NCBI GenBank assembly: GCA_964629685.1
Contig: CAZVTT010000003.1
Coordinates: 22,038-86,037, forward strand
Source: an uncultured Gammaproteobacteria bacterium
Lineage (GTDB): Bacteria > Patescibacteriota > Microgenomatia > UBA10105 > UBA927
Direction: 5' to 3'
Length of the DNA: 64,000 nucleotides
Shown here: positions 1 to 64,000 of the stretch, in pieces
How the letters are laid out: every line of letters begins with the position of its first letter
Position numbering within the stretch: the first letter of the stretch is position 1
The notes under the pieces: model-generated
The model's database searches: none
What the model saw: only the letters and a program-made list of their open reading frames with translations
What the model was told of the DNA's origin: nothing
Position numbers and translations under genes: made by a program

Positions 1-61
1 ATACACACCAGTATCAGGATACCCACCCCTATCCGCCAAACCGAAACAATTCTTTTGGATT

Positions 62-1579
62 TCATATCGTCTCTTCGGCTATAAACGTTTCTACATTCGT
101 ACTACAGGCAGATCTGATATCCACCGGTAACGCCGTGCACCAGAATTCCGCAGCAGCATATCCTTTCCAATCGTACATCTGTCGCACTATTTCCGTATAG
201 CATACTGTGCGTTCCGTACCTTTTGGCAGTACCGCACAATCCGGCATGATTTCCGCGGGTTTGGTCGTTTCACTGATCCGTGCAAGAAAATATCCTTCCA
301 ATGCACCGCGAACACACGTATGTCGAAGCGTATCCGGTACTGTGTCACATTCTGCTAAAACCGGCCGCAGATCACGAAGGTTGCGCTCCCGCACTATCAT
401 AGAAACCACATTGTGTACTAATGGGAGTGCACTCGTATGCAAATCCCGTTCAATCAACTCCAATGCTGCCGGTATTTGTCCCTGTGCCAAATACAAGGTT
501 AACCCTACAAAAGACATCCGGCACGCTGTGTGATAATGCGCGTGCAGTGTCGTACAGATGGCAAAGGGATGCCGCTTTACCTCCTCAGTCAAAGGATATT
601 GTCCACCCGTAATGAGCGACGCCAGCCCGTCTATCACGCCACTGGCACAGTTCTCCCGTTTAATCGAATCAGCGGAAGCTGATTCACATACGGTTATGCC
701 CTGGGGAACCAGTTTCCATGGGTCTGACGTACCCGGTAACTCATGCGCAATCACCGCGCCATGACCAATGCCATGATAACAACTGGCGATCAATTGCCCC
801 TGATTCAGCTCATCAGTAATGCCGTCACACAGTGCACGCGCCCGTGAGAGATTATCCCCGGTTCCGATCATTAACTCCATATACCCGTGAAAAAATCCGT
901 AATCACACATCCGGTAATCCACCTTCCCCGGCAGTGCTCCCTGCCATTTACGGGACAGGAACACTTCCCGCCCGATGACATGCGCTAAATCATGACATAC
1001 CTGCGCAAAATCAGCATTCCCCCGCCGTGCTTCAATATAAGAAAATGCTGCAGCTATGCCCTGACTTTTCACCCGTTGTCTGATTTCCCGTTCCCAACAC
1101 GCCGCGCGGATATCCGTACTCACCACATCACAATCGTGTGTATCCTTCCGTAGTCCTACAAGGGTGAAGACGGATTGCAGCGGCGCACGCAACTGTTCCC
1201 ACCAAGACGTATGCACGATAACAGTACCGGTAAACTGCGGAGACAAATGATCATGGTACCGCCACGATCCGGAACTGGTAAAGCGGAACGTATACGCATC
1301 AGACGCATTCACGGGCCCTTTCGCATCAAACTCCGGATACACTAAATGACTGGGATGTAAATTGGAAGCAGGCCAAAAATCTTTCTCTCTATCGGTACGG
1401 AACGTAATCGATTCTCCTACCCGAATAGAGACTAAACGTGGCTCAAATCCGGTTGCAGTTAACAGAATAGTGGTAGTCCGTGAAGCTTGTTTTAGCACGA
1501 ATGCCATCAGCAAAACACAAACGACTGCACTTCCGATTGGGATTACCAGACGATTCCGATTCTTCATGATCCACATCAT
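62..1579 (-). CDS. Membrane-anchored Cys/His-rich repeat protein (CH family) with N-terminal cupredoxin_1-like domain
   Basis: 505-aa ORF. N-terminal hydrophobic anchor (VIPIGSAVVCVLLMAFVL). Cupredoxin_1-like pattern GFEPRLVSIRVGESITF..WPASNLHPSHLVYPEFD..TFRFTSSGSWRYHDH. CH motifs follow: VCHDLAHVIG, MCDYGFFHGYME, SCYHGIGHG. 5-nt gap to upstream gene. Confidence 0.6.
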   Translation of the reverse strand: MMWIMKNRNRLVIPIGSAVVCVLLMAFVLKQASRTTTILLTATGFEPRLVSIRVGESITFRTDREKDFWPASNLHPSHLVYPEFDAKGPVNASDAYTFRFTSSGSWRYHDHLSPQFTGTVIVHTSWWEQLRAPLQSVFTLVGLRKDTHDCDVVSTDIRAACWEREIRQRVKSQGIAAAFSYIEARRGNADFAQVCHDLAHVIGREVFLSRKWQGALPGKVDYRMCDYGFFHGYMELMIGTGDNLSRARALCDGITDELNQGQLIASCYHGIGHGAVIAHELPGTSDPWKLVPQGITVCESASADSIKRENCASGVIDGLASLITGGQYPLTEEVKRHPFAICTTLHAHYHTACRMSFVGLTLYLAQGQIPAALELIERDLHTSALPLVHNVVSMIVRERNLRDLRPVLAECDTVPDTLRHTCVRGALEGYFLARISETTKPAEIMPDCAVLPKGTERTVCYTEIVRQMYDWKGYAAAEFWCTALPVDIRSACSTNVETFIAEETI

Positions 1580-1584
1580 TCGTT

Positions 1585-2628
1585 TCAGGGCACATCAGGA
1601 CTAAGTAAATCCGCATCTTTACGGCATAGCGATACGTCGTTGGGCGGCAAAGCGGCACAGACGGCATTTGCTTGTGCCGTGTAGTCAGGATGTGCAAAAA
1701 AACTCCATGATGCGCCGGCATAACACCATCGTCTGGATATGGCAGCGGAAATGGTATTGCAGGCGGATATGGCTTTATTCAGGTCATATTGTACGTGCGG
1801 TACCAACGCAAGCCCCAAACCGCGGTAACACTCCCGTTTATTTCCGGATTCCGGTATTCCACTGCACAATGCGTCTATTTTGGGCATATCCGCGGCCAAC
1901 GCATCATAGTACCAGGCTGCCAGTTCCAAATAACAGGATTTGGCAAACCGGCTATCCACACCCGTACAGGGAGCGTATGGCTCAGAAGGCGTAAACGTCC
2001 GCGTCGTAGTTAACGCTTTCGCGCCCGTCACCATCGTCGGATAGTTATACTCCATAAATACACCGCCGCTACACCCAAACCGCTCACCCTGCCACGATAA
2101 TTGACCACAGACGGCCAGTTGCTCAGAAAGTCTCCCCGGTCCGTAATATTCACCCAGTCCGTGACCGATACCATGCGGACACCCCAGTCCCATCAATCCG
2201 AATTTTTCCACGCACATTTTATCAAACCGAACTAACGTCTCCGGTCCGCCTGCGGCAATCGCAGTTCCAAAAAACCCATGGTAACACCCGAATCCGTACG
2301 AATCATCACAAACGGACACCCCTTCTACACCCAAGACACGGTAAAGACTTTCCCCGAAAAGATGCGCCGACAAATGCTGTTGCTGTTGGGGAATATCGGC
2401 AATAGCCTGTTTTACCGTTGTATACGCTACCGGTGCTGTCTGCTCTGAAATAAGTTGTTTAAACATACGGCGGATAGACGAAACATCATCTCCTGCCAAT
2501 GCCGTTTTCAGTTCAGTCACGCTAACCGTCCGGGGGCGATTAAACCGGAAATACGCTACTCCTCCAAACAAAATCAACAAGAATACCACTATGCCGATTT
2601 TTACTGTACGTATTTGTGTCCGACGCAT
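1585..2628 (-). CDS. CH-family secreted Cys/His-rich repeat protein (subfamily D)
   Basis: Track ORF is 1585..2751. The likely start is the internal Met MRRTQIRTVKIGIVVFLLILFGG at 2628, 1 nt after the upstream stop, which yields an N-terminal signal anchor. Motifs HLFGESLYRVLGV, CDDSYGFGCYHGF, CPHGIGHG. Close paralog of 13453..14445. Confidence 0.6.
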   Translation of the reverse strand: MRRTQIRTVKIGIVVFLLILFGGVAYFRFNRPRTVSVTELKTALAGDDVSSIRRMFKQLISEQTAPVAYTTVKQAIADIPQQQQHLSAHLFGESLYRVLGVEGVSVCDDSYGFGCYHGFFGTAIAAGGPETLVRFDKMCVEKFGLMGLGCPHGIGHGLGEYYGPGRLSEQLAVCGQLSWQGERFGCSGGVFMEYNYPTMVTGAKALTTTRTFTPSEPYAPCTGVDSRFAKSCYLELAAWYYDALAADMPKIDALCSGIPESGNKRECYRGLGLALVPHVQYDLNKAISACNTISAAISRRWCYAGASWSFFAHPDYTAQANAVCAALPPNDVSLCRKDADLLSPDVP

Positions 2629-2629
2629 A

Positions 2630-4105
2630 TTATTCACAATATTTCTGTGCCATCGCCTTGGGTAATCCGGTACAAACCTGTTGGGGATACTTCGTCCCGT
2701 AAATCCTGCGCATGTACGACAACGTATGATCCAAACAATGCTCCTGTTCAACTGGAAGCATTGCCCGGGATTTGCAGTATGTTAGTGCTGAAACATATTC
2801 CGTTCCGGGACTCCCGTTATCCACCAGACTCTCTACAAATGTATCCAAACAAAACCCGGTTAATGAAGCAGATAACGCCTTACAACCGGTAATATACGTA
2901 TCCCAGTTCGTCTCTTTTACACTGGCAAATGCCAGTTCCTGAATAACCGTCCGCATTGCCCATTCCACGTACCGTTCCGGAACACGCTGTACTATGAACG
3001 TTTCTGCCTTTTTCATATCAGACTTATCACCCGTTTCCAGTCCCACACCCATTGCTTCATAACAAAATGGCTGGTACGTTTCCGGGACGGCAGGACAAAA
3101 CCAAAACGGATTATCTGCATATTCCACCGGTTTATACGGACTCACGGCATAATGCATCAACACGGCATTAAACATGCCGTTTACGCAATGCGCCCGTTTA
3201 TGCGTATCCAACGTCTCACATTCCGTAAATCCGGCAGCCAGCATCGCCGGCAATGTTTTCCAATCACTTACCGTATGCACACCCAGTAATTCCATAATGC
3301 CGTGACCCAACCCATGTATGCAGGCATGGGTAGCCAAGGGATATTCTGTAGCCAGTGTATTCTCCACGTCTGTACAAAACTGGCGTGCCCGATCTAGTCG
3401 CCTGTCTTGTGTCACGAACACTTCCAAAAATCCGTGAAAAAATCCGGCACCGCAGTACAGTGTTTCCGGAATCATCACTGCAGGTAAATCTTTCCGGTAC
3501 TGCAGATACGATTGCCCCCCTATCCGATGCGTATACGCGTTACACGACATCGCAAAATCCGGAACATCCGTATACAACGTTTTCACCAGTGCAAATGTAG
3601 ACCGAATGCCTTCGGTGCTTAACGTCTGGCGCAGTAACCGTTCCCAACAATTTTGCCGCTGATGTGGCTCAAGAGACAAACACGCCTCGCGGGTTATTTT
3701 CGGAGAACGGTCGGGTATCGGTTCCTGTTTCGGAATAACCTGAATGGTACCTACGTCTGGGGCATAACTCGATCCGATATGATTATGAAACCGCCAGTTA
3801 CCGACCTTATCAAACCGGTACGACCAGGTTTCTTTCGGACCAATGGCTCGTTTCGGATCAAAATCGGAATAAATCATGTGCGACGGGTGATCGTCGGAAG
3901 CCGGCCAATACGGCAATCCACGGGTAGAACTAAATTCTACCGTATCCCCTTCATGAATGATTAATAAGTCGGGTTCAAATCCCTGGTGTGTTAAAACCAC
4001 CCGTGGTGTGGTTTTCAGCCAATACAAATGCCAACCTGCCCATCCGCAAACAAGCAATAATATCAATACGAATCCTATACGAAATAATCGGCCAAAGTAT
4101 TTCAT
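2630..4105 (-). CDS. CH-family protein with N-terminal cupredoxin_1-like domain
   Basis: 491 aa. Anchor FRIGFVLILLLVCGWAGW. Cupredoxin-like GFEPDLLIIHEGDTVEF..WPASDDHPSHMIYSDFD..ETWSYRFDKVGNWRFHNH. Then CNAYTHRIG, YCGAGFFHGFLE, ACIHGLGHG. 3-nt gap to upstream gene. Confidence 0.6.
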   Translation of the reverse strand: MKYFGRLFRIGFVLILLLVCGWAGWHLYWLKTTPRVVLTHQGFEPDLLIIHEGDTVEFSSTRGLPYWPASDDHPSHMIYSDFDPKRAIGPKETWSYRFDKVGNWRFHNHIGSSYAPDVGTIQVIPKQEPIPDRSPKITREACLSLEPHQRQNCWERLLRQTLSTEGIRSTFALVKTLYTDVPDFAMSCNAYTHRIGGQSYLQYRKDLPAVMIPETLYCGAGFFHGFLEVFVTQDRRLDRARQFCTDVENTLATEYPLATHACIHGLGHGIMELLGVHTVSDWKTLPAMLAAGFTECETLDTHKRAHCVNGMFNAVLMHYAVSPYKPVEYADNPFWFCPAVPETYQPFCYEAMGVGLETGDKSDMKKAETFIVQRVPERYVEWAMRTVIQELAFASVKETNWDTYITGCKALSASLTGFCLDTFVESLVDNGSPGTEYVSALTYCKSRAMLPVEQEHCLDHTLSYMRRIYGTKYPQQVCTGLPKAMAQKYCE

Positions 4106-4108
4106 GAA

Positions 4109-5296
4109 TTACTGCGCACAGGCAGCTTGCCACTGTGGCGGCAATACTGCACAAAGCTGTTGCTTTTCCGGAGCATCCGGACGGAAATTATAGTTCGCCA
4201 TTTTTGCCAGTTCCTCATAGCAGGCTTCCTTCACGGAAGCAATTTTTGCATGGTCACAAATATCTACGCCTTTGGCCACGTTTTTATAATCTATTTCCAT
4301 AAATCTGGTCGCGGCATCACTAAAACATAACGGCTGATGCGCTACCGGTAATCCGCTGCAAAAATCACTCACCACACCTACATCCAGATTTAAACGCGGC
4401 ACAATCACATACACCATAGCCCGGTAACACCGTTCGTTTTCAACACCCGAGAGATAAGAACAGAACGATACTAACCCCTCCGGCGTCTGTAACTCGTTTA
4501 CATGGAGTGGCCATCCTTCACTCCAGCATGAACCATGCGCTTTTCCGGTATAGGCAGCACAAAAATTCCGATGTTTCTCTACGGTAATTTCCTTCCCTTT
4601 AATCAACGCAAAATCTTCAGGTTCCAACGGCTGGAAGAGTTGCATAAATACCCCGTCGTAACACAGCTGCGAGTAATCCCTGTCCGGTCCTTTTACCACC
4701 AATTCGTCACACAACGCCAAAGCTTTTGGAATTTCCGCGTTTACGACATACATCAGCAGATGCCCGACAGCATGGTAACAACTCCCCTGCTCTATACCCG
4801 AAGGACTCCAGGAACCCCGTGCTTCACACACATCGGACAATTCATGTTTTAATTGTTGAATTTGTGCCTCCGACTCAATTTTATCGGAACGGAACCGTTC
4901 CTGAAATGCACCGTGGACGCACCCGTTGGAACATACCCCGCTGGGACACCGGGTAATCACATCTTTCCAGTTTTGCGGATTCTTCAGGGTTTCAATTGCC
5001 GATAATTTATGACCCAGTACATGACAATATCCGTAGGAAGCGTCCTGTTCCTGAATATATTTCGTTACCATAAACGCGTCTTCCATGGAAATCTTCCGCA
5101 TGAGTAGTGGTATCTCCGTGTCATAACACGACGGGTGATACGGTGAGGTTGCACATTTTTCTACGACCATCACCGCCAATTGCCGTAACGGTTGATTTCC
5201 GATTGGGGTAATTCCCATGTATCGGATTACCATAATCGAAACCAGACAGGTCAGCAGTACGATCAGACTTCCTTTTATAAGATATGTGTGTTTCAT
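4109..5296 (-). CDS. CH-family secreted Cys/His-rich repeat protein (subfamily B)
   Basis: Track ORF is 4109..5392. The likely start is MKHTYLIKGSLIVLLTCLVSIMVI at 5296, 1 nt after the upstream stop. Motifs YGYCHVLGHKLS, CSNGCVHGAFQERF, SCYHAVGHLL. Paralog of 8000..9229 (PSCYDTEIPLLM vs ADCYDKEIPKLM). Confidence 0.6.
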   Translation of the reverse strand: MKHTYLIKGSLIVLLTCLVSIMVIRYMGITPIGNQPLRQLAVMVVEKCATSPYHPSCYDTEIPLLMRKISMEDAFMVTKYIQEQDASYGYCHVLGHKLSAIETLKNPQNWKDVITRCPSGVCSNGCVHGAFQERFRSDKIESEAQIQQLKHELSDVCEARGSWSPSGIEQGSCYHAVGHLLMYVVNAEIPKALALCDELVVKGPDRDYSQLCYDGVFMQLFQPLEPEDFALIKGKEITVEKHRNFCAAYTGKAHGSCWSEGWPLHVNELQTPEGLVSFCSYLSGVENERCYRAMVYVIVPRLNLDVGVVSDFCSGLPVAHQPLCFSDAATRFMEIDYKNVAKGVDICDHAKIASVKEACYEELAKMANYNFRPDAPEKQQLCAVLPPQWQAACAQ

Positions 5297-5297
5297 A

Positions 5298-6476
5298 TTA
5301 TTCGCACGCATCCTGATACCGTTGTGGTGCCAATGAGCAAATTTCTTTGGCTTTGTTCTCACTATAGCGTTGTTTGGCGAAATGTAAGACATTCACGTAA
5401 CATGCATCCTGCTCAGAGTCGGTCAATAACTCATTTCCGCAAAATGCAAAACCGGATTCATATTCGCGATCTACCACCCCACCGAACTGCACTGCACCAT
5501 GACCAAGACCCGTAATACAAGGTGCTATCAAATCCGGACGGCGTTCCCGACAAACAGGTATCAATGTGGCCGCCGGCGCCTGATCCGGAATAAATCGCAC
5601 ACTATCATCTGCTATCGTCATCATGGCAATATCAGCGTATTCCCGTTCCGCATATCGCTCAACGAACGAAGCTGCCTTTTTCAGATTATATTCGCCCAAC
5701 CATAATACTGCCGGCATCAGATCACGGTAACACGCACCTTTATATTTTTCCGGCTGTTCCCGACAAATCCACATGGGATCATTTGCCCGCATTTTTACGC
5801 CGGCGAGTCCGTTATAGTAGGCCAAAGACAACGAATCGAAAACACCCGTCGCGCAACGCAACAATTGTTCGGGGTCGTTCGGATCCACTACTTTTTCACA
5901 TAACGCGAGTGCCGGATCAACGATTTTATGTTCATCGCCCCAATTCTTCGGTTCATGCACATTCGCCCATCCATGACCGATCCCATGAAAACAGGCATAA
6001 TACGCATCGGGAATTTTGTCCTTTAACTTCTTCCCCACTTCCACACAAAACGCGCGGGCTTGAGTAGGATCACCACTACGGATAACCAACGTTTCCATAA
6101 ATCCGTGATAAAACCCAAATGAACAATACGCAGTTTTTTCATTTAAATCAAACGGTTTTCCGCGGGCAAACAATTCATACGCACGCAATCCTATTTTATG
6201 TGTTACGTCATGACAGGTATCCACAAAGCGTTTATCTTTCGCATTCAACTCGCCCATGAGTGTCAACGCCATGGCCACCCCATGAGTTTTTAATACCTTT
6301 TCAAATAACGACTGCCAACAACTGAGCAACGCGGATTTTTCCGTTTGCTGACAGGTAGTAATCCACGCCGGATCAAACGCAGTCCGTTGATCTTCGTTTC
6401 TGATAAACCAGCCCAGCATCCCCGCAATCAGTAGCAATAAAGCACTCAGGAATAATACCTTCAGTTTACGATTCAT
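5298..6476 (-). CDS. CH-family secreted Cys/His-rich repeat protein (subfamily C)
   Basis: 392 aa. Signal anchor VLFLSALLLLIAGMLGWF. Motifs TCHDVTHKIG, YCSFGFYHGFMETLV, ACFHGIGHG, CITGLGHG. Close paralog of 12251..13402. Confidence 0.6.
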   Translation of the reverse strand: MNRKLKVLFLSALLLLIAGMLGWFIRNEDQRTAFDPAWITTCQQTEKSALLSCWQSLFEKVLKTHGVAMALTLMGELNAKDKRFVDTCHDVTHKIGLRAYELFARGKPFDLNEKTAYCSFGFYHGFMETLVIRSGDPTQARAFCVEVGKKLKDKIPDAYYACFHGIGHGWANVHEPKNWGDEHKIVDPALALCEKVVDPNDPEQLLRCATGVFDSLSLAYYNGLAGVKMRANDPMWICREQPEKYKGACYRDLMPAVLWLGEYNLKKAASFVERYAEREYADIAMMTIADDSVRFIPDQAPAATLIPVCRERRPDLIAPCITGLGHGAVQFGGVVDREYESGFAFCGNELLTDSEQDACYVNVLHFAKQRYSENKAKEICSLAPQRYQDACE

Positions 6477-6488
6477 ACCGATGTATAT

Positions 6489-8069
6489 TTATTCATCCAA
6501 ATCTGACGTAAATACATATATCATCCTATCTCCCATATCCAACGGAATATGCCGAACCGGACGGTATTGCGGGTACGAGAGGGCTGCGTCCTCCAGACAT
6601 TGCTTCGCCATAAATTCCGCCGGATATCGCAGACAGACCACATACCGCCTGCCCCCGGGTACCATTTCCACCACATTAAACCCGTCCGGTACGACCTTAA
6701 GCACCTGTTTTCCCGTTATCGTTTCAATCCAATACAAAAATGCTAAATGATCGTTTGTCATTTCTCCCGGGGCCAGCACGGATACCGTATATGCGGAAGT
6801 ACCGGGCAATGGATTTTGCCGTACATCAGTCAGAATATATTCGGCTGTTTTGCGGGTAACACCGAATTGATCCGCGACAGGTTTCGTAAACACGGGAGGC
6901 TGCATCAACAGGAAGAAGAAAAATCCACCGGCAATAAGCACACCAATCTTCCCGATTCCCTGTCGCTGATGATGCCAGGCGCTTACCATAATGCCGGCAA
7001 TCCCGAGTAAGAGTATCGGTTGAATTATGTGTACGTCGTGATCATGCGGCAAGCGGCCTAATCCCAACGCAAATGTCAGGTAATACAACACCAGAATACC
7101 GGTTACGATCAGGTTACGCCGATACCGGCGAATACCCTCCCAGGAAAACAGACCGAATACGGTTAACGCGGTGGCGGCCACAATCGAACGTTGTTGGTCA
7201 TAAAAAAATAGATCGGTAAACGTCACTGCTAAGGGTTTCCAGAACTCAAGCACCGACGCAAAGGCAAACCGGACATGGTGCGTAAAGAGAAACGCCCCTA
7301 CGACCCGAATAACGCCGAAATGCCACATCAGCGGTGCAAACAACACCATCCCGAAAAACACAAATACTCCGGTAGTAATCATCCGTTGACGGGTATGTTT
7401 GGCAGCAATAATATCAAGCATCCATGCCAACGGTAAAAAAATCAAAATGCCGTAAAACCAACTGCTTAAAAGTACCAGTGCCGCATGTAATCCCCAACGC
7501 AGCGGCACATGCCGTTGCCGGTAACTGACGACGTACCCCCAGAATACAAACAGCAATACCGGTACCAACACATATGGGGGTGTCGTAACCTGCGATATGT
7601 TTACCATCCGCGATGATGCAACAAACAGCGCAGCCGCTACTATCCCCACCAACGGGTGTGCCAGCATCGTCCCCAGCGCAAACAGCGGCAACACCGCTGC
7701 GGCATGTAGCGCGGACGCCAATGCAGCGACAATGACCGGATCAACGGAAAAAAACTTAACAACCGCCATCAGGTAGTAAAAATACGGCGGATAATAAAAT
7801 GCCGGAGATAGTCCGGTAGCCGGATGTCCGACAATAGGCAGTTCCCCATACCGAATAATGTGCTCACTCACAATATGATCTGCGGCTACGTCTCCCCACC
7901 ACCCCATGGTTTCCGGGAGCCGATACCATCGCAACACCAAAGCACAGACAAATAACACGAAAAGCACTCCCAGGTATATCCGGGATATCTGCCGTACCGC
8001 TATTTTGCTGTGGTGTTGGTCTGATTTCGTAGGCATTGTTGTTCCCAAACTGGCGGCAACGCGCCACAA
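6489..8069 (-). CDS. Polytopic membrane protein, GT-C-like architecture (putative lipid-carrier glycosyltransferase), embedded in the CH array
   Basis: 526 aa with 12 or more hydrophobic segments and a C-terminal soluble domain. The first 70 nt overlap the 3' end of 8000..9229, so the real start may be the Met at 8036. Family not assignable by eye. Confidence 0.45.
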   Translation of the reverse strand: MWRVAASLGTTMPTKSDQHHSKIAVRQISRIYLGVLFVLFVCALVLRWYRLPETMGWWGDVAADHIVSEHIIRYGELPIVGHPATGLSPAFYYPPYFYYLMAVVKFFSVDPVIVAALASALHAAAVLPLFALGTMLAHPLVGIVAAALFVASSRMVNISQVTTPPYVLVPVLLFVFWGYVVSYRQRHVPLRWGLHAALVLLSSWFYGILIFLPLAWMLDIIAAKHTRQRMITTGVFVFFGMVLFAPLMWHFGVIRVVGAFLFTHHVRFAFASVLEFWKPLAVTFTDLFFYDQQRSIVAATALTVFGLFSWEGIRRYRRNLIVTGILVLYYLTFALGLGRLPHDHDVHIIQPILLLGIAGIMVSAWHHQRQGIGKIGVLIAGGFFFFLLMQPPVFTKPVADQFGVTRKTAEYILTDVRQNPLPGTSAYTVSVLAPGEMTNDHLAFLYWIETITGKQVLKVVPDGFNVVEMVPGGRRYVVCLRYPAEFMAKQCLEDAALSYPQYRPVRHIPLDMGDRMIYVFTSDLDE

Positions 8070-9229
8070 TATTGTTGTTGCACTGCCGATCCCGGATCAA
8101 AATTAATTTGACCCTGATAGGAAATCGCTTCATAACAGGCGGTTGCCACCTGTGACGCTTCTCCCAGAGCGCATACGTCGCGCGCCCGTGAAACTTCACG
8201 TAACGGATCAATTTGAATCAGCCGTAACGCGACACCGGTAAGACACAAACCCCGGCGCGACAGCGGAATGCCGTTACAATATGCTTCAATTCTGCTCATG
8301 GCATCCGACTGTTCAAACGATTCCACGGTTATGTAATTCAATACACTCATATAACAATCCGTGAGTATGTCTTCCGTCGTTGCATAAGAACAGAATGACA
8401 CCAGTTTTTTAGGATCCCGCAGCGTTTCCCGGAACACAAAAAATGATTCTCTCCTGCACACCCACCAGTGTTCTTTATATCCGTCACAAAATGCCGGAAT
8501 ATCTTCGTCCTTCGGTCGTATATCCTTTACGATGGCCACATCTTCGGGATCGGTTGCCTGAAACACGGTCATAAATATCCCCTGAATGCAGGTGGAAAGA
8601 TAATTCCGGCCATCCGCTTTTATGCTGATTTTTTCGCAAACGTCTATCGCTTTTTCCGGAACACCGCCGGTTATATACAACGTCGTGTGTCCCAGTCCGT
8701 GATAGCACATCGATTTCTCCACTTCATGCGGCGTATACCCCGGGCGGGCCTCACACACGTCTGAAAGATCGGGAATTACTGCCGCTATCTGTTCATCCGT
8801 CAGCACGTCACCGCGGAATTTTTCCGAAAGCGACCCATGCAGACAGCCGTAGTTGCACATGGATAACGGACACCGGCTTAACACATCTTTCCAATATGTT
8901 TTATTCTTTTTCGTTTCCGTGTAACTCAGTTGATGTCCCAGTAAATGGCAATAGACATATTGTGGATCACGATCCTGCACCAACTTTGTCACTTCAAAAG
9001 CCTGTTCCATCGTCAGAAAATCCATAAGTTTGGGAATTTCTTTATCGTAACAATCGGCCCGATACCCCCTATCCTTACACGCAGCGATCATCTGATCGGC
9101 ATATTCGGAGATTGTTTTTGTTTTCGGCTTTCTGCCGGAAAACATCAGTAGTCCTTCCGCCACCACAAAAAACAACAGGAGAAAAACAAGAAACGGTTTT
9201 AGCGGAAAATGTCTGCCGGATTTATGCAT
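8000..9229 (-). CDS. CH-family secreted Cys/His-rich repeat protein (subfamily B)
   Basis: 409 aa. Anchor LKPFLVFLLLFFVVAEGLLMF. Motifs YVYCHLLGHQLS, CNYGCLHGSLSEKF, MCYHGLGHT. 14-nt gap to upstream gene. Confidence 0.6.
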   Translation of the reverse strand: MHKSGRHFPLKPFLVFLLLFFVVAEGLLMFSGRKPKTKTISEYADQMIAACKDRGYRADCYDKEIPKLMDFLTMEQAFEVTKLVQDRDPQYVYCHLLGHQLSYTETKKNKTYWKDVLSRCPLSMCNYGCLHGSLSEKFRGDVLTDEQIAAVIPDLSDVCEARPGYTPHEVEKSMCYHGLGHTTLYITGGVPEKAIDVCEKISIKADGRNYLSTCIQGIFMTVFQATDPEDVAIVKDIRPKDEDIPAFCDGYKEHWWVCRRESFFVFRETLRDPKKLVSFCSYATTEDILTDCYMSVLNYITVESFEQSDAMSRIEAYCNGIPLSRRGLCLTGVALRLIQIDPLREVSRARDVCALGEASQVATACYEAISYQGQINFDPGSAVQQQYCGALPPVWEQQCLRNQTNTTAK

Positions 9230-9243
9230 ACGCTGTACCCTAC

Positions 9244-10776
9244 CTACCGCGGCTCTTCACAATATGTCTGATACGCAACCGGAACCAGTGCACAGACCTG
9301 ATTCATTTTTGCCGTATCGTAAATGCCCCGGAACGTCCGTAACATGTTCTGATAACAATCGGTCTTATTCTCCGGCTTCAGTTCTGGTGAAGCACAAAAT
9401 TTTAATCCTTTTACGTATTCCATCCCCGGTTCCCCGTGTGCTGCAAACCCGCCGGAAATTCCTTTCAGGCATTCGGACGACAGCCGGGATTCCAATTTAT
9501 AACAATCGCGCAATAAATACGTATGATCGTCCTTCACGATTGCCTGCTGCATAATACCGGCAGCCACGGAATTCATTACCATTCCCGCCAGTTCATCTTC
9601 CTTAATCGTTTTGGTATATTTATCGGCAATAGTAACCAAATCATTATTTCCGAACGGACTGATGATCATGGACATTTCGTAATAGCAGGCATGTTTATAC
9701 GCATAGGTGGTCATCTGTTCACAGACTTTAAACGGACGGACAGGATCAACTTTTAAGCCGTAAATTTCCCGCGTATACCAGTTGGCCAATACATTAAACA
9801 CTCCCTGTTCGCACTCCCGGCGTTCAATAGAATCCTGGGTCACCTGACTACACACTTCCAGCGGATGCGTCACGATCGCCACGTCGTTCCCCCACTGATC
9901 CTGAGGCGGCGGATCAGGCATAAAACCGTGTCCGATACTGTGGTAGCAATTCTTACGGATTACCGGCATCTCGGTAGATTTGGTAGACAGATAGTCACAA
10001 AATTCTTTTGCCAAATTTACATCCGGATCGTCCCGTAACATATGTTCTATAAACCCGTGATAAAATCCGTATCCGCAGGCAATCGACTCCGGTGTCCAGT
10101 CTATTTTCCGGAAATCCCGGGTTTTGGCATACTGGTTATACACTACTTCTCCGATCCGGTGTGCCTGTAAATGGCACCCGCTTCCGGCAAATACTTTATC
10201 CGTCTGATACAGCCTGGTAAATTCGGCAAACGCCCCTTTTATGCCGCGGGTGTCCAACGCATCGCTGAGCAATAGGTCCCAGCATTGTTCCCGTTGGTTT
10301 CCTACCAACATTTCCGGTTTGGTACAGTCAAACGGTTCAGCATTCGTAGCCGGATCTACCACGGTAATACGACCCAGATTAAACGGCCGGATATGATCGT
10401 GGTATTGCCAGATTCCTATTTCATCAAACGTAAATGACCAGGATTCCTGCGGGTCAATCGGCTTTTTCGAATCAAAAGCAGCATAGGTATTGTGATAGGG
10501 ATGCGGATTGGATGCCGGCCAAAATGGTTTATTTACTTTGGTGACAAACGTCACCGTTCCGCCTTTCTTCAACCGCACCTGTTTCGGTTCAAAACCACTC
10601 GCCGTTTCGGTAATAGTTACTGCATCAATGGGAATATTCGCAACTGTTTTTTGACGCCGAAGATATAGCCATCCCGCTAAAACAAGTACCCCGATAACCG
10701 TTCCCAAGCCAAAAAATAGCATCGACCGGAAAGGCCGATGAACTGATGTTTTAATACGGGACGGTTTTACTTTCAT
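9244..10776 (-). CDS. CH-family protein with N-terminal cupredoxin_1-like domain
   Basis: 510 aa. Anchor MLFFGLGTVIGVLVLAGWLYL. Cupredoxin-like GFEPKQVRLKKGGTVTF..WPASNPHPYHNTYAAFDS..ESWSFTFDEIGIWQYHDH. Then GCHLQAHRIG, CGYGFYHGFIE, NCYHSIGHG. Overlaps the next gene by 26 nt unless it starts at the Met at 10722. Confidence 0.6.
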   Translation of the reverse strand: MKVKPSRIKTSVHRPFRSMLFFGLGTVIGVLVLAGWLYLRRQKTVANIPIDAVTITETASGFEPKQVRLKKGGTVTFVTKVNKPFWPASNPHPYHNTYAAFDSKKPIDPQESWSFTFDEIGIWQYHDHIRPFNLGRITVVDPATNAEPFDCTKPEMLVGNQREQCWDLLLSDALDTRGIKGAFAEFTRLYQTDKVFAGSGCHLQAHRIGEVVYNQYAKTRDFRKIDWTPESIACGYGFYHGFIEHMLRDDPDVNLAKEFCDYLSTKSTEMPVIRKNCYHSIGHGFMPDPPPQDQWGNDVAIVTHPLEVCSQVTQDSIERRECEQGVFNVLANWYTREIYGLKVDPVRPFKVCEQMTTYAYKHACYYEMSMIISPFGNNDLVTIADKYTKTIKEDELAGMVMNSVAAGIMQQAIVKDDHTYLLRDCYKLESRLSSECLKGISGGFAAHGEPGMEYVKGLKFCASPELKPENKTDCYQNMLRTFRGIYDTAKMNQVCALVPVAYQTYCEEPR

Positions 10777-12247
10777 TGATAAACTCCTTACATATACCCT
10801 GTTCAGCGTCTGTTAAACGCATAGTAGTACAAAACTGCAATGCGTGCGCGTCAGCTGCAGTCCGCTCGCCGGTAAACAAAATTGCCTGAACCAATCCGCG
10901 CAAACAAGAATCTGCCAGATTGGCACTAAACGTCCGACAGGCCGCAAGAGCGTCTGATTGTACTATCGTATCCGTCATACCCGCATTCATCCGCATGTGC
11001 AGCTCTCCCAATGTTACCATAGCTTTCGCAGCAGCCGACGCGTCATCCAGTTTTGAAATCCAGGCTCCGGTTTGTATCAAATCCCTCCCGGTAAAGTGGT
11101 AAATTGGCGGTGTCATACGTTCATAACACCTGCCCTTTAAATCCGCATCAAATCCCCGACAGAACCAATAGGGATCCTTCTCATTCATATCCAGACTATA
11201 CCCATGCCGTACGAAATACATATGATCTATCCCACTAAACACACCATCTATGCATTCACTGCCCGGAGAAAACCGTTTACAGTCCTCCAGAGAATGGTGC
11301 AGTATCTGTTCAATATTTTTCCAATACAGTGTGGCATACATATAGGCTAAGCCGTTCCCGACACCCCGCATACACTGGCCCGATACCTGTGGGTTGTCCG
11401 GAATTTTTCGTGCAGCCTCGTTACAAAATTCCTGCGTCTTGGCATAATTCCGGCTATGACTCATATATTCCGACATAAACCCATGGTAAAAACCGGCAGC
11501 ACATTGCGTCGTAAGTGCCCACTCGGAGAATCGTTCCCCTTCCCTATACCGTTCATATGCATATTCTCCGACAAAATCTATAAGCACATGGCACATACCG
11601 GCTACGGTTGTATTTGACGTATAGAGAGCAGCAACGGTCCGAAGTGTTTGGTCTATACCCTGATTGTCCACCATCTCCGCCAATATATTTTTCCAACATA
11701 TTTCCCGGGTGTTTAACACCGCTTCCGCATCACACACTGCATATTTTTTTTGCCAATCAATCTTCGGCGGGAATATCCGCCGCCATAATCTGCGCGTATA
11801 CTGCTCCAATACAATAGAAAATGCAGGCATCAGCGTACCGGAATGTGTACCCAATACGATAATTTCTCCCGTAGCGATCGGATTTATATGATCATGATAG
11901 TGATAAACTCCCGGTTTCGTGAAGGTAAAAGACCAGGATTCATCGGGTGCCAGGGCGCGTTGGGGATCAAACGGAGCATACACGGTATGTTGCGGATGCG
12001 GATCGGATGCCGGCCAAAACGGCGCGGCGGCGATGGTACTAAACGTCACTGCGGTCTGTACCCGAACCAATCTGATGCGCGGCACAAAACCTGTTCGGGT
12101 AACGGTCACGGCACTGGTCCGCTGGTCCACCGGGAAACCCGAAAGCTGCGATAGCACTATTCCCAAACCAAGTAGTCCCAGTACCAATCCCACCAGTCCG
12201 ATCACCCACCATTTTCGTATTCGTACCCGTTTACGCAAGTAAACCAT
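10751..12247 (-). CDS. CH-family protein with cupredoxin_1-like domain and a degenerate His motif
   Basis: 498 aa. Anchor WWVIGLVGLVLGLLGLGIVL. Cupredoxin-like GFVPRIRLVRVQTAVTF..WPASDPHPQHTVYAPFD..ESWSFTFTKPGVYHYHDH. CH motifs partly degenerate: MCHVLIDFVG, CAAGFYHGFM, and CMRGVGNG where the other paralogs have CxHGxGHG. Confidence 0.55.
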   Translation of the reverse strand: MVYLRKRVRIRKWWVIGLVGLVLGLLGLGIVLSQLSGFPVDQRTSAVTVTRTGFVPRIRLVRVQTAVTFSTIAAAPFWPASDPHPQHTVYAPFDPQRALAPDESWSFTFTKPGVYHYHDHINPIATGEIIVLGTHSGTLMPAFSIVLEQYTRRLWRRIFPPKIDWQKKYAVCDAEAVLNTREICWKNILAEMVDNQGIDQTLRTVAALYTSNTTVAGMCHVLIDFVGEYAYERYREGERFSEWALTTQCAAGFYHGFMSEYMSHSRNYAKTQEFCNEAARKIPDNPQVSGQCMRGVGNGLAYMYATLYWKNIEQILHHSLEDCKRFSPGSECIDGVFSGIDHMYFVRHGYSLDMNEKDPYWFCRGFDADLKGRCYERMTPPIYHFTGRDLIQTGAWISKLDDASAAAKAMVTLGELHMRMNAGMTDTIVQSDALAACRTFSANLADSCLRGLVQAILFTGERTAADAHALQFCTTMRLTDAEQGICKEFINESKTVPY

Positions 12248-12250
12248 GAT

Positions 12251-13402
12251 TTAATTCCTGTCACCCGTACTCCGCTTTCGGCATAAATCCTGCACGGACT
12301 GCGGTACTTCAGCGCATATCTGAATATTTTTTTCCGCCGAATACCACTGCTGTAAATATGAGAAAATATAGTCATAACAGGCTTGCCGCTCGTTCGGCGT
12401 TAACGGTGCCGTCGTACAGAATTCAACCGGTTTTTTATACTCCTGCTCCGGCTGTCCCTGCTCTAAAAACCCATACGCATATCCCTGAATACAGGCTTCC
12501 CGTAAACGGGGTTGGACGCCACGACATTTCGCTATTGTTTCCCGGTGATCTGTCGCATTCATATGGGAAGATCCCACCGGAGCCGCCAGATTTATCATGG
12601 CATGTTGTGCCACTACATCATCGGGAATCGGTTCAATAAATTTTGCTGCACGGGTTATGTCACCCGCGGTTATTGCCAATACCGATATGTTCAGACTTAT
12701 GTAACAGGCGTCCTGATATTCCGCTTTTTGTGTCCGACAGATACGGAGCGGATCACGCTCGTCAAACTTCAGATTATATTCACGGTTGTTGTAAAACAGC
12801 GCTATTCCGTTATATACACCGGTAGCGCAACGGGACCGTTCTTCTGCCGTTACCGATACCTGTTCGCATAATGCCAATGCCGGATCAATCATTGCCTGTT
12901 CATTCCCCCAGGTAGCCGGATCATGATTATTTACCGTTCCGTGTCCGATACCGTGAAAGCACTGAAACACCGCGTCCGGAGAAACTTTGGTAATCTGTTG
13001 ATCCACATAGTCGCAGAACTTTCTGGCAAGCTGCATGTCACCTTTCCGTGACACCAGCGTTTCCATAAAACCATGATAAAACCCATACGAACAGTACGCG
13101 GTTTTGGGGGAAACGGAAAAATCTTTGTTGCGGATAAATAAGTTATACGCCTCTTTCCCGATAAAGTGGGTCAGATCATGACAGGTTCCGGAGAATGCCG
13201 GATTGTTATCATACGCCGTAGCCAAAACGGTTAAGGCACCGTCCACGCCATGGGAATGGAGAATTTTTTTTATGGCAGTCTGCCAGCATACGTCAGAATC
13301 ACAAACAGGCTGGACCAATGGTTCTACCTGTCTCAGGCGCCACAGACTTATCAGCTCCATGCAGACGACAATTACCAGCGCTAATACAATACGTTTTCTC
13401 AT
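12251..13402 (-). CDS. CH-family secreted Cys/His-rich repeat protein (subfamily C)
   Basis: 383 aa. Anchor IVLALVIVVCMELISLW. Motifs TCHDLTHFIG, YCSYGFYHGFMETLV, QCFHGIGHG. Confidence 0.6.
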   Translation of the reverse strand: MRKRIVLALVIVVCMELISLWRLRQVEPLVQPVCDSDVCWQTAIKKILHSHGVDGALTVLATAYDNNPAFSGTCHDLTHFIGKEAYNLFIRNKDFSVSPKTAYCSYGFYHGFMETLVSRKGDMQLARKFCDYVDQQITKVSPDAVFQCFHGIGHGTVNNHDPATWGNEQAMIDPALALCEQVSVTAEERSRCATGVYNGIALFYNNREYNLKFDERDPLRICRTQKAEYQDACYISLNISVLAITAGDITRAAKFIEPIPDDVVAQHAMINLAAPVGSSHMNATDHRETIAKCRGVQPRLREACIQGYAYGFLEQGQPEQEYKKPVEFCTTAPLTPNERQACYDYIFSYLQQWYSAEKNIQICAEVPQSVQDLCRKRSTGDRN

Positions 13403-13452
13403 ACTTCAATTCAGATATACCGTAGTGTCAAAAATATATCTGTACGATAGTT

Positions 13453-14445
13453 TCACTCTCCTGCACATGCCGAAACGATCCGGTCAGGCAAACCGTCACA
13501 GATTCTGGCGGCATTTTCGCGGTCCGGCATACTGGACCAGGTACTCCAAGACGCCTGTTTCCGACAGAGATACACTCCTTCTGTGGTCGGCATACGGGCA
13601 CAGGCGGCAATCGTTTTTTCGACGTTGTAATTATTTGTCGGTGCCGCTATTTGTCCGATTCCTTCAAAACAGGTAGTAATTTCTTGTGGTTTGGGAAGCC
13701 TGAGACACAGCGTCCCCAGCGTTGTAAAGTCATGATCAAATTGCCTCCCCCACCATTGCACGATGGTAAACAAACAATTCATTCGGTACTGCGACGGAAT
13801 ACTGTCACACGGTTCGTATATGTTGTTTCCCACCTGTGGCCGCACACCGGTTTCCACCCCGTCTGCCGTTAAAACGGTCGGCAAATTATATTCCATAAAT
13901 ACCCCGCCGCCACATCCACCGATGTCTTCTTTCCAGGATAATTCCGCACACAAATCCAATGCTTCCACTAACCTGTCACGTCCGAGATATTCCAAAATGC
14001 CATGCCCGATTCCGTGTTGGCAGGCATGCTCCCGCGGGCCGGAATTTTTAATACATGCCAAATCCAAATCATGAATTATTCCTATTCCTTCTGCCCGCAC
14101 GGCTTTACTCAAAAACCCATGGTAACATCCGAATTCATTCTCCGCATCACAGGTACCTATCCCGTTTACCCCTAATGTTTGAAACAACACTTCACCGAAC
14201 AAGTGTGTCATTTCGTGCCGTTTCCCGTGCGGCTCCTGTGCATATTGCGATTTTAACTGCGCATACGCCCTGTCCGGACCGTCCCGTTTTATACTCTGCA
14301 TCCAGACACTCCGCGATTGACTGATACGCTCTTTGGATACGGGTGTATTTGTTTTTCCGGACAGCAGCACAAAAGACTCGATACAAACCACACCGGCCAA
14401 TACCAGGCAGACTGTCCATTTCACCATGCGGTAATTGCCCATCAT
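13453..14445 (-). CDS. CH-family secreted Cys/His-rich repeat protein (subfamily D)
   Basis: Track ORF is 13453..14541. The likely start is MMGNYRMVKWTVCLVLAGVVCI at 14445, 1 nt after the upstream stop. Motifs HLFGEVLFQTLGV, CDAENEFGCYHGF, ACQHGIGHG. Confidence 0.6.
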   Translation of the reverse strand: MMGNYRMVKWTVCLVLAGVVCIESFVLLSGKTNTPVSKERISQSRSVWMQSIKRDGPDRAYAQLKSQYAQEPHGKRHEMTHLFGEVLFQTLGVNGIGTCDAENEFGCYHGFLSKAVRAEGIGIIHDLDLACIKNSGPREHACQHGIGHGILEYLGRDRLVEALDLCAELSWKEDIGGCGGGVFMEYNLPTVLTADGVETGVRPQVGNNIYEPCDSIPSQYRMNCLFTIVQWWGRQFDHDFTTLGTLCLRLPKPQEITTCFEGIGQIAAPTNNYNVEKTIAACARMPTTEGVYLCRKQASWSTWSSMPDRENAARICDGLPDRIVSACAGE

Positions 14446-14446
14446 A

Positions 14447-15667
14447 TTATCTGCACTCACCCTGATACTGTGCCGGGATCTGTGAGCAGTACGACTCGAG
14501 CGCTGCAGTATTGCCCGGATTATAAAACCGAACCGCACCACTCAACGTCGAAAAACAGGCAGTGCGGGCCGGTCCTTCGGCAATTGCAGTACAAAACCGT
14601 ATTGCTACCGTTACATCATTCTCCCCGCCCCAATACAATGTTTGCGTAATCGCCCGTAAACAGGCATCTACCCCGAACGCATTCCCGGCCAGCTCGCACC
14701 AGGAAATCGCCTTAGCAAATTGTGCATCCGTTAATTGTCCGACTTTACGGATATCCCGGTCCTGCACCAATACAATAAACTCTTTTCCGAACCCGCCGTA
14801 ACAGGCGTCACGATTGCTAAAATCATTCAGAGATAACGCACTACAGTACGAAAACGCTTTGGGAAAATATTTTTCCTCGGGGTCTCCCAAATCCGCGCCT
14901 GCCCGCTGAAACAATAAGGGCGTCAGATACAGGTAACACACGGACCTGGAACTATCGGGAATATACTCTGACGAACACGGCGTAAGCATATCCGCGGTAT
15001 CCAAATATTTTTTGGATTGCTCCGCCCAGGCTTTTTGGTTATGCGATCCGCCGGAGATTATTTCCATTACGGCACCGCCGACACATTCGGCCGCTTCCCT
15101 AAATTGATACTCCGGTGTTCCTGTCTTCTGACAGAGCTGCACAGCCCGGGGCATATCGTAATTTACGGCAGCCAATACCCCGTGTCCCAGTCCATGAAAA
15201 CACATAGTATATGCACCGCTGCCGCCGGGAGCCGTCCGGCATATCTCAGAAATTTCCGGCAATGCAGCCTCAGCTTTTTCCATATACAACCCAACCACAA
15301 TCGAATGCGAACACGCATTCCGAAAATCCTGGGTACATTCGTATATGCCCTTCACTCCCTGTTGTTTATACAACTCATCCCCGACTATGTGGCCCAGCAA
15401 ATGCAGGTCCGTATTGGCGGGAAGTGTAGCCAGACGCAGCAGATCGAAAGCATATACTGCTCCATTCTTTTCCGCTTGAGACTGGAAATAATGTGTCAGT
15501 TCCGGAAATGATTTACCGCGCAAATCCACGATTTCATTGGTATGCCGAACGGCGACGTTTCCCTGTCGGTTCCGAAAATACAGGAACACCACATTAATAC
15601 CCACCAACAGTATCACCAGTACCAGACGAACCAGGCGGGACGTGTGAACTCGGGATTTGGTACTCAT
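14447..15667 (-). CDS. CH-family secreted Cys/His-rich repeat protein (subfamily E)
   Basis: 406 aa. Anchor LVRLVLVILLVGINVVFLYF. Motifs LHLLGHIVG, ACSHSIVVGLYME, MCFHGLGHG. 73-nt gap to the upstream small gene. Confidence 0.55.
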   Translation of the reverse strand: MSTKSRVHTSRLVRLVLVILLVGINVVFLYFRNRQGNVAVRHTNEIVDLRGKSFPELTHYFQSQAEKNGAVYAFDLLRLATLPANTDLHLLGHIVGDELYKQQGVKGIYECTQDFRNACSHSIVVGLYMEKAEAALPEISEICRTAPGGSGAYTMCFHGLGHGVLAAVNYDMPRAVQLCQKTGTPEYQFREAAECVGGAVMEIISGGSHNQKAWAEQSKKYLDTADMLTPCSSEYIPDSSRSVCYLYLTPLLFQRAGADLGDPEEKYFPKAFSYCSALSLNDFSNRDACYGGFGKEFIVLVQDRDIRKVGQLTDAQFAKAISWCELAGNAFGVDACLRAITQTLYWGGENDVTVAIRFCTAIAEGPARTACFSTLSGAVRFYNPGNTAALESYCSQIPAQYQGECR

Positions 15668-15740
15668 GTGAGTAGATTATAACCTAATACCAAAACGGAA
15701 CAGACAGCTATCACACAGTACGGGTAGAGAAGTAAATGTC

Positions 15741-16313
15741 TTACCGCGAGAGCAGCAGCATTCCGGCCAAAATGTTATCTCCGCAGGTATAGGTAATCAA
15801 TCCTTCTTCGGCCACAAAATCCAGAGTAATTGCCTTACTTTGATTTGCCGGAATCACCAGGGATTTCTCTCCCGGCCATTTTACGGTAATTTCTGCAGCA
15901 TCGTTATTTTTATAGGTAAGTTTTGACCCTTTTTTGGCTTTTACGACCACCGGATCGGTCTGACACTTCGTGACCGACACCGTGTTCACTTCTTTTGCAG
16001 CGGCGTTTACTTTTGCTATGTATTCCGCTTTCGTTTTTTCATCGGCTTTTTCTCCGGGTACGACTAATAACGAACCGCGTTCTCCGGTCAGGGAGGGATC
16101 ATTTACCGATGCGGTTTCGGCGCCCGCCCCGCCGGTCGGCGTCGGACTTGCGGATGTTTTAGCGGTAGGAAGCGAAATCTGCGGTAACGATATGGAACCG
16201 CCCATTTCCTGATAAATTAACAAACCCAATACTAGAGCGGTCACGGTAAGAATGCCGATAGCAATATTCAAAACGGTATCTATGAGTTTTCCTTTTCCCA
16301 AAACGTGCTTCAT
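15741..16313 (-). CDS. Small membrane-anchored protein with degenerate cupredoxin-like C-terminal domain; first gene of the minus-strand array
   Basis: 190 aa. Anchor VLNIAIGILTVTALVLGLLIY. Ser/Thr/Pro/Gly-rich linker. C-terminal pattern DPVVVKAKKGSKLTYKNND..ITVKWPGE..LITYTCGDNILAGMLLL resembles cupredoxin_1 (PF13473-type) but lacks the His and Met ligands. Confidence 0.4.
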   Translation of the reverse strand: MKHVLGKGKLIDTVLNIAIGILTVTALVLGLLIYQEMGGSISLPQISLPTAKTSASPTPTGGAGAETASVNDPSLTGERGSLLVVPGEKADEKTKAEYIAKVNAAAKEVNTVSVTKCQTDPVVVKAKKGSKLTYKNNDAAEITVKWPGEKSLVIPANQSKAITLDFVAEEGLITYTCGDNILAGMLLLSR

Positions 16314-16432
16314 ACGATTACCCTAATCCTGCCGCAATTTATTCCCCCTGTCAAGGACAGTACCATACCAAACAGCAATACCCGGAAAAACGTGCATACT
16401 GTAGAAACTACAATAAAGAAGCAATTATACTT

Positions 16433-18271
16433 ATGCCAATGATCTCGCTTCCGTGGGCATTCATGCTTGCAATACTATCCCAAATCAGCGCACTCATTGC
16501 TGGTGTGGGAATAGTACTCTTCCCGGGACTTCCGCTCTCTGCACTCATACCGCAAACGGATAAAAATGTCGGCGTACGGATTTTACCCGTTATAGCGTTA
16601 TCACTGAGTACCTGGATTGCCGTGTTCACCCTCCTGAAATTCATTGCACTGCCGCTGGATGTCTGCATCTTTAGCATTCTACTGATCTCAATGGCGGTAT
16701 GGATTATCCGTCTTTCCGTCAGGAAGACACGTATCCGGGTAATTCGGCCGGACATTTGGATGTGTGGCGTAGGACTTATACTTTCGCTCCTCTTCGGGCA
16801 GCTTGCCGTTTCACTCATAGCCCCGTCCGGAGGAGACATGGCCACCCACAGTTATATTGCACGGCTTATATTGGAAAAAAACACCTATCCTGATTCGTAT
16901 GAGCCACTCATACCTATCCGTCATTTCGGCTCGTACAGCAGCGGAATGCCGCTCGTTATTGCCGTAGTATCACGCACACTGAATATTCCCATTTATACCG
17001 GCGCACTGCTGGTTACCATTGCCACCTATGTCTGGTTCGGATTATCCCTATACTATTTTCTGCAACACTTCTTCCCCCGCCCTATCAGTGCGGGTACGGC
17101 ACTTTTCGCAACCTTGTGTAGCCCGGCTGTACTGTACTATCTCCCCTGGGGCGGAAATCCGACGGTACTTTCACTTGGATTTTTAGTGCAGGCGATCACA
17201 CTCAGTCTGGAACTTCTGTCCGCACACAAAACGTCTCTTTCCGTTCGTGCGGCTATACTGCCGGGTTTGGTATTTTTCGCGTCATTTGCGACACATCATA
17301 TTCCGTTCATTGCATCGCTCTACGCGTTGATACCGATACTGATCGGATACGCGTTGCAAAGCACCGGAAAACGGTTTTTCTTTCGTTTTACGCTGACACT
17401 TGCGGGAACGCTTGCCCTCCTCAGCATACCGTTTTTCTTGGATGTGAAGTACCCCAGTCCGGCGACGCTGGAACTCATCCGCGACTGGCAACGCGGAGAC
17501 CATGGTCACGTCTGGCGCGGCACACTATCGACAATTATTCCTACGCTGCCGCTCTATCTGATGGATAGATTGGGTTCGTTGACGATGGCTGCAGCCACAG
17601 GAGCGTTACTGGTCACGCTGTTTATCCGCCGTAAAATACCCACGTGGTTCGTTTGGACGCTGGGTATGGGAATATTCGGCATCATAAATTCCCGATACTG
17701 GCTGCTTCCGCTTTCACCATTATTATATCCGGAGCGGATAAGCACGATCCTCATTATTCCCTTTTCGTGGTCTATCGCTCTGGGAATTACCGAAAGTATT
17801 CAGGTACTAAAACGACTCAAACCGAACGGCATAGGGATCGTACTTGGCAGTATCGGTATATCCGTTATCATTTGGGGAAGTATCCCCGCTTTCAGGCACA
17901 ATTTCTCGGAAACTATCGCCCGTAGCCAAGCAGAAACATCCGTGACGGGTGATGACCTCCGGGCAATACTGTGGATTGCCGCCAATACTCCAGCCCATGC
18001 AATTATTGCCAATAACTACGGGGACGCAGGAATATGGATTCCCGCTATTGCCTACCGGAAAGTTACCTATAATGATGCAAACCCGTATGATTTTGATGAA
18101 CTGTTCGCTGCCCAAAGACTCCTGACACCTACATATATGTATATAGGAGCAAAAATTGTCTATTCGCAGGGTGATCATCTGCGTTTCACGATCTCTTCAC
18201 CGGAAATACGAAACGCGAGCCCCGTCTTTCGATCAGGAAACGCCCGTGTTTTCCCCCTGTTTTCACCATGA
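16433..18271 (+). CDS. Polytopic membrane protein (GT-C-like architecture), function unknown
   Basis: 612 aa with more than 12 hydrophobic helices. Divergent from the CH array. A candidate -10 TACAAT lies at about 16409. The stop overlaps the start of the next gene (ATGA). Confidence 0.45.
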   Translation: MPMISLPWAFMLAILSQISALIAGVGIVLFPGLPLSALIPQTDKNVGVRILPVIALSLSTWIAVFTLLKFIALPLDVCIFSILLISMAVWIIRLSVRKTRIRVIRPDIWMCGVGLILSLLFGQLAVSLIAPSGGDMATHSYIARLILEKNTYPDSYEPLIPIRHFGSYSSGMPLVIAVVSRTLNIPIYTGALLVTIATYVWFGLSLYYFLQHFFPRPISAGTALFATLCSPAVLYYLPWGGNPTVLSLGFLVQAITLSLELLSAHKTSLSVRAAILPGLVFFASFATHHIPFIASLYALIPILIGYALQSTGKRFFFRFTLTLAGTLALLSIPFFLDVKYPSPATLELIRDWQRGDHGHVWRGTLSTIIPTLPLYLMDRLGSLTMAAATGALLVTLFIRRKIPTWFVWTLGMGIFGIINSRYWLLPLSPLLYPERISTILIIPFSWSIALGITESIQVLKRLKPNGIGIVLGSIGISVIIWGSIPAFRHNFSETIARSQAETSVTGDDLRAILWIAANTPAHAIIANNYGDAGIWIPAIAYRKVTYNDANPYDFDELFAAQRLLTPTYMYIGAKIVYSQGDHLRFTISSPEIRNASPVFRSGNARVFPLFSP

Positions 18272-18999
18272 AAAAATTCTGTGTCATTATTCCGGCATTT
18301 AACGAAGCGGCTACCATAGCCGGGGTCATCAAAAACATCCAAAAACACTATCCGACATGTGCACTCATCGTCGTTGATGACGGATCAACGGATAACACCG
18401 CACAGATAGCCGGAGATCTGGGGGTGCTTGTCGTCCGTCATACAACCAACCGGGGAATCGGTGCAGCCGTGCAAACGGGTTTACGCACAGCCATCGCACA
18501 GCGTTACTCTACCGTGGTTCAATGCGATGCGGATGGTCAACATGACCCGGCAGAAATGAACACGCTCCTGCAGGCAGCTGCGGATTCCGTCGCACTCGTC
18601 ATCGGCAACAGATTCGGAAACCCGAAAACCTATGCTTCGCCGCTATCCCGCAGGTGGGGTTCCCGGCTATGTACCGCAGTGTTATATTGCTGTTTTGGTC
18701 GTCCGGCGATATCCGATCCCACGTCAGGATTTCGCCTCTATACCGGACCGGCTCTGCCGTTGTTTGCCGCAAATTACCCACGTCATCTTCCGGAACCGGA
18801 ATCAATTGCACTCGTCCTGAAACACGGACACCGTATCCGCGAAGTTCCCGTGGTTATGCATCAGCGTCAGGGCGGCATCTCATCAATAACCAACCGCAAG
18901 GCACTCTTCTTGCTCTTTGCAATACCTTTTGGCATACTGTGGATCGCGTATACCGGCACGCTTTTTGCGTGGCCGCACGAACGACGCACACAGGCATGA
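18268..18999 (+). CDS. Family 2 glycosyltransferase (polyprenyl-phosphate sugar synthase-like)
   Basis: N-terminus FCVIIPAFNEAATI. VVDDGSTDNT. Acidic motif QCDADGQHD. 4-nt ATGA overlap with both neighbours. Confidence 0.75.
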   Translation: MKKFCVIIPAFNEAATIAGVIKNIQKHYPTCALIVVDDGSTDNTAQIAGDLGVLVVRHTTNRGIGAAVQTGLRTAIAQRYSTVVQCDADGQHDPAEMNTLLQAAADSVALVIGNRFGNPKTYASPLSRRWGSRLCTAVLYCCFGRPAISDPTSGFRLYTGPALPLFAANYPRHLPEPESIALVLKHGHRIREVPVVMHQRQGGISSITNRKALFLLFAIPFGILWIAYTGTLFAWPHERRTQA

Positions 19000-20285
19000 A
19001 ACCAACTTCACCAGCAGCCGTCACCATCATCGGATTAGGGTACGTTGGCTTTCCGCTCGCGGCTGCCCTATCCTCCGGGACAGATACCACTGTCTACGGT
19101 CTGATCACGTCACAAGAAAAAGCCGGACGGATTACCGATAAAACGTACAACCCCGATATTCCCGGTTTTTCCTGGAAAGGAATTACCATTACCGCCACCA
19201 CTTCCCCGGAAACCTGCCTGCCGCACTCGGATGTGATCGTGGTTTGTGTCCCCACACCGGTATCTGCACGCCATAAACCGGATATCACGGCACTAAAATC
19301 TGTGCTGAAAACAATCGGCAGGCATCTGCACTCAGGTCAACTTATCATCATCGAATCCACTGTGGGACCGGGAATGATGGAACAGGTATGCATCCCGCTG
19401 TTGGAACGCTCCGGTTTCCGGGCAGGACAACAGTTTGACGTCTCATATTGTCCGGAACGGATAAATCCCGGAGATACTGTGCATCCGCTTACCAAAATCC
19501 CCCGCATTGTCGCTTCCACGTCACCCGCCGGTTTAACCAAAACAACCCGATTTTATGAACGGATAATCCGTGCCCCGATCGTGCCGGTACAATCCTTCGG
19601 CATCGCCGAAACGGCAAAGATGTTGGAAAATGCGTTCCGTGATGTAAACATGGCCCTTATCCATGAATTTGCACTGGCCTGTGAAACATTACGCATACCG
19701 ATTGCGGACGTGATTGCTGCAGCTGCCACGAAACCATTTGGCTTTATGCCATTTTATCCGCGTACCGGCGTCGGTGGGGATTGTATTCCGGTAGACCCGT
19801 GGTATCAGATAGATGCAGGCAACCGACATGGTTTTTCTCATAGGCTGCTCACTACCGCCAGAACCATAAATGCGTCCTATCCCAAAAGCATCACGACATA
19901 CGTACGAAACCTGTGTCGGCATCACCGCATAAATCCTAAGCGCCATGCTGTCGGCATATATGGACTATCATACAAATCCGGAACCAAAAGTCTGTCAAAT
20001 AGTCCGGCACGTATTATCGCAAAGCAATTACGAAAAATATTCCGGGTGCATACCTACGACGACGCACATCCGGAACTTTCTACGGTAAACACCGTGTATG
20101 ATTTGGTAAATACCTGCCGCGTACTGGTTGTCTGTACGGACGATCCGTTGGCACTGGAAGCTCTCGCAGAACTCCTGCACGGAAAAACCTCAGTTACGTT
20201 GCTCATAGACGGAAGTTATACGTTACGCAGTCAGCTTGCGGATATTTCTCATATCACGGTAACAGGCATCGGTATACCGGAGTAG
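18996..20285 (+). CDS. UDP-sugar 6-dehydrogenase family (UDP-glucose/GDP-mannose dehydrogenase-like)
   Basis: Track ORF is 18654..20285, but its first 114 codons overlap the GT2 gene. Start placed at the Met at 18996 (MKPTSPAAVTIIGLGYVGFPLAAAL, a Rossmann GxGxxG). Catalytic-Cys motif GVGGDCIPVDP. Confidence 0.7.
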   Translation: MKPTSPAAVTIIGLGYVGFPLAAALSSGTDTTVYGLITSQEKAGRITDKTYNPDIPGFSWKGITITATTSPETCLPHSDVIVVCVPTPVSARHKPDITALKSVLKTIGRHLHSGQLIIIESTVGPGMMEQVCIPLLERSGFRAGQQFDVSYCPERINPGDTVHPLTKIPRIVASTSPAGLTKTTRFYERIIRAPIVPVQSFGIAETAKMLENAFRDVNMALIHEFALACETLRIPIADVIAAAATKPFGFMPFYPRTGVGGDCIPVDPWYQIDAGNRHGFSHRLLTTARTINASYPKSITTYVRNLCRHHRINPKRHAVGIYGLSYKSGTKSLSNSPARIIAKQLRKIFRVHTYDDAHPELSTVNTVYDLVNTCRVLVVCTDDPLALEALAELLHGKTSVTLLIDGSYTLRSQLADISHITVTGIGIPE

Positions 20286-20291
20286 ACACCG

Positions 20292-20915
20292 TTACTTTAA
20301 CCGAAACTCCACCTGCATGGATTTACCGTTGGAAAGACGGATCGGAAAATCTTCATCCTGATCCAGATTTCTGTTGCCGTTTACATCTTTTACTCCCAAA
20401 GCCAACATTCTGGCACCTGCCGGTAACGGAGCATATTCCTTGGCGCTATCATTTAACTTAATAGAGAAATCTATATATGTATCAGGCTCCAAATAAATGG
20501 TCGATGCGACAATCAGTACACCGTTGTTAAAATCAAACCACTTAACCACTAAAAAACCCGGCTCGGGAAGTACTAATTTCTTCACTCGTATACTGTTTTC
20601 TACAACCTGATCTTCTATTTCTATCGGGACGATATCCTGCTGGACCCGGGAATATCTCCAGTACGCAAAACCACCACCCGCGGTAGCCACCAATACGATA
20701 AGTATCACGGATACTAACAGCCAGGGGAACCGTTTTCCCGACGAAACCGCCGGAGAAACCGGAGGAGGCACCGGCGGCAGCGGAGCCGCAACCGGAGGCG
20801 TTGCCGGTGTCTGATACTGAATCTGCGGCGCGTACGGTGGCGGTGCAGCCGGCACGGGAACAACCCCGGAGGTATCCGGCGCAGGCATTGGGCTCTGCGG
20901 GGCAGGTTGATCCAT
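20292..20915 (-). CDS. Membrane-anchored protein with Pro-rich cytoplasmic N-terminus and an extracytoplasmic domain shared with 32737 and 33788
   Basis: 207 aa. PAPQSPMPAP..PPPYAPQ N-terminus. TM WLLVSVILIVLVATAGGGFAYW. Shared motif VLPEPGFLVVKW. Confidence 0.5.
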   Translation of the reverse strand: MDQPAPQSPMPAPDTSGVVPVPAAPPPYAPQIQYQTPATPPVAAPLPPVPPPVSPAVSSGKRFPWLLVSVILIVLVATAGGGFAYWRYSRVQQDIVPIEIEDQVVENSIRVKKLVLPEPGFLVVKWFDFNNGVLIVASTIYLEPDTYIDFSIKLNDSAKEYAPLPAGARMLALGVKDVNGNRNLDQDEDFPIRLSNGKSMQVEFRLK

Positions 20916-20995
20916 ATACTAACTATAATTCTTTACCTTTTTTTTATCTACCATGCCTATAGCTATTCAACGTCCGTGAGTCGGCTTCACAAGAT

Positions 20996-22078
20996 TTACG
21001 GCTGCGGTGGCTGAAACGTCCGGAGAAACTGATTACATGCATTCTGTTCACCCGCTTCAACCTCGTTACAAATCGCCAATCCATGTCTCAGCAACGCGTC
21101 GGACATTACACTCTTGGTTAATGCACCTTCTATACAAATACGTGTATCAACTGTATCCGTAAAAAGTTCACAAAAACCCACTATCTTCTCTGCGTTCCCC
21201 TTATGCTCGAAATACATCTCCTGACCAAGAACGGAGATACACCCCAGTCGCTCAAAATCCGGTACAACGTTACATGTACGGATTGCGAGATCATATGAAC
21301 GGGTTCGCCAATAGGTCAACATACCCGACCGCCAATAACAGACTTTCCGGACCAACGGATCAAGGCTCATACAAAAACCCAATGGATCTTCAGGAATCGG
21401 TTCGGTTTCATGTCCGAAACTCGATGCTTCAAATCGTTCCATTAACAACCCACTCATACAATGCTGTCTCTCGGCATCCTGAGAAAATTTGGCACAATAC
21501 TGTTGACCCTTCACTACGCTTGCAAGTCTGTTTCCTATTGCATGACCCAACGCGTGTATACACGGATAAATCTCGGGAGAGACACGACAAAGATGCGTAT
21601 ATTCCGTGTCAAAAAAGTCCGGCGTTAAGGTACCGTCTACTACGCCCATATAGCAACCGTATCCACACATGGGAGTACATTGCGCAAACGCCGTTTCCGG
21701 ATCACGCAGCAATCTAACGGCCGACTCACCGGCCTGATGGGCAAAATCGTGGCAACGTGATATACCGCCACTATCAGCATTATCTGAACGATTATATTCC
21801 TCCTCCGCTACCAGCAGCACTGTACGCAATCCAAAATCATGAATTGCCGTAAAAAGGGGTTTCTTCCAACAGGAATTCCATTCCGTTCGATTACCTAAAA
21901 ACCGTTCGCATGTATTCCAGTGTGCTTCTATATACTGTCTGGCGTCCGTATTTGCTTTGTACTGAGTCCATTGATCGAAATAAGCAAAAATGCCCATCAC
22001 ACAAAAAACAAGAATCATTACGGACAACGCTCGATGACGCAGATTAATGTGTTTCAGGATATGATGCATAAGAAGCAC
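20996..22078 (-). CDS. CH-family secreted Cys/His-rich repeat protein (subfamily F)
   Basis: 360 aa. Anchor ALSVMILVFCVMGIFAYF. Motifs RCHDFAHQAG, CGYGCYMGVVDG, PCIHALGHAIG. Divergent from the 22192 gene. Paralog of 27140 and 29961. Confidence 0.6.
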   Translation of the reverse strand: MLLMHHILKHINLRHRALSVMILVFCVMGIFAYFDQWTQYKANTDARQYIEAHWNTCERFLGNRTEWNSCWKKPLFTAIHDFGLRTVLLVAEEEYNRSDNADSGGISRCHDFAHQAGESAVRLLRDPETAFAQCTPMCGYGCYMGVVDGTLTPDFFDTEYTHLCRVSPEIYPCIHALGHAIGNRLASVVKGQQYCAKFSQDAERQHCMSGLLMERFEASSFGHETEPIPEDPLGFCMSLDPLVRKVCYWRSGMLTYWRTRSYDLAIRTCNVVPDFERLGCISVLGQEMYFEHKGNAEKIVGFCELFTDTVDTRICIEGALTKSVMSDALLRHGLAICNEVEAGEQNACNQFLRTFQPPQP

Positions 22079-22191
22079 TTGATGGTAATCATAAAAGATA
22101 GCTACTATCTCATCATAGTAGAGAGATAGTTAAACTCAAAAACCCCATGAATACAATTGCGTTTACACTACGGGAAATAAACACCCGTATC

Positions 22192-23772
22192 ATGCCGAAA
22201 CTTAACGAGGTACTGCGTAATCTTATTTTCCGGTATACCCATTTACCGCTGTGGACACTGGCCTTGGGATTCATGTGTCTTGTCTTAATCGGCCGTATAC
22301 CGCTTTTAAAATCCCCCACGCTTCCCATTAACGACGGAGGACTTTTTATCCCTGTTGTCAGAATGATACGGACGAACCCGCTTAGTTATCCCCAAAATAT
22401 GGGGTACAACCTCCCTATTCCCTTTGCTTACCCACCCCTGGGCATGTATCTGCTCGCAGCAATTTCTGCAGTCATTCCGAATGCAGAACTTCCGTTGTTT
22501 ACCCTCACACCATTTATTATTGCAATACTCTGCATCCCGCTCTTTTTTTTATTGGCATATTACCTGACAAAATCACGATCCATTGCCGGAATCGCTACGC
22601 TTATTACCGCCATTATCCCGGAAAGTTATCAGTGGATAATCATGGGAGCGGGTATCACCCGGGCTACAGGTGCTTTTTTTGCACTGTGCACCTTGGTAGC
22701 TGTAGTACTCTGGCAACAAAAACCGTCGAGACTGTTGTTTTGTCTGATAGGATTATTTTGCGGACTGGTATTCTTATCGCATCCGGATACATCCGTTTTT
22801 ATCGTTTATTCCGTTTGTATTTTTATACTTACAGATCAAACCGAAACACTTGTTCAACGGATACTTACCATTATGGGTATTCTGGGGATAGGCGGTATCA
22901 TCGCAGCCCCATGGCCTATACGGGTTATCACCTTCCATGGATTTACCCCGTATGCGTTTGTCGCTGAACTCCGACAACACAATGGTTTTCCGATGGAAAA
23001 TCTTATTTGGATACTGAGTAACGAACTCCAATATCGACTCCTGCTTGTTTCTGCGGCAAGTGGAATACTAATTGCCTATTTTACGAAATACAGAAGACTC
23101 ATCATCTGGGCAGCTGTCGTTCTCGTAGCAAGAGCAACCTCCATGATTTCATTCGATGTTTTTCCATTAGCACTCTTAGCCGGTATAGGGTTAACTACTC
23201 TACCGGTAATCTTCACAAAACAGATATACCGACAAACGTATAAAGCAATAGTAATCATGTTTCTGCTTTTCTCGTTCCCATGGTCAGTACAAACGGTATC
23301 GGAACGGTTTACCAGATTAAGATCCGATGATATCAGTGCACTTGAATGGGTCAAACAATTTACTCCGCAGTCTGCACGGTTTATTCTCATTTCATCACAA
23401 CCGGATTGGTGGAAGGATGCAGTACCGGAATGGTTTCCGGCGATTACTGGACGAATAAGTCTGGTTACCGTACAAGGCTCCGAATGGACTCCATTCACCG
23501 AACATCACCGTACCATCCTGTTCCATCAGGCAATCCGGCGCTGTAATCAAAGCACAATAGCTTGTATAGAATCTGCAGCAACTTTAGCAGCACTACCGTT
23601 TTCTCATCTCTATCTCGTAAAACACAAAGATCAACCCGGAGTTGGAGATTATTGTCCTCTGCTTCTGCATTCAATACGTAATTCCGCTAATTATCGGGTA
23701 ATTTTTGGAAATGAAGCAGCAGAAATATGGGAAAGAACAGACACACTCCCCAGCTCTAAACCTTCCACTTGA
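22192..23772 (+). CDS. Polytopic membrane protein, NDGG-loop family (GT-C-like); paralog of 28411..29955
   Basis: Track ORF starts at 22147. Start moved to the Met at 22192 (MPKLNEVL) from alignment with the paralog and because a TACAAT box at about 22152 lies downstream of 22147. Motif LPINDGGLFIPVV. C-terminus KDQPGVGDYCPLLLHSIRNS is shared with the paralog. Confidence 0.5.
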   Translation: MPKLNEVLRNLIFRYTHLPLWTLALGFMCLVLIGRIPLLKSPTLPINDGGLFIPVVRMIRTNPLSYPQNMGYNLPIPFAYPPLGMYLLAAISAVIPNAELPLFTLTPFIIAILCIPLFFLLAYYLTKSRSIAGIATLITAIIPESYQWIIMGAGITRATGAFFALCTLVAVVLWQQKPSRLLFCLIGLFCGLVFLSHPDTSVFIVYSVCIFILTDQTETLVQRILTIMGILGIGGIIAAPWPIRVITFHGFTPYAFVAELRQHNGFPMENLIWILSNELQYRLLLVSAASGILIAYFTKYRRLIIWAAVVLVARATSMISFDVFPLALLAGIGLTTLPVIFTKQIYRQTYKAIVIMFLLFSFPWSVQTVSERFTRLRSDDISALEWVKQFTPQSARFILISSQPDWWKDAVPEWFPAITGRISLVTVQGSEWTPFTEHHRTILFHQAIRRCNQSTIACIESAATLAALPFSHLYLVKHKDQPGVGDYCPLLLHSIRNSANYRVIFGNEAAEIWERTDTLPSSKPST

Positions 23773-23841
23773 CTTGTATTTCAGATCACATTAATCTAAG
23801 GATATCCGAATGTCTTTCGGAAATTTGATCTTATTTATTCC

Positions 23842-24405
23842 ATGGCAAAATCTAAAGACGTTAAACCTGAGCCACAAAAAGCTCCATCGAATATTCCCGT
23901 GTTTTTTGTCATCGGTATCGTCCTCGTCGGAGCAGCAGCCTGGTGGTACAGTACCGGATACAAAGGTCCGAAAATAGGATCTCCCAAAGTTACCGTTACC
24001 CCACCACCCGACGGTTCAGGAGTACCGACCGGTCCAACCCCCACGCCAACGATGACGGAATTATTTCAGGGTGAACTTTCCTATACCATTGGGTATAGCT
24101 CAGACGCCAAAGGACCAAAAACCCGACAGGCGCTCTTTCAACCGCATGCACCAAAGCAGGGAGCGGAACAAACCATTACCGTAGACGTTTCACATACGGC
24201 GCCCGTAGACAGCGTAGAAATGACCGTCCTGACGGATACGAAATCAGTGACCGTTCCCATGAACATGATTTCCGGCTCGAAAACAGACGGAAAATGGCAG
24301 GCAAAATGGAAAGTAAACGATACCTATAACTACAAATTTATTTTCCAGTTTACCAGCAAAAGCGGTTCCCTTACGGACGTAGCCAGTGTGGGTATCCGCC
24401 AATAA
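23842..24405 (+). CDS. Membrane-anchored secreted hypothetical protein
   Basis: 187 aa. TM IPVFFVIGIVLVGAAAWWY. Pro/Thr-rich linker PPPDGSGVPTGPTPTPT. Immediately upstream of the Hint-domain gene. Confidence 0.5.
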   Translation: MAKSKDVKPEPQKAPSNIPVFFVIGIVLVGAAAWWYSTGYKGPKIGSPKVTVTPPPDGSGVPTGPTPTPTMTELFQGELSYTIGYSSDAKGPKTRQALFQPHAPKQGAEQTITVDVSHTAPVDSVEMTVLTDTKSVTVPMNMISGSKTDGKWQAKWKVNDTYNYKFIFQFTSKSGSLTDVASVGIRQ

Positions 24406-24406
24406 C

Positions 24407-25516
24407 ATGAAAACTCATACTACTTCTCTTCTTTCGTTCATTGCGTTAGGTATCATTGCGGGAATGATATTTGCCGTTAAGCCACAACTGGTTGATGCTG
24501 CCTGCAATCTGAACAACACGTTTAAAGGAAACGTTACCATTTCCGCCAACTGTACTATAGATGCCAATACTATCGAAGGATTGGATCAGGCTCAGGGAAC
24601 CGAAGGACAAACGACCAACGCTGCAGTGCTCACGGTTAACAATAACGCCACCCTTACCATTGCCGCAGGTACTACCCAAACTACCACGGTTATTCCCGGA
24701 ACCATAGTGCTTACCGGAGGCGGTAGAGTCAGTATGGCAAATAGTAACACCAGAATTCTCACCAATTCCCCAACCTGGATTGGAGACCGTGACGCAGATG
24801 GTTATATGGCCAGCGCAACGGCATTTGCATCAACTGCGAGTGCCAGACGCCGCAGGGGACTCATGCGGGATTCCACCAACGACTGTAACGATGTTTCGTA
24901 TCATATGTATAACGTATGTTATGCGTATGGACAGGGCTACTATCAGGCGTATTACTACGGCTATGGTCAGGGCTACTATCAGGCGTATTACTACGGCTAT
25001 GGCCAAGGCTACTATTACGGCTACGGTCAGGGGTACTATTATGGCTACGGCCAAGGCTACTATTACGGCTACGGTCAATCCTGGTATTACGGCTACGGTC
25101 AATCAGCCTACTACTGTTTCCTGGAAGATACAGAAATCCTCATGGCAGACGGATCACGGAAGGCAATTAAAGACGTCCATGTCGGCGATATGGTGCAATC
25201 ATATGACACTGCTACCGGATCATTTAAGGCAGACCGTGTAGTCGCTCACATCGTTCACCCACAGGTAGACGGAACGTATCTTACGGTAAACGGCAATCTG
25301 CACGTAACGGCAAACCATCCGGTCTATATCAACGGGTCGTGGCAGGACATGGGTAATGCTCGAGTCGGTGACACCCTGGTCAATGACGCAGGACAAACGG
25401 TCACGATCACCTCCATTACCGAATCTGAACCGGGTATTCATGATCTGTATAACCTGCACCTCGCAGGAAAAGATCATAACTACTTCGCCGAAGGCGTGTT
25501 GGTTCACAACAAATAA
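24407..25516 (+). CDS. Secreted protein: signal anchor, Thr/Asn-rich beta-rich region, Tyr/Gly-rich tandem repeat, C-terminal Hint (bacterial intein-like) domain
   Basis: Track ORF starts at 24386. The Met at 24407 (MKTHTTSLLSFIALGIIAGMIFAV) follows the upstream stop directly. Hint block A is CFLEDTEILMADGSRKAIKDVHVGDMV (Cys codon at about 25115). TxxH block is LHVTANHPVYI. Terminal block is NYFAEGVLVHNK followed by stop. Confidence 0.7.
   Translation: MKTHTTSLLSFIALGIIAGMIFAVKPQLVDAACNLNNTFKGNVTISANCTIDANTIEGLDQAQGTEGQTTNAAVLTVNNNATLTIAAGTTQTTTVIPGTIVLTGGGRVSMANSNTRILTNSPTWIGDRDADGYMASATAFASTASARRRRGLMRDSTNDCNDVSYHMYNVCYAYGQGYYQAYYYGYGQGYYQAYYYGYGQGYYYGYGQGYYYGYGQGYYYGYGQSWYYGYGQSAYYCFLEDTEILMADGSRKAIKDVHVGDMVQSYDTATGSFKADRVVAHIVHPQVDGTYLTVNGNLHVTANHPVYINGSWQDMGNARVGDTLVNDAGQTVTITSITESEPGIHDLYNLHLAGKDHNYFAEGVLVHNK
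24926..25113 (+). repeat. In-frame tandem repeat of 24-33 nt encoding about 7 copies of YGYGQGYY(QAY)Y
   Basis: tacggctatggtcagggctactat(caggcgtattac) reiterated with synonymous variation immediately before the Hint Cys codon. Coordinates by eye. Confidence 0.7.
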
Positions 25517-25563
25517 CCCGCTAATGTGTAATACATCATAGCGGAGTTATTTTATCCCAAGAG

Positions 25564-25569
25564 TATAAT
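25564..25569 (+). promoter_or_regulatory. Candidate -10 box TATAAT 6 nt upstream of the 25576 ATG (leaderless-type)
   Basis: gagTATAATtgccccATG. No Shine-Dalgarno sequence. Confidence 0.3.
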
Positions 25570-25575
25570 TGCCCC

Positions 25576-27132
25576 ATGAAGATAGTTAAGGGAAACAACC
25601 GACCGTATTTTCTGGCGCTCTGTATATTCGGTATCAGCTTTCTTTTTCAGAGTCGAAATATTTTCCTTGAACCATACAATGCATACGAAATCCGTCAGTG
25701 GGAAACGTATGCTGTTATCCGTGATTATGCCGTAAACAATACTCCGTTTCTTTCGCCCCGGGCCAGTCAGATTTATTCTCCGGAACACAAACCGGAAGAG
25801 CGGTATTTCCTGTTGGACTTTCCCTTATACTCCTATACGTCTGCACTGGTAGCACGGATCACCGGAGTATCGTTCTTTCCTGCCAGGCTGGTAAATAGTA
25901 TTGCCACTGCCGCAACCACAGTGGTATTGTTTTCCATTGCGGTATTTCTAACCCACAAAAAATCCATAGCTATTCTCGCAGCTATTATATTTAATACCGC
26001 CGCAGCTACCGCATTTCTTTCGGTAGCAGTACAACCGGATATGTTTATGCTGCTGTTCCTTACGGCGGCTTGGTATACCCTGCTCCGACGATCAAAAAAC
26101 GACTTGTGGTATGGATTGATGTTCACCACCATCGCAGTCTTACTGAAAACCTATACGCTGCTCATCTTGGTTCCAACCATTTCGTATCAACTTTGGACCA
26201 CAAAAGACAAGCGATATTTGTGGTATTTCATTATTCCGCCGCTCGCGTATAGTGGCTGGATTTTACAAAAACTGGGAACGGATAGTTTTACCTGGTGGTG
26301 GATTCCCGCACCGCAAAGTATTTGGTGGGACAGACAAGCATACAGTACGTCATTTTTGGCGGGTATACGGCATACGAATGCCATTGCGTATATCCGGGAA
26401 ACAGTTCAACGACTCTTCAGCGGCGGAATACTCACTGCTCCCCAATTCATACTCATGTGTATCGGAATCATAACACTCCGGAAAAAACATGGGGCAGCAA
26501 GTCGACAGCTGCTGCTTTATTTCATCGGATCTGTCTGCTTTTTTTTCGCAGTTCTGAGGGGGAATAATTTACACGTCTACTATCCTCTGCCGTTGGCTCC
26601 CATGGCGGCCATCGCCACCGCATACGGCCTTATCGTTACTGTAGATTTGTTACGGCATTTACTTTTTTCCGATAGTCTGCAGAAGCAGTATCGCGGTATT
26701 TGTCTGGGAATACTTATGCTCGTTGGCTTGTATATTCATGTTGCCTACACCCATGTCAGAACGGTCACACTACTACGCCAACATGAAATATACCGCTTTG
26801 CAGCCAATTGGACCAAAAGTCAAACAATCGTTCCGCCGGGTGCCACGATTGCCTTATTCCATGAAGAAGCGTCACCGGTGTTTTTAGCCATGATGAACCG
26901 CGTAGGTTGGCCGCTAAAATATCAGAATATTACCTGCCCGGATCATGAAGCCACACTTCGTCAACTGCAACCGGATTATATTATTATTTATGCACTTACA
27001 CACAACGCACCCGAAGACATGAACTGGATAGATGATCAGACGCTTATTTCGTGCTTACAACATATAACCGGTTCTCAACCGCTATTTAGCAAACAACGAA
27101 TAACCGTATTCCGCTATCCACGGAAAGAATGA
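25576..27132 (+). CDS. Polytopic membrane protein, GT-C-like (putative lipid-carrier glycosyltransferase)
   Basis: 518 aa with about 11 hydrophobic helices. Acidic first-loop segment FLEPYNAYEIRQWE. Confidence 0.45.
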   Translation: MKIVKGNNRPYFLALCIFGISFLFQSRNIFLEPYNAYEIRQWETYAVIRDYAVNNTPFLSPRASQIYSPEHKPEERYFLLDFPLYSYTSALVARITGVSFFPARLVNSIATAATTVVLFSIAVFLTHKKSIAILAAIIFNTAAATAFLSVAVQPDMFMLLFLTAAWYTLLRRSKNDLWYGLMFTTIAVLLKTYTLLILVPTISYQLWTTKDKRYLWYFIIPPLAYSGWILQKLGTDSFTWWWIPAPQSIWWDRQAYSTSFLAGIRHTNAIAYIRETVQRLFSGGILTAPQFILMCIGIITLRKKHGAASRQLLLYFIGSVCFFFAVLRGNNLHVYYPLPLAPMAAIATAYGLIVTVDLLRHLLFSDSLQKQYRGICLGILMLVGLYIHVAYTHVRTVTLLRQHEIYRFAANWTKSQTIVPPGATIALFHEEASPVFLAMMNRVGWPLKYQNITCPDHEATLRQLQPDYIIIYALTHNAPEDMNWIDDQTLISCLQHITGSQPLFSKQRITVFRYPRKE

Positions 27133-27139
27133 AACGCGG

Positions 27140-28318
27140 TTAGTTTCCTAAACATCGTGCCGCGTCTGCAGGAGCCAATGTGTTACACACTGTTTTTCTG
27201 TTCCGTTCACCGTTCGGGCTGTTGAGAATATTTTCCCCCAGCGTATCGAAACAAAATGTACGGAGTTTATCTTTGGCCATACCACACAGTTCTACCCCAT
27301 GCCTGGCAGTTCCCTCAGAAATAACACTGCTGGCGAGCGCTCCTTCAATACATTTTTCGCGCCGTGTGTCATCCGGAAAACCGTAACAGAACGGAAATAA
27401 TTTTTCCGCATCGCCCCGTACGGTATAGTACATTTCCTGTCCTAACGTAAAAATACATGCCATTTTCTCCATATCGGATACGGATTCGCAGGCTGCTACC
27501 GCTGCGGAGATGTCGGATGTTCGTAAATACGCCATAAACCCAGCCCTTCGATAGCATATGGCCCGTCCGTCACCATCAGGCAATGTTTTACAGAACGCGG
27601 TCATGTCCGCAGGGATTGGCAGTAACGCATGACCGTAATCGCTGGCTTCAAACCGCTCCATAAATAACCCGCTCACACATTGCTGCCTGTCTTCGGATTG
27701 GGAAAGTCGGATACAATACCCTACCGCATCTTCTATTGTTCCTATCCGGTCTCCTATTGCATGCCCCAAAGCGTGATAACACGGTTTAGGATAGGCATCG
27801 TCGCTGCAAACGGACGCGTACTCCCGGTCAAATTGTTCATTAGTATGAAAATACCCTTCCAGCACCCCCATAAAACACCCGTACCCGCAAAATGGCGTAC
27901 ATGACTGGAATGCTTTTTGCTTATCCTTCAGCATGTTCATTCCGGTTTTTCCTGCTACGTGAGCTAGATCATGACAGGCAGTGATGCCCCCGGAACCGGA
28001 ATAATCATTTTGGGACAACATGGTTTCTATACCACGCAACACCGGCGTAAGACCCCAGCGGGAAATCGCGTCCGGTAACGACTTCTGCCAGCATTGAACC
28101 CATTTTACCCGATCGGTTACGACTTCACTGCATACCCGCCACTGTCGCTCCATTTCCGTCCGTATTTCTACGGCTTGGATATTAGCCTGACGAATTCCCG
28201 CAAGGTGCAGGAAAAAGTAACCGATCAACACAGCAAAGACAAATACCGATACGCCTACCGGCAATCGTTTATTTCGGATACTGTTTCGTAAGGTCTTCAC
28301 CATAAAATCACCGTACAC
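27140..28318 (-). CDS. CH-family secreted Cys/His-rich repeat protein (subfamily F)
   Basis: 392 aa. Anchor LPVGVSVFVFAVLIGYFFL. Motifs ACHDLAHVAG, CGYGCFMGVLEG, PCYHALGHAIG. Divergent from the 28411 gene. Confidence 0.6.
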   Translation of the reverse strand: MYGDFMVKTLRNSIRNKRLPVGVSVFVFAVLIGYFFLHLAGIRQANIQAVEIRTEMERQWRVCSEVVTDRVKWVQCWQKSLPDAISRWGLTPVLRGIETMLSQNDYSGSGGITACHDLAHVAGKTGMNMLKDKQKAFQSCTPFCGYGCFMGVLEGYFHTNEQFDREYASVCSDDAYPKPCYHALGHAIGDRIGTIEDAVGYCIRLSQSEDRQQCVSGLFMERFEASDYGHALLPIPADMTAFCKTLPDGDGRAICYRRAGFMAYLRTSDISAAVAACESVSDMEKMACIFTLGQEMYYTVRGDAEKLFPFCYGFPDDTRREKCIEGALASSVISEGTARHGVELCGMAKDKLRTFCFDTLGENILNSPNGERNRKTVCNTLAPADAARCLGN

Positions 28319-28410
28319 TACTTGCTATTGTTATACAATCGCATCGGTATTACGGTGTGATCACATACTTCTGCTCCGTGTACATTCTGCTAAAATTTCC
28401 GCATACAGAT

Positions 28411-29955
28411 ATGATACCTACCAATAAACTCATCCGCCGGATACAAACTTTGCCGCTTTACCACCTTATACTGCTGATTACCGTTCTTGTCTTCATAGGA
28501 AGAGTTTCCCTACTCTCATCCCGTCTTCCCATAAATGACGGAGGCATTTTTTTATCTTTGGTCCAAACACTCAGCAAACATATATGGCAGCATCCCGAGA
28601 CATTGGGATATAACCAAAGCGCCATTCCGTTTGCCTATCCCCCGTTGGGAATATATATCCAGGCAATAATTACCCGTATATTGCCGCTTACAGCTCTTGC
28701 CCTCTTTACGCTTGTACCGTTTTTCGTATCACTCTGCTGTATTCCGGTTTGGTTTTATCTTTCGTACCGTATTACCGGATCCAGGAGTATTGCCGTTTTC
28801 AGCACATTGCTGGCTGCCGGCATTCCGGAAAGTTTTCAGTTATTGATCATGGGTGCCGGTATCACCCGGGCCTGGGGAACACTATTTGGATTACTGTTAC
28901 TGGTATGCATCGACGCATGGCAGCAATCAGGAAAACGAAAATGGTATCTGCTTAGCGGAGTCTGTTTGGGGTTGGTAGTAATTACCCATCCGGACGCCAC
29001 GGTGTTTAGTGCGATTATCGGGACGTTGTTTTGGTTCCGGCGGACAAAAAAAATTACTCCCCGAAGCCTTCCCGGATATATTGGAATTGGTAGTATTGCC
29101 GGAATCATTGCCGCACCATGGATGCTGTCGGTGATTCAAACCCATGGCCTTAGTCCCTTCGCTGCCGCTTCCCAAACCAGACGATTCACTGAACTGCTGG
29201 CTTCAAATATATTCTGGATTTTTAAAATAGAATTTCCATACCGCTGGTTGCTGCTGTTTACCTGCATTGGCATATACGGTACCTTAAAACAAAAGCGCCA
29301 TATCTTCCTTCTCGTCTGGCTTATCTTGGCAATCACCATCCGCTCCAATTCCATGCTGACATTTGATATCTTCCCGTTTGCGCTGTTGGGGGGCATTGGT
29401 ATTTCCGCTGCAGCACGACTATTCTTCAATGCCAAATTGGTATTGCACTATTATGTCTACTGTCTGATTTTTATGAGCTTAACCCTTTTTTGGTCGGCTG
29501 CATATATCGGAAAAACCATACCCAGATTGCAGCAAACGGATTACGAACTGTTTGCCACAATCCGTAAGGAAACTCCCCCAACGGCATCTTTTCTGATTAT
29601 TACCCCGGAAAAAAATTGGTGGAATGACCACATACCCGAATGGTTTCCTGCACTCACCGACAGAAAAAGTATCCTTACGGTACAGGGAACCGAGTGGTTA
29701 CCGCAGCACGAAATTAACCGCCGGATCAAATTTTACCAGGAGATCCGCCGCTGTAACACCGAAGATGTTGAATGCATAGAATATGCTTCCCGCAATAACG
29801 GCGTATCATTCACACATATTTATATGGCTCTGGCAAAGGATCAACCAGGTGTTGGAGACTACTGCCCGTTACTCTTGCGTAGCATCCGCACGTCTTCGCG
29901 GTATCGGGAAATGAACGGCACCACAACCGGTGCCGTTTGGGAACGGATAGAATAA
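28411..29955 (+). CDS. Polytopic membrane protein, NDGG-loop family (GT-C-like); paralog of 22192..23772
   Basis: The track ORF starts at a GTG at 28357. ATG at 28411 (MIPTNKLIRRIQTLPLYHL) preferred, with a TAAAAT box at about 28391. Motif LPINDGGIFLSLV. C-terminus KDQPGVGDYCPLLLRSIRTS. Confidence 0.5.
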   Translation: MIPTNKLIRRIQTLPLYHLILLITVLVFIGRVSLLSSRLPINDGGIFLSLVQTLSKHIWQHPETLGYNQSAIPFAYPPLGIYIQAIITRILPLTALALFTLVPFFVSLCCIPVWFYLSYRITGSRSIAVFSTLLAAGIPESFQLLIMGAGITRAWGTLFGLLLLVCIDAWQQSGKRKWYLLSGVCLGLVVITHPDATVFSAIIGTLFWFRRTKKITPRSLPGYIGIGSIAGIIAAPWMLSVIQTHGLSPFAAASQTRRFTELLASNIFWIFKIEFPYRWLLLFTCIGIYGTLKQKRHIFLLVWLILAITIRSNSMLTFDIFPFALLGGIGISAAARLFFNAKLVLHYYVYCLIFMSLTLFWSAAYIGKTIPRLQQTDYELFATIRKETPPTASFLIITPEKNWWNDHIPEWFPALTDRKSILTVQGTEWLPQHEINRRIKFYQEIRRCNTEDVECIEYASRNNGVSFTHIYMALAKDQPGVGDYCPLLLRSIRTSSRYREMNGTTTGAVWERIE

Positions 29956-29960
29956 ATCCG

Positions 29961-31079
29961 TTACTTCAGACAACTGGCCATATCCCCCGCAGGAAGCGCA
30001 GCGCAGAAAGGCTGGCGCAAATCCGTACCATATACATAGGCAACTTTCTGCCCTAATTCGGAAAAACACAAGCTACGCTGATTTCCGGTAAGTAACGTAC
30101 AAAGGGCAATACTGTGATCCGCTTTCGCGTTGGTAATCACATCGGACTGAATACTACCCCGGATGCAGGAATCCACCAGCTCCGGACGTAATCCTGCACA
30201 AAATTCAAATATTCGGCCGGCGTCTCCGTCCACCTGAAAATAATACATATTCGCTAAACTTACCAGGCAGTCGGGTCGGTCCTTCTGCTCCACCGCCATA
30301 CACTCACGCAATGCCTGCTGTTCGTCACGCAATCTGCTGATGCTGTTTTCACCCGTCTGTTTTGCACAAACGGATGCATACGTACCCGGAACATCCTTAC
30401 AGAATGACTGCATTCCTGCATACGCTACGGGCCCGGGTTCACTGTCTGTCCCGATCATTTCCATAAACACACCCGCCGCACACCGTTCACTGTCCGGTAC
30501 ATCTCCGAGTTCGCCGCAGTAATCCAACGCTGTATTTACCGTGTAGGATGCTAATTCTGCCATTGCATGACCAAGCCCATGAATACATGCGTCATACGTT
30601 TGAGGTGGATATCCGTGCTTAAGCGATGCACATACCCCGGGAATGCTTTTCCGATCAAACCGCTGCCGCTTCATATAGGCAAACAAAGCTCCGTGTGTAC
30701 ACCCAAAACCGCAGGCACTACTGCAGGACACAACCACCGAACCGATAGGGGTACCTTTTTCCACCTCCGCTTCCCCGACCAGATGCGCCAGGTCATGACA
30801 ACTTACCCAGCCTGCTTCACCGGCGTACTCCCGTTCCCGAAAAGCCAGTTCAAGTGCCGGAAGAATTTCACTTTGGTTATATTTCCGGACGAGCGGCGTT
30901 ATTTTCGCTTTTATGCACGCAGCCCGGATATGTTGATCCCGGCATGATACCAATACCTCCGTTATGGCATCCGAAAGAGAAGTACCGGTTGTATTCTGAT
31001 ACCGTACCCATAAATATCCGGACATCATAAGCATCCCAATGATCAATACCAAACGGATAGCAGTGAATGTATACCGCAT
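29961..31079 (-). CDS. CH-family secreted Cys/His-rich repeat protein (subfamily F)
   Basis: 372 aa. Anchor AIRLVLIIGMLMMSGYLW. Motifs SCHDLAHLVG, CGFGCTHGALFAYM, ACIHGLGHAMAEL. 18 nt downstream of the membrane-protein gene 31098..32765. Confidence 0.6.
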   Translation of the reverse strand: MRYTFTAIRLVLIIGMLMMSGYLWVRYQNTTGTSLSDAITEVLVSCRDQHIRAACIKAKITPLVRKYNQSEILPALELAFREREYAGEAGWVSCHDLAHLVGEAEVEKGTPIGSVVVSCSSACGFGCTHGALFAYMKRQRFDRKSIPGVCASLKHGYPPQTYDACIHGLGHAMAELASYTVNTALDYCGELGDVPDSERCAAGVFMEMIGTDSEPGPVAYAGMQSFCKDVPGTYASVCAKQTGENSISRLRDEQQALRECMAVEQKDRPDCLVSLANMYYFQVDGDAGRIFEFCAGLRPELVDSCIRGSIQSDVITNAKADHSIALCTLLTGNQRSLCFSELGQKVAYVYGTDLRQPFCAALPAGDMASCLK

Positions 31080-31097
31080 ACTATGACTTCCTATTCC

Positions 31098-32765
31098 TTA
31101 TTTTCTGAATAACTCCACCGCTGAAAGCGTATACCCGTTATGCGCCACAGTTGTTGTATTCCCGAGAGCATATTCCCCGATTATTTTGCCCAGCGGTTCA
31201 TCATTATGCATATTGGGGTACAGAATCAAAAAGGCCTGTGCTGGCATCTCCGTCAATAGCTGGGCCGGTGTCCGGATGTTTATGGGTACTGCGTGTTCTC
31301 CTTTTAATTTCCGGCGCCCTGTTTGTTTATCGATATATTTATAGTCATCAAAATCCAACACCGTCCAGGTAAACTGTTCATGTACTACATATATTTTTTC
31401 AGTACCCAACTGTCGGATCAGGTCTTCCGTCAGAAACGGGAGTTCCATAAATTCAGCGTTATATACCAGCTCGTCTTTTCCGTATCCGTTGTCTGGGTGG
31501 GTAAATGTACTCATAGCCAGCAGTGTATGATTTCCGAAGGTGAAGGTCCCGAACACTGCGCGGGAAACCGGATCTATAGTCCGGTAAAACGATGCATATA
31601 TCCCGGCCAACAAAACCACCAACGTTGCAATTCGGACTACCCTGTTCCGGAACAAATATATCCAGGCATCGGCAAATACCATAACCCCTATCGGTACCAG
31701 CGGCAGCATATACCGCGGATTATTTACGAACTTTATTCTGGTTATACAGATAGTTTCCGCAACCAAAAGCAGAAAACAAAACATCACCCAACGCTTGTCT
31801 TCATGGGTACGTACTGCTTCCGTTTTTGTTTTGCCGATCCAGTGGGTACACCCCCGCAGCATACCGGCTACTAAAACCGCAGCCGTCATTATCCAGGAAA
31901 AATTTAACACGTATGCCACCAAAGTTTGCCCCAGAAAAAATCCGTCAAACTGCCGGGCAGCGGCCACGGTTTTCATCACACTGAGCCAAGTCGTATCCCC
32001 CGAAGGCAAATGCGGGAAAGGGGGTTTTATCTGCATATACCAAAGCAATAACAACGGTGGAATGGTAAATATCCACCAGGGAATCCGGTTCCCCCCGTTA
32101 TGGGGGTCGGATTTTCCCCGTAAGAAGGCAACGAATCCAAACACGGAAATAATTATCCCGTAATATACGGCACCGGTTTCTTTACTGAAAATCAGCAGGA
32201 GTCCGAATATTCCTGCCAGGATATACTTCCGGAAAAACAGCGCCGTAATGAAATATAAAGAAAAAACTGCCAGCGGTAAATCCAGACTCGGCTGTAACAA
32301 CTGTGCCAAGAGAATCGGATTAAAACCGAAAACGAACGTATACAAATCAATTTCACTTCCGGATATACGCGGATAAAATACTTTCCCCAGCACGCTGCGC
32401 AGACACAGTAAACCACCGATTACCAGCAGTAATGCTGTCACCTGTACCGATAATACGTTTCCCGATGCCACAAACTGCGACACCGAAAATAAACCTACCG
32501 AAGCAAGAGAATTATGACCATCGCACTGCAGCATTCCCGTAACGGGAACCTGCTGGTAACAACGGAAGAACACCCAACTATCCCAAACGGGTAAAACATT
32601 TGCATACGGCAGAACCGTACCGATCAGTACGAGCGTTAATACTCCAAAAAGCCAATACTCACGCAGAACCGCAGCAAAAAAACTGCGTATAACAACCTTC
32701 CGGTGTGCGGCTTTGCTCACATTCACAATGTTCAACCTAAGGACAGGAAATATGTACGGCGTCAA
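31098..32765 (-). CDS. Polytopic membrane protein (GT-C-like), co-directional with CH gene 29961
   Basis: 555 aa with more than 12 hydrophobic helices. Overlaps the upstream gene by 29 nt. Confidence 0.45.
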   Translation of the reverse strand: MTPYIFPVLRLNIVNVSKAAHRKVVIRSFFAAVLREYWLFGVLTLVLIGTVLPYANVLPVWDSWVFFRCYQQVPVTGMLQCDGHNSLASVGLFSVSQFVASGNVLSVQVTALLLVIGGLLCLRSVLGKVFYPRISGSEIDLYTFVFGFNPILLAQLLQPSLDLPLAVFSLYFITALFFRKYILAGIFGLLLIFSKETGAVYYGIIISVFGFVAFLRGKSDPHNGGNRIPWWIFTIPPLLLLWYMQIKPPFPHLPSGDTTWLSVMKTVAAARQFDGFFLGQTLVAYVLNFSWIMTAAVLVAGMLRGCTHWIGKTKTEAVRTHEDKRWVMFCFLLLVAETICITRIKFVNNPRYMLPLVPIGVMVFADAWIYLFRNRVVRIATLVVLLAGIYASFYRTIDPVSRAVFGTFTFGNHTLLAMSTFTHPDNGYGKDELVYNAEFMELPFLTEDLIRQLGTEKIYVVHEQFTWTVLDFDDYKYIDKQTGRRKLKGEHAVPINIRTPAQLLTEMPAQAFLILYPNMHNDEPLGKIIGEYALGNTTTVAHNGYTLSAVELFRK

Positions 32766-33783
32766 TCAGGGCCACAGACTGTTCAAATGGTCCTCCCATG
32801 TCTTCTATATGTAATCCGATATACACCGGGTTCGTGGAAGCATCGTCACTGCGGTGTATCACGGTTTCCTCACCATCCAATAACACCGATATTTCAGCTG
32901 TAGTGCCAACCCGCCGCAAGTGCAAGGTGACGGATGCATCAGCCGATACCGGGAATCGAGTGGGACCAACAACAGAATTTATCGTTCCGTCTATATATGA
33001 ACCGGATTCATCCTGATACCAGGTAGCAGCCAAAACATGTTCATACGGACCGGAATACGCCGTCAATCGCGTAAACGTCGGATCGGCCATGGGAGTCACG
33101 GAAAAAGAACGATATGTTGCAGTCACGTCAAAATCACCGGTAAGCAATTTTTTAGTAGGTAACCGGGTGTTTTGACCATACTTAATCGGCAGGATCAGCG
33201 CATCATCCTCAAGATCGGTAACAAATAACGGTTCCCATACCTCTAGATCAAGATCGGGGCCGTTAAATTCTTCCGTCACCTCAGCGTCACACGTCATCGT
33301 TGCCGGTTGTACTTCTTGTGTAATTCGAAATGTCCGTTCAATCGGATTCCCCATCTCGTCCAACATCGGATCCGAATCAAATTCAGTTAAGAACCCGTCT
33401 CCGTCCACATCCGGAAATACCATTGCGACAAGCGCGTTTGAATCCTGAGCCTGTAGCCATTCGTCCCGAAAAAATGCTAACTGCACATCTTTATGCGTTC
33501 CCGCTTCCAGCTTCCCGGAGAGGGCATATACCGCTCCCGCGCTTGGATACCCTTCGTCTACTCTGACGACAACGAAACCGGGTTTTGGTAAGGTTACCCG
33601 TTTAATCAGTACAGATCTTCCCTGTAGCACCTGATTCCGGACATCTATAAATCTGTCCGGCCGCAGCCGCATATACCAATATATTCCCCCGAAAATACCC
33701 AAAACCAAACCCGTACCGATGAGGAGGATTAGGGTTCTTTGAACGACCAGCACAATATCCCGGGATGAACTATTCGGTGCCAT
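32737..33783 (-). CDS. Membrane-anchored secreted protein with LPxPGF domain and a C-terminal beta-rich domain
   Basis: 348 aa. TM LILLIGTGLVLGIFGGIYWY. Motif VTLPKPGFVVVRV shared with 20292 and 33788. Confidence 0.5.
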   Translation of the reverse strand: MAPNSSSRDIVLVVQRTLILLIGTGLVLGIFGGIYWYMRLRPDRFIDVRNQVLQGRSVLIKRVTLPKPGFVVVRVDEGYPSAGAVYALSGKLEAGTHKDVQLAFFRDEWLQAQDSNALVAMVFPDVDGDGFLTEFDSDPMLDEMGNPIERTFRITQEVQPATMTCDAEVTEEFNGPDLDLEVWEPLFVTDLEDDALILPIKYGQNTRLPTKKLLTGDFDVTATYRSFSVTPMADPTFTRLTAYSGPYEHVLAATWYQDESGSYIDGTINSVVGPTRFPVSADASVTLHLRRVGTTAEISVLLDGEETVIHRSDDASTNPVYIGLHIEDMGGPFEQSVALIDAVHISCP

Positions 33784-33787
33784 AACT

Positions 33788-34204
33788 CTATTTCAATTTC
33801 ACTGTCCTTTCTATTATTCTCCCCAACCAATCCCGCATAGGAACCATATTTTCTATTCCGGTAAAAACGGTAGATTTTAACTTATCTTTATAGAGACGGA
33901 CCCTCACTGTGTGGCCCTGGGGTTCATCTTCGTTATTCGCCTTGTATAGGTCTATAGGTATATCGTGATACTGTCGCCTGGCTAAAAGTTGTGACTGCCC
34001 TACAATCTGATTCCCATCGGCAGTCGATAACCAGACAACAGCGTAGCCGGGTTCCAAAGGGAATACCTCTTCAATCATCAACTGGTCTCCGCTCAATTGA
34101 TCACGGACAGTCAGTATCCGGGTGGAACGGTAATACGCCACGGCGATAAACACCAACAAAAAAATAACGATCACGTTTCCGGCAGCAATCAGCCAATATT
34201 TCAT
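33788..34204 (-). CDS. Small membrane-anchored protein with LPxPGF-type domain
   Basis: 138 aa. TM LIAAGNVIVIFLLVFIAVAYY. Motif VFPLEPGYAVVWL. Confidence 0.5.
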   Translation of the reverse strand: MKYWLIAAGNVIVIFLLVFIAVAYYRSTRILTVRDQLSGDQLMIEEVFPLEPGYAVVWLSTADGNQIVGQSQLLARRQYHDIPIDLYKANNEDEPQGHTVRVRLYKDKLKSTVFTGIENMVPMRDWLGRIIERTVKLK

Positions 34205-34334
34205 AACCCTCTTTCAGTATTGCGCATGTACTCGTATTATAGTGTATTTTGTTTCACCCTGGCCGCCCTTCCCCGCTGGAAAATGTCACAAATTCCGATT
34301 TTACCTTATTGGCTAAATCCTTTATCATAGGTGC

Positions 34335-36200
34335 ATGCCCGACGAAGTACAGCTAACGCCACCCGTCCGGGGGATTCAATTTCTCCGCACGCTTCCCCTG
34401 CTTGTTGCCATCGGTATTAGTCCCGTTTGGTTTCTGCCAGTTACCCAGGACCCGTTTGATACCGCGAAATTTTTCTTACTTATCGGTGCCGCACTTTTTT
34501 CCGCACTCCTGTGGATACTCGGAGGGATAGGACAGTTTAAACTCCATATTACCCGCTCCTGGCCGTTGGCGGGATTACTGCTGCTGGGAATAACCGGAAC
34601 CGTCAGTGTTCTCTTCATATCCCAAAATAAAGCGGAAGGACTGCTTACCGCTTTCGGACCGCTGCCGTTTTTCAGTCTGGCCATCCTTATGGCATTTGGC
34701 TGGTCAGCATGGGAAAAAGAGCGGCTACTCATACGCAAACTGCTTATCGGGCTGGCCAGTGTCATGGGAGTATTCGCTACGTACCAATCCCTAAACCTGG
34801 GAAAAATTTTATTTCCCGGGATTATCAGTCTTTCTGATCCGTTATGGACTCCACTCGGATCGCCACTGGCACTGCTCGTGTATTTGGCTGTCATTGCACC
34901 GCTCACGTTCACGCTCATCATCCCGGGCATACGGCATAAAAAAGAAAAGTCGGTGGCACTGGGGTCCGTATCGTTATTATGTATCGTCGCCGGATTTGTC
35001 ATCACCTTATTCCAATTCGCACCCAAGGTCAGCACGGCTTTTCTGCCGTATCAGGCGGGAATTTCAACCGCACTGTCGGCAATGAATGATCCCAAAACGG
35101 CGCTATTCGGCGTTGGCCCGGAAGCGTTCCTAACGGCATTTACCGCTAATCGTCCGCCTGCATTAAATATGACGGCGCTCTGGAATGTCCGCTTTTCTAC
35201 CAACGCCACGTTTCTGCTGCATATGCTTTCGGTTACCGGAATTTTCGGCGGCATTGCGTTTCTGGTATTTTGCCTTTCGCTCTTACCGACAAAACTTACA
35301 GCCGGCCATTTCAGCCGCGCATTGGCGGTTATCGCCCTGATCATTCTGCCTCCCACGTTTCCCCTTATACCCCTTGCTTTGGCAATATTTTTTGTCACCG
35401 AAGAACACAAATCACCCACCTGGACCATAACCTTACCCCGGATACCGGGAATACTAAAGAAAGGATTCCTGATACTCCTGTTACCCCTACTCGTCCTGTG
35501 CGGGTACTTTGCGTTCCGGGCGTATGCTGCGGAAATCGTGTACTACCGTTCGGTAAAACCCAGCGCTACCGTAAACGGCACGGATGTGTACAATATTCAA
35601 ATTCAGGCAGTAAAACTTAATCCCATGTCTTCCCGGTTCCGGGCAGCATATTCCCAAACCAATCTGGCCCTTGCCAGTGCTATCGCCAACGCCAACCGCA
35701 CGGGATCGGGCAGTGCCCAATTGGAAAATTTAACGGAAAAAGATAAACAGATAGTAACCCAACTTATTCAGCAATCCATTCGCGAAGCCAAAGCCACAGC
35801 AAATTTAGCCCCAAAAAATGTAGCGGCCTGGGAAAATCTGGGGCTGGTCTACCAAAACTTATTCGGTATCGCAGAAGGTGCCGATAAATGGGCTATAGCC
35901 GCTTTTCAGCAAGCAATTACACTTGATCCCACCAATCCGTTGCTCCGGCAGTCGCTGGGAACTATATATATGGCACAACAAAATTACACGGAAGCCATAT
36001 CCCAGTTTTCCGCCGCAATCGAACTGAAACCGGATTTGGCGAATGCCTACTACAATCTGGCGAACGCCTACAGGATGACGGGAGATAATGCCCGTGCCAT
36101 TACGGAACTTACCCACACCAAGGGTTTACTTACCCCCGGAACGAGTGACTATATCAGAGCAGATAACGAACTGAAAGAACTCCAAAACGCCACCAAATAA
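34335..36200 (+). CDS. Polytopic membrane protein with C-terminal TPR repeats (O-antigen ligase/polymerase-like)
   Basis: 621 aa with about 10 TM helices. The C-terminal 200 aa carry TPR-like repeats (AWENLGLVYQNL.., AISQFSAAIELKPDLANAYYNLANAYRMTGD). Confidence 0.4.
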   Translation: MPDEVQLTPPVRGIQFLRTLPLLVAIGISPVWFLPVTQDPFDTAKFFLLIGAALFSALLWILGGIGQFKLHITRSWPLAGLLLLGITGTVSVLFISQNKAEGLLTAFGPLPFFSLAILMAFGWSAWEKERLLIRKLLIGLASVMGVFATYQSLNLGKILFPGIISLSDPLWTPLGSPLALLVYLAVIAPLTFTLIIPGIRHKKEKSVALGSVSLLCIVAGFVITLFQFAPKVSTAFLPYQAGISTALSAMNDPKTALFGVGPEAFLTAFTANRPPALNMTALWNVRFSTNATFLLHMLSVTGIFGGIAFLVFCLSLLPTKLTAGHFSRALAVIALIILPPTFPLIPLALAIFFVTEEHKSPTWTITLPRIPGILKKGFLILLLPLLVLCGYFAFRAYAAEIVYYRSVKPSATVNGTDVYNIQIQAVKLNPMSSRFRAAYSQTNLALASAIANANRTGSGSAQLENLTEKDKQIVTQLIQQSIREAKATANLAPKNVAAWENLGLVYQNLFGIAEGADKWAIAAFQQAITLDPTNPLLRQSLGTIYMAQQNYTEAISQFSAAIELKPDLANAYYNLANAYRMTGDNARAITELTHTKGLLTPGTSDYIRADNELKELQNATK

Positions 36201-36210
36201 GCGCAGCAGT

Positions 36211-37863
36211 TTACTTCCCTTTTCTGTATACCCAGCCGAATACAGCGTCGCCGCGGGTAATGGTGTGATCCAAGTGGAAGGAAGGATGCAGCAACCCGGT
36301 AAATTCTTCCGGGATAATATGCGACCGTTTATTTATGAGCACAATGGAATCGGCATCCGTATCGTTGTACACGTACTGATCTGCCGCCGTTACTTCGTAC
36401 CAGGATACGTGTCCTGCTACCGGCACCCACAACAACATATGTCCGTATTTCTGCCGCAGATACTCTACCCCCTCCTTTACCGCTAATCCTTCTATATCCC
36501 GGTCAAATAACGTGTTGGGATTTCTGGCAAGCATGTTAAAGTATCCGGTGGAATACGGAAAATACAGCAGGTTCAACAGCAACAAATACACCGGAAGTGC
36601 GAGCCATACCACAAACCAGATCGGCTGCTTTCTGTTCCCTTTTCCGTCAATTTTATGCAGAACATGCTGCACCAGCCACTCTGCTCCGATCATCGCCAGC
36701 AGTAAAAACGGCGGCAGTATTTCCATAAAATGCCTGATTCCGTCATAAAACGCGGCAAATGGGTGGAGTGTACGCAATACGGGAATACCCATCCAGATCA
36801 ACAAAATCAAACGGACACTCCGGGAGTCCGACTTATGTCTGAAGCGTACCAAACTTCCTACCAGTACTAACCCGCCCAGTATTGCCAGGAATAAAAGCGG
36901 TAACGGAGTAACCATCACCATATTTTCCAACGGATACCACCACATTGATTGACCGGTTCCCACCCAATAATATTGTCCATCCCAATAAATCCGGTACCCC
37001 TGTCCGACGGAAGTAAAATAAAACAGTACTTCCTGTAACCGGGTTACCGTGTTTGTCCACAAATACGGCCATACGGCTATCATCGTGGCGAAACCAACCG
37101 GAAAAACGACTATTCCGGGAATATATTTTTTCAGATGCGCTACTTTTTGGCCGAAAGACCTGTCTCTGCGAAACAATCGACCCAGTTCCCGAGTCCCGAT
37201 CCACGCCAGCCAGATTACCGGCACGTATACCAGATTTATTTTGGTAGCGAGCCCAAGTCCCCATACCACGGCTCCGATAAACAGATCCCGTTTCCGGTTT
37301 TCCCGAATAGCCCGCACCAGATAATACAAAGAAATGGTAAATAAACTTACCTGTGCCGTATCCTTCAGATTCGAGTACCCGTGCCCGAAGAGCGTCGGAT
37401 AAAGCCACACCACCAGTGCGCCGAGCAGTGCCAGCGGGTACGAAAACCCCAGCATGATTCCCCAACGGTAACTAAACGCCACCAACAGCGCAAAAAATAT
37501 CGCCGTAGTGACATGAAATACCGAAATAATATAGGAATCCGTCATGGCAAATCCCAAACGGGAACCGGCTACGGTTAATGCAGTCCCTAATATATTGGGA
37601 ACCGGCGGATACCGCGCAATACTGGCCTCCTGGGTAAAAATATCATTGGCGAAAATGGAGGCGGATTTATCGGGTATGGAAAATACCGACTGATTAAATC
37701 CGGAGGCAAAAAACTTCCAGTATACCCCGCCGGAGAAAATATTATCCGGCTCATCCCATGCCACGCCTATCCGCGGAGCAGCCAGAATTCCCAGGAACAG
37801 CACACCGAAAAATACGAATAAAACGGCAAATCTGTGAAGTCGGGAAGAAGACAATTCCGGCAT
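36211..37863 (-). CDS. GT-C glycosyltransferase, PMT/ArnT-like (GT39/GT83-type)
   Basis: Track ORF runs to 37917. Start moved to the Met at 37863 (MPELSSSRLHRFAVLFVFFGVLFLGILAA), which removes the overlap with the GT2 gene. First-loop motif RIGVAWDEPDNIF. 12 or more TM helices. Confidence 0.55.
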   Translation of the reverse strand: MPELSSSRLHRFAVLFVFFGVLFLGILAAPRIGVAWDEPDNIFSGGVYWKFFASGFNQSVFSIPDKSASIFANDIFTQEASIARYPPVPNILGTALTVAGSRLGFAMTDSYIISVFHVTTAIFFALLVAFSYRWGIMLGFSYPLALLGALVVWLYPTLFGHGYSNLKDTAQVSLFTISLYYLVRAIRENRKRDLFIGAVVWGLGLATKINLVYVPVIWLAWIGTRELGRLFRRDRSFGQKVAHLKKYIPGIVVFPVGFATMIAVWPYLWTNTVTRLQEVLFYFTSVGQGYRIYWDGQYYWVGTGQSMWWYPLENMVMVTPLPLLFLAILGGLVLVGSLVRFRHKSDSRSVRLILLIWMGIPVLRTLHPFAAFYDGIRHFMEILPPFLLLAMIGAEWLVQHVLHKIDGKGNRKQPIWFVVWLALPVYLLLLNLLYFPYSTGYFNMLARNPNTLFDRDIEGLAVKEGVEYLRQKYGHMLLWVPVAGHVSWYEVTAADQYVYNDTDADSIVLINKRSHIIPEEFTGLLHPSFHLDHTITRGDAVFGWVYRKGK

Positions 37864-37870
37864 AAATCCA

Positions 37871-38905
37871 TTATACCTGTCGCCGGAGTAATGCATAGCC
37901 GGCACCCAGGACCACAAAACAATAAATACAGATGCCGGTCGCGAGCGACTGCAACGTAAACAGAATCCCCTTCTCTTTATATACGAAAATTAAAAATTTT
38001 CGCAGCAGCACGCAATGCAGCAACAACATGACGAGCGACAATCCCAAAAATACTTCACGGACCATCGGTGCCGATATCAGAAAAAATACCAGACTGCCTA
38101 ATCCCAGACTGGCCACAATCCCCGCACCGGTAATGGCCGCCAAGCTTTCCCATCTGGTCGTAGCTACCGGATCAAATTTTCTCCGTTCACTGTACAACAT
38201 CGTCCAGTAGTAACTCCGCCAAAAATATTTTTTGGCTACCGGCCAGAAGTCTTCAAATTCATGATGCACCCGGACATCAAAATCAAAAATTATCGCATAC
38301 CGGCGGGCTATCCTATACGTTATTTCCACATCTTCCATTTGCCGGAAAGCTTCATTAAATCCGCCCAACCGTTCAAAAATGCCGCGGCGTAACGCAGCGA
38401 CCCTGGTACTGAACAAATAATAATACCCGTCCCGATCACGTTCGTTGGTCCAATAACTCCAGTCACGGAGCGCCTTATACTGGGGGAAAAAACTGGTCGT
38501 CCGCTGGTGCTTATCCCATACGCCGGTTAATGCATTCAGATCATGATCATCCTTAAATTTATCCGCAATCAACTGCAGAGTATCCGGATACACTTCCACG
38601 TCACTGTCCAAAAATACCAGTATTCTGCCGCGAGCCTTTTTCGCTGCCGCATTCCGCGCCGCTGCCGGTCCGCTGTTTTTGTTTAACCGCACCACCCGAA
38701 CCGGAATGGACCGTTTACCGGTACTAAACTTCCGTTCCGGCATCCGCACCGGATCAGCCGAAGCATCGTCTCCGATAATTACTTCAAACCGGCGGAACGT
38801 AGATTTTGTCAGCGATAATAATAATTTGGGAAGTGTTTCCCGCGCGTTATACGCTGGAATTATGACCGATATGTACGGTGTATTTCCGGATATTGTCGTA
38901 GGCAT
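37871..38905 (-). CDS. Family 2 glycosyltransferase with C-terminal TM helices (Dpm1/GtrB-like)
   Basis: N-terminus YISVIIPAYNARETL. IIGDDASAD. VFLDSDVEVYPD. Two C-terminal hydrophobic helices. Confidence 0.7.
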   Translation of the reverse strand: MPTTISGNTPYISVIIPAYNARETLPKLLLSLTKSTFRRFEVIIGDDASADPVRMPERKFSTGKRSIPVRVVRLNKNSGPAAARNAAAKKARGRILVFLDSDVEVYPDTLQLIADKFKDDHDLNALTGVWDKHQRTTSFFPQYKALRDWSYWTNERDRDGYYYLFSTRVAALRRGIFERLGGFNEAFRQMEDVEITYRIARRYAIIFDFDVRVHHEFEDFWPVAKKYFWRSYYWTMLYSERRKFDPVATTRWESLAAITGAGIVASLGLGSLVFFLISAPMVREVFLGLSLVMLLLHCVLLRKFLIFVYKEKGILFTLQSLATGICIYCFVVLGAGYALLRRQV

Positions 38906-39081
38906 AGCACTCGGAGCAGATATGGTTGTATCACGGGAGGGGCAAAAAAAACAACCGGACTCACCACAAATTCAGCATACCCGAAACATCCCCAAATTGC
39001 ACTACCGCAGATACCGATACATGCGCAGAACTCAGACGATTTATTCAACCGTTACGGGTAAAAAACAATACCGGTTATCCG

Positions 39082-40782
39082 TTAAAACCTGTCGGTGGTT
39101 TTTGATTCGTTTCCGCAGCGCCAGATCAGCGGCGACGTAACTTCGTAGACGTAAAATAACGGCGTACCGTCACGCTCTACAATATACGCCGGCTTATAAA
39201 ATTCCTTAAAAAAATTCAGTCCGCTGCCGAACCACGAAGGACTATTGGGAATAAGCGCATATTGATACGGCTCCCCTACCTGCGTAATCGTTACCCCCGG
39301 CGCAGCATAATTTACCGCCAAATGACGCATTAAACAAGCATACACGGCTACCGGCTTATTCGCCTTGGTATTTATAAACTCCATCGCTTCCGCAACTCCG
39401 CTTCCCCAGTATTCCACGTCATATTTTGCCGCTACCGCACCGCGCGTACCGCCAATAAGCACGTTAAAATAACTCGGCTCATACGGGAAATACCGCACGA
39501 TAATCCAAAGATGATGGACGAGCAGTAATCCCACCAGTCCCATACCCACCCAACGGGAAGACTGCCGTATCCGCGCAGGAATTTGCAGTGTTTTCAGCCG
39601 CAGCTGCACCCAGGCACTTACCGCCACGACACCGTATGCCGCCAGCACAAAAAACGCCGGCATCATATCTATAATCTGGCGAATTTTGGCATAAATAATA
39701 ACACCGTCCAGAAAAAACCTGGCGATCCCGATCCAAAACCAGAACACGAAAAATAACGGTATCGGGTTATGTCGTTTTATAAACGTACGAACCGCAGATG
39801 CCATACCTGCTATGGCCAGTAACGATAACAATACCGGTGTCTGAAGTACCAAAATAACCAACGGATATTCCGCCGGTAATGTGGCGCCGGCACGATACAT
39901 TTTTCCCAAATGCGGTACCGGCATCAGTACGCCCACTTCCTTAAAAAAGTTCCAGGCATACCGGGCCCGATGAATCGGATCTTCCCAAATCCACGGCCAG
40001 GTAAACAGAAACACGCCCACAGCAGCAAAAATCATCAGGGGTAACAGGAGCAATATCCGGCGGAAGGGTTTTAGCGTTTTGTAGTATACTCGGCTTTCAT
40101 TTACGGCAAATCCCAGCCAGATCACACAAATGGGAATCATAAAAAACGCAGTCGGCTTTATGGAAGCAGCCAGTCCCAGTACCCCAAAAGAAGCCACTCC
40201 CAGCAGTATCCTGCTCCGGTCACTCCCATGTTGCCAGGCTTTCAGGAAACGCAGAAATAACCACATCGACACGGCTATCAAACTCATTAAGGGTACGTCT
40301 TTCGCGTCATTGCGCATCTGCCCGGAAAGTGTCGGATACGTCGCCGCCACCAGTGTCATACCTGCCGCAATCCCGGTGGCAATTCCTGCTTCAACCAACA
40401 ATCCGTATAACGCAGCCACGCCGATTACGCTCAGCAGAAGACCGGCCAAATGGTACGCATCTATTACCGGCATCACCTGCATGCGCTCCGCCAGCACATA
40501 CGAAAATGCTGCACCGAGTACGTACGAAAACGGCGGATAAAATTCCGCCCCGTACATATACACCATCGGATGGTCTGCATAAAGCGTTTTATCGTGCAGA
40601 TCATTTATATATTGTCTGTTTCCCGTCATCCAAAATTTTAAATTCGCCCGTCCGATCAAAAATACCGACGGTTCGTCCCAGGTCATTCCGGCAGACGGCA
40701 GCGCCCGCAGTTGCAGCACAAATACCAGCAAGGCTAACCCTGCGGCAATCAATATATGATGAACGGGTCGTACGGATTTCAT
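39082..40782 (-). CDS. GT-C glycosyltransferase, PMT/ArnT-like
   Basis: 566 aa. First-loop motif AGMTWDEPSVFLIGRAN. More than 12 TM helices. C-terminal soluble domain. ATGA overlap with the upstream gene. Confidence 0.55.
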   Translation of the reverse strand: MKSVRPVHHILIAAGLALLVFVLQLRALPSAGMTWDEPSVFLIGRANLKFWMTGNRQYINDLHDKTLYADHPMVYMYGAEFYPPFSYVLGAAFSYVLAERMQVMPVIDAYHLAGLLLSVIGVAALYGLLVEAGIATGIAAGMTLVAATYPTLSGQMRNDAKDVPLMSLIAVSMWLFLRFLKAWQHGSDRSRILLGVASFGVLGLAASIKPTAFFMIPICVIWLGFAVNESRVYYKTLKPFRRILLLLPLMIFAAVGVFLFTWPWIWEDPIHRARYAWNFFKEVGVLMPVPHLGKMYRAGATLPAEYPLVILVLQTPVLLSLLAIAGMASAVRTFIKRHNPIPLFFVFWFWIGIARFFLDGVIIYAKIRQIIDMMPAFFVLAAYGVVAVSAWVQLRLKTLQIPARIRQSSRWVGMGLVGLLLVHHLWIIVRYFPYEPSYFNVLIGGTRGAVAAKYDVEYWGSGVAEAMEFINTKANKPVAVYACLMRHLAVNYAAPGVTITQVGEPYQYALIPNSPSWFGSGLNFFKEFYKPAYIVERDGTPLFYVYEVTSPLIWRCGNESKTTDRF

Positions 40783-42338
40783 TTCCTCTTCCAGAACGTA
40801 TCTCCCCAGCCTTCTACCGGTTCGTAATTATTCTGTATATAAATTCTGTCTGCATGCGACAATGAATACATTCTGCGTGAATCACTTTGATATATGTACG
40901 GCACCTGCTTTTCTTCCAGTCGCTGGGCTACCGGTGGAGGTTTTATACTCATATACTCCATAAACCCGCCGAACGGGACACAGCAGATATCATAACCGTC
41001 CTTCCAAAACACCATCCGGCCTTCCAGATCAAATACCGGAACATTTTTCGGTACCGTTTGCGTCAGTAACCGCAATTGCCGCAACTGATCTTCGTTGGAC
41101 CACGAAAGTTTTACCGAATTTACCTGCGGCGTAATCCAGATACACAAACCTGCTACCACTATCAGCAGTCCCACTTCCGCCCACTTACCCACCTTCAAGT
41201 TTAACCAGGTCAATATCCCTTCCAATCCGTCTGCGGCGTAAAACGCCACAAATACGGCAATGGGAATTAAATACTGACTGTGTTTCATGGGATAAAACAT
41301 CACGTACAGCGCGGAAAGCAACATAAACGACCCTGCCATCAGCACTTCCCCGATTACCTGTTTTCTGTCTCCGTCAGCAGTCACGAACGGCGTAAACAGC
41401 CGCACGATTCCTACCACAATCCCAAAGGCCCAGATGGCATGATTTGCCAGGTATCCGTTGGTTAATCCGGGAGCACCATAGAACGATCCGTTCGGGAAAA
41501 AGAACAGATGCGGCTCCATAATATAAAATTTTGATATTTTATTTGCTTCAAACGGCAGCAGGGTGAGCGAATACCACACCTGTCCGAAATCTCCGAGCGT
41601 CAGCAACCACAGGAACAGTATTCCCATCGACCCAGCAAACCCACCGACAAACCACCAGAGCGGAGACTGCACTATGCGTTTAAACACATCCCCCGCTCCG
41701 TCGCCGCTTTTCCGGAACGAAAACCACCAGAAATATAATGCCGCTCCGGCAAAAGAAACCACGGTAAACGGTATGGTCTTGGGAAATACGATCAGCGAAA
41801 GCGCTTGTGATATGCCAGCTCCCAACCACAGATACCGGGCCCGTTTGGATACCGACATACCGGCATACACCTGAAACGCCACACCCAATACCGCAAATAC
41901 CGTAGACAAATTATCCGGCCGGATTTCTACGAGTTTGTCGTAGGGCATAGGCAAAAATGCCAATAAAACCAAAGGAAGCAATGCATACTTCCACGAACGC
42001 AATTTTCCATAGAGCGCGCTCACCACAATCAGCAACGCAATAAATATAATCAGCGCCAGCACTCTTCCACCCACGAAAATGTTCGGATCTCCGGGGAATA
42101 TCCAAAACAGCGGCAGAAAGAAGAACAAAAACCCTGGCGGAAAAAACATGAAATAATCGACATACGGTCGCTGCCCCGCGGCTAAATTTCCCACCCAGTG
42201 CAGATACGAAAATTCATCTATATCAAAAAAACGGGTCATGCCGACGTTTAGTTTCCATACCAACAGAAACCCTAACGTAGCAAGTAAAATTCCGTGTATC
42301 ACCAGCGGCAGAAACCGGTATAAACCCTTCATGTCCAT
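40779..42338 (-). CDS. GT-C-like polytopic membrane protein
   Basis: 519 aa. First-loop acidic motif TRFFDIDEFSYLHW. More than 10 TM helices. Confidence 0.45.
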   Translation of the reverse strand: MDMKGLYRFLPLVIHGILLATLGFLLVWKLNVGMTRFFDIDEFSYLHWVGNLAAGQRPYVDYFMFFPPGFLFFFLPLFWIFPGDPNIFVGGRVLALIIFIALLIVVSALYGKLRSWKYALLPLVLLAFLPMPYDKLVEIRPDNLSTVFAVLGVAFQVYAGMSVSKRARYLWLGAGISQALSLIVFPKTIPFTVVSFAGAALYFWWFSFRKSGDGAGDVFKRIVQSPLWWFVGGFAGSMGILFLWLLTLGDFGQVWYSLTLLPFEANKISKFYIMEPHLFFFPNGSFYGAPGLTNGYLANHAIWAFGIVVGIVRLFTPFVTADGDRKQVIGEVLMAGSFMLLSALYVMFYPMKHSQYLIPIAVFVAFYAADGLEGILTWLNLKVGKWAEVGLLIVVAGLCIWITPQVNSVKLSWSNEDQLRQLRLLTQTVPKNVPVFDLEGRMVFWKDGYDICCVPFGGFMEYMSIKPPPVAQRLEEKQVPYIYQSDSRRMYSLSHADRIYIQNNYEPVEGWGDTFWKRK

Positions 42339-42400
42339 TCATTGTAGCAAACTAATCCCACTGTTTACTCTAGTAAAAATACACAGGGAGTATCCGGTAT

Positions 42401-42564
42401 TTAAGGGGTATACGCATGTGCATTTTTTGCGCCCTTCGAGACCACTTCAGGGTAAAAATGCAAAGGCGCCTTCAACAGAAATATTGGGGGTACGCGTAGT
42501 GATTTTTTCACGCCCTTCGATAATACTCAGGGTAAAGAATGAAAAGCCCACACAATTCTAAAAA
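42401..42564. repeat. Intergenic repeat, module B in two tandem copies (locus a)
   Basis: ggggtatacgcatgtgcattttttgcgcccttcgagaccacttcagggtaaaaatg.. then gggggtacgcgtagtgattttttcacgcccttcgataatactcagggtaaagaatgaaaagcccacacaattct. The same module is present at 51748..51829. Confidence 0.6.
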
Positions 42565-42674
42565 GGAGAGTGGTGCAGGGATTTTTACGAAGAGTTACAG
42601 GCGATTAACAACGGGTGGTAGTGGTCAACGGTACTTGAGTCCAACGATGAGTAAAAAACTCTGCACCGCTCTCC
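42565..42674. repeat. Intergenic repeat, module A (locus a): 14-bp terminal inverted repeats enclosing about 82 nt
   Basis: ggagagtggtgcag...ctgcaccgctctcc. Near-identical copies at 45973..46079 and 51830..51938. The interior gggatttttacgaagagttacaggcgattaacaacgggtgg..cggtacttgagtccaacgatgagtaaaaaact is conserved. Confidence 0.65.
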
Positions 42675-42731
42675 GTCACTCCAATATCCGATGACGAGCC
42701 CAAAATGACACCCGCTTCTCGCCTTCCCCGC

Positions 42732-43097
42732 TTACCCTTCCCACGGACTCATTAACTGGAACAAATTCCCGTCCGGATCGGCAAACGTCGCGATCAGCAT
42801 CGGTTGTTTCGGATCCATCTGGTACGGCTCTTTTATTACGGTAGCACCCAGGGCTTTGATCCGGTCAAATTCTTTTTGCACTTCCTTCGTTTCAAAGTTA
42901 ATAATAATCCGGTCTGCGTCCTTGGCTTTTCCGTGAATTTTGTCATGCAACCCTATTCCCAAAAACATCGGGCCCACGTTAAATCCATACCAGTCGCCAT
43001 CTACCATATCCGGTTTCTTATCAAGCACCTTCTCATAAAACTCCGCCATTACCTTTGGTTGGTCGGAACTCATCATCATCGAATTCAGGTTTAACAT
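42732..43097 (-). CDS. VOC (glyoxalase/bleomycin-resistance) family protein
   Basis: 121 aa. DGDWYGFNVGPMFLGIGLHD...GATVIKEPYQMD..ATFADPDGNLFQL, which is the typical VOC fold signature. Confidence 0.6.
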   Translation of the reverse strand: MLNLNSMMMSSDQPKVMAEFYEKVLDKKPDMVDGDWYGFNVGPMFLGIGLHDKIHGKAKDADRIIINFETKEVQKEFDRIKALGATVIKEPYQMDPKQPMLIATFADPDGNLFQLMSPWEG

Positions 43098-43242
43098 ATT
43101 TGCCCCTCCCTTATGTGCTTACCCTACCTGTTTTTCGCGATAACCACAACCCCCAAATGTAATATGGATTACAAATATTAGAGAACGAACTGAAGTGATA
43201 CAATACAATCGTTTTCAACCGTGCAGCACACGAACGCTATAT

Positions 43243-43665
43243 ATGAACTTTGACCATGGCATCCCTCCCAATCCCTATAATCCCCATGCCTGGATACTGG
43301 GTGCTCCCGTTATCGGCGAAGGCACCTGGATCGGCGCATTTACGCTGGTGGATGCGCTGCATGCTGGTGTAACCATCGGAAAAGGCTGCAACATCAGCAG
43401 CGGCGCACAAATTATTTCCCACTCCACCGTTCACCGTTGTATCAGCGAACGCAAATACCCGCACATCGACCACGCCGATGTACATATAGAAGACTATTGC
43501 TTTATCGGCACGAACGCGGTAGTTTTGATGGGGTGCACGATCGGCCATCACAGTGTGATCGGCGCCGGCAGCGTTATACCGGAAAACACAGTTATACCGC
43601 CCTACTCTGTCGTTACCGGCGTACCGGGAAAAGTAACCGGCTCGAGCAAAAAATTTACAAAATAA
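43243..43665 (+). CDS. Hexapeptide-repeat (left-handed beta-helix) sugar N/O-acetyltransferase
   Basis: Track ORF starts at 43195. Met at 43243 (MNFDHGIPPNP). Hexapeptide pattern GEGTWIGAFTLVDALHAGVTIGKGCNISSGAQII...IGTNAVVLMGCTIGHHSVIGAGSVI. Confidence 0.65.
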   Translation: MNFDHGIPPNPYNPHAWILGAPVIGEGTWIGAFTLVDALHAGVTIGKGCNISSGAQIISHSTVHRCISERKYPHIDHADVHIEDYCFIGTNAVVLMGCTIGHHSVIGAGSVIPENTVIPPYSVVTGVPGKVTGSSKKFTK

Positions 43666-43701
43666 TAGTACCTAAAAGGGAATACGGCAGTTCACGGGTG
43701 A

Positions 43702-43764
43702 CTTCCGACGGGGAGCCCCGCCAGCCGGGGTCCCCTTGCGGGTGGATGCGGGGCTGTCGGAAGG
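43702..43764 (+). other. GC-rich imperfect hairpin (about 16 bp stem with 4-nt bulge, 26-nt loop) in the acetyltransferase-aminotransferase spacer
   Basis: cttccgacGGGGagccccgc ..loop.. gcggggctgtcggaag. No trailing U-tract. Coordinates by eye. Confidence 0.5.
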
Positions 43765-43781
43765 CAGGACCCGTACAACAT

Positions 43782-44909
43782 ATGAATATTCCCGTAGCCA
43801 AACCATACTTTACCAAAGAAGACCAACAGGCAGTTGCAGATGTGGTCGCATCCCGCTGGGTGCTGCAAGGCCCCAAAGTACTGGAATTCGAAAAACTCCT
43901 GGCAGAGTATATCGATACGCCGTATGCCGTAGCTACTTCGTCCGCCACCACTGCACTGCTCATGTCATTACTCATACTAAAAATCGGACCCGGAGATGAA
44001 GTTCTGGTCCCCTCCTTCTCCTACATTGCCAGTACCAACTGTGTGGTACATGCCGGTGCCACGCCGGTGTTCGTCGATATAGACGCACGTACATATAATA
44101 TTGATCCGCAGGATATAGAGAAAAAAATCACAAAAAAAACCAAAGCCATTCTCGTGGTCCATCAAATCGGTCTGATGGCCGATATGAAACCCATTATGGC
44201 CATCGCCAAAAAACATAATCTGCGGGTTATAGAAGATGCGGCTTGCGCCCTGGGAGCCACTGCATACGGAAAAAACGCCGGAACCGTCGGCGATATCGGC
44301 GCCTTCTCTTTCCATCCCCGTAAATGTATAACCACTGCTGAAGGCGGATTATTAACTACCAAGAAAAAAACCTGGTTTGAAACGGCCAAAATGCTGCGGG
44401 CACATGGCGCTTCCGTATCCGTTATAGATCGCCATGCCAGTAAAACCATTGTGTTTGAAGAATACCCCATCGTAGGGTACAACTTCCGCATGTCCGATAT
44501 TCATGCAGCTCTCGGCGTTTCCCAATTTAAAAAAATAGATAAAATATTTTCCCGCCGCCAGGAAATAGCCGCCCGGTATACCAACGCATTTAAAGATTAT
44601 CCGCACATTGTCCCGCCGTATATTCCGCCGAAATTCCATCATACATTTCAGACCTACATGATCCGGCTTCCCGGTGGTGCCAAAATCCGGGACAAGGTTA
44701 TGCAGGCATTACTGGAAAAAGGCATTTCCACCCGCCGCGGTATTCCCGGCGCGCATCTGGAACCGCCATACCGTCATTTAAAAACGAAACTACCGGTTAC
44801 GGAACTGGCATCCCGAGAAACCATCATGCTCCCCATATTCACGGAACTTACCAACGAAGAACAGGATTTCATTATCGACAATATTATAAAAGAGGTTAAG
44901 AAAAGCTAA
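43782..44909 (+). CDS. DegT/DnrJ/EryC1/StrS-family PLP-dependent sugar aminotransferase
   Basis: Track ORF starts at 43437. Met at 43782 (MNIPVAKPYFTKEDQQAV). ATSSATTALLMSL. GDEVLVPSFSYIASTN. FSFHPRKCITTAEGG, which contains the Lys-bearing motif. Confidence 0.8.
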   Translation: MNIPVAKPYFTKEDQQAVADVVASRWVLQGPKVLEFEKLLAEYIDTPYAVATSSATTALLMSLLILKIGPGDEVLVPSFSYIASTNCVVHAGATPVFVDIDARTYNIDPQDIEKKITKKTKAILVVHQIGLMADMKPIMAIAKKHNLRVIEDAACALGATAYGKNAGTVGDIGAFSFHPRKCITTAEGGLLTTKKKTWFETAKMLRAHGASVSVIDRHASKTIVFEEYPIVGYNFRMSDIHAALGVSQFKKIDKIFSRRQEIAARYTNAFKDYPHIVPPYIPPKFHHTFQTYMIRLPGGAKIRDKVMQALLEKGISTRRGIPGAHLEPPYRHLKTKLPVTELASRETIMLPIFTELTNEEQDFIIDNIIKEVKKS

Positions 44910-44961
44910 CTTCTGTTGCTGATTGCCCGAATTATACATATTGGACAATTAACAACCTACT

Positions 44962-45948
44962 ATGAATCTCACCAACTCGAACATTTTAGTTACCGGAGGT
45001 GCCGGATTTATCGGCTCCCATACGGCTATAACATTGGCGAAGAATAACACCGTTACCGTATTGGACACATTTGATTCTGCAGTACGTACTGCGGCGGAGT
45101 TAAAACAAGCAGGTATTTCGGTGGTGAAAGGTTCGGTACTCGATCCGAAAGTAATCGACCGTACGGTAAAAAAAGCCGACGTGATTATTCATATGGCGGT
45201 TGCCTGTGTACGCCTGTCGCTCAACCATCCCATGGAAGTCCACCACGTAAACGTTACCGGCGCGCTGACCTTGCTTATGGCTGCCCAAAAACACCACACC
45301 AAACGGATAGTCATAATTTCTTCTTCGGAAGCATACGGCTCGGCTTCGCAGGGACTCATCGGGGAAAATCATGACATGGACCCGGTTACGGTATATGGCA
45401 TGAGTAAGTACATGTCGGATCTGTATGGCCAGTTATATTATCGGCACATGAAACAACCGGTCGTTACCGTGCGACCGTTTAACACCTATGGACCATACAG
45501 TCACTTCGACGGTGTATACGGAGAAGTAATCCCCCGCTTTGTAATCCGCGCCCTCGCCGGCAAACAAGCCACTATTTATGGTGACGGATCGCAATCCCGC
45601 GATTTTACCTATATTTCCGATACGGTAAACGGCGTTATCGCCGCCGCGGAAGAAGATTCACTTATCGGCCAAACCATAAACATAGCCCGGGGTCAGGAAG
45701 TATCCGTTAAACGGATTGCGGAAATTGTCTGCCAACACACCGGCTTACCATTTGAGCCGATCATGCTCCCCTCCCGTCCCAACGACGTCATGAGACACGC
45801 AGCGGATACCAAAAAAGCCAAAAAACTTCTTGGCTATTCACCGGAAGTATCCATAGACGAAGGACTGAAAACATATATCGACTGGGTAAAAACCACCTAC
45901 CCCGATACCAAACAACTCCTCAAATACGTCCCAAAAACGAATTGGTAA
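44962..45948 (+). CDS. NAD-dependent epimerase/dehydratase (SDR, GalE/UDP-sugar 4-epimerase-like)
   Basis: ILVTGGAGFIGSH. YGMSKYMSDLYGQ (YxxxK). Confidence 0.75.
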   Translation: MNLTNSNILVTGGAGFIGSHTAITLAKNNTVTVLDTFDSAVRTAAELKQAGISVVKGSVLDPKVIDRTVKKADVIIHMAVACVRLSLNHPMEVHHVNVTGALTLLMAAQKHHTKRIVIISSSEAYGSASQGLIGENHDMDPVTVYGMSKYMSDLYGQLYYRHMKQPVVTVRPFNTYGPYSHFDGVYGEVIPRFVIRALAGKQATIYGDGSQSRDFTYISDTVNGVIAAAEEDSLIGQTINIARGQEVSVKRIAEIVCQHTGLPFEPIMLPSRPNDVMRHAADTKKAKKLLGYSPEVSIDEGLKTYIDWVKTTYPDTKQLLKYVPKTNW

Positions 45949-45972
45949 CTGTTAACACAATCCTTAAACGTG

Positions 45973-46079
45973 GAGCGGTGCAGGGATTTTTACGAAGAGT
46001 TACAGGCGATTAACAACGGGTGGTTATGGATAGCGGTACTTGAGTCCAACGATGAGTAAAAAACTCTGCACCGCTCTCC
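45973..46079. repeat. Intergenic repeat module A (locus b), upstream of 46185
   Basis: ggagcggtgcag...ctgcaccgctctcc. The 5' arm differs from locus a by an indel/substitution that turns the G-U wobble into a C-G pair. The flanking tail gtcactccactttccgatgacg..cccgcttctc is shared with locus a. Confidence 0.65.
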
Positions 46080-46184
46080 GTCACTCCACTTTCCGATGAC
46101 GTTTAAAAAATGATACCCGCTTCTCTCCCCGCCACACCCACCCTTTTCCTTGAATAATCGCGTAATTCCCCCTATCATAATTTC

Positions 46185-47807
46185 ATGTCGTTGAAGAAAA
46201 TGCTCGCTCAGGAAATGCCCATGCTCCTCGTTATTTTCCTGCTCTTTGTGCAAGTGTGCGTGTACTTTTTTGTTACCAACCGTCCCAACACCATTGCCCC
46301 TTCCGGCCACGAATATACCGTACTCGGTAAAAACTTTTACTATCCCTCCATGATTTACCAGGCCAAAGACGGAGCCTGGGGCGTCGTCGATACTCATACC
46401 ACCCGCCCTACCCCCATGGTATTTGTCGAAGTGTTTTTCGTCTTTCTGGGGAAAATCGCGGCTCTCCTTAACATCGTACCCGTGCAAATGTACATTATCG
46501 CGCAGGTTCTTGGCGGCGTATTGGTGTTTGCCCTTACCTATTGGCTCATTACCCTACTCCTTCCCAAAGCAATCCACCTCTATGCGCTCTTTTTTGCTCT
46601 AGCCCTGGAAACCGGACCACTCGTAACCACGCTAGACCGGGCCTTTTCGCTTTGGGAACCGTCATTCCCCAGCCATGTCCTTTTTGACCGTCATTTCGGA
46701 TTACCCCATCATACCTGGGGTGAAGCAATAGGCATGTTGTATATCGGCGTACTCTGGGTAACGGTAAAAAAACCCACACCACTGCGCATTATCGCTCTTA
46801 TACTCCTCGCATTACTTGCCACTACGGTACTGCCGCCGTATATGGTCACCTTCGGCATGACGTCTATGGCAATTTGGGCTGTCTGGAGTATTTTCACCAA
46901 ATCATTCAGCAAAGTATTCCCGCCATTTCTGTTGTCCGCTTTAGCCGTCGGTGCCGCCGGATTCCTTATAAAATTGGAATTTGCCAAAGGCATACCCTGG
47001 GACTCCTGGCAGGCGGCAGAAAAAAGCTGGTGGACGCACCAACTGTTACTCACCCAATATGCCTCCACACTTCTCCTCTATTATCCCTTCATTGTATTGG
47101 CAATGATTATGACACTGCTGCGCTGGAAACATTGGACATCACACCTAAAACTGATTATCTTCATGATGCTCGCCTGGGTCTTCGGACCGTATATTTTAGT
47201 CCCGTTCTCCCATTACTCCTGGTTCCCGGTCGCCAACTTCCGCATGACCGATGGCTACCAATATTTACCCGCCGGGATACTGGCAGGTATAGGGGTCTGG
47301 CAGTTGTTACAAACACTTCCGGCAAAACTCCGCGGCGGAACTAAAATTGTTTTGCTCGGTTCGATCACCATCGTCTCACTCGTCTTTTCTTACGTCTTTA
47401 CCACACAAGTGTTAAACGCCCAGAAAAACTTTTGGAGCAATATGTACCCGCAGAAAAGCACGATGGATGGTGTCCGGTTTGTGGATACATTACCCAAACG
47501 CAGCGGCATTATGGTACGTGAATATTTTGGAGAAATACTTCCCGGGTTTGCCAACGTCCGCGTCTTTATCGGCGGCCCTCACGGCTTCCCCGATTGGGGC
47601 GAACGGCAATGGATTTCCCAGCGCTTCTTCTCGGGAGAATATACCGAAGAAGAAGCCATCAGGACGCTTAAGGATAACGATATATCGTACGTCTTTTACG
47701 GACCGGATGAACAGGCACTCAATACGACCGGCACACTGTACCCCACGGTACTTACGGAAATATTTGCAAATCCAACCGTCCGGGTTTTCAAAGTAAACAC
47801 AAACTAG
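46185..47807 (+). CDS. Polytopic membrane protein, C-terminal YxFYG[PF][DE]E family (GT-C-like)
   Basis: 540 aa with about 12 TM helices. C-terminal EEEAIRTLKDNDISYVFYGPDEQALNTTGTLYPTVL..VRVFKVN shared with 56003, 58697 and 60313. Confidence 0.5.
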   Translation: MSLKKMLAQEMPMLLVIFLLFVQVCVYFFVTNRPNTIAPSGHEYTVLGKNFYYPSMIYQAKDGAWGVVDTHTTRPTPMVFVEVFFVFLGKIAALLNIVPVQMYIIAQVLGGVLVFALTYWLITLLLPKAIHLYALFFALALETGPLVTTLDRAFSLWEPSFPSHVLFDRHFGLPHHTWGEAIGMLYIGVLWVTVKKPTPLRIIALILLALLATTVLPPYMVTFGMTSMAIWAVWSIFTKSFSKVFPPFLLSALAVGAAGFLIKLEFAKGIPWDSWQAAEKSWWTHQLLLTQYASTLLLYYPFIVLAMIMTLLRWKHWTSHLKLIIFMMLAWVFGPYILVPFSHYSWFPVANFRMTDGYQYLPAGILAGIGVWQLLQTLPAKLRGGTKIVLLGSITIVSLVFSYVFTTQVLNAQKNFWSNMYPQKSTMDGVRFVDTLPKRSGIMVREYFGEILPGFANVRVFIGGPHGFPDWGERQWISQRFFSGEYTEEEAIRTLKDNDISYVFYGPDEQALNTTGTLYPTVLTEIFANPTVRVFKVNTN

Positions 47808-47840
47808 ACGCAAATTACAAAATCCATACGATCCTAAAAA

Positions 47841-48040
47841 GGAGAGTGGCGCGGGGGTTTTTACGAAGCCTGCCTGCCGAAGCTTTAGCGCAGGTGGGAT
47901 TTACAGGCGACTCTTACACATTGCTAAGAGGTAAACGCATGTCATTTTTTTGCGAGTGAAAAGGCGCGGGGAATTGTCTAATTTTTATGCCACCCAGGAC
48001 TGAGTCCGACGAGCAGAAAAAATGGATATGCGTGTACCCG
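47841..48040. repeat. Intergenic repeat (locus c), diverged mosaic of modules A and B
   Basis: ctaaaaaggagagtggcgcgggggtttttacgaag...ttacaggcgactcttacacattgctaagaggtaaacgcatgtcatttttttgcg...ggactgagtccgacgag. Recognisably related to loci a, b and d. Confidence 0.5.
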
Positions 48041-48078
48041 CCCCCACGTTCCAATAACAAGTAATACATGATATTCGC

Positions 48079-49611
48079 TTGCAGCAACTCTTAAAAAATT
48101 ACAAAATATACACTATGCACAAACTGAAACCATTACTATTAATTATTCTTGGTAGCTTCATCGGCATCGCCTGCATAGCCCTAGCCGTTACCATCGGGGT
48201 ATTTGATATCCCCGACTCCTTCTTTTACGCCACATTGGCCCAATACTTTTATACCGGCGAAGTGTTCCCCATACAGCCATTTAACCTGTACAAACCGCAA
48301 ACCCTCTTCGGTCCGGTGTACGGACTCATTGTCGTCCCGCTCATTTCCCAGCCATGGCCGTTCGGCATGGTCATGGTGCCGCTCCTGCAACTCCTATTAC
48401 TCGTTATCGGTGCCACACTCATGTACCTGCTCATGAAAAAACACCTCCCGCGTCCCTGGCCGTTCATTACTGCGGCGGTCTACGTGTTGCTGCCGTTCCA
48501 GATTATTTACGCCACCTTTATGATGTCGGAAACGCTTACGGCTACGTTATTGTTACTCTGGATCGTTATTCTGGACGGCTGGTTAAACGGCAAAAAATGG
48601 TCCCACCCCGCACTACTGGTTTTAGTCGCTGCCGTGGCCACCCTTACCCGCTACGTCTTTCAGATGCTGTTTTATATTTCGCTCGCAATCTGGATCTGGG
48701 ACACCCTCCACCTTACCCGTTTTTTACCAAAATTCCTTTCCCATCTGCACATGCTGGCACCCTACAAAAAACGCCTGGCAGTATTGCACCTCCCTGCACT
48801 GGTAGGTATCGGTATTATCGCCGGCTGGATGTACTTTAATTTCCGGATCAACGACGTGTGGGCGCTTTCCATTCTGCAGGGACGGCATATTTACAACAAC
48901 GTGGTTACGGTGGGACACTTTCTTCCACCCGACGATCACCCCATTATGAAGTTTTTCCTGGAACGGTATGGCCGCTGGGGTGCGGGAAAAGAGGTTATGT
49001 ATGACCCGTGGTGGGATGTGCAGCTCATATTAAATGACGGCATTATTCCCGAATGGAAAGTAGACCAGCTCTATCGCGATTTGAGTCTGGCAGCAATCAA
49101 AACCCACCCGATACCCTACGCGCTGCACGTAGCACGGATGACGTACAACATCGCTACCACCGCACCATATCACCCGGAAGGATTCGTGGAAAAACTCAAT
49201 ACCTGTTCGCAGGATGTTACGGTAAATCCGCCGGTGCCTATTTGTCGGTTTAAATGGAATAAATATTTATGTGAACCCGCTGTACGGGCATGCGGCGCGC
49301 AATCCGCCTTCGCCACCTTCGCTACCGCCAGTATTAACTTTTATCCCGTCGGAGGGGCAATCCTTTATCTGCTTTCCGGTATCGGCATTATCGTCAGTTT
49401 GCTGAAGCGTAAGCCATTTTTCATCTGGGTATCCGGACTCTTTGCTATCCAACACGTATTGGCATCCGCCACCGAATGGGTCGAAGGAAGATTCCTCATC
49501 CCCCTCTATCCCCTGTATGCGATCCTGATCGTGGTAGCGGTACAGTGGATCTGGCAATATACCACCAACCATCGACGGAAAGATAATTCGCTTGAATTTA
49601 ACTGCGGTTGA
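48079..49611 (+). CDS. Polytopic membrane protein (GT-C-like)
   Basis: 510 aa with about 12 TM helices. Acidic first-loop motif GVFDIPDSFFYATLAQ. Alternative start at the Met at 48115. Confidence 0.45.
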   Translation: MQQLLKNYKIYTMHKLKPLLLIILGSFIGIACIALAVTIGVFDIPDSFFYATLAQYFYTGEVFPIQPFNLYKPQTLFGPVYGLIVVPLISQPWPFGMVMVPLLQLLLLVIGATLMYLLMKKHLPRPWPFITAAVYVLLPFQIIYATFMMSETLTATLLLLWIVILDGWLNGKKWSHPALLVLVAAVATLTRYVFQMLFYISLAIWIWDTLHLTRFLPKFLSHLHMLAPYKKRLAVLHLPALVGIGIIAGWMYFNFRINDVWALSILQGRHIYNNVVTVGHFLPPDDHPIMKFFLERYGRWGAGKEVMYDPWWDVQLILNDGIIPEWKVDQLYRDLSLAAIKTHPIPYALHVARMTYNIATTAPYHPEGFVEKLNTCSQDVTVNPPVPICRFKWNKYLCEPAVRACGAQSAFATFATASINFYPVGGAILYLLSGIGIIVSLLKRKPFFIWVSGLFAIQHVLASATEWVEGRFLIPLYPLYAILIVVAVQWIWQYTTNHRRKDNSLEFNCG

Positions 49612-49661
49612 AGCAACGCGCCTCTCAACCCTCTCTCACCACGCTTGCCGACTAGCCATAC

Positions 49662-50762
49662 CTACAACAAGGAAACCAACTGCTTAAAGATAAATATTTT
49701 TCCTTTCTTGAGACCGGAAACTTCGACAATATAACCCAGCCTGTCTAACTCCCTCAGCAAACGAATAATAGTCGCACCATGCGCTTTGAGTTCATCTGCT
49801 GCCTGATTTATTTTAAAAACCGGCTGCTTAAACATGAAGTCAATTAAACGAACCATATAGGGAGACTTTAGCTGCACGGTTCGTTCAAGCAGCTCATCAT
49901 GTAAAGAAATTATTTTGTTTATTAACTCACCTGTCGCCTGAGCCTGGGCAATAACCGCTCGCAGGAAATAAGCAACCCATGGGTCGTAAACTCCACTCTG
50001 ATCGACAGAATGTAGTGCCTCTAAATATTTGTCTTTTTCCGCATCAAAGAACCCACTGAGATATAGTATCGGTAAATTCAATCGACGCCGGGAAAATAAG
50101 AATAAAGGGATAAGTAATCTCCCAATTCTACCGTTACCATCATAAAATGGATGAATCGCTTCAAATTGATAATGTATTAACGCTGCTTGAACTAGTGCAT
50201 CTTCATTGTCGAAATGAAAATAAGATTCAAGATTTGCCATATAGTCCGGAACCTTTTCCCAAGAGGGTGGTACGTATGTTGCCTGTTCGATCGGACTATT
50301 GGGCACCCCAATCCAGACAGGTTCTTTTCTAAACTCACCCCTTGATGCGTTCCCGCGGGTATCCGTTAACAGAATGTTGTGGACTGTCTTTATTAAATTC
50401 AGACTGATGGGCCTCTTCGATAATTCCTCCATTGCGTGATACATTGCCTTTTTATAGTTCGACACCTCAATAACGTCGCTATGCTTTGTAATGCCACCTG
50501 CTTCATGCATATAAACATCTTTTACAGTACTTTGCGTACCCTCTATCTTGGAACTTACCGTGGCTTCTTTTGTCGTAAGCGGAGCAATTAATAGGAGTGG
50601 ATTTTTCAGACTCTTTTGTAGTCCTTTTAATTCTCCGACAGTGTAGTTAGCCTGACTCATCAATAGAGCAAGGGAGTCGTAATTGACTTTTATTGGTAAC
50701 TTTTGGGGCTGATGGCATCTCATATTAGCCTCAAATATATCATGATAGTTGCAGAATGTCAA
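49662..50762 (-). CDS. Fic-domain protein (class II, with N-terminal inhibitory helix motif)
   Basis: Fic core HPFYDGNGRIGR at aa 204-215. Inhibitory [ST]xxxE[GN] motif SSKIEG at aa 70-75. AT-rich gene (about 38% GC). Confidence 0.8.
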   Translation of the reverse strand: MTFCNYHDIFEANMRCHQPQKLPIKVNYDSLALLMSQANYTVGELKGLQKSLKNPLLLIAPLTTKEATVSSKIEGTQSTVKDVYMHEAGGITKHSDVIEVSNYKKAMYHAMEELSKRPISLNLIKTVHNILLTDTRGNASRGEFRKEPVWIGVPNSPIEQATYVPPSWEKVPDYMANLESYFHFDNEDALVQAALIHYQFEAIHPFYDGNGRIGRLLIPLFLFSRRRLNLPILYLSGFFDAEKDKYLEALHSVDQSGVYDPWVAYFLRAVIAQAQATGELINKIISLHDELLERTVQLKSPYMVRLIDFMFKQPVFKINQAADELKAHGATIIRLLRELDRLGYIVEVSGLKKGKIFIFKQLVSLL

Positions 50763-50846
50763 TATTCTGCAATGATAATGCCGACATGTTGCATACCTGC
50801 AACATTGTTGTTTCTATCAATTTTTTTCGCGAACCACTTTATCCTA

Positions 50847-51632
50847 TCACCGTACCACACTTGCCGACCAGCCGTCGAATATCGATTCATATTTTCCCGC
50901 AAACGTTAACAACATATCCGTCTGAGTATTTATAGCTTCTAGCTCCATCGTCGCCGGAATATATACTTCCAGGGCATACGGAAATATTACTTCTTTATTT
51001 TCATATTCTTTTACCTCTTTCGGTTTCAAAGGCGATTTCCGCACGTCTGTCATAAAATTTTTGCGTTGTTCCGCAGTCTTAAAAAAATACAGATGTTCGA
51101 TGTTCCGGGATTGCTTTACATCATCCCCGCCCTCCACAAATTTCTGCACCAACCGTAGATTATGAAACTTTTGCCTTTCAGTTTTAGGCGGATACAGCAT
51201 AAAAAAATAACTTTTCCATTCCTGGTCTTCTTCCGCCTGAATTTTATAATCACAATCCTTGTACTGTTTCATCATTTGCTCTATTTTGGATTTTATTTTT
51301 TCCGGTTCACTGGTGAAAATGAAGAATAATTCTTTCCCGTCGTTATTTAATCTCCCTGCCAAATGCGCTTTCGTATTCTTAATTGCTTTGTAGATATTGG
51401 TTTCTACAGGGTATATCAGTTCATCAAATACTTCTTTTGTCGGAAAACCATTCCTGCTGGTTCCCAAATTCCGCAACGCCAAAACAACAGAAAAAGTATA
51501 CGTTTCGCCAAACGCATTGTACGCATTACAGTCAACCCAAATAGATGCCGGTTTATTACCTATATTCCGCATCCAAATACAATCATCAACCTGCACTGTG
51601 GGCTTCTTAAATACCTTGTCGAATATTCCCAT
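50847..51632 (-). CDS. Hypothetical cytoplasmic protein co-directional with and upstream of the Fic gene
   Basis: 261 aa with no TM helices. Lys/Glu-rich, AT-rich. 84-nt gap to the Fic gene. Confidence 0.45.
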   Translation of the reverse strand: MGIFDKVFKKPTVQVDDCIWMRNIGNKPASIWVDCNAYNAFGETYTFSVVLALRNLGTSRNGFPTKEVFDELIYPVETNIYKAIKNTKAHLAGRLNNDGKELFFIFTSEPEKIKSKIEQMMKQYKDCDYKIQAEEDQEWKSYFFMLYPPKTERQKFHNLRLVQKFVEGGDDVKQSRNIEHLYFFKTAEQRKNFMTDVRKSPLKPKEVKEYENKEVIFPYALEVYIPATMELEAINTQTDMLLTFAGKYESIFDGWSASVVR

Positions 51633-51699
51633 TCGTTCCTCTTGAAGCCCATTATACTCCCGCTGTCCATCTCACGTGCTTCAACCGAAGAGTAAAACC

Positions 51700-51938
51700 G
51701 AGTGTAGGTTTTTACGAGGAGTTACAAGCTATTCCTTACGCATTTCTAAGGGGTGCGCGCATGTGCATTTTTTGCGCCCTTCGAGACCACTTCAGGGTAA
51801 AGAATGAAAAGCCCACACAATTCTAAAAAGGAGAGTGGTGCAGGGATTTTTACGAAGAGTTACAGGCGATTAACAACGGGTGGTAATGGTTAACGGTACT
51901 TGAGTCCAACGATGAGTAAAAAGCTCTGCACCGCTCTC
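51700..51938. repeat. Intergenic repeat (locus d): A-fragment + module B + module A
   Basis: aggtttttacgaggagttacaagctatt.. + ggggtgcgcgcatgtgcattttttgcgcccttcgagaccacttcagggtaaagaatgaaaagcccacacaattct + ggagagtggtgcag...ctgcaccgctctc. The 3' arm overlaps the stop codon of 51937..52767. Confidence 0.65.
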
Positions 51939-52767
51939 ATCCTAACTCATCCAGAAACGCTTCCATCGTTTTCTGCGCTTCGAAACCCAATACCTTTTTC
52001 GCCTTCTCTACATTCATCCCGCTGGCGCGGGGTTTCGTGGTGTCTACCGGCGCATTCTGTACGGTAAATTCGTACCGTTCTTTTAGTAAAAGGACCAAGT
52101 CATTTAACGTATTCGCCTGCACATTTCCGATGTTAAACGTATCCGATTCTGAATACGAAAGCGCTTTCAGTAACGCCTGGCATACATCATCCACATGAAT
52201 AAAATTCCGCCGCTGATTCCCGTCTCCGGTTATCGTTACATTCCCCGATTCTTTTATGGACGTCAGCAAATCATACAGCACCCCGCGGTAATGCCCCGGT
52301 CCGTATACGTTGGAAAACCGCAAGATGACATAGTGCAGATCATCGGTACGGTGGTACCGCTGTATACACTCCTCTGCAAACAATTTGGTTAACCCGTAAT
52401 CACTTGTAGGGTGCGGTGTATCCGTTTCCGAAAATAATTCTCCGTTTTCACTCTCACCGTACACGATTCCGGTAGATGAATACAGCATCGTTTTTAATCC
52501 GTACGGAATACCGATTTCCAGAAGCTGCTGCGTCATGGTTACATTCTTTTCCAGCTGATGGGTAAACGGCGGACGCGATGTTCCCAGCAAATGAATCATG
52601 TGCGTAATCCGATTCGTTTGGAAATATTCCGTCACTGCCACCGGATCCAGTAAATTTCCCACAAAAGGTATAACCGTCTGTTCCGTTTCATTCAACAGTT
52701 TGGTTACATGCGTACCGATGAAGCCATCGCTACCGGTTATGCCGATACGAAAAGATGGGTTGTTCAT
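51937..52767 (-). CDS. NAD-dependent epimerase/dehydratase (short SDR-type)
   Basis: IGITGSDGFIGTHV. YGLTKLFAEEC (YxxxK). Confidence 0.65.
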   Translation of the reverse strand: MNNPSFRIGITGSDGFIGTHVTKLLNETEQTVIPFVGNLLDPVAVTEYFQTNRITHMIHLLGTSRPPFTHQLEKNVTMTQQLLEIGIPYGLKTMLYSSTGIVYGESENGELFSETDTPHPTSDYGLTKLFAEECIQRYHRTDDLHYVILRFSNVYGPGHYRGVLYDLLTSIKESGNVTITGDGNQRRNFIHVDDVCQALLKALSYSESDTFNIGNVQANTLNDLVLLLKERYEFTVQNAPVDTTKPRASGMNVEKAKKVLGFEAQKTMEAFLDELG

Positions 52768-53464
52768 AAAACGTTATCCGAAACCACAACGCTATCATAT
52801 CTAAAAATGCCCCGCCGACCAACCTTACCCGCCAGCCACTGTGCTGCAACTTTTCCGATGCATAATGCCGGATCGGTAAACTCCGCACCCGGTATCCCAA
52901 ACGGATAGCCCGGATTACCCGCTCCGCTTCGTAATATACCGTTTGAGACGACAGCGGAATATCGGTAATAATTTCCCGCCGCATCGCCTTTATACTCTGC
53001 GCATCAAACGTATCCACACCAAACAATACACGATTTAACATATTGTGAGACCACGAAATCACATGCCGGTGCCAGGGGTACGCTTTCAGCTTCCGCTGCC
53101 CCACCACTAAATCACTGTCCTTTAACGCCGCAATCAGCAGCGGAATATCTTTAATTTCCCACTCCACATCAAAACTAAACGTCACCACATACGGATGCTT
53201 TGCCGCGGCATACAAATCGGAAAATGTTTTGGCTATCCCCATATTCTCGTCGTGCCGCAATAACCGCACACCCTTTTTGGACTTTGCCAACAACTGCAGC
53301 ACGCGCCAACTGTCGTCGGCACTGCGGTCATCCAAAATTACTATTTCAAACTGCGGAAATGCCTGTGACACCACGGCATACAGCTCGGCAAACCGTTTCG
53401 GAAGAACAGATTGATCGTTATAACACGGAATAAGTACGGATACGGCGGGAATACTCTCAGACAT
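52730..53464 (-). CDS. Family 2 glycosyltransferase
   Basis: VSVLIPCYNDQSVL. IVILDDRSADDS. Overlaps the downstream gene by 38 nt. Confidence 0.65.
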   Translation of the reverse strand: MSESIPAVSVLIPCYNDQSVLPKRFAELYAVVSQAFPQFEIVILDDRSADDSWRVLQLLAKSKKGVRLLRHDENMGIAKTFSDLYAAAKHPYVVTFSFDVEWEIKDIPLLIAALKDSDLVVGQRKLKAYPWHRHVISWSHNMLNRVLFGVDTFDAQSIKAMRREIITDIPLSSQTVYYEAERVIRAIRLGYRVRSLPIRHYASEKLQHSGWRVRLVGGAFLDMIALWFRITFYEQPIFSYRHNR

Positions 53465-53589
53465 TTCGACTCATTATATAAGAAACACACGAAAAGTTCT
53501 CCATCGATACATCAATAACAGGAGAGTTGCGCTACGCTCCGCCACCCTACCACTCTCATACCTCCCTTTTCCCCTACCGGGAAGCTATA

Positions 53590-54288
53590 ATGAGCCTCAT
53601 GCATGCAGTAAGCATCACCATCCCCGCGTACAACGAAGCGGAAAACATAGAACATGTAGCCCAGGATGCACTGGCTGCACTTAAAAAATACTCCCCTACC
53701 GGAGAAATTCTTTTCGTGAATGACGGATCTACCGATACCACGGGAGAAATTTTAGATCGCCTGGCAAAAAAACATAAACACATCCGCGTTATTCACCATC
53801 CTAAAAATCTGGGATTTTCCGGTGCCATTACCAGCTGCTATCGCGGCGCCAAAAAAGAACTTATTTTCCTGGCTCCCGGTGACGGACAGATCGCACTGGA
53901 CGACATAAAACTTTTCCTGAATAAAATAGACGGAAACGATGTGGTTATCGGCTACCGTCTCATGCGGGACGAACCGTTTACCCGAAAACTCAATTCCTAT
54001 GTATTCCATCTCATTTACCGCATACTGTTCGGCGTTCCCGTCAAGGAAATATCAACAGCGGTACTCTGGCGCAAAAACATACTCGATGCGGTTACCATCA
54101 CCGCGCACCCCAGAAGCGCTCTTATCGAACCGGAAGTCATTTACAAAGCCTGGAAACAGGGAGCCAAACTTACCCAAGTCGGTGTTCCCTACTATCCCCG
54201 CCGCGCGGGACTTGCCAAAGGCGGCAGCATCGTCATGATCCTTATGACACTGAAAGAACTCTTGCGCCTCCGAATCTCATTGTCCTAG
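53590..54288 (+). CDS. Family 2 glycosyltransferase (Dpm1-like)
   Basis: Track ORF starts at 53527. Met at 53590 (MSLMHAVSITIPAYNEAENI). FVNDGSTDTT. Acidic motif APGDGQ. Confidence 0.65.
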   Translation: MSLMHAVSITIPAYNEAENIEHVAQDALAALKKYSPTGEILFVNDGSTDTTGEILDRLAKKHKHIRVIHHPKNLGFSGAITSCYRGAKKELIFLAPGDGQIALDDIKLFLNKIDGNDVVIGYRLMRDEPFTRKLNSYVFHLIYRILFGVPVKEISTAVLWRKNILDAVTITAHPRSALIEPEVIYKAWKQGAKLTQVGVPYYPRRAGLAKGGSIVMILMTLKELLRLRISLS

Positions 54289-54363
54289 CACCATTATCAA
54301 GGCCTCCCCTGACAAGGTCCTATAGTTGATTTAATCAATATTTCAGATGTGACCATGCCATTT

Positions 54364-54372
54364 TGATATAAT
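54364..54372 (+). promoter_or_regulatory. Extended -10 promoter TGaTATAAT 10 nt upstream of the 54383 ATG (near-leaderless)
   Basis: ttttGaTATAATccaactagctATG. No Shine-Dalgarno sequence. Confidence 0.35.
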
Positions 54373-54382
54373 CCAACTAGCT

Positions 54383-55999
54383 ATGGGAGAAACACTCAGC
54401 CCTTCACCGGTATTAATCGGATTCGCCAAACCACGTGCTTCGATGGATTCCGGGTATGGTTCCTGGTACGAAAAACCGGAATCGGCAGCAGCGGAAGAAG
54501 ACAGAGTGCACCGAATACTCGGCACACTGGTAACCGAAATGATGGAAAACAACGGCGTCGGCAGACAAATTGAACTGATGTGTTCCCACGGAACATATTT
54601 GAATACCCGTGCAGTCATAAATGAAACCAAAGTAGGCTCGCAACCAAAAGAATTTAATCCGGCTGAAATAGTAGAAAATTATCAGGCTTTTCCTGCAGAT
54701 ATGCGGGACGAATACGAAGGCGATAATTTTGCAAATGTATTACTGACAGCGGATAATCTGGACCGACGTATGGGAGATCCGCGGGGAGGACAAAACTTCC
54801 GCGCGGAAATGAAGCGCTGGCGGGAAACTCAAGGTACGATCATAGACAAACTGAACCAATGCCCGCAGGTAGAACAACTTATTTGGGAAACGGCGGTTGT
54901 AATTCATACCGGCTGGTCATTCGGCCACGGCGATTACAAAAACACCTGGGCCAATACCACGCCGGATAATCGCTTAAAGAGTATTACGGTAGCGGCCAGT
55001 ATGGTAGACGCCATGGTAAATGCTACCGTAAGAACCACAGCCAATCCGGTAGATGTCCATCCCCTTTCCCGTGCCGATATTATTGCCCTCAGGAACCGCA
55101 ACATAAAACGGATAGAAGCGACAAATATTACCGATCTTTGGGACAGCATGCTCAACGTCCGTTTCGATTTAAGACCTAAAGGTGAAGTGGAAGAACAGCT
55201 ACGTGAGATTACCCTGGAGTCGCTCATATCCACAGAAACCCACGCAGGCGAAACGGCATCGGCACTTACCCGTAAAGATGCCGAGAAACGCTTACGTTCA
55301 CGCATCTTTGCAGTGAATGGTCATGCAACTGCCCTCGATGCTGCAGCACATGCAGTCCATCGGGATTGGTCGACATCACAAATTAACAGTGGTAGAAAAA
55401 CCAGAAGGTATATTGCGGGTGAAAACGTAGGGAGACGCACCAAAACGCCTGACGGTGTCGTTACCGATCCACGGATTATTCTCCCCCATCTGCTTACCAA
55501 ACCGGATTTGAATAACAACCGCAGCGCAGCAGCCATCATGGCCACGTATATTACCGATGTTATGATTCCCGATCGGGGTATGACTCCGGACGTACAAACG
55601 TTTATAGACACCGTAAGTGACGTCATTCTGCATGCAAAAGCATTCGGCGTACAGGATGGAACAAACCGCAATCTGGAAACACTTTCCCGGGTAATGCACG
55701 GCATGTGGGGAAAAATTGCCCACTGGCGGGAAGGACGCACTGCCTGTATTCAAAACAGACGGGACCAGCAACGACTCTATTCGGATTTACCTCACAGCAA
55801 GGATCATGATGAACAACAATACGATCGTATTGCGGTTGTTAGTTCACTAAAACCCATGTTGGCGGCATTACTCCAAGTCTGTGATAAACAGGGATATACG
55901 GTAACCGTCAAGCCGGAAGTTCGGGAAGAAATTACCGAATTTACCGCTCGTATTAGACCGGAAAAACCAAAAAAGGAACGGAAAAAGAAAATTGCCTAA
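54383..55999 (+). CDS. Large soluble hypothetical protein (orphan)
   Basis: 538 aa with no TM helices and no motif I recognise. Basic C-terminal tail PEKPKKERKKKIA. Confidence 0.45.
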   Translation: MGETLSPSPVLIGFAKPRASMDSGYGSWYEKPESAAAEEDRVHRILGTLVTEMMENNGVGRQIELMCSHGTYLNTRAVINETKVGSQPKEFNPAEIVENYQAFPADMRDEYEGDNFANVLLTADNLDRRMGDPRGGQNFRAEMKRWRETQGTIIDKLNQCPQVEQLIWETAVVIHTGWSFGHGDYKNTWANTTPDNRLKSITVAASMVDAMVNATVRTTANPVDVHPLSRADIIALRNRNIKRIEATNITDLWDSMLNVRFDLRPKGEVEEQLREITLESLISTETHAGETASALTRKDAEKRLRSRIFAVNGHATALDAAAHAVHRDWSTSQINSGRKTRRYIAGENVGRRTKTPDGVVTDPRIILPHLLTKPDLNNNRSAAAIMATYITDVMIPDRGMTPDVQTFIDTVSDVILHAKAFGVQDGTNRNLETLSRVMHGMWGKIAHWREGRTACIQNRRDQQRLYSDLPHSKDHDEQQYDRIAVVSSLKPMLAALLQVCDKQGYTVTVKPEVREEITEFTARIRPEKPKKERKKKIA

Positions 56000-56002
56000 G
56001 CG

Positions 56003-57772
56003 TTACGGCGCTTTATATATCCGGAAGAACGTATTCTGGTACACTTCTTCCAACATCGGATACAGTTCATTCAAATCTATCTTTCCCCCATTCATTTCCA
56101 TTTCCTCCGGACCATACAGTATGTAGGATATACCCTGTTGTCGAAGCCAGGCCAGTTCCTCCTGAACGGATAACCGCTGTACAAAAAAGTTCGTTACCGC
56201 CGCCTGTTTAATTTCCAGATTCACCGTATTGGCATGCCCGACAAATGTGGTATTCCCGCTGTATACCGGAAGATAGTTACTGGTCGCATGTCCGGCCAGT
56301 ACTACGGCATCCCGGGGCGTATATGTTTCCAGCCAGATACTGGCTTCTATTAAATCTTTTAACGGATACATCACGCTGGCGCCGGTCGGAACCAACGGTA
56401 CATCCGCCCGCATCTTGTGATCCACAAAATCCTTCAGCCACATAAACGACGATGCCATCGTCCCTAGTCCGAACAGAATACACAATGCCGGAACAACAAA
56501 AACGGCGGCCGAAATCCGTTTCACCTTCACTTTTTTCTGCACCATCTCTTTTAGCTGGGCAAACAGATACATCGTTAAAATTCCCAATGGCACCTGCGGC
56601 ATCATCTGCCCGAACCGGGACGGTGATTGCTGCGGAATTTTGGTAAATATAAACATGAGCGTAAGCCAGGCAATTACCCAGGTTACGACAATCCGTAACC
56701 GTTTGGCGTCGCGCGATCCGAAATTTATCAGCAGCAGTATTCCCCCGAGTACCCCCAGTGGGAACGTAGGTCCGAGGGCCATAAAATATTCCCAGAAGGT
56801 AAACGGAGCTTTTACGATGGTGTCGTATTCCACCAGTCGCTTCCAGGGGTATTGCGACATGAGCAAAGAAAAATACAGAAATGTGGGGATAGATAATATA
56901 CCGAATAGTACCCGGCCGGCAAAATGATGCACGGCCCAGTGCCGCAACCACTTTACATATTCTTTCATCGTTTTACCCGTCCCGATGGTATACAGCCACC
57001 CCCAGAACAATTCACCGATAGTCAGGACAAACAGTAAAAAGTACAGGAAAAACAGTACCGGCGGGAAAATAATTCCTAATATAATCCCTACTATTCCCAG
57101 AAATATATAATTTCCGGGATGCACTATTTTGCCGCTTACCCGGGATATAAACCCACCTGCCAGTACCCAGGCGATGAACAACAGCAATGCCTGCCCCACC
57201 AACACGTGCGGCAGAAATAAGATCCTTTGCAGACTGTCTATCTGTGTCCACCACGGCATATATCCGCCAAAACGCGGATACCCTGCCACCATTTCAAATT
57301 TAGGCCAGGTCGAAGCCGTAATCACCAGAATATAGGTAAATATCTGTGTCCGGAATCCGTCGGTATGCCACTCCACAAACTTCCATAATACAAACAGCAA
57401 AAACACGCCGAAAAACACCCGCATCGTGTGATACGCAAACCAGAGGTACGGCGTCTGCACATGCGACCAGTCTGCCACTTTCCCGATCATCACATACAGT
57501 ATCTGCAGGAGGCTGGGATCATGTGCTTCACTGGTGTACTTTTCTTTTGCCAGCCAGGCGCCTTCTTTCCCCTGCCGTATACGGGATAAATAAAAGTTAT
57601 AGTCCGTTGGGAAATTATGGACCAGTTCAAAAAAACGGATCGGTTTCGTTTTATCTTTAATGGACCATTCGTACATGGTTGGCGAAAATCCGACCAAGGT
57701 AAAAAAGCAGATCACCAAAAACACAATCGCAAAACGTACACGGGTAGAATGTAAGAGGGTCATACGTGCCAT
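56003..57772 (-). CDS. Polytopic membrane protein, C-terminal YxFYG family (GT-C-like)
   Basis: 589 aa with more than 12 TM helices. C-terminus LAWLRQQGISYILYGPEEMEMNGG..LYPMLEEVYQNTFFRIYKAP. Confidence 0.5.
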   Translation of the reverse strand: MARMTLLHSTRVRFAIVFLVICFFTLVGFSPTMYEWSIKDKTKPIRFFELVHNFPTDYNFYLSRIRQGKEGAWLAKEKYTSEAHDPSLLQILYVMIGKVADWSHVQTPYLWFAYHTMRVFFGVFLLFVLWKFVEWHTDGFRTQIFTYILVITASTWPKFEMVAGYPRFGGYMPWWTQIDSLQRILFLPHVLVGQALLLFIAWVLAGGFISRVSGKIVHPGNYIFLGIVGIILGIIFPPVLFFLYFLLFVLTIGELFWGWLYTIGTGKTMKEYVKWLRHWAVHHFAGRVLFGILSIPTFLYFSLLMSQYPWKRLVEYDTIVKAPFTFWEYFMALGPTFPLGVLGGILLLINFGSRDAKRLRIVVTWVIAWLTLMFIFTKIPQQSPSRFGQMMPQVPLGILTMYLFAQLKEMVQKKVKVKRISAAVFVVPALCILFGLGTMASSFMWLKDFVDHKMRADVPLVPTGASVMYPLKDLIEASIWLETYTPRDAVVLAGHATSNYLPVYSGNTTFVGHANTVNLEIKQAAVTNFFVQRLSVQEELAWLRQQGISYILYGPEEMEMNGGKIDLNELYPMLEEVYQNTFFRIYKAP

Positions 57773-57879
57773 AAATACAAACCTAACGGTACTAGTGTAC
57801 TATAAAATGGAAACGCACAATACACCCTTTCCCACCCCCTTTTCAGTTTGTCATTTGTGGTGTATTCTAGGTAACTACT

Positions 57880-58623
57880 ATGGAGGCAGATCAAACAAGC
57901 GCAAGCGACGAACAACAACAGTTAAGTTCCCTTATTAAAGTTGCCGCCATCGCCGGTGTAGGCGGATTATTACTTTTAGGCTTCATCGTTATCCAGTACA
58001 GTTTCGCCAAAAAACGTGACGGCACAGTCGTTTTACCCGCAGGTACCACCTATCTGGGTCCGTCAAACTCTCCTACCGATGCTCCGGCTACCAGCGCACC
58101 AGAGCCAGCCGCACCAAAAGTTACTTATCCGGATACCGATAAATGGGTTACCAATAAAGGGAAAAAATATCCGTATACTTTTCAGACGCCGCAAAGCATG
58201 GAACTGGTCACCTTCCCCGACGACATATACGATATATACGCCATTAAATGGGGAAATATATTGCCGCAGTCAAACGTACTCATCGGTGTTGATAATTTAC
58301 GGAACGACGAAAAGAAAAAAGCATACATTAGCGGTTCCAAGCGCACCTATGTAAACGAATGGTGGAAACAATTTTCCGGACTCAAGGGTGTCAGCTCCAT
58401 CGAAGAATTCGTCAACAGTAAAGGGTTAAAAGGCTACCGGGTAAAATACCTGAACGGTTCCGGTCAATCTCCCAACGACGATATTTTCTTTGAAATTCAG
58501 GGCAAACCGGAATACGTTATCCATCTGGCGAGCGGTATTCTGGACATAGACCTTTTCAATAAAATAGTAGATACGGTTGGTTGGCCAGGAGCAGCAGCAC
58601 CTACCGCAGAACCTACACCATAA
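57880..58623 (+). CDS. Membrane-anchored secreted hypothetical protein
   Basis: 247 aa. TM VAAIAGVGGLLLLGFIVIQY. Pro/Ala/Ser linker PSNSPTDAPATSAPEPAAP. Confidence 0.5.
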   Translation: MEADQTSASDEQQQLSSLIKVAAIAGVGGLLLLGFIVIQYSFAKKRDGTVVLPAGTTYLGPSNSPTDAPATSAPEPAAPKVTYPDTDKWVTNKGKKYPYTFQTPQSMELVTFPDDIYDIYAIKWGNILPQSNVLIGVDNLRNDEKKKAYISGSKRTYVNEWWKQFSGLKGVSSIEEFVNSKGLKGYRVKYLNGSGQSPNDDIFFEIQGKPEYVIHLASGILDIDLFNKIVDTVGWPGAAAPTAEPTP

Positions 58624-58696
58624 TGTTCATTTCAGGCCAAACTCCAGAACTCCCGACGCTTAACCGGTAATTTATCATTCATGCCATAATACATAC

Positions 58697-60310
58697 ATGG
58701 AACTGTTGTTCACTGCCGGAATAATCGGTATCGCCGCCGTTGTAAATATCCTGAACTTTATTGTCGGCATGCGGAATACCCCGCCGGGAAATATTTTTCT
58801 GGGTACCATCCACCACCCGCAGGATTATTTTTATTACCTCTCCCAATTCGTTCAGGGAAATACCCATTGGTTTTTGAGTCGTAATTTGTATACCAACGAC
58901 TTTCCTACCGCTACCGCCGTTGGGTGGGTAAACGTACTTATGGGAAAAATTCTTGGTTGGTTTGGACTTACCTACCAATGGTCGTATGCTGCCGCAGTAA
59001 TCATCACCACCATTGTTTTTCTTAGTACCGTCACCTATTTCATACGTATCGCGCTGCCGCAAAAATCAGCCGCGTTCAGCCGTTGGTTGGCACTTTTGTT
59101 TTTTTTGATCAGCAATACGGTTCCTACGTCTCTCTTCGGCGCATCAACAGGAGCCCATACGTACTGGAATAATTACGGTGAACCGTTTGTCCGGTTGGGT
59201 GGCGTACCCCATCACCTGCTGATGCATACCATGGTAGTGCTCTGTCTGTTGTGTACGGCTTTACTCATCAAAGCCCGCACACCCCGCAGCATTATCGGAC
59301 AGAGCATTGCCTTGGCTGCAGCAACATTTACCCTGGCCGGAATAAATCCGGTGCAGTGGGTTTGGACCGGAGCTGCCATCGGTATTACCGTTACCGGTGT
59401 TACTGCATTTACCCTTTTCCGGCATCGCGCCCACCTCCGTAGTGTCGTTAAACATCTCCTCCTCACCATGCTGCCGATTTGTATTGTGCTTATGGCCGGA
59501 TTACCCATGGCCGTGTACCTGAAACAATTATTTTCGCTATCACCGTATACCCAGCTCAGTGCCTGGGAATTTACCCAGAACATAAAACTTACCCTCCCCG
59601 GATTATTGCTTTCAGGGGGTCCCGTAGTGATGTTGGGAATACTCGGAATTCCGATCTTTCTCCGGAACCATACCCTTCCACGGATACTGGTGTTTGTCTA
59701 CGCCTTGGGATCGCTTACTGTGTTTCTGTCGCCTTTACCCCAGGCGATGCACCTCAGTAATGTCAGATTTGTTTCCGGCATCACCATTCTGTTTTTTGCC
59801 CTGTCAGCAGCGGAATTAAGCACGCAACTACTCCATCGGCGCGAAAAGCTCGTACACATTCCTGCAGGAATACTGGTTGCCGCCATCATTATTACCTGTC
59901 TCATACCGTTGCGGGCACAGATACAGGACAGAATTACGCTTGATCCCAAAAATGCTTTCCTGTATGTCCCGACTGCCGTTATGCAGGGATACGCGGAAGT
60001 TATCAGGCAAACGCCACCGGATGCCACCATCCTGGTCTTCTGGCCGTTTGAAGCATCTTTACCGGCATTTACCGGCAGACAAATCTATTTCGGTCATCCG
60101 TTACTTACCAGCGATTTTGACCGGAAAAGCGGTGAAGCATATTTCTTTATAGACAAGCGCATGACACAGGAAGAAATGGCAGACTTTCTGAAACGGAACC
60201 GCATTGGCTATTTATTCGGATTCAATAATACGATTCCCCCGCAGCCGCTCTATGACATACTCTACAAAAACGAACTCATCTCCCTCTACAAAGTCCGCCC
60301 GATTCACTAG
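58697..60310 (+). CDS. Polytopic membrane protein, C-terminal YxFYG family (GT-C-like)
   Basis: 537 aa with more than 12 TM helices. C-terminus MTQEEMADFLKRNRIGYLFGFNNT..LYDILYKNELISLYKVRPI. Confidence 0.5.
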   Translation: MELLFTAGIIGIAAVVNILNFIVGMRNTPPGNIFLGTIHHPQDYFYYLSQFVQGNTHWFLSRNLYTNDFPTATAVGWVNVLMGKILGWFGLTYQWSYAAAVIITTIVFLSTVTYFIRIALPQKSAAFSRWLALLFFLISNTVPTSLFGASTGAHTYWNNYGEPFVRLGGVPHHLLMHTMVVLCLLCTALLIKARTPRSIIGQSIALAAATFTLAGINPVQWVWTGAAIGITVTGVTAFTLFRHRAHLRSVVKHLLLTMLPICIVLMAGLPMAVYLKQLFSLSPYTQLSAWEFTQNIKLTLPGLLLSGGPVVMLGILGIPIFLRNHTLPRILVFVYALGSLTVFLSPLPQAMHLSNVRFVSGITILFFALSAAELSTQLLHRREKLVHIPAGILVAAIIITCLIPLRAQIQDRITLDPKNAFLYVPTAVMQGYAEVIRQTPPDATILVFWPFEASLPAFTGRQIYFGHPLLTSDFDRKSGEAYFFIDKRMTQEEMADFLKRNRIGYLFGFNNTIPPQPLYDILYKNELISLYKVRPIH

Positions 60311-60312
60311 TA

Positions 60313-61908
60313 CTATTCCGCACAGCGGTATGCGTAATCCACCGCATAAATGGTGGTACTGCCGAATGATTTAAAGGGTTTTAAGAACGGATACGATCCC
60401 ACCGCTATGCCGGCAGTCTGTTCGTCAAACCCGTAAAATACACCAGCAAATTTGTTGGCTTTCAGCAGGTCGTATGCTTCGCATGTATCCATACCCCGAA
60501 AAAACGTATAGGCATTTCCGGCTTTCGTTTCGTACTGTAACGTAATAAATTCCCGGCCAAAGTAAACGAATCTACCAGCCAGTCCCGGAATATAGGTACT
60601 GGTAAACTTCATGGCAAATATCGGGCCCGGCGGCAACTCCCGTAACGCCTGCATCCCCTGGCCCCATTCCTGTCTGGGCGCATCATAATCGTTCGCCACG
60701 GGTAACAGCGCATCATATGCAGCGTATGCATTCGGATACCCGATAAAAGTAACCGCCAGTACCATCACCAGGCACACCACTCCTACCGCATGCCCGAAAC
60801 GCGCAACCGCCGCTTCCAACCCTGCTACCGCCAATACTCCCAACGGAATCCAGACGGCGTGCTGCAAAAACCGCACGTTCGATATGGGAATCTGCCGCAG
60901 CAGTGGCCAGGGGATATCCAACGTTCTGCGGGCAATATCTACGGAAAGAATGGATAACCATGCCCACAGCATAAACAGCAAAAGTTCCGGTTTTTTCCGG
61001 ACAACAAATACGCTGCCAAATGCCAATACTACAATCGGTCCCAATGCTAAAAGATACTCTTTCATGGATACCGCAAACGACAGGGATTCGTAGCCTACTT
61101 CTATCGGAAACAGTTCCATCTGGCGTTGAATAAACAACAGTGTTGCCACCGCGGCCACACATACAAAAGTCAGTACCGGGAGCAACCTAAACCGACGTCT
61201 GAGTACTATATATATAGGAAGGATCATCAGGAGAATTACCACGCTTGGGGGATGAATAATTCCTCCGGCTATTACTAGCGGTACTGCACCCAGTAACCAT
61301 TTGCCAGAACGGGTACGCGTACACTGTAACGTCAACAGTACCACCGCTACTACGACCATATGACCCAGCACATGGTGCGGTAAAAAGTATGCCCGGTGAA
61401 TCGGATCCAGTTCCGTCCACCAACTCATGTACCACTGTGTTGTCCACCCATTTCCCGCCTTCACCACATTCGGAATACTCGTGCTAAAAAGAAATGTGCC
61501 GAACGCGAGTATCCGCCACTGCCATCGTTTAAACATAAACGCCGCCAGCGCATATAACAAAACAAACCAGGAAATACCCACCAGGAGGGTGGCTGCGTGA
61601 TACACCACTTGGGCATCGGTTATACCGAAAAATCTTCCCACTTGGCCAAAGCACAAAAATATCCAGTAAAAGACTGTCCCCGACTGCGGTTCAATCGCAA
61701 ATGAATTCTGGACCAACCAGTTACCGTTTAATCCCTGCTGTATGTAATCCAAATACACGGGATAATCGCTTCTGCTGTTATGTATGGCCAAAAAAACTCT
61801 GTCTGCCGGCCTATGAATCCACCGGTTTACCCACGGAGCGTAGTGGATCACGGTAATCGCTAAAACCATGGTAAGTACTAACAGTAGTTCTCTGCGGCGG
61901 ATAGGCAT
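60313..61908 (-). CDS. Polytopic membrane protein, C-terminal YxFYG family (GT-C-like)
   Basis: 531 aa with more than 12 TM helices. C-terminus CEAYDLLKANKFAGVFYGFDEQTAG..YPFLKPFKSFGSTTIYAVDY. Convergent with 58697. Confidence 0.5.
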   Translation of the reverse strand: MPIRRRELLLVLTMVLAITVIHYAPWVNRWIHRPADRVFLAIHNSRSDYPVYLDYIQQGLNGNWLVQNSFAIEPQSGTVFYWIFLCFGQVGRFFGITDAQVVYHAATLLVGISWFVLLYALAAFMFKRWQWRILAFGTFLFSTSIPNVVKAGNGWTTQWYMSWWTELDPIHRAYFLPHHVLGHMVVVAVVLLTLQCTRTRSGKWLLGAVPLVIAGGIIHPPSVVILLMILPIYIVLRRRFRLLPVLTFVCVAAVATLLFIQRQMELFPIEVGYESLSFAVSMKEYLLALGPIVVLAFGSVFVVRKKPELLLFMLWAWLSILSVDIARRTLDIPWPLLRQIPISNVRFLQHAVWIPLGVLAVAGLEAAVARFGHAVGVVCLVMVLAVTFIGYPNAYAAYDALLPVANDYDAPRQEWGQGMQALRELPPGPIFAMKFTSTYIPGLAGRFVYFGREFITLQYETKAGNAYTFFRGMDTCEAYDLLKANKFAGVFYGFDEQTAGIAVGSYPFLKPFKSFGSTTIYAVDYAYRCAE

Positions 61909-62025
61909 ACTTCACTATCGTACCATCCGAACACGGATCTTCCCACCACACGTCAGAACGCCCGCAGTCTTATGTACAATACCTGCGGTATTTAGTATAA
62001 GTAAGTGCATTGGTTGAGTTCTTAT

Positions 62026-62766
62026 ATGAAGGTAGGAATTATTATCCCCGTCCGGCGGGAAGAACAGAATATTGTTCGTACGCTTACGGAAATAAGTAGC
62101 CGGACAAAAATTAACCACACGATTTACGTGGTGGACGACAGTGTGGACGCAACAGACAAAACCCCCGCCGTAGTTGCCAAATACAGCCGTACCCACAAAC
62201 AGGTGCGGTTAATCCGGAAGCAAAAAAAAGATCCCTCAGGTTTTGCCCCGGCACTTTTCCGCGGACTGGTTGCCGCCAGGGAACCGTATATTCTTTTTGT
62301 AATGGCAGATTGTTGTGACGAGCCGGAAACGATAGCAGCCATGACGGAAAAAATGCAGGAAGGGTATCACGTTGTCTGCGGTTCCCGTTATATGCGCGGC
62401 GGAAAAAAATCCGGCGGTCCGGCTGTTCAGAACTTTTTTTCCACACTGGTAAATCTTACATTAAAATGTATTGCAAACCTCCCGACTCACGACGCTACCA
62501 ATTCTTTTAAGCTCATCAACCGACAAGTATTATTGAAACATTACCGCGAAATGTATTCTCCGGGATTTGAAATTTCCCTGGAGATCCTGCTTCGGTTATA
62601 CTTTCATGGATACCGTATTGCGGAAGTCCCGACACACTGGCGTGGCAGGACAATTGGTCTTTCCAAATTTAAAATTGCCGAACGCACGCCAAAGTACGGA
62701 CGTTTGTATCTGTTTGCTCTCTCCAAGCAGCTGGAGAAAATTACCCGCCCATCGTCTGCATCATAG
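62026..62766 (+). CDS. Family 2 glycosyltransferase (Dpm1-like)
   Basis: The track ORF starts at a GTG at 62005. ATG at 62026 (MKVGIIIPVRREEQNI). VVDDSVDATD. Acidic motif MADCCDEPE. Confidence 0.65.
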   Translation: MKVGIIIPVRREEQNIVRTLTEISSRTKINHTIYVVDDSVDATDKTPAVVAKYSRTHKQVRLIRKQKKDPSGFAPALFRGLVAAREPYILFVMADCCDEPETIAAMTEKMQEGYHVVCGSRYMRGGKKSGGPAVQNFFSTLVNLTLKCIANLPTHDATNSFKLINRQVLLKHYREMYSPGFEISLEILLRLYFHGYRIAEVPTHWRGRTIGLSKFKIAERTPKYGRLYLFALSKQLEKITRPSSAS

Positions 62767-62871
62767 TGGTAGAACACGTAGCAGCTTTTTGTATTGCACT
62801 GGTTAACGGACTATCCGTCTGGCATTATCCGGCGGAACGGGTAGTCAAATATCTTCCGTTCATTCCGGCTA

Positions 62872-64000
62872 TGCTACTCCTATGGTATTTTTACCGACTT
62901 GTTACCGGACAATCCGTCAGGCCGGTAGCCACCACTCCCCGACCCCGTTTGGTTTCAATGGGAATCTGGTTAGTCATTTGCTGCATTACCATGCTGGCTT
63001 TCGGACTGCGCGCATATCACCGCGGTGTGCAACCATACTGGTGGGACGAACTTCTCACGGTCTGGGTCAGTGAAGCACCCATTCCGATCCTGCTCCGTAC
63101 ATTAAATGCTGCTACATCCAATGCAACAGACTTAAACCCTCCGTTGTTTTACCTGTTAACACACCTGTGGATGAATGTATCATCACCGAAAGAAGGAGAT
63201 GTCCGACTGCTCAGTGCCGTTATCGGCGCGCTTACCGTACCCGTCATCGTCCTGTTGGGAGAAACGTTATTCTCGCTCACCGTGGGATTGGCTGCCGGAG
63301 TGTTATTTGCCCTGTCACCACTCGCCATTTACTACGGCTTTCAGACCAGAAATTATTCCCTGCTTACATTCCTGGCAGCGGCCTCGGCACTCACCTGGTA
63401 CCGGCTCTGGAAGCAACCGGACAGACGTCGGGCTGTTGCTGTTCTGGTGGTAAATACCGCCGTACTCTTTACGCACTATGCCGGTATTTGGTTTACGGGC
63501 AGCATGGTTTTGGCCACCGGGCTGCAGTTGGCACGCGGAATCCGCAGTGTAGTACTACCCCGCACAGATCGTCTGTTTTCATTTCTGCGATTATGTACCG
63601 GGTTTATCGGATTATTTGTGTTAGGCATATTAGCCTTCCGTATGTTTCCGTCACTGTATCATCGTGGTATTGTCTGGGGAATTTCACCGTGGACAGTTAC
63701 CTTATTTCTCCCGCTCGCAATCCTACTGGCTACAGTACTCCCGCCGCTTACCGTACAAAACACACCCAAATTCCGACCGCTGCTCCTTGCCGTTATCGCC
63801 ATCGGTATCGGCTTTCTGGTAAGCTTTGCCCCCTGGTTTATATCCACGGGAGTATGGAAAACGGTTGCCGATCAGGGAAAAGAAAAGCTGACCTCGGAAC
63901 TCTTCTTTACGCATCTCAGTCAACTGGCAGGACTATATGATTCCCAAAACGTCAGGGCAGGGCCCAGTATGTTCAGTATCTGGATTTTTCTGGTGGCTGC
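62872..64000 (+). CDS. GT-C glycosyltransferase, PMT/ArnT-like; 5' partial, continues beyond the window
   Basis: The frame is open to the window end, so it is absent from the ORF track. TM1 MGIWLVICCITMLAFGLRAY is followed by the loop motif HRGVQPYWWDELLTVW, typical of GT39/ArnT. Many TM helices follow. Start uncertain: a Met at about 62872 or 62958. Confidence 0.45.

Follow-up and report, generated by a model that had tools for sequence, protein, structure and literature searches.

Four genes of an array in the 64-kb window (the whole stretch of DNA analysed) encode, behind an N-terminal anchor, a domain that resembles the copper proteins of the cupredoxin superfamily and lacks their cysteine. 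This raises two questions: is the domain really a cupredoxin, and what could its conserved histidines bind? The sequence-only reading of this DNA had proposed four array members with such an N-domain fused to a CH domain. Both points were borne out, as all four ORFs were found on the minus strand and the fusion was seen in every one.

The array and its N-terminal domains

The array lies on the minus strand within a cell-envelope glycosylation island (PMT_2-like GT-C, GT2, sugar-nucleotide enzymes). HMM searches found 14 CH paralogs across the window, 11 of them in the array, and 4 of these 11 carry the N-terminal Cys-less cupredoxin domain. Each of the four genes has the same layout: an N-terminal hydrophobic anchor, an N-domain of about 94 aa, and a Cys/His-rich CH domain of about 350 aa.

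62..16313, minus strand: co-oriented array of 11 CH-domain paralog genes, a multi-TM gene and a small head gene (ORF list)
6489-8069, minus strand: multi-TM gene interposed in the array
62-1579, 1585-2751, 2630-4105, 4109-5392, 5298-6476, 8000-9229, 9244-10776, 10751-12247, 12251-13402, 13453-14541 and 14447-15667: genes with CH-domain HMM matches
1202..1483, minus strand: Cys-less cupredoxin N-domain of gene 62-1579, aa 33-126 (family HMM 119.5 bits; PF13473 E 0.0018, 18.7 bits)
3725..4015, minus strand: Cys-less cupredoxin N-domain of gene 2630-4105, aa 31-127 (family HMM 108.9 bits; F-H-N-H variant)
10348..10629, minus strand: Cys-less cupredoxin N-domain of gene 9244-10776, aa 50-143 (copy used for the AF2 model)
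11843..12124, minus strand: Cys-less cupredoxin N-domain of gene 10751-12247, aa 42-135 (family HMM 110.8 bits; PF13473 E 0.013)
15741..16313, minus strand: head-of-array 190-aa protein with a TM anchor, a low-complexity linker and a two-Cys domain of about 85 aa

The AF2 model of the gene 9244-10776 copy (pLDDT 94, pTM 0.89) matched cupredoxins only in Foldseek, with target TM of 0.7-0.78, and the family profile retrieved amicyanin from the PDB (E 4.5e-6), which makes the single-domain amicyanin / Cupredoxin_1 type its best sequence relative. The cupredoxin assignment of the sequence-only reading thus stood up to comparison with the PF13473/cupredoxin profiles and to structure modelling. As modelled, the N-domain is a member of the cupredoxin fold superfamily, an eight-stranded Greek-key beta-sandwich. 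Formal membership of PF13473 (Cupredoxin_1), defined by a gathering threshold of 27 bits, was ruled out for the window copies, which scored, in gene order, 18.7, no match, 15.7 and 16.0 bits, all below the threshold. The copy in gene 2630-4105 had no Pfam match at all, and an NCBIfam plastocyanin match at E 0.019. Over 60 family domains, PF13473 was matched by 47 (E<=0.01, best 9.4e-8), PF00127 by 13 and Cu-oxidase_3 by 3. By these profile scores, the family is a peripheral subfamily of the clan, of which the PF13473 model captures part of the members.

The domain was found in at least 569 species genomes, nearly all of them Patescibacteria. Its commonest form is a stand-alone protein of about 125 aa, and several copies per genome are common, with four in this window. 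Tandem duplications with short linkers (P0242, 227 aa, and P0246), proteins with two cupredoxin and two CH domains, and fn3-containing surface proteins with the domain also occur. Many homologs are already flagged PF13473, the database labels for the domain are 'cupredoxin domain-containing protein' or 'plastocyanin', and literature searches on CPR cupredoxins or blue-copper proteins gave nothing relevant. The family is uncharacterised, very widespread and Patescibacteria-specific. The AF2 model of gene 9244-10776 places an N-terminal TM helix at residues 18-45, which suggests that the N-domain is extracytoplasmic and membrane-anchored; the 16 conserved Cys of the fused CH domain are consistent with disulfides outside the cell.

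Pairwise identity among the four N-domains is just 35-48%, and all motif residues are kept (GF[EV]P, WPASxxHPxH, FD, [ED][ST/A][WY][ST][FY]xF and G-x-[WY]-x-[YF]-H-[DN]-H), a retention that, judged from the alignment, is far beyond chance expectation. The two His-containing motifs lie as follows.

1346..1375, minus strand: WPASNLHPSH, gene 62-1579 (backed by column conservation)
3878..3907, minus strand: WPASDDHPSH, gene 2630-4105
10492..10521, minus strand: WPASNPHPYH, gene 9244-10776 (W86-H95, including H92 and H95)
11987..12016, minus strand: WPASDPHPQH, gene 10751-12247
1247..1270, minus strand: GSWRYHDH, gene 62-1579 (multicopper-oxidase HXH-like; aligns to two-domain laccase 'AGYWHYHDHV')
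3779..3802, minus strand: GNWRFHNH, gene 2630-4105 (Asn at the ex-Cys position)
10393..10416, minus strand: GIWQYHDH, gene 9244-10776 (G121-H128; D127 on the type-1 Cys column)
11888..11911, minus strand: GVYHYHDH, gene 10751-12247

The consensus first drawn from the sequence was too narrow at several points. Its Y-H-D-H occurs in three genes, but is F-H-N-H in gene 2630-4105, and its F-D-S is present in gene 9244-10776 alone (FDA or FDP elsewhere). Gene 10751-12247 departs from the F-E-P and G-x-W elements (GFVP, GVYHYHDH), and gene 62-1579 from E-S-W-S-F-T-F (DAYTFRF). The absence of Cys holds for all four domains; that of Met holds for three, gene 2630-4105 having one non-conserved Met.

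The head-of-array protein had been taken for a fifth degenerate cupredoxin. It is indeed weakly cupredoxin-like (PF13473 E 0.015; profile matches in the PDB mostly cupredoxins, best E 0.0047, with a conserved Cys on the type-1 Cys column), but belongs to a separate two-Cys family from which HPxH and HDH are absent. Only its first 31-37 columns or so align with the N-domain family (hhalign 66% over 31 columns). From these alignments, the domain is probably a degenerate cupredoxin outside the HPxH/HDH family. Homologs occur in 11 of the 77 family loci and in L007, a locus whose array has a divergently oriented ArsR/HTH_5 regulator beside it.

The lost type-1 site and the conserved histidines

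Residues are numbered here after gene 9244-10776 (H92, H95, D102, H126, D127, H128). A type-1 copper site, with a strand-4 His and a Cys, a His and a Met/Gln on the strand 7-8 loop, was found in none of the four domains. Asp or Asn occupies the type-1 Cys column, D127 aligning to amicyanin Cys92, and the columns of the amicyanin loop His95 and Met98 are variable in the family. The residue at the N-terminal type-1 His position is ambiguous, being F85 or S89 in HMMER alignments and H92 in the 'HPxH' register of multicopper oxidases (MCOs). As Cys, loop His and Met are all missing, a type-1 blue copper site is rejected. The loss of the Cys/His/Met set claimed earlier is therefore confirmed, the Cys column itself being taken by Asp. 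The canonical PF13473 stretch Y-x-C-x-x-H-x-x-M invoked for comparison was indeed seen in canonical multi-repeat relatives of the YxCxxHPxM kind (e.g., YFCELHPDMTG).

What the family conserves instead are histidines. Over 356 distinct homologous domains, conservation reached 100% for H92 and H126, 99.7% for H128 and 99.4% for H95, and the columns of D102 (99.7%), A88 (99.7%) and W86 (99.4%) are nearly as strict. H95N was seen in one domain only, P0246, where it is paired with H128E. The weakest of these columns is that of D127 (94.9%, Asn 4.5%), where N, G and K are tolerated. Compared with the amicyanin / Cupredoxin_1 type, the N-domain shares an extracytoplasmic, often membrane-anchored setting and, as the alignment is free of gaps, a strand 7-8 connection of the same length. 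It differs in a four-residue 'WPAS' insertion and an invariant HPxH after strand 4, and in invariant His around the ex-Cys position; a blue copper site is impossible in it.

The C-terminal half of the domain recalls MCOs. Its best matches were to ascorbate oxidase 'PGTFFYHGHLG' and 'PGVWAFHCHIEPH' (E 5e-5), laccase 'GTFWYHSHL' and the 2dMCO 3g5w 'PGLWMIHDHV', and a real window sequence matched two-domain laccase 'AGYWHYHDHV'. This similarity is that of a short motif, with E of 0.02-0.1 for real window sequences and 5e-5 for the consensus query only. The copper-ligand motifs of MCOs, which include HXH and HCH, have been listed as HXHG, HXH, HXXHXH and HCHXXXHXXXXM (PMC7036934). By its residues and context, G-x-W-x-Y-H-D-H is the MCO HXH signature flanking the Cys position, and the N-domain presents HXH at just that place, in a G-x-W-x-Y-H-x-H context. 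The MCO domains devoid of a type-1 site (domain 1 of laccase and ascorbate oxidase, domain 1 of two-domain small laccases, domain 2 of 3g5w) have the same G-x-W-x-Y-H-[DSG]-H where strand 7 ends. The motif is identical to 'WHYHDH' of two-domain laccases and to 'IHDH' of 3g5w, and the upstream His-x(2)-His of the N-domain recalls HXXHXH (PMC7036934). However, a full MCO has at least two cupredoxin domains, the four motifs and, besides a type-1 site, a trinuclear cluster of eight His. The N-domain protein falls short of this, having typically one cupredoxin domain, one HXH-like motif (YHDH) and one HxxH, and lacking both HCH and a type-1 site. Unlike the MCO domains above, the N-domain is single or CH-fused, with one HXH only and no type-1 cupredoxin partner.

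The sequence-only reading had seen the copper ligands replaced by HPxH and YHDH, to give a His/Asp-only metal site. A one-for-one replacement of the type-1 ligands did not hold: the His pair flanks the Cys position, and strand periodicity puts D127 on the opposite face. Along strand 121-127, AF2 strands and conservation put the conserved W123, Y125 and D127 on one face, positions 122 and 124 being variable, and H126 and H128 on the other. Because the two His are opposite D127, and D127 varies, the site is likely His-only. It would lie on a face that is exposed or forms an interface, and not, as a His/Asp site would, in the former type-1 pocket. A pocket holding H126, D127 and H128 together is disfavoured, as D127 faces away and tolerates N, G or K.

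Fusion partners and neighbourhood

The CH domain is the most frequent companion of the N-domain, fused to it in 55 of the 77 loci and at most 4 kb away in 68. In this window the fused copies are the following.

95..1135, minus strand: CH domain of gene 62-1579, fused to the cupredoxin domain (CH HMM 246.6 bits)
2633..3685, minus strand: CH domain of gene 2630-4105 (CH HMM 311.9 bits)
9250..10329, minus strand: CH domain of gene 9244-10776 (CH HMM 437.8 bits; all-alpha, AF2 helices 159-506)
10754..11737, minus strand: CH domain of gene 10751-12247 (CH HMM 259.4 bits; H206D, H279R, H283N)

The copy of gene 9244-10776 has 16 conserved Cys and the pairs H202/H206, H240/E244 and H279/H283 on three helices; no PDB fold match was found for it.

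A second companion is a CopC-like beta module, which the N-domain adjoins in 22 of the 77 loci, often with overlapping stop/start, and to which it is fused in P0292, P0301, P0332, P0353, P0360 and P0363. In 22/22 examined copies of the module the signal peptide ends in [A/G]|H, so that the mature protein is predicted to start with His, the residue by which the beta-barrel of the CopC family binds Cu(II). Pfam and PDB sequence searches with the module gave no significant match, one homolog search gave 2 proteins only, and the module was looked for in the 64-kb window and not found. No copper transporter or copper regulator was found in the window either, and its tRNA and Rfam scans were both empty. 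Over the 77 loci, no recurring metal transporter was seen near the family, and unbiased clustering of the other ORFs yielded no further conserved neighbour (largest cluster, 6 loci).

In PmoB, an HxH pair and the N-terminal His are copper ligands. Histidine-brace sites of the CopC / YcnI / PmoB type bind Cu(II) through N/O ligands only, in small extracellular beta-sandwich proteins (PMC9182242). Here it is the partner module, with its putative CopC-like fold and predicted mature N-terminal His, that carries the brace-like feature, and not the cupredoxin domain, which has no N-terminal His because the TM anchor precedes it.

Candidate roles of the domain

We consider it an even bet that the domain, as its residues and partners suggest, holds a His-only type-2-like copper site and serves as a surface copper relay or redox module together with the CopC-like and CH partners. 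In place of the type-1 set, the domain has H-P-x-H behind strand 4 and H-x-H where strand 7 ends. H-x-H flanks the ex-Cys position as the trinuclear-cluster ligands of MCOs do, which turns it away from the former type-1 pocket, probably towards an exposed edge of the sandwich. One copper ion would be bound by H92, H95, H126 and H128, possibly with D102, in an N/O-only site of type-2-like character, and D127 would have a second-shell or structural role. This would make the domain a copper-binding station (relay and/or redox) in a cell-surface module, whose partners would be the CopC-like protein with its mature N-terminal His (a 'histidine brace' type for copper) and the CH domain rich in Cys and His. 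The link to copper is indirect, through superfamily heritage and fusion or adjacency to the CopC-like N-terminal-His module. Several observations weigh against the proposal: the ambiguous N-terminal type-1 His position, the shortness of the MCO-like motif, a window that is a glycosylation island with neither a CopC-like gene nor a copper transporter or regulator, and the lack of a recurring metal transporter over the 77 loci. The analysis shows the fold, the missing type-1 ligands, the invariant His, the MCO-type motif and the ties by fusion and neighbourhood; it infers the outward-facing topology, metal binding, copper as the metal, the ligand set given above, and the direction and purpose of any transfer.

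A first alternative is a CPR counterpart of the Efe/Ftr ferrous-iron systems, in which Fe, Zn, Ni or Mn would be taken up, stored or sensed by way of the His/Asp cluster that binds it, the parts being an EfeO-Cup/FtrB-like cupredoxin, an alpha-helical metal domain and an Ig-fold P19/FtrA. The EfeO N-domain and FtrB (PDB 8vuk), of the Cys-less Cup-I/Cup-II type, are likewise cupredoxin folds without Cys, and EfeO joins a cupredoxin to an all-alpha metal-binding (HXXE) domain (PMC9174327), as the N-domain is joined to CH. FtrB has Asp at the Cys position, binds Cu(II) with micromolar affinity, and has D118 and H121 (D-x-x-H) with a Glu patch for iron (PMC11966278); the divergent regulator of L007 would also fit. 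We nevertheless hold this alternative to be unlikely. The N-domain has Asp on the Cys column, but three residues on (+3, R130) the family varies, so that the D-x-x-H spacing is missing, and neither a Glu triad nor the Glu/Asp iron patch of FtrB/EfeO is conserved; HPxH and HxH are conserved instead. FTR1/EfeU permease and DyP peroxidase are absent from the window and from the 77 loci. The CH domain is unlike the M75/imelysin fold, EfeO aligning to it over 109 residues only, and an all-imidazole site with a mature N-terminal His partner is more typical of Cu(II).

It seems equally improbable that no metal is bound, and that diversifying surface proteins use the cupredoxin scaffold as a head for structure, adhesion or ligand binding, its His/Asp cluster serving catalysis, pH sensing, or glycan or host-ligand binding. 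The glycosylation island, the extreme expansion of CH paralogs, the fn3-containing proteins and the lack of metal-homeostasis genes nearby would all suit such a role. However, near-invariance of four His across domains otherwise 30-50% identical is what marks a metal or catalytic site and not a variable binding surface, the positions of these His are copper-binding ones in homologous MCO domains, and operon and fusion tie the domain tightly to a module whose mature N-terminal His is conserved in every copy.

Finally, HxxH and HxH of two or three domains (eight His per dimer) could build a catalytic copper centre at an interface, be it in a homo-oligomer, a natural tandem or between cupredoxin and CH, giving a bi-/trinuclear O2-reactive or NirK-like inter-subunit type-2 site of the sort known from two-domain MCOs and nitrite reductases, and hence an oxidase or reductase rather than a mononuclear binder. 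Identity of the motif to the trinuclear-cluster HXH of two-domain laccases and 3g5w, the Cu-oxidase_3 matches, the short-linker tandems and 2xCUP+2xCH proteins, the several copies per genome and the predicted exposed face of the His residues all speak for this proposal. We judge it very unlikely, since each domain has a single true HXH, the upstream HxxH is without the third His of HXXHXH, and no type-1 site occurs anywhere in the system as an electron feed. A living counterpart of the hypothetical single-domain MCO ancestor, which would equip ultra-small CPR bacteria, poor in respiration, with a surface O2-/ROS-reactive copper enzyme loaded by the CopC-like chaperone, is similarly a long shot.

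Patescibacteria (CPR) represent a large share of bacterial diversity, with tiny genomes and almost no recognised surface redox or metal biology. The 'plastocyanin' labels in their genomes are poor evidence for electron-transport chains. If copper is bound through the invariant His, the family would constitute a new and abundant class of type-2-like cupredoxin site, and three uncharacterised modules, namely a CopC-like N-terminal-His protein, a Cys-less cupredoxin and the CH domain, would be joined in one surface copper system. It would also provide a natural single-domain protein with the MCO HXH signature, which would be relevant to the origins of MCOs.

The paralogous gene array and its surroundings

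In the leftmost 16 kb of the window, the ORF list shows a co-oriented array of paralogous genes, all on the minus strand. An HMM made from homologs detected the CH domain, a Cys/His-rich all-alpha domain of about 350 aa, in 11 array genes and in three paralogs beyond the array. In four array genes, a further domain of about 94 aa (N-domain) follows the N-terminal hydrophobic anchor and precedes the CH domain.

N-domains and additional CH paralogs
1202-1483, minus strand: N-domain of gene 62-1579 (aa 33-126)
3725-4015, minus strand: N-domain of gene 2630-4105 (aa 31-127)
10348-10629, minus strand: N-domain of gene 9244-10776 (aa 50-143)
11843-12124, minus strand: N-domain of gene 10751-12247 (aa 42-135)
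20996-22078: CH paralog
27140-28318: CH paralog
29961-31079: CH paralog

The four N-domains share 35-48% pairwise identity, and none of them contains Cys. The motifs that the sequence-only reading had listed for them were recovered with exceptions: gene 2630-4105 has F-H-N-H, gene 10751-12247 has GFVP and GVYHYHDH, and 'FDS' occurs in one copy only.

Across the window, multi-TM proteins of about 520-610 aa alternate with CH paralogs, several of them scoring as PMT_2, PTPS_related or GT-C-like glycosyltransferases. Because these genes occur together with GT2 and sugar enzyme genes, the whole window looks like a cell-envelope glycosylation island.

Other genes of the window
6489-8069: multi-TM protein
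16433-18271: multi-TM protein
18268-18999: GT2
18654-20285: UDP-glucose dehydrogenase
20292-20915: DUF7282 (PF23951) protein
22147-23772: multi-TM protein
24386-25516: pretoxin-HINT / Hint domain protein (C-terminal domain, PF07591, E 8e-14)
25576-27132: multi-TM protein
28357-29955: multi-TM protein
31098-32765: multi-TM protein
32737-33783: DUF7282 (PF23951) protein
36211-37917: multi-TM protein
37871-38905: GT2
39082-42338: multi-TM protein
43437-44909: DegT aminotransferase
44962-45948: epimerase/dehydratase
49662-50762: Fic/DOC protein
50847-51632: DUF695/RraB protein
51937-52767: epimerase/dehydratase
52730-53464: GT2

Each DUF7282 gene has a CH paralog or a gene resembling a membrane glycosyltransferase next to it, and the domain content of 24386-25516 hints at a polymorphic-toxin or self-splicing module. 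The G+C content is 0.41 at 50001-52000 versus about 0.48 elsewhere in the window; the low-G+C region 49662-52000, which contains the Fic/DOC and DUF695/RraB genes, may be a small acquired island. The GC skew is negative across the window whatever the local gene orientation (cumulative -4.18 over 64 kb), which is consistent with the plus strand being the lagging-strand template throughout. No tRNA or Rfam RNA was found in the window.

A cupredoxin fold and the lost type-1 site

Pfam Cupredoxin_1 matched three of the four window copies below its cut-off of 27 bits (16-19 bits, E 0.002-0.015), and NCBIfam gave weak amicyanin, plastocyanin and pseudoazurin matches. Amicyanin was matched in the PDB by one window N-domain alone (E 3e-4). 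The assignment to the cupredoxins, first proposed from the sequence, was confirmed by a profile of 121 full-length homologs, which matched amicyanin in the PDB at E 4.5e-6, and by structure comparison. From the alignment of this profile, AlphaFold2 gave a confident model of gene 9244-10776 (pLDDT 94, pTM 0.89), in which residues 18-45 form a TM helix, 50-140 a beta-sandwich and 159-506 an all-alpha domain, and Foldseek against the PDB retrieved exclusively cupredoxins, with target TM 0.7-0.78. The N-domain is thus a cupredoxin fold. For the CH domain, neither search gave a meaningful match in the PDB. Among 60 family domains, Pfam found PF13473 in 47 (best 9.4e-8), PF00127 in 13 and Cu-oxidase_3 in 3.

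In HMMER alignments, the Asp of Y-H-D-H sits on the column of amicyanin Cys92, and the columns of amicyanin His95 and Met98 are variable across the family. The equivalent of the N-terminal type-1 His is ambiguous, amicyanin His53 falling opposite F85 or S89 (numbering of gene 9244-10776 here and below), and the family carries a 4-residue 'WPAS' insertion near this position. Judging from these alignments, the type-1 copper site is absent from the family. The canonical relatives retrieved in an exhaustive search have Y-x-C-x-x-H-P-x-M, as had been anticipated.

Invariant histidines and the multicopper oxidase signature

Conservation was calculated over 356 distinct N-domains from fused, stand-alone and other architectures. 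H92 and H126 are present in 100% of them, H128, D102 and A88 in 99.7%, H95 and W86 in 99.4%, and D127 in 94.9% (Asn in 4.5%, also K and G). H95N occurs in one domain alone, the degenerate domain 1 of the homologous protein P0246, where it is coupled with H128E.

When the C-terminal half of the N-domain was used as query against the PDB, the top sequence matches were multicopper oxidases (MCOs) at their copper-cluster motifs, not blue copper proteins: ascorbate oxidase ('PGTFFYHGHLG' in domain 1 and 'PGVWAFHCHIEPH' in domain 3, E 5e-5), laccase ('GTFWYHSHL') and the two-domain oxidase 3g5w ('PGLWMIHDHV'). Also, the sequence of gene 62-1579 matched amicyanin and many two-domain laccases, in which 'AGYWHYHDHV' aligned to its 'SGSWRYHDHL' (E 0.02-0.3). 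[quoted passage not shown] From this list and the alignments, the family G-x-W-x-Y-H-D-H therefore corresponds to the MCO 'HXH' signature, its two His standing on either side of the type-1 Cys position, and the family H-P-x-H is similar to the opening four residues of HXXHXH.

Along strand 121-127 conservation alternates, W123, Y125 and D127 being conserved and 122 and 124 variable; H126 and H128 share the register of these variable positions. D127 is so predicted to face the old Cys pocket, and H126 and H128 the opposite, exposed face. Taken with DSSP and what is known of MCO structures, the sequence suggests that this face is the one where MCO domains hold their cluster ligands.

Distribution, partner genes and a putative copper role

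With the full protein as query, the homolog search returned 153 proteins from Patescibacteria MAGs that combine the two domains in the same way; 'cupredoxin domain-containing protein' and 'plastocyanin' are among their names. When the profile was restricted to the N-domain, more than 1000 proteins were found, the best being stand-alone proteins of 115-160 aa (anchor and domain); WPAS, HPxH and [FY]HDH were each present in 118-119 of 120 matches. In the exhaustive search, 10,355 cluster representatives passed E<=1e-3 and 301 passed E<=1e-30; the matches with lower scores were canonical type-1 repeats. Of the 150 top-ranking representatives, the 126 newly returned ones were sorted by architecture: cupredoxin + CH (61), stand-alone cupredoxin (23), 2x(cupredoxin + CH) (3), and combinations with other partners, among them tandem pairs and fn3 surface proteins (17). 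Outside the window, P0242, P0246, P0241 and P0243 show tandem Cys-less cupredoxin duplications, some with linkers of 13-30 aa, and 2x(cupredoxin + CH).

With one genome per species scanned, WPAS[ND]xHPxH was found in at least 569 genomes, nearly all labelled Paceibacterota, Nomura-, Kaiser-, Adler-, Giovannoni-, Doudna- or Roizmanbacteria, Microgenomates, Saccharibacteria or similar; the few other labels may reflect binning or automatic naming. Within 4 kb on either side of 77 pattern-bearing loci, a CH domain was present in 68, a fused cupredoxin-CH gene in 55 and a stand-alone cupredoxin gene in 35, a CH gene lying close by in 26 of the latter. When the remaining ORFs were clustered without bias, no further conserved neighbours emerged, notably no metal transporters.

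In six representatives the N-domain is fused to an upstream module comprising a signal peptide, a beta domain of about 115 aa and 1-2 TM helices. This CopC-like module is a separate gene adjoining, often overlapping, the cupredoxin gene at 22 of the 77 loci; it also occurs at the homologous loci L003 and L007, and none was found within the window. In 22/22 module genes, [A/G]|H marks the end of the signal peptide, and the mature protein is therefore predicted to begin with His. CrdA belongs to the CopC family, and the CopC Cu(II) site involves the N-terminus (PMC9182242). Because the fold is common and the module had no significant sequence match in Pfam or the PDB, this pointer to copper is supportive rather than conclusive.

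The 190-aa gene heading the window's array (15741-16313) has homologs that head or join arrays elsewhere, at L007 (E 6e-13) and 11 of the 77 loci. Its C-terminal domain of about 85 aa has two Cys, one in strand 1 and one in 'G-x-Y-x-Y-x-C', which aligns with the type-1 Cys. The signal is weak and consistently cupredoxin (Pfam E 0.015; profile against the PDB nearly all cupredoxins, best E 0.0047; hhalign against the N-domain family 66% over 31 columns), and the His ligands and both family motifs are missing. What had been taken for a fifth degenerate copy is thus probably a cupredoxin-like domain of a separate family. At L007, genes of this small anchored two-Cys family (664-1176, 15843-16292, 16323-16817) likewise head or accompany CH arrays, the head gene being divergent from an ArsR/HTH_5-type regulator (263-616).

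We hypothesize, at roughly even odds, that the N-domain is a Cys-less extracytoplasmic cupredoxin with a putative type-2-like copper site, partner in a surface copper relay or redox module. A role with iron or another metal, by analogy with EfeO/FtrB/P19 systems, appears unlikely: the architectural parallels with EfeO/FtrB are real (PMC9174327, PMC11966278), but no permease was seen in the window or at the 77 loci, and the Glu patch and the M75 fold are lacking. Set beside the invariant histidines, a metal-free structural or ligand-binding head within the glycosylation island is also improbable. That oligomers or tandems form an interface bi-/trinuclear or NirK-like site seems more doubtful still.

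The cupredoxin fold is already known, family members being tagged as such in databases, as are Cys-less cupredoxins as an idea (EfeO-Cup, FtrB, T1-less MCO domains). The novelty lies in a combination for which we found no description in the searchable literature: the invariant WPAS-x2-HPxH ... FD ... GxWx[YF]HDH subfamily, an MCO-type HXH on a single-domain protein, near-restriction to Patescibacteria, and genetic coupling to the CopC-like module and the CH domain. In the copper reading, one putative copper would be held on the MCO-cluster face by a His-only site, H126 and H128 with H92 and/or H95, perhaps D102, and the N-domain would form, with the CH domain and a CopC-like partner, a module for copper relay or redox work at the surface.

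Follow-up and report, generated by a model that had tools for sequence, protein, structure and literature searches.

In Corynebacterineae, a glycopolymer is assembled step by step on the outer side of the membrane by many different GT-C glycosyltransferases, with polyprenyl-phosphate sugars as donors. These envelope GT-Cs comprise EmbA/B/C, AftA-D, PimE and MptA-C; PpgS (Rv3631) with Rv3779, as well as Ppm1, are also known from this group. In Gram-positive bacteria, three-component transmembrane glycosylation follows the logic of a GT-A enzyme, a flippase and a GT-C, as described for CsbB/GtcA/YfhO, GtlA/GtlB, CsdAB-EF and GtsABC (PMC8035078). Bacterial protein O-glycosylation is also accomplished by pairs of GT-A and GT-C enzymes, namely Ppm1/Pmt in actinobacteria (PMC8698208) and GtrB/PgtC2 in streptococci (PMC12041528).

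In our study, a 48-kb stretch of a Gottesmanbacteria-like (Microgenomates, CPR) ultrasmall uncultivated bacterium was found to encode at least 13 membrane-embedded GT-Cs together with GT2s and sugar-nucleotide enzymes. The stretch belongs to a 64-kb window, which is the whole DNA that was analysed, and about 25 of the 38 genes between 16.4 and 64 kb are related to glycosylation. This bears out the claim of a first-pass annotation that the region is an island with at least ten GT-C-like enzymes and a modified-sugar pathway. It is probably a lineage-typical, here unusually long, outside-the-membrane glycosylation island and points to an elaborate, so far uncharacterised cell-surface decoration system acting from outside.

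Similar to the three-component systems, polyprenyl-phosphate monosaccharides would be made by GT2s and transferred outside the membrane by polytopic GT-Cs, GT-A and GT-C genes are adjacent, and the GT-Cs differ strongly in sequence, their fold and a modified DxD loop being the main marks of identity (PMC8035078). In contrast to the 1-3 pairs per genome of those systems, the island combines 13 or more GT-Cs with five GT2s. It contains no GtrA/Wzx flippase gene, and most of its GT-C families are neither YfhO nor classical PMT_2. The acceptors in Firmicutes are LTA, WTA and rhamnan, whereas that of the CPR island is a prediction.

Polytopic proteins and the GT-C fold

All 14 polytopic genes listed by the first-pass annotation are present as long open reading frames with 8-11 hydrophobic segments each, and two further ones, 6489 (minus strand) and 34335 (plus strand), were absent from that list. 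Some starts differ from it (22147 or 22192; 28357 or 28411; 62871 instead of 62872), and the true start of ORF 48079 is M13 at position 48115. The GT-C fold was supported for 13 polytopic proteins, and the at least 13 enzymes come from about seven sequence families. Together with the probable member 6489 they are:

6489..8069, minus strand: probable PMT_2-like GT-C, 526 aa, about 10 TM helices, embedded in the CH-gene array
16433..18271, plus strand: GT-C of a DUF6541-like family, 612 aa, opening a three-gene operon
22147..23772, plus strand: GT-C of group G1; borderline PMT_2 match (21.3 bits, under the cut-off) and hhalign of 96.2% with the G3 profile
25576..27132, plus strand: GT-C, PMT_2 family; PF13231 at 45.1 bits (cut-off 26.1)
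28357..29955, plus strand: GT-C of group G1; PTPS_related at 26.3 bits (cut-off 26.4), weak DUF6541; hhalign 96.4% to G3
36211..37917, minus strand: GT-C, PMT_2 family, loop-1 motif WDEP; PF13231 at 29.6 bits
39082..40782, minus strand: GT-C, paralogue of 36211 (BLAST 1e-24) with WDEP motif; hhalign 93% to G3
40779..42338, minus strand: GT-C of a large Gottesmanbacteria 'hypothetical protein' family; hhalign 95.7% to G3
46185..47807, plus strand: GT-C, divergent G3 member; phmmer 1e-7 to 56003, hhalign 100% to the G3 profile
48115..49611, plus strand: GT-C by profile homology, with a Cys-rich extracytoplasmic loop ahead of the final two TM helices
56003..57772, minus strand: GT-C, G3; orthologues in relatives up to 870 bits
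58697..60310, plus strand: GT-C, G3, by paralogy within the group
60313..61908, minus strand: GT-C, G3, modelled member (AF2 pLDDT 95.2, pTM 0.94)
62871..64000, plus strand: GT-C, PMT_2 family, WWDE motif, running past the window end; PF13231 at 36.4 bits

Three proteins (25576, 36211 and 62871) were assigned by Pfam PMT_2 above the cut-off and four by the AlphaFold model. The remainder were assigned by paralogy or by hhalign alignments of 90-100% over 160-500 columns, the catalytic loop and the C-terminal domain included. As a specificity control, the family of the polytopic protein 34335 reached at most 29% against every GT-C profile. The loop-1 motifs reported earlier were located: WDEP spans aa 54-57 in 36211 and aa 35-38 in 39082, and WWDE spans aa 57-60 in 62871. 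What the analysis shows directly is the fold and family of the proteins, the conserved acidic residues in their loops, and the linkage and synteny of the genes.

Two homologues of 6489 match PMT_2 below threshold (E 7e-4 and 2e-3) and hhalign gives 80.8% to the 36211/39082 profile; 6489 itself has no Pfam match, its loop 1 holds WWGD, and its sequence makes it a probable GT-C. For 16433, PF20176 is found in homologues, hhalign to the G3 profile reaches 98.8% (E 9e-17, 470 columns), D135 is invariant and the C-terminal motif is NNYGDAG. The G1 proteins 22147 and 28357 share 42% identity. The deep profile of 36211 aligns at 97.8% with G3 and at 100% with the 40779 family. The latter comprises 171 homologues at E <= 0.001, with PMT_2 in one among the matches listed, and the DE of its invariant FFD-x-DE loop (D39, D41, E42) aligns with D48 of G3 in hhalign. 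A 22-sequence profile of 48115, whose loop-1 motif is IPDSFFY, aligned best with the 40779 family (98.3%) and the PMT_2 group (98.0%), and somewhat less well with G3 (91%). For 62871, the NCBIfam matches (mannosyltransferase and Agl23) were weak.

Most polytopic proteins have little database coverage: 10 of the 16 lack a Pfam match at E <= 0.01, only three pass the gathering cut-off, and 15 have no meaningful NCBIfam match. This would be in line with transporters or other membrane proteins that share mere hydrophobic composition, as would the fact that 31098 and 34335 are still without a family after every test. However, all matches of the high-confidence G3 model at probability 1.0 are GT-C enzymes, while transporters appear in Foldseek only at E > 0.3 and TM about 0.1. 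Moreover, the profile alignments cover soluble domains and the catalytic loop, an acidic loop-1 residue is kept in all 15 GT-C candidates, and there is gene linkage to GT2s and sugar-nucleotide enzymes. Thirteen of the 14 proteins listed earlier did not classify with transporters or other non-glycosyltransferases, and the fourteenth, 31098, matched no class. For the 13 GT-C-supported proteins the transporter explanation is already refuted, and overall we regard it as extremely improbable.

The group G3 (46185, 56003, 58697 and 60313) is one large family of about 6,700 clusters, which no Pfam or NCBIfam model covers. In Foldseek the model of 60313 matched STT3, AglB, PglB, DPY19 and AftA (probability 1.0, E 2e-7 to 9e-5, TM 0.45-0.59), and D48 (60313 numbering) is conserved in 88 of 89 sequences. 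The oligosaccharyltransferases (OSTs, GT66) STT3, AglB and PglB are among the best structural matches (probability 1.0, TM 0.5-0.56). As in OSTs, an Asp is conserved where the external-loop-1 helix begins, and the C-terminal alpha/beta domain is weakly similar to those of AglB and STT3, resembling the one by which OSTs bind peptides (3vu0, E 0.0019; 2lgz; 3vgp). Unlike OSTs, G3 lacks the WWDYG motif, has no STT3 Pfam match among 88 family members and is smaller (about 530 aa). Besides, the GT2s adjoining GT-Cs suggest monophosphate-linked single sugars and not a diphosphate-linked oligosaccharide as in OSTs. G3 has a companion:

57880..58623, plus strand: small protein anchored at its N-terminus, with a linker rich in Pro and Thr and a conserved domain of about 160 aa

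This protein has no Pfam match. Its homologues adjoin G3 genes in the related loci L003-L009 and later ones, and all retain the TM segment, the 'GTTYLGP' motif and a PT-rich linker of conserved composition.

Two polytopic proteins stand apart:

31098..32765, minus strand: polytopic protein, 555 aa, about 8 TM helices and a C-terminal soluble domain
34335..36200, plus strand: polytopic membrane domain with C-terminal TPR (TPR Pfam matches)

For 31098 there was no match in Pfam, NCBIfam or PDB, and hhalign gave at most 50% to any GT-C profile. It shares the loop-1 motif PVWDxWVF with its single homologue and is GT-C-like by architecture only. Homologues of 34335 occur in 20 of 87 related loci, usually next to a 37871-like GT2, and neither Pfam nor PDB gave a match for its membrane domain. 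A GT-C membrane domain fused to TPR repeats has been described for TMTC1-4 (PMC7801869), and 34335 likewise consists of a polytopic N-terminal domain followed by TPRs. In contrast to TMTC1-4, its membrane domain has no detectable kinship to PMT_2, DUF1736 or any tested GT-C profile, and membership in this family is therefore not supported.

Donor synthesis

The five GT2 genes, which had been described as Dpm1-like, were confirmed by PF00535 (76-108 bits):

18268..18999, plus strand: polyprenyl-phosphate-sugar synthase-like GT2; 87.5 bits; 4-bp overlap with both neighbours
37871..38905, minus strand: membrane-anchored GT2 with three C-terminal TM helices, GtrB/CsbB-like architecture; 108 bits
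52730..53464, minus strand: polyprenyl-phosphate-sugar synthase-like GT2; ArnC, PgfS, PpgS and Dol-P-hexose transferase matches
53527..54288, plus strand: polyprenyl-phosphate-sugar synthase-like GT2; PgfS, ArnC and PpgS matches
62005..62766, plus strand: Dol-P-hexose transferase/PgfS/AglJ-like GT2 (NCBIfam); 87.9 bits

In NCBIfam comparisons they resemble the polyprenyl-phosphate-sugar synthases Dpm1, PpgS, ArnC and AglJ. Such synthases are the best match for four of the five, all far below the equivalog cut-offs, and the donor-lipid specificity is therefore predicted only. The best full-length matches of 18268 are PpgS, AglJ and Dol-P-hexose transferase (all below cut-off), whereas 37871, with TM segments at aa 254, 275 and 313, best matches the polysaccharide GT2s EpsD and TuaG. 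GT2s are adjacent to or overlap GT-C genes in 16433/18268/18996, 37871/36211 and 62005/62871. All of the sugar-nucleotide genes claimed earlier were likewise found by profile matches:

18996..20285, plus strand: NDP-sugar 6-dehydrogenase; TIGR03026 at 293.7 bits (cut-off 189.8), three UDPG_MGDP_dh Pfam domains
43195..43665, plus strand: hexapeptide sugar N-acetyltransferase, NeuD/PglD/VioB-like; Hexapep Pfam, TIGR03570 top match
43782..44909, plus strand: DegT-type NDP-sugar C4 aminotransferase; PF01041 at 380 bits, closest to PseC, ArnB and WecE
44962..45948, plus strand: NDP-hexose 4,6-dehydratase-like SDR; Epimerase and GDP_Man_Dehyd Pfam, best LegB and RmlB
51937..52767, minus strand: SDR epimerase/reductase, overlapping GT2 52730; PF01370 at 147 bits

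The dehydrogenase 18996 is closest to UDP-ManNAc/UDP-GlcNAc dehydrogenases, followed by WecC-type and TviB. Judged by their families, the 4,6-dehydratase, C4-aminotransferase and N-acetyltransferase would fit synthesis of an NDP-4-acetamido-4,6-dideoxyhexose. A modified-sugar pathway is supported; that all of these genes belong to a single amino-uronic one is not clear, the NDP-HexNAc 6-dehydrogenase appearing to be separate.

Conservation in relatives

Synteny was found in the loci L003 and L012, both of which also keep 51937. It also extends to 75 metagenomic loci, in which 20 kb hold 3-7 GT-C genes. Gottesmanbacteria-like contigs from metagenomes retain the island, its core being made up of 57880, 40779, 39082/36211, GT2tm, 34335 and the G3 genes, among which 60313-like ones are less frequent than those like 58697 and 56003. 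Among the 87 loci, a 37871-like GT2 is present in 34, a 52730-like GT2 in 21, a 57880-like gene in 12 and a 60313-like gene in 11. Relatives keep the three G3 paralogues as a 1:1:1 triad, a pattern suggestive of consecutive steps or of a complex. Their islands also contain YfhO-like members and a GT87-like protein that carries a fused NPCBM carbohydrate-binding domain. Carbohydrate-binding domains are absent from all GT-Cs of the window itself.

A variable surface-glycan or antigen island, in which paralogues expanded by diversification (phage or host evasion, strain-specific attachment), would not form a single biosynthetic pathway; its decorating enzymes would in many cases be redundant or mutual alternatives. 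The window holds more members than its syntenic relatives, gene content varies around the core among the 87 loci, and recent duplications (the G1/CH pairs) are consistent with such an expansion. The same applies to foreign insertions within the island (Fic with DUF695/RraB at 0.41 GC, and the orphan 54383), neither of which occurs in L003 or L012. However, the core reappears, with 30-60% identity and in only some of the loci, among distant relatives, which argues for a housekeeping role of much of the island. We consider diversification improbable as the main explanation.

Mechanism and acceptor

The most likely mechanism is a stepwise glycosylation of the surface in which many GT-Cs draw, on the outer side of the membrane, on polyprenyl-phosphate sugars made by the GT2s. 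Cytoplasmic enzymes would tailor the nucleotide sugars, the dehydratase, aminotransferase and acetyltransferase yielding the NDP-4-acetamido-4,6-dideoxyhexose and, in another branch, the NDP-HexNAc 6-dehydrogenase yielding a HexNAc-uronic acid. Two more enzymes of the SDR type are also encoded. The five GT2 (GT-A) enzymes would put single sugars on polyprenyl phosphate at the inner membrane face, a flippase encoded outside the window would flip them, and at least 13 GT-Cs would each transfer one linkage onto outer-face acceptors. What we infer here is that the donors are lipid-linked, on which side of the membrane the steps occur, that the enzymes act in sequence, and what the acceptor is. In profile searches of the window genes no initiating phosphoglycosyl transferase, Wzx or Wzy was recognised, which favours monosaccharide-lipid donors. 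Within the 64-kb window there are neither flippase (GtrA/Wzx type) nor acceptor-synthesis genes.

By analogy with Corynebacterineae, we lean towards a cell-envelope glycopolymer or lipoglycan as the acceptor, which would be assembled or decorated stepwise. This is because the core consists of fixed, non-redundant paralogue sets (three G3, the anchored 57880, one 40779-type and one 39082/36211-type GT-C, and GT2s) and because the NPCBM-fused GT-C of relatives indicates a glycan acceptor. Some members probably glycosylate anchored surface proteins too. The analogy also covers single proteins: AftA (TM 0.59) ranks with the closest structural matches of G3 and Emb is also a match, GT2 18268 best matches PpgS, and some relatives' GT-Cs carry carbohydrate-binding modules like AftD and Emb. 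In contrast, the island GT-Cs have no sequence-level membership in GT53, GT85, GT87 or GT89, the genes are gathered in one island and not scattered, and the host has a reduced genome of roughly 1 Mb. No arabinogalactan or LAM pathway is known for the host.

The first-pass annotation had proposed extracytoplasmic protein O-glycosylation (PMT-like) or a surface glycan system, possibly with one transferase per substrate family. In the protein version, which would be similar to Ppm1/Pmt or GtrB/PgtC2, the substrates would be CH proteins, DUF7282 proteins and PT-linker proteins (57880, 23842 and 15741). CH proteins are encoded beside GT-C or GT-C-like genes:

20996..22078, minus strand: CH-family anchored Cys/His-rich alpha-solenoid protein, divergent pair with GT-C 22147
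27140..28318, minus strand: CH-family protein, divergent pair with GT-C 28357
29961..31079, minus strand: CH-family protein, encoded on the strand of 31098 and directly downstream of it

The alpha-solenoid assignment of 20996 is based on the family alignment and an AF2 model. The donor logic would be the same as in Ppm1/Pmt and GtrB/PgtC2, with a streptococcal precedent (PMC12041528). PMT_2-type members carry WDEP, WWDE and DIDE loop-1 motifs, and a DE-type motif is present in 36211, 39082, 62871 and 40779. The OST-like C-terminal domain of G3 is also consistent with protein substrates, as is the position of 6489 inside the CH array and of 29961 next to 31098.

However, the island has no true PMT/GT39 member (PF02366 never above cut-off, PMT and MIR domains absent), and its largest group, G3, is structurally nearer to OST, DPY19 and AftA than to PMT and lacks WWDYG. 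The island enzymes far outnumber those of any known protein O-glycosylation system, and the substrates are putative. Moreover, the 1:1:1 GT-C sets suggest successive steps and not parallel substrate-specific enzymes, and the NPCBM fusion again argues for glycan acceptors. The 'many' secreted proteins with Ser/Thr/Pro linkers shrank to about four in the window (15741, 23842, 57880 and 20292, in which the Pro-rich part lies ahead of the TM segment), and CH proteins contain neither such linkers nor Ser/Thr-rich disordered segments. Taken as the main function, protein O-glycosylation is possible but unlikely.

The idea of PMT-like enzymes, one per substrate, is supported only in part, the G3 triad speaking against one transferase per substrate family. 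The coupling of GT-Cs to CH proteins has some support from the divergent pairs 20996/22147 and 27140/28357, which were duplicated as units (41% identity between the CH proteins and 42% between the GT-Cs). In 15741, 23842 and 57880, Pro/Thr/Ser-rich linkers lie beside membrane anchors. The linker of 57880, which is kept in all homologues and always encoded among G3 GT-Cs, is of the Pro/Thr-rich type typical of O-glycosylated bacterial proteins and counts against the glycopolymer reading. Together with the co-duplicated GT-C/CH pairs it agrees with a protein acceptor at least as well as with a glycopolymer.

Polytopic membrane proteins of the region

Fourteen polytopic open reading frames had been listed in the first-pass annotation as GT-C-like glycosyltransferases, and all of them were found, with lengths of 510-620 aa, 8-11 hydrophobic segments and start coordinates, by which the genes are named here, that differed only trivially. 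For gene 48079, homologues and an exact database entry place the true start at M13 (48115), and the last gene, open at the window end, begins at 62871. Moreover, we identified two further polytopic genes, 6489 on the minus strand, lying within the upstream array of genes for N-terminally anchored Cys/His-rich (CH) proteins, and 34335 on the plus strand, whose product carries C-terminal TPR repeats. About 38 genes were counted between 16.4 and 64 kb.

As criterion for a GT-C topology we used a domain of 8-13 TM segments with an extracytoplasmic loop after TM1 that holds a conserved Asp/Glu. All 16 polytopic proteins have 8-11 hydrophobic segments, and in 15 of them an acidic motif follows 10-25 residues past TM1. 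The loop-1 motifs described before were located exactly as claimed, WDEP in 36211 and 39082 and WWDE in 62871; in 40779 the motif is DIDE. These four proteins thus carry the loop-1 Asp-Glu of PMT/GT39, which is an unspecific motif since it also occurs in ArnT-like PMT_2 proteins. Beyond these motifs, the proposed PMT-like type did not hold: PF02366 reached 20.0 bits on 25576, under its cut-off of 22.7, MIR and PMT_4TMC had no Pfam match in any polytopic protein of the window, and the combination of PF02366, MIR and PMT_4TMC by which PMT/GT39 was tested was found in no window protein, the only matches being to PF13231.

This family (PMT_2) scored above cut-off in 25576, 36211 and 62871 and was borderline in the pair 22147/28357, with 28357 also 0.1 bit short of the PTPS_related cut-off. 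Ten of the 16 proteins had no Pfam match at E <= 0.01, and NCBIfam gave nothing meaningful for 15; for 62871 it returned weak mannosyltransferase and Agl23 matches only. PDB searches with the single sequences of 16433 and 40779, and profile searches with alignments of 16433, 40779, 34335 and 31098, found no match. An all-against-all comparison revealed three paralogue groups, G1 (22147/28357, 42% identity), G2 (36211/39082) and G3 (46185/56003/58697/60313).

A structural anchor: the G3 family

The G3 profile matched 6,709 cluster representatives (E <= 0.001; clusters at 50% identity) in a library of 1.8 billion proteins. None of 88 diverse members matched a GT-C family of Pfam, and the few that bear a name in their source are called 'hypothetical protein'. 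The AlphaFold2 model of 60313, built with 100 homologues, has a mean pLDDT of 95.2 and a pTM of 0.94. Searched with Foldseek against the PDB, it gave a probability of 1.0 for GT-C enzymes only, namely yeast and human STT3, archaeal AglB, PglB, the C-mannosyltransferase DPY19 and the arabinosyltransferase AftA (TM 0.45-0.59). Emb and Pmt ranked next, and transporters and GPCRs appeared only at E > 0.3 and a TM of about 0.1.

The model also reproduces the OST fold with its C-terminal alpha/beta domain (Foldseek probability 1.0, TMq 0.50-0.56), and the G3 profile is weakly similar to isolated C-terminal domains (AglB-S1, E 0.0019; STT3, 0.11; AglB-S2, 0.2). At the site of 'SWWDYGN' in AglB, the profile reads 'LalepaGniiPa' (L-x5-G-x2-IPA), and the 88 members have neither a WWDYG motif nor an STT3 Pfam domain. 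GT-C enzymes have their catalytic Asp where the first external-loop helix begins. D48 of 60313, kept in 88 of 89 G3 sequences, opens this helix 16 residues past TM1 and is a candidate for the catalytic Asp. Conservation also reaches 90% or more at Y52, R172, P177-H178 and R346.

Profile links to the other polytopic proteins

We compared the remaining proteins by hhalign with the structurally anchored G3 profile as reference. An all-against-all run with alignments of 1-3 sequences linked none of the proteins, not even two that both match PMT_2, and homologues therefore had to be gathered first. The alignment of 16433 with five homologues (two with DUF6541) was linked to G3 at 98.8% (E 9e-17, 470 columns) and G1 at 96%, while G2 rose from 90-93% with a shallow alignment to 97.8% with 38 sequences. 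The 40779 family was the only one returned when four unrelated proteins were pooled as one alignment query; it comprises 84 sequences, all 'hypothetical' and one with PMT_2, in which D39, D41 and E42 are invariant. It matched G2 at 100% and G3 at 95.7%, with its invariant FFD-x-DE loop aligned on the D48 loop of G3. Scanning metagenomes with the 48079 pair found nothing. The 48079 profile (22 sequences), built after 75 related metagenomic loci had been gathered, matched the 40779 family at 98.3%, G2 at 98.0% and G3 at 91%.

Judged by its sequence, 6489 is probably a GT-C as well: it matched G2 at 80.8%, and two homologues match PMT_2 just under the threshold. For 31098, a viral-contig scan with the pair found nothing; aligned with its single homologue, it reached at most 50% against any GT-C profile, and with a conserved PVWDxWVF loop it remains GT-C-like by predicted architecture. 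Thus, 13 of the 16 polytopic proteins are supported as GT-C, one is probable (6489), and 31098 and 34335 stay unclassified. As to the fourteen listed in the first pass, their GT-C-like nature stands for 13, by structure, PMT_2 in Pfam or hhalign values of 90-100%, and not for 31098.

The supported proteins are members of the GT-C superfamily. They do not belong to PMT/GT39, because PMT and MIR domains are absent, nor to OST/GT66, because there is no WWDYG motif and no STT3 domain; several are loosely PMT_2. G3, the 40779 and 48079 families and 16433 (DUF6541-like) represent families that are poorly described or undescribed.

The family of 34335 (19 sequences) stayed at or below 29% against every GT-C profile. 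This serves as a negative control and shows that the hhalign links are not an artefact of hydrophobic composition. The membrane domain of 34335 had no Pfam match, also in seven homologues, and no PDB match. An O-antigen ligase is not supported, since Wzy_C was matched neither by 34335 nor by these homologues, nor is a TMTC-like protein, since the TPRs are accompanied by a membrane domain without a PMT_2/DUF1736-type Pfam match or an hhalign link. Component roles akin to those of a ligase, a polymerase or a flippase are conceivable for the protein. A G-V-G ... W-N motif is invariant in a loop of the family, whose members occur in 20 of 87 loci, usually adjoining a TM-anchored GT2 gene (e.g. L032:3619-5583 and L060:15515-17413).

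Putative donor synthesis and sugar tailoring

The sugar genes reported in the first pass, five GT2s, an NDP-sugar dehydrogenase, a hexapeptide transferase, a DegT aminotransferase and two SDRs, were all recovered with Pfam and NCBIfam. GT2 genes adjoin or overlap GT-C genes in 16433/18268/18996, 37871/36211 and 62005/62871. For the short GT2s 18268, 52730, 53527 and 62005, the best full-length NCBIfam matches were PpgS, AglJ, ArnC, PgfS and Dol-P-hexose transferase, enzymes which load a sugar onto polyprenyl or dolichyl phosphate. The scores to polyprenyl-P-sugar synthase models (25-97 bits) are far under the equivalog cut-offs of 325-529. The longer GT2 37871 has three C-terminal TM helices, a GtrB/CsbB-type architecture, and best matches polysaccharide GT2s. 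From the GT-C fold and the linkage to Dpm1/PpgS-like GT2 genes we infer a putative polyprenyl-phosphate-linked donor for the GT-Cs. No window protein matched a GtrA- or Wzx-type flippase in Pfam or NCBIfam, the window holds no free-standing small multi-TM open reading frame, and the gene for a flippase may lie in another part of the genome.

Three sugar genes are contiguous on one strand:

43195, acetyltransferase, family matches NeuD/PglD/VioB
43782, C4-aminotransferase, family matches PseC/ArnB/WecE
44962, 4,6-dehydratase, family matches LegB/RmlB

A 4,6-dehydratase, a C4-aminotransferase and an N-acetyltransferase form the classical route to NDP-4-acetamido-4,6-dideoxyhexose. The three genes of this pathway (PglFED/VioAB/WecE-type) are encoded together, with this as the predicted sugar, and the same type of trio is found in the related locus L012. 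A small glyoxalase/VOC-family gene (42732-43097) separates the GT-C operon from the amino-sugar genes, in the same place as in L012. The dehydrogenase 18996 is closest to UDP-ManNAc and UDP-GlcNAc 6-dehydrogenases; its gene overlaps the GT2 gene 18268, which in turn overlaps the GT-C gene 16433, and the three form a module.

CH proteins and other surface proteins

The genes of the CH family are distributed as follows:

62-15667, minus strand, and 20996-22078, 27140-28318 and 29961-31079: fourteen CH paralogues with an N-terminal anchor, Cys/His-rich
62-1579, 2630-4105, 9244-10776 and 10751-12247: the four members with an extra cupredoxin-like domain in the N-terminal ~100 aa after the anchor

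Thirteen Cys are invariant among the paralogues, which also have the motifs CHxxxH, GFYHG and CxHGxGHG in common, and the family has no Pfam entry. An AF2 model (pLDDT 91) shows a disulfide-rich all-alpha solenoid, for which the PDB gave no specific match. The cupredoxin-like domain carries the motif 'FWPAS(D/N)xHPxH ... HDH' and matches Cupredoxin_1 (Pfam) and pseudoazurin (NCBIfam) only below threshold. The CH proteins have no Ser/Thr-rich linkers; should they be coupled to GT-Cs, a role as partner instead of substrate is conceivable.

Other anchored or secreted proteins were noted as well. DUF7282 occurs in three anchored proteins (20292-20915, 32737-33783 and 33788-34204), the first of which has a long Pro-rich segment ahead of its TM helix. 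The protein encoded at 24386-25516 is rich in Thr/Asn in its N-terminal part, has a Tyr/Gly repeat, (YYGYGQG)n, and carries a C-terminal Hint/pretoxin-HINT domain.

Conservation of the island in related loci

The related loci L003 (23 kb, about 60% identity) and L012 (10 kb) run colinear to the window between 39 and 62 kb. Across eight genome and 75 metagenome loci the same families recur, each in part of the loci; the recurrent GT-Cs are 58697- and 56003-like G3 proteins, the 39082/36211 type and the 40779 type, and less often a 60313-like protein. They are accompanied by 57880 (a small anchored protein), one or two short GT2s, the hexapeptide/DegT/dehydratase genes, a TM-anchored GT2 and a 34335-like TPR protein. 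The GT-C density is 3-7 genes per 20 kb, and further polytopic families of these loci link to GT-C profiles at 88-99%. As the same families recur, the GT-C density is typical of the lineage. What sets the window apart is an island of at least 48 kb, still open at the window edge, with extra paralogues. The island of the relatives additionally encodes a GT87-like polytopic protein with a C-terminal NPCBM/NEW2 carbohydrate-binding domain and a protein of ~850 aa with a weak YfhO match:

L003:1794-3698, L005:5405-7288 and L004:4112-6745, GT87-like proteins with NPCBM and YfhO-like proteins

An archaeal origin, prompted by DUF7282 and the AglJ/Agl23-like matches, was rejected: the named homologues of several window proteins are from Candidatus Gottesmanbacteria or Patescibacteria MAGs. 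We regard the window as part of a Gottesmanbacteria-like Microgenomates (CPR) genome.

Mechanism and acceptor

The system most likely fits a multi-component transmembrane glycosylation logic of GT-A, flippase and GT-C, in which polyprenyl-P-sugar-synthase-like GT2s would supply many GT-Cs together with nucleotide-sugar tailoring. This fit is based on the presence of GT2s, GT-Cs and sugar tailoring in a window in which neither an initiating phosphoglycosyl transferase nor a recognisable Wzx or Wzy was found. The logic has been described for multi-component transmembrane glycosylation systems (PMC8035078). The window's version would share their donor logic and differs in scale, which is far multiplied. 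The proposed working principle, in which GT-Cs take single sugars from lipid carriers on the outer side of the membrane, is of a known kind, and no new principle is demonstrated. To our knowledge, a comparable GT-C scale is otherwise found mainly in the mycobacterial and corynebacterial envelope.

Regarding the acceptor, we lean towards a glycopolymer or lipoglycan, because the fixed, non-redundant paralogue sets of the relatives suggest successive linkage-specific steps and because a GT-C is fused to a CBM there. O-glycosylation of proteins is a reading that we keep alive. It is favoured by 57880, which like all its homologues has a TM anchor, a 'GTTYLGP' motif and a Pro/Thr-rich linker conserved in composition and always lies among G3 genes, and by the OST-like C-terminal domain of G3. 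The arrangement of CH and GT-C genes points the same way: the divergent CH/G1 pairs 20996/22147 and 27140/28357 arose by duplication of a whole pair (20996-23772 and 27140-29955; CH copies 41%, GT-C copies 42% identical), 31098 is directly upstream of the CH gene 29961, and 6489 lies within the CH array.

A more far-reaching proposal, to which we would give little credence, is that G3, with its OST/DPY19-like fold devoid of WWDYG, might supply the catalytic core of a new machine for surface glycosylation throughout the CPR, in which three non-redundant paralogues would work with 57880, and that the anchored CH proteins might be detachable acceptor-recognition subunits for small GT-Cs. The latter role would account for the pairing and co-duplication of CH and GT-C genes and, if true, would make CH plus GT-C a split version of the TMTC architecture (GT-C plus TPR).

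CPR/Patescibacteria are ultrasmall bacteria with reduced genomes, and those in culture grow attached to a bacterial host. About two thirds of the 48-kb region would serve glycosylation outside the membrane. This share and the core kept across relatives imply that these cells invest heavily in surface glycans. Our searches of the paper library for GT-C enzymes, GT-C expansion or surface glycosylation in CPR found nothing, and a paper on Microgenomates genomes merely counts 29 glycosyl transferases (PMC7143001). G3 is a very large GT-C family outside Pfam and NCBIfam, for which a model of high confidence and a candidate for the catalytic Asp are now available, and GT2/GT-C modules such as 16433-18268-18996 are suited to heterologous reconstitution. 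The region thereby gives a sound starting point, open to experiment, for work on CPR surface biology and on a large GT-C family that lacks annotation.

Insertions and nucleotide composition

Two segments are absent from syntenic contigs and are therefore regarded as insertions:

49662-51632, Fic/DOC gene and DUF695+RraB-domain gene in a 0.41-GC patch, missing from L003 and L012
54383-55999, orphan gene for a soluble protein of 538 aa between the GT2 gene 53527 and the GT-C gene 56003, missing from L003

The orphan had no Pfam match and a single negligible NCBIfam match, and its local GC and AT skew differ from the neighbouring sequence. The G+C content of the window is about 48%. Irrespective of the direction of the genes, each 2-kb bin of the plus strand is C-rich, with a GC skew between -0.03 and -0.18, and the cumulative GC skew falls linearly. 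A one-sided G/C disparity is likewise seen in complete Microgenomates (UBA1400) genomes (PMC7143001).

Follow-up and report, generated by a model that had tools for sequence, protein, structure and literature searches.

GT-C enzymes serve in the construction and decoration of cell envelopes. They share a conserved acidic motif (of the DxD, DD or DE type), placed a short distance beyond TM1 in extracytoplasmic loop 1 (PMC6801728). [quoted passage not shown] In this work we analysed a stretch of DNA of 64 kb (the window), from an uncultured bacterium that is Microgenomates-like and probably belongs to the Candidate Phyla Radiation (CPR), in which two old, diverged (~42% identity) copies of a two-gene envelope module have arisen by local duplication. 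In each copy a gene for an anchored, Cys/His-rich solenoid (CH family) stands head-to-head with a gene for a polytopic membrane protein (MEM family) that is predicted to be a GT-C glycosyltransferase. The reading that we favour, with a probability of about 0.5, is a duplicated GT-C plus CH envelope module in which CH is coupled to MEM facultatively, on the acceptor side.

The first pair is composed of CH1 (20996..22078, reverse strand, an ORF of 360 aa with a likely ATG start at 22069) and MEM1 (22147..23772, forward strand, 541 aa as called), and the second of CH2 (27140..28303, reverse strand, 387 aa as called, with an ORF that reaches a GTG at 28318) and MEM2 (28411..29955, forward strand, 514 aa as called, with an ORF also given from 28357). 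The starts at 22147, 28303 and 28411 are those used by gene callers. The divergent intergenic regions, 22079..22191 and 28304..28410, hold TACAATTG at about 22155 and TACAATCG at about 28335, respectively; since TACAATTG falls inside the ORF that begins at 22147, the alternative start at 22192 is favoured for MEM1. Each pair shares a divergent control region of ~80–110 bp, so that the two genes within a pair are probably co-regulated. A previous sequence-only reading had described two copies of one divergent layout with both partners paralogous, and this description held: all of its ORFs are present where it had placed them, CH1 and CH2 are 41% identical over 342 aa (E 2e-95) and MEM1 and MEM2 42% identical over 513 aa (E 4e-134) in sequence comparison, and the motifs that it had given as shared by the membrane proteins, LPINDGG[LI]F and KDQPGVGDYCPLLL, are found in both. 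An assembly artefact is ruled out, because the copies are only ~42% identical and because the CH2–MEM2 region was found again in two independent read-set assemblies (L001 and L002).

In the DSSP trace of the AF2 model of MEM2 (pLDDT 90.9), ~13 membrane helices precede an alpha/beta domain (AA 375–514), a small C-terminal outer domain of ~140 aa; by a crude hydropathy count the MEM proteins have 9 or more TM helices. A GT-C or other enzyme-like fold had been suspected for these NDGG proteins, with a profile or structure search against GT-C families as the proposed check, and the search agreed with the suspicion. Every one of the 33 Foldseek matches of the model in the PDB at E<=1e-3 is a GT-C enzyme (STT3, AglB, PglB, DPY19, ArnT, AftA, ALG12, AftD and Pmt4 are among the matches; best E 6e-9, TMq 0.5–0.66), and no relative was found in the PDB at the sequence level. 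The Pfam scores of the two proteins themselves fall just below the gathering thresholds (21.3 bits against a cut-off of 26.1, E 3e-4, for MEM1 on PMT_2; 26.3 bits against 26.4 for MEM2 on PTPS_related), and many homologs at 27–32% identity carry PF13231 (PMT_2) or PF10131 (PTPS_related). More than 250 full-length homologs, mostly Chloroflexi 'GT39' proteins, belong to the family; the label 'glycosyltransferase family 39 protein' that they bear is automatic naming. Residues D43, G44 and G45 of MEM2 are invariant in 62 homologs. D43 lies within P-I-N-D-G-G, 7 residues beyond the helix 16–36 (TM1), where GT-C enzymes have their acidic motif (PMC6801728); with its single Asp (ND), it is a modified form of that motif. 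MEM1 likewise has LPINDGGLF in loop 1. The model and the motif indicate that MEM1 and MEM2 are integral-membrane proteins of the GT-C fold, with a predicted glycosyltransferase activity.

CH1 matches the CH HMM at E 1e-102, and the model of CH2 (pLDDT 90.4) is an all-alpha solenoid whose structural matches are of the generic HEAT/ARM/TPR type only. Membership of CH1–3 in the TPR, Sel1, HEAT or ARM families was rejected for want of a profile match in Pfam; more generally, the scanned CH members match nothing in Pfam or NCBIfam and have no relative in the PDB. The name of some CH homologs, cupredoxin-domain protein, does not apply either, as this domain is entirely absent from CH1–3, and so is the Ser/Thr/Pro-rich linker typical of O-glycosylated bacterial proteins. 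The family has ~9 strictly co-varying Cys pairs (both present/both absent in 29/12, 31/10 and 23/18 sequences, with five pairs at 40/40). Within a repeat, helix A ends at the first Cys, and the second lies ~6 residues past the start of helix B (C-x10-12-C); CH1 lacks the last pair and is ~30 aa shorter at its C-terminus. A ladder of histidines (His111, 115, 145, 177 and 181), present in 38–39 of 41 CH sequences, runs along consecutive repeats, with Met in CH1 and CH2. The idea of a secreted CH protein stands only in part: CH proteins do have an N-terminal hydrophobic anchor or signal, but they are not simply secreted, and the model is best read as that of N-terminally anchored, presumably extracytoplasmic alpha-solenoids. 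The family is also far larger than the three genes first counted, with 14 paralogs in the window and, at 50% identity, 7,732 clusters of the search library; all members with a source name come from CPR bacteria. CH proteins are often fused to a cupredoxin-like domain, as in four paralogs of the window. The type-1 copper ligands of a cupredoxin domain are His, Cys, His and Met; these four paralogs have Y-H-D-H at what we take to be the place of the Cys ligand in amicyanin-type proteins.

The surroundings of the two pairs are a 64-kb surface-glycosylation island, with ~15 GT-C-like polytopic genes, five GT2 genes (at 18268, 37871, 52730, 53527 and 62005) and sugar-nucleotide genes (UDP-Glc/GDP-Man dehydrogenase, DegT and epimerases). 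A tandem array of 11 CH paralogs on the reverse strand (62..15667) includes the four with the cupredoxin-like domain, which is N-terminal, and has one GT-C-like polytopic gene embedded in it (6489..8069). The GT2 (Dpm1/GtrB-like) enzyme encoded at 18268..18999 (forward strand), which has one C-terminal TM helix, is a candidate maker of a polyprenyl-phosphate-sugar donor. Between the two pairs lie a separate GT-C glycosyltransferase gene (25576..27132, forward strand; PMT_2 above threshold, PF13231 E 1.6e-11) and, also on the forward strand and 70 bp beyond the end of MEM1, a gene (23842..24405) whose small, anchored product has a linker rich in Pro and Thr and is an alternative candidate for the glycosylation acceptor. 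CH3 (29961..31079, reverse strand), a distant paralog with 26–29% identity to CH1 and CH2, does lie directly behind another polytopic gene, as had been noticed: it is 18 bp downstream of 31098..32765, on the same strand, and the two are probably in one operon. The product of the latter gene has at least 8 TM helices and VWDSW after TM1; it matched no family and showed no detectable relation to the MEM family.

The sequence-only reading had taken the retention of the pairing as an argument for a functional couple, and this argument is weak. The window is so rich in both families that the 7 CH–GT-C adjacencies seen, for 8.4 expected, are no more than chance would give (P=0.80); 5 of the 14 CH genes adjoin a GT-C-like gene, and finding all three of CH1–3 beside one has a chance probability of 0.13. 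The proposed check of synteny in other genomes gave a divided answer, as a distant relative (L003) keeps the identical divergent CH–MEM layout (~45% and 37% identity) while in the next relative (L004) the MEM ortholog persists in a syntenic setting, with a DUF7282 protein in the divergent position and no CH gene within 14 kb. No CH gene accompanies the MEM-family genes of L005 and L009–L013, which include the five Chloroflexi-like loci examined, and no GT-C gene neighbours the CH clusters of six loci (L014–L017, L019 and L020). These observations support a reading in which the genes are neighbours by descent only: CH and GT-C genes would have expanded locally in a plastic island, the layout would have been copied once and then inherited, and CH would be a separate extracytoplasmic metal-binding or thiol-redox solenoid. 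In line with such a role, the near-invariant His ladder, together with Glu216, suggests a ligand or metal site, and together with the frequent cupredoxin-like fusion it suggests that CH has a function of its own; in L016 the CH genes adjoin genes for CcdA/DsbD_TM, a thioredoxin-like protein, a cupredoxin, a glutaredoxin, a Zip transporter and SOD. Co-duplication, for which phylogenies had been proposed, is compatible with the trees without being demonstrated by them. The NJ trees are not obviously congruent, with CH1 and CH2 as sisters at 100% and MEM2 basal at 93%. The window and L003 are collinear over the entire locus, so that part of the conserved adjacency is simply inherited gene order. 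This explanation by descent deserves to be kept as a tentative one, but it does not readily account for the CH1/2-type gene found in the same divergent position for 3 of the 4 known MEM-subfamily genes, for the apparent co-transcription of CH3 with a polytopic gene, or for the GT-C-like genes that lie inside CH arrays, their ends almost touching those of the adjacent genes, in the window, in L018 and in the Woesebacteria loci L006 and L007, an operonic position that recurs in two distant CPR lineages. Moreover, the CH gene that immediately precedes the GT-C gene of L006 joins the CH1/CH2 clade (82% bootstrap). The L003 layout, the position of CH3, the embedded genes and this grouping all count for a CH–MEM link.

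How tight such a link might be is constrained by the same loci. CH could be imagined as an obligate, in-trans acceptor-recognition subunit of a small GT-C enzyme, a split counterpart of the TMTC TPR domain whose paralogs give the MEM partners distinct acceptor specificities. A helical-repeat solenoid anchored on the membrane face of the GT-C active site, the small outer domain of MEM, the similar divergence of the two partners, the existence of GT-C plus helical-repeat fusions (TMTC, PMC7801869; the polytopic protein with TPR repeats encoded at 34335..36200) and the possibility of a second protein raised for small GT-C enzymes (PMC8035078) all fit this model. Nevertheless, MEM proteins do without CH in L004 and in the Chloroflexi-like loci examined, and most CH genes have no GT-C partner, which makes an obligate subunit very unlikely. 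We also consider it unlikely that CH proteins are, as a class, CPR-specific surface solenoids that help small GT-C enzymes in trans to recognise their acceptors, or serve them as dedicated acceptors, with a co-expansion (14 CH and ~15 GT-C-like genes in 64 kb) that generates surface-glycan diversity in episymbionts.

We therefore return to the duplicated envelope module with a facultative coupling of its two partners. By analogy with characterised GT-C enzymes, MEM1 and MEM2 would take their sugar from a polyprenyl-phosphate carrier and hand it over to an acceptor at the outer side of the membrane, with the invariant INDGG Asp that follows TM1 as the putative catalytic residue. One of the five GT2 enzymes of the island would load this carrier in the cytoplasm, from nucleotide sugars supplied by the dehydrogenase, epimerase and aminotransferase genes of the island. 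The CH1 and CH2 solenoids, stapled by about nine putative disulfides, would most likely act on the acceptor side of the same pathway, either by being glycosylated themselves as surface proteins or by helping the enzyme to recognise its acceptor. Such a functional link is plausible, and it would be facultative and lineage-specific, rather than that of an obligate two-subunit enzyme. Besides the chance-level adjacency and the loci in which either partner stands without the other, the lack of a Ser/Thr/Pro-rich linker in CH1–3, the sub-threshold Pfam scores of MEM1 and MEM2 and the lack of a GtrA-like flippase gene in the window count against this reading.

If CH does partner GT-C enzymes in trans, the locus is a test case for whether small GT-C enzymes need a second, acceptor-recognition protein (PMC8035078); if the pairing is inherited gene order only, it is an ordinary local duplication. 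In both cases it provides paired, diverged GT-C and solenoid genes that can be expressed for testing the acceptor choice of a small GT-C, and the definition of the CH domain would give an annotation to thousands of 'hypothetical' surface proteins.

MEM resembles the known GT-C enzymes (PMT/GT39, ArnT/GT83, STT3-PglB-AglB/GT66, DPY19 and AftA/Emb) in being polytopic, with about 11–13 helices, in its first outer loop with two short helices and an invariant Asp right after TM1, in its small C-terminal outer domain and in its significant fold matches. It differs in that loop 1 reads NDGG, not DE as in PMT or DxD, and neither MEM1 nor MEM2 matches PF02366; an assignment to the GT39 PMTs was rejected on these two grounds. 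Assignment to the GT66 oligosaccharyltransferases (STT3/PglB/AglB) was rejected as well, since MEM has no WWDYG, is ~200 aa shorter and matches their fold at the superfamily level; WW[KNR]D (WWxD) is confined to the four closest homologs and is not conserved family-wide. With TMTC1–4 and the bacterial PMT_2–TPR fusions, of which 34335..36200 is one, the locus shares the combination of GT-C and helical repeats, but CH is separately encoded, carries an anchor of its own and is not a TPR protein, having no Pfam repeat match. The Helicobacter cysteine-rich (Sel1-like) proteins presumably resemble CH as exported helical-hairpin repeats stapled by Cys pairs; CH differs from them in lacking a Sel1/TPR profile match, in Cys spacing and repeat length, in its conserved His ladder and in its frequent fusion to a cupredoxin-like domain. 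Finally, the island brings together GT2 genes (some with a C-terminal TM helix), GT-C-like genes and sugar-nucleotide genes, as do systems composed of a GtrB/CsbB-type GT2, a GtrA-type flippase and a GT-C enzyme. It differs from these multi-component systems in that the window has no GtrA-like flippase gene (no ORF of 90–260 aa with at least 3 predicted TM helices; it could lie elsewhere), in having far more GT-C-like paralogs, and in the Cys/His solenoid family that is interleaved among them.

The ORFs of both divergent gene pairs are present, each composed of a gene for an N-terminally anchored Cys/His-rich alpha-solenoid protein (CH) and one for a polytopic NDGG-loop membrane protein (MEM): CH1 (20996..22078, -) with MEM1 (22147 or 22192..23772, +), and CH2 (27140..28318, -) with MEM2 (28357 or 28411..29955, +). 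As the sequence-only reading had held, the partners are paralogous between copies, CH1 and CH2 sharing 41% identity over 342 residues (E 2e-95) and MEM1 and MEM2 42% over 513 residues (E 4e-134), and the motifs LPINDGG[LI]F and KDQPGVGDYCPLLL were found in both membrane proteins. The third CH gene, CH3 (29961..31079, -), does lie behind a polytopic gene (31098..32765), on the same strand and across an 18 bp gap; it is a distant paralog (26-29% identity), and the polytopic gene shows no link to the MEM family (hhalign probability 3%). An assembly artefact was rejected as the origin of the duplication, because the copies are 42% identical and because two independent read-set assemblies and a 155-kb NCBI contig also contain the CH2-MEM2 segment; to judge from sequence divergence, the duplication is ancient. 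Alignment of the CH-MEM intergenic regions revealed TACAAT(C/T)G as the sole shared feature, common to three orthologous regions (window 22155 and 28335; about 9988 in L003, a related locus in GCA_025450795.1). This octamer may be a -10 element, and since in copy 1 it falls within the ORF starting at 22147, the 22192 start is favoured for MEM1. A promoter/terminator scan gave fewer promoter-like sites than in shuffled sequence.

The membrane proteins had been suspected of being membrane glycosyltransferases of the GT-C fold superfamily, and at the superfamily level this is borne out by fold matches and by the acidic motif that follows TM1. The AF2 model of MEM2 (pLDDT 90.9, pTM 0.91) places TM1 at 16-36, the Asp of INDGG seven residues on, then two short loop-1 helices and about a dozen more membrane helices; residues 375-514 fold into a small alpha/beta domain. 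In a Foldseek search of the PDB, all its matches at E<=1e-3 were GT-C enzymes (STT3, AglB, PglB, DPY19, ArnT, AftA, ALG12, AftD and Pmt4; best E 6e-9, TMq <=0.66). The recognised hallmark of such enzymes is an acidic motif in the first outer loop, directly behind TM1 (PMC6801728). An alignment of 62 MEM sequences shows no variation at R31, D43, G44, G45, F47 and a number of loop positions. More than 250 full-length MEM2 homologs (27-32% identity) were found, mostly in Chloroflexi/Anaerolineae; PF13231 (PMT_2) or PF10131 is present in many of them, and automatic naming has made some of them a 'glycosyltransferase family 39 protein', while MEM1 and MEM2 themselves score slightly below Pfam thresholds and a PDB sequence search with MEM detected no relative. 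A canonical PMT/GT39 assignment was rejected because there is no DE motif and no PF02366 match, and an OST assignment because the WWDYG motif is absent.

All-against-all comparison shows that the CH family comprises 14 genes within the window, not three, eleven of them in a tandem array (62..15667, -). The proteins have no Pfam or NCBIfam match, and membership of TPR/Sel1 was rejected as no profile of these families matched. A single-sequence search with CH2 among 5.8 billion sequences returned CH2 itself only, so that a profile was needed: an alignment of five CH sequences yielded three genome loci only, and the profile of the 14 paralogs matched 7,732 cluster representatives in a library of 1.84 billion proteins, 3,050 of them at E<=1e-30. 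By these matches the family is large, yet it has no curated annotation. Matches that bear a name belong to Candidatus Blackburnbacteria, Chisholmbacteria, Woesebacteria, Sungbacteria and Saccharibacteria; they suggest that the organism, which has no marker gene within the window, is a member of the Candidate Phyla Radiation (CPR), nearest to Microgenomates. The largest number of tandem CH domains found is seven, in one predicted protein of 3,580 aa (P0158, on an 831-kb contig), and several further proteins have 2-5; the CH domain is therefore also part of giant multi-domain surface proteins.

The cysteines of CH proteins form C-x10-12-C pairs, with the first at a helix end and the second some six residues inside the helix that follows. 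Among 41 diverse members each pair is complete or absent, never half: 135/143 is present in 29 and missing from 12, 272/283 in 31 and from 10, 373/384 in 23 and from 18, and the five other pairs are complete in 40/40. This pattern is as expected of disulfide staples, which we infer from the alignment. Five histidines one repeat apart (111, 115, 145, 177 and 181) are found in 38-39 of the 41 members, followed by Glu216 in 30; they line one face of the solenoid as a ladder, which resembles a site for a ligand or metal. His145 is kept in 38 of the 41; Met replaces it in CH1, in CH2 (residue 145, window about 27870) and in the L003 ortholog (8803..9894), and these Met-bearing proteins are exactly the subfamily divergent to MEM. 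Another Cys/His-rich product, a 257-aa ORF at 63167..63940 (+) with 15 Cys and 11 His, has no Pfam or CH-profile match.

Four CH paralogs of the array (62..1579, 2630..4105, 9244..10776 and 10751..12247, all -), like many CH homologs, have a cupredoxin-like domain at the N-terminus; this domain matches amicyanin/plastocyanin and was the only part of CH matched in a PDB sequence search. It reads Y-H-D-H, with the Asp in what we take to be the usual position of the type-1 copper Cys ligand, and for this reason a blue-copper site of the classical kind is improbable. On another CPR contig (locus L016, 2873..12484), CH genes adjoin genes for CcdA/DsbD_TM, a thioredoxin-like protein, DUF3179, a cupredoxin and a glutaredoxin, as well as one for a secreted protein of 820 aa that combines Cys-rich modules with a long YYTP-type repeat. 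Such neighbours hint that the family has to do with thiol redox or copper. A literature search on CPR with GT-C or cupredoxin found nothing specific.

About fifteen polytopic proteins of 510-620 aa, of GT-C size and shape and several with PMT_2 matches, are encoded in the window together with five GT2 enzymes, a UDP-glucose/GDP-mannose dehydrogenase, a DegT aminotransferase and two epimerase/dehydratases, which makes it a large cell-surface glycosylation island. It contains no tRNA or Rfam elements. GC skew is negative in all 2-kb bins (-0.03 to -0.18), independent of local gene orientation. A Fic gene and a DUF695/RraB gene are overlapped by the one patch of low GC (0.41), at 50001..52000. 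Between the two pairs, 24386..25516 (+) encodes an anchored protein in which a long Tyr/Gly-rich repeat (GYGQGYYY...) precedes a C-terminal Hint/pretoxin-HINT domain (PF07591, E 8e-14), with a homolog at the equivalent position of L003.

When the order of the 50 window genes was shuffled, 8.4 CH-GT-C adjacencies were expected and 7 are observed (P=0.80), so adjacency in this island is by itself no evidence of a link; the probability of finding each of CH1-3 beside a GT-C-like gene is 0.13. In neighbour-joining trees CH1 and CH2 are sisters (100% bootstrap) with the L003 CH gene outside, and the unrooted MEM quartet (MEM1,MEM2 / L003,L004) agrees with this history, so the gene trees are compatible with the co-duplication of CH and MEM that had been put forward; distant outgroups, on the other hand, root the MEM tree on the MEM2 branch (93%), which makes MEM2 basal, and shared-derived residues offer one or two clean sites only, in either direction.

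Conservation of the pairing in relatives is partial. L003 is collinear with the window over 18 kb; its single MEM gene (46% identical to MEM1, 44% to MEM2) is divergent, across a 106-bp gap, to a CH gene closest to CH2 (37%), and a CH3-like gene comes next. In the related locus L004 a MEM ortholog (35-39% identity) is retained and synteny persists downstream, yet CH genes are absent over 14 kb, the divergent position being taken by a DUF7282 protein. Anchored DUF7282 proteins adjoin MEM in L003 (11572..13098) and L004 (1387..2430 and 6506..8052) and, in the window (20292..20915 and 32737..33783, -), are no more than two or three genes away from MEM1 and MEM2. As companions of MEM in each of the three genomes, they are no less constant than CH. 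In a closer relative, L018 (55-83% amino acid identity, independent assembly), the array is kept gene for gene (12 CH genes, 3220..18813), including its embedded polytopic gene (window 6489..8069); the contig stops short of the CH-MEM region. That gene, which matches the MEM profile (hhalign E 1e-4), is mirrored in Woesebacteria L006 and its relative L007, where 8-9 CH genes each surround one polytopic gene of 540-550 aa with near-abutting ends and a sub-threshold PMT_2 match (E 1.7e-4). By contrast, in six CH loci of other CPR genomes 2-8 CH genes cluster without a GT-C neighbour, five MEM-family loci on Chloroflexi-like contigs have no CH gene, and a scan of metagenome contigs for the MEM subfamily gave five distant loci and no new close relatives.

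The proposal that CH and MEM form a functional couple is plausible but weakly supported: the pairing is kept in L003, adjacency is at chance level, and L004 has MEM without CH. We favour facultative coupling, with a probability of about 0.5. GT2 enzymes would charge polyprenyl phosphate, the lipid-sugar would be flipped by a flippase encoded elsewhere (no flippase gene lies within the window), and MEM would move the sugar onto an outer-face acceptor; CH, anchored on the same face, would participate on the acceptor side and would probably be co-regulated with MEM through the shared 80-110-bp region. That CH is an obligate subunit of MEM is improbable, because other lineages have MEM but no CH and because a GT-C partner is missing beside most CH genes, even though a review treats it as an open question whether small GT-C enzymes depend on a second protein that binds the acceptor (PMC8035078). 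A more serious rival, tentative and somewhat behind facultative coupling, is that CH and MEM are neighbours by descent with no direct coupling; the chance-level adjacency would suit it, and the divergent pair retained in L003 speaks for the facultative coupling that we prefer.

The more interesting by-product of this work is the CH domain, which defines a very large family of CPR surface proteins without a curated match; its fold is predicted with confidence, and its His ladder is conserved. The locus itself is a variant of an envelope glycosylation locus, not a new kind of system. Fusions of GT-C enzymes with helical repeats are known in TMTC (PMC7801869), where both parts belong to one protein, whereas CH and MEM are encoded by separate genes.
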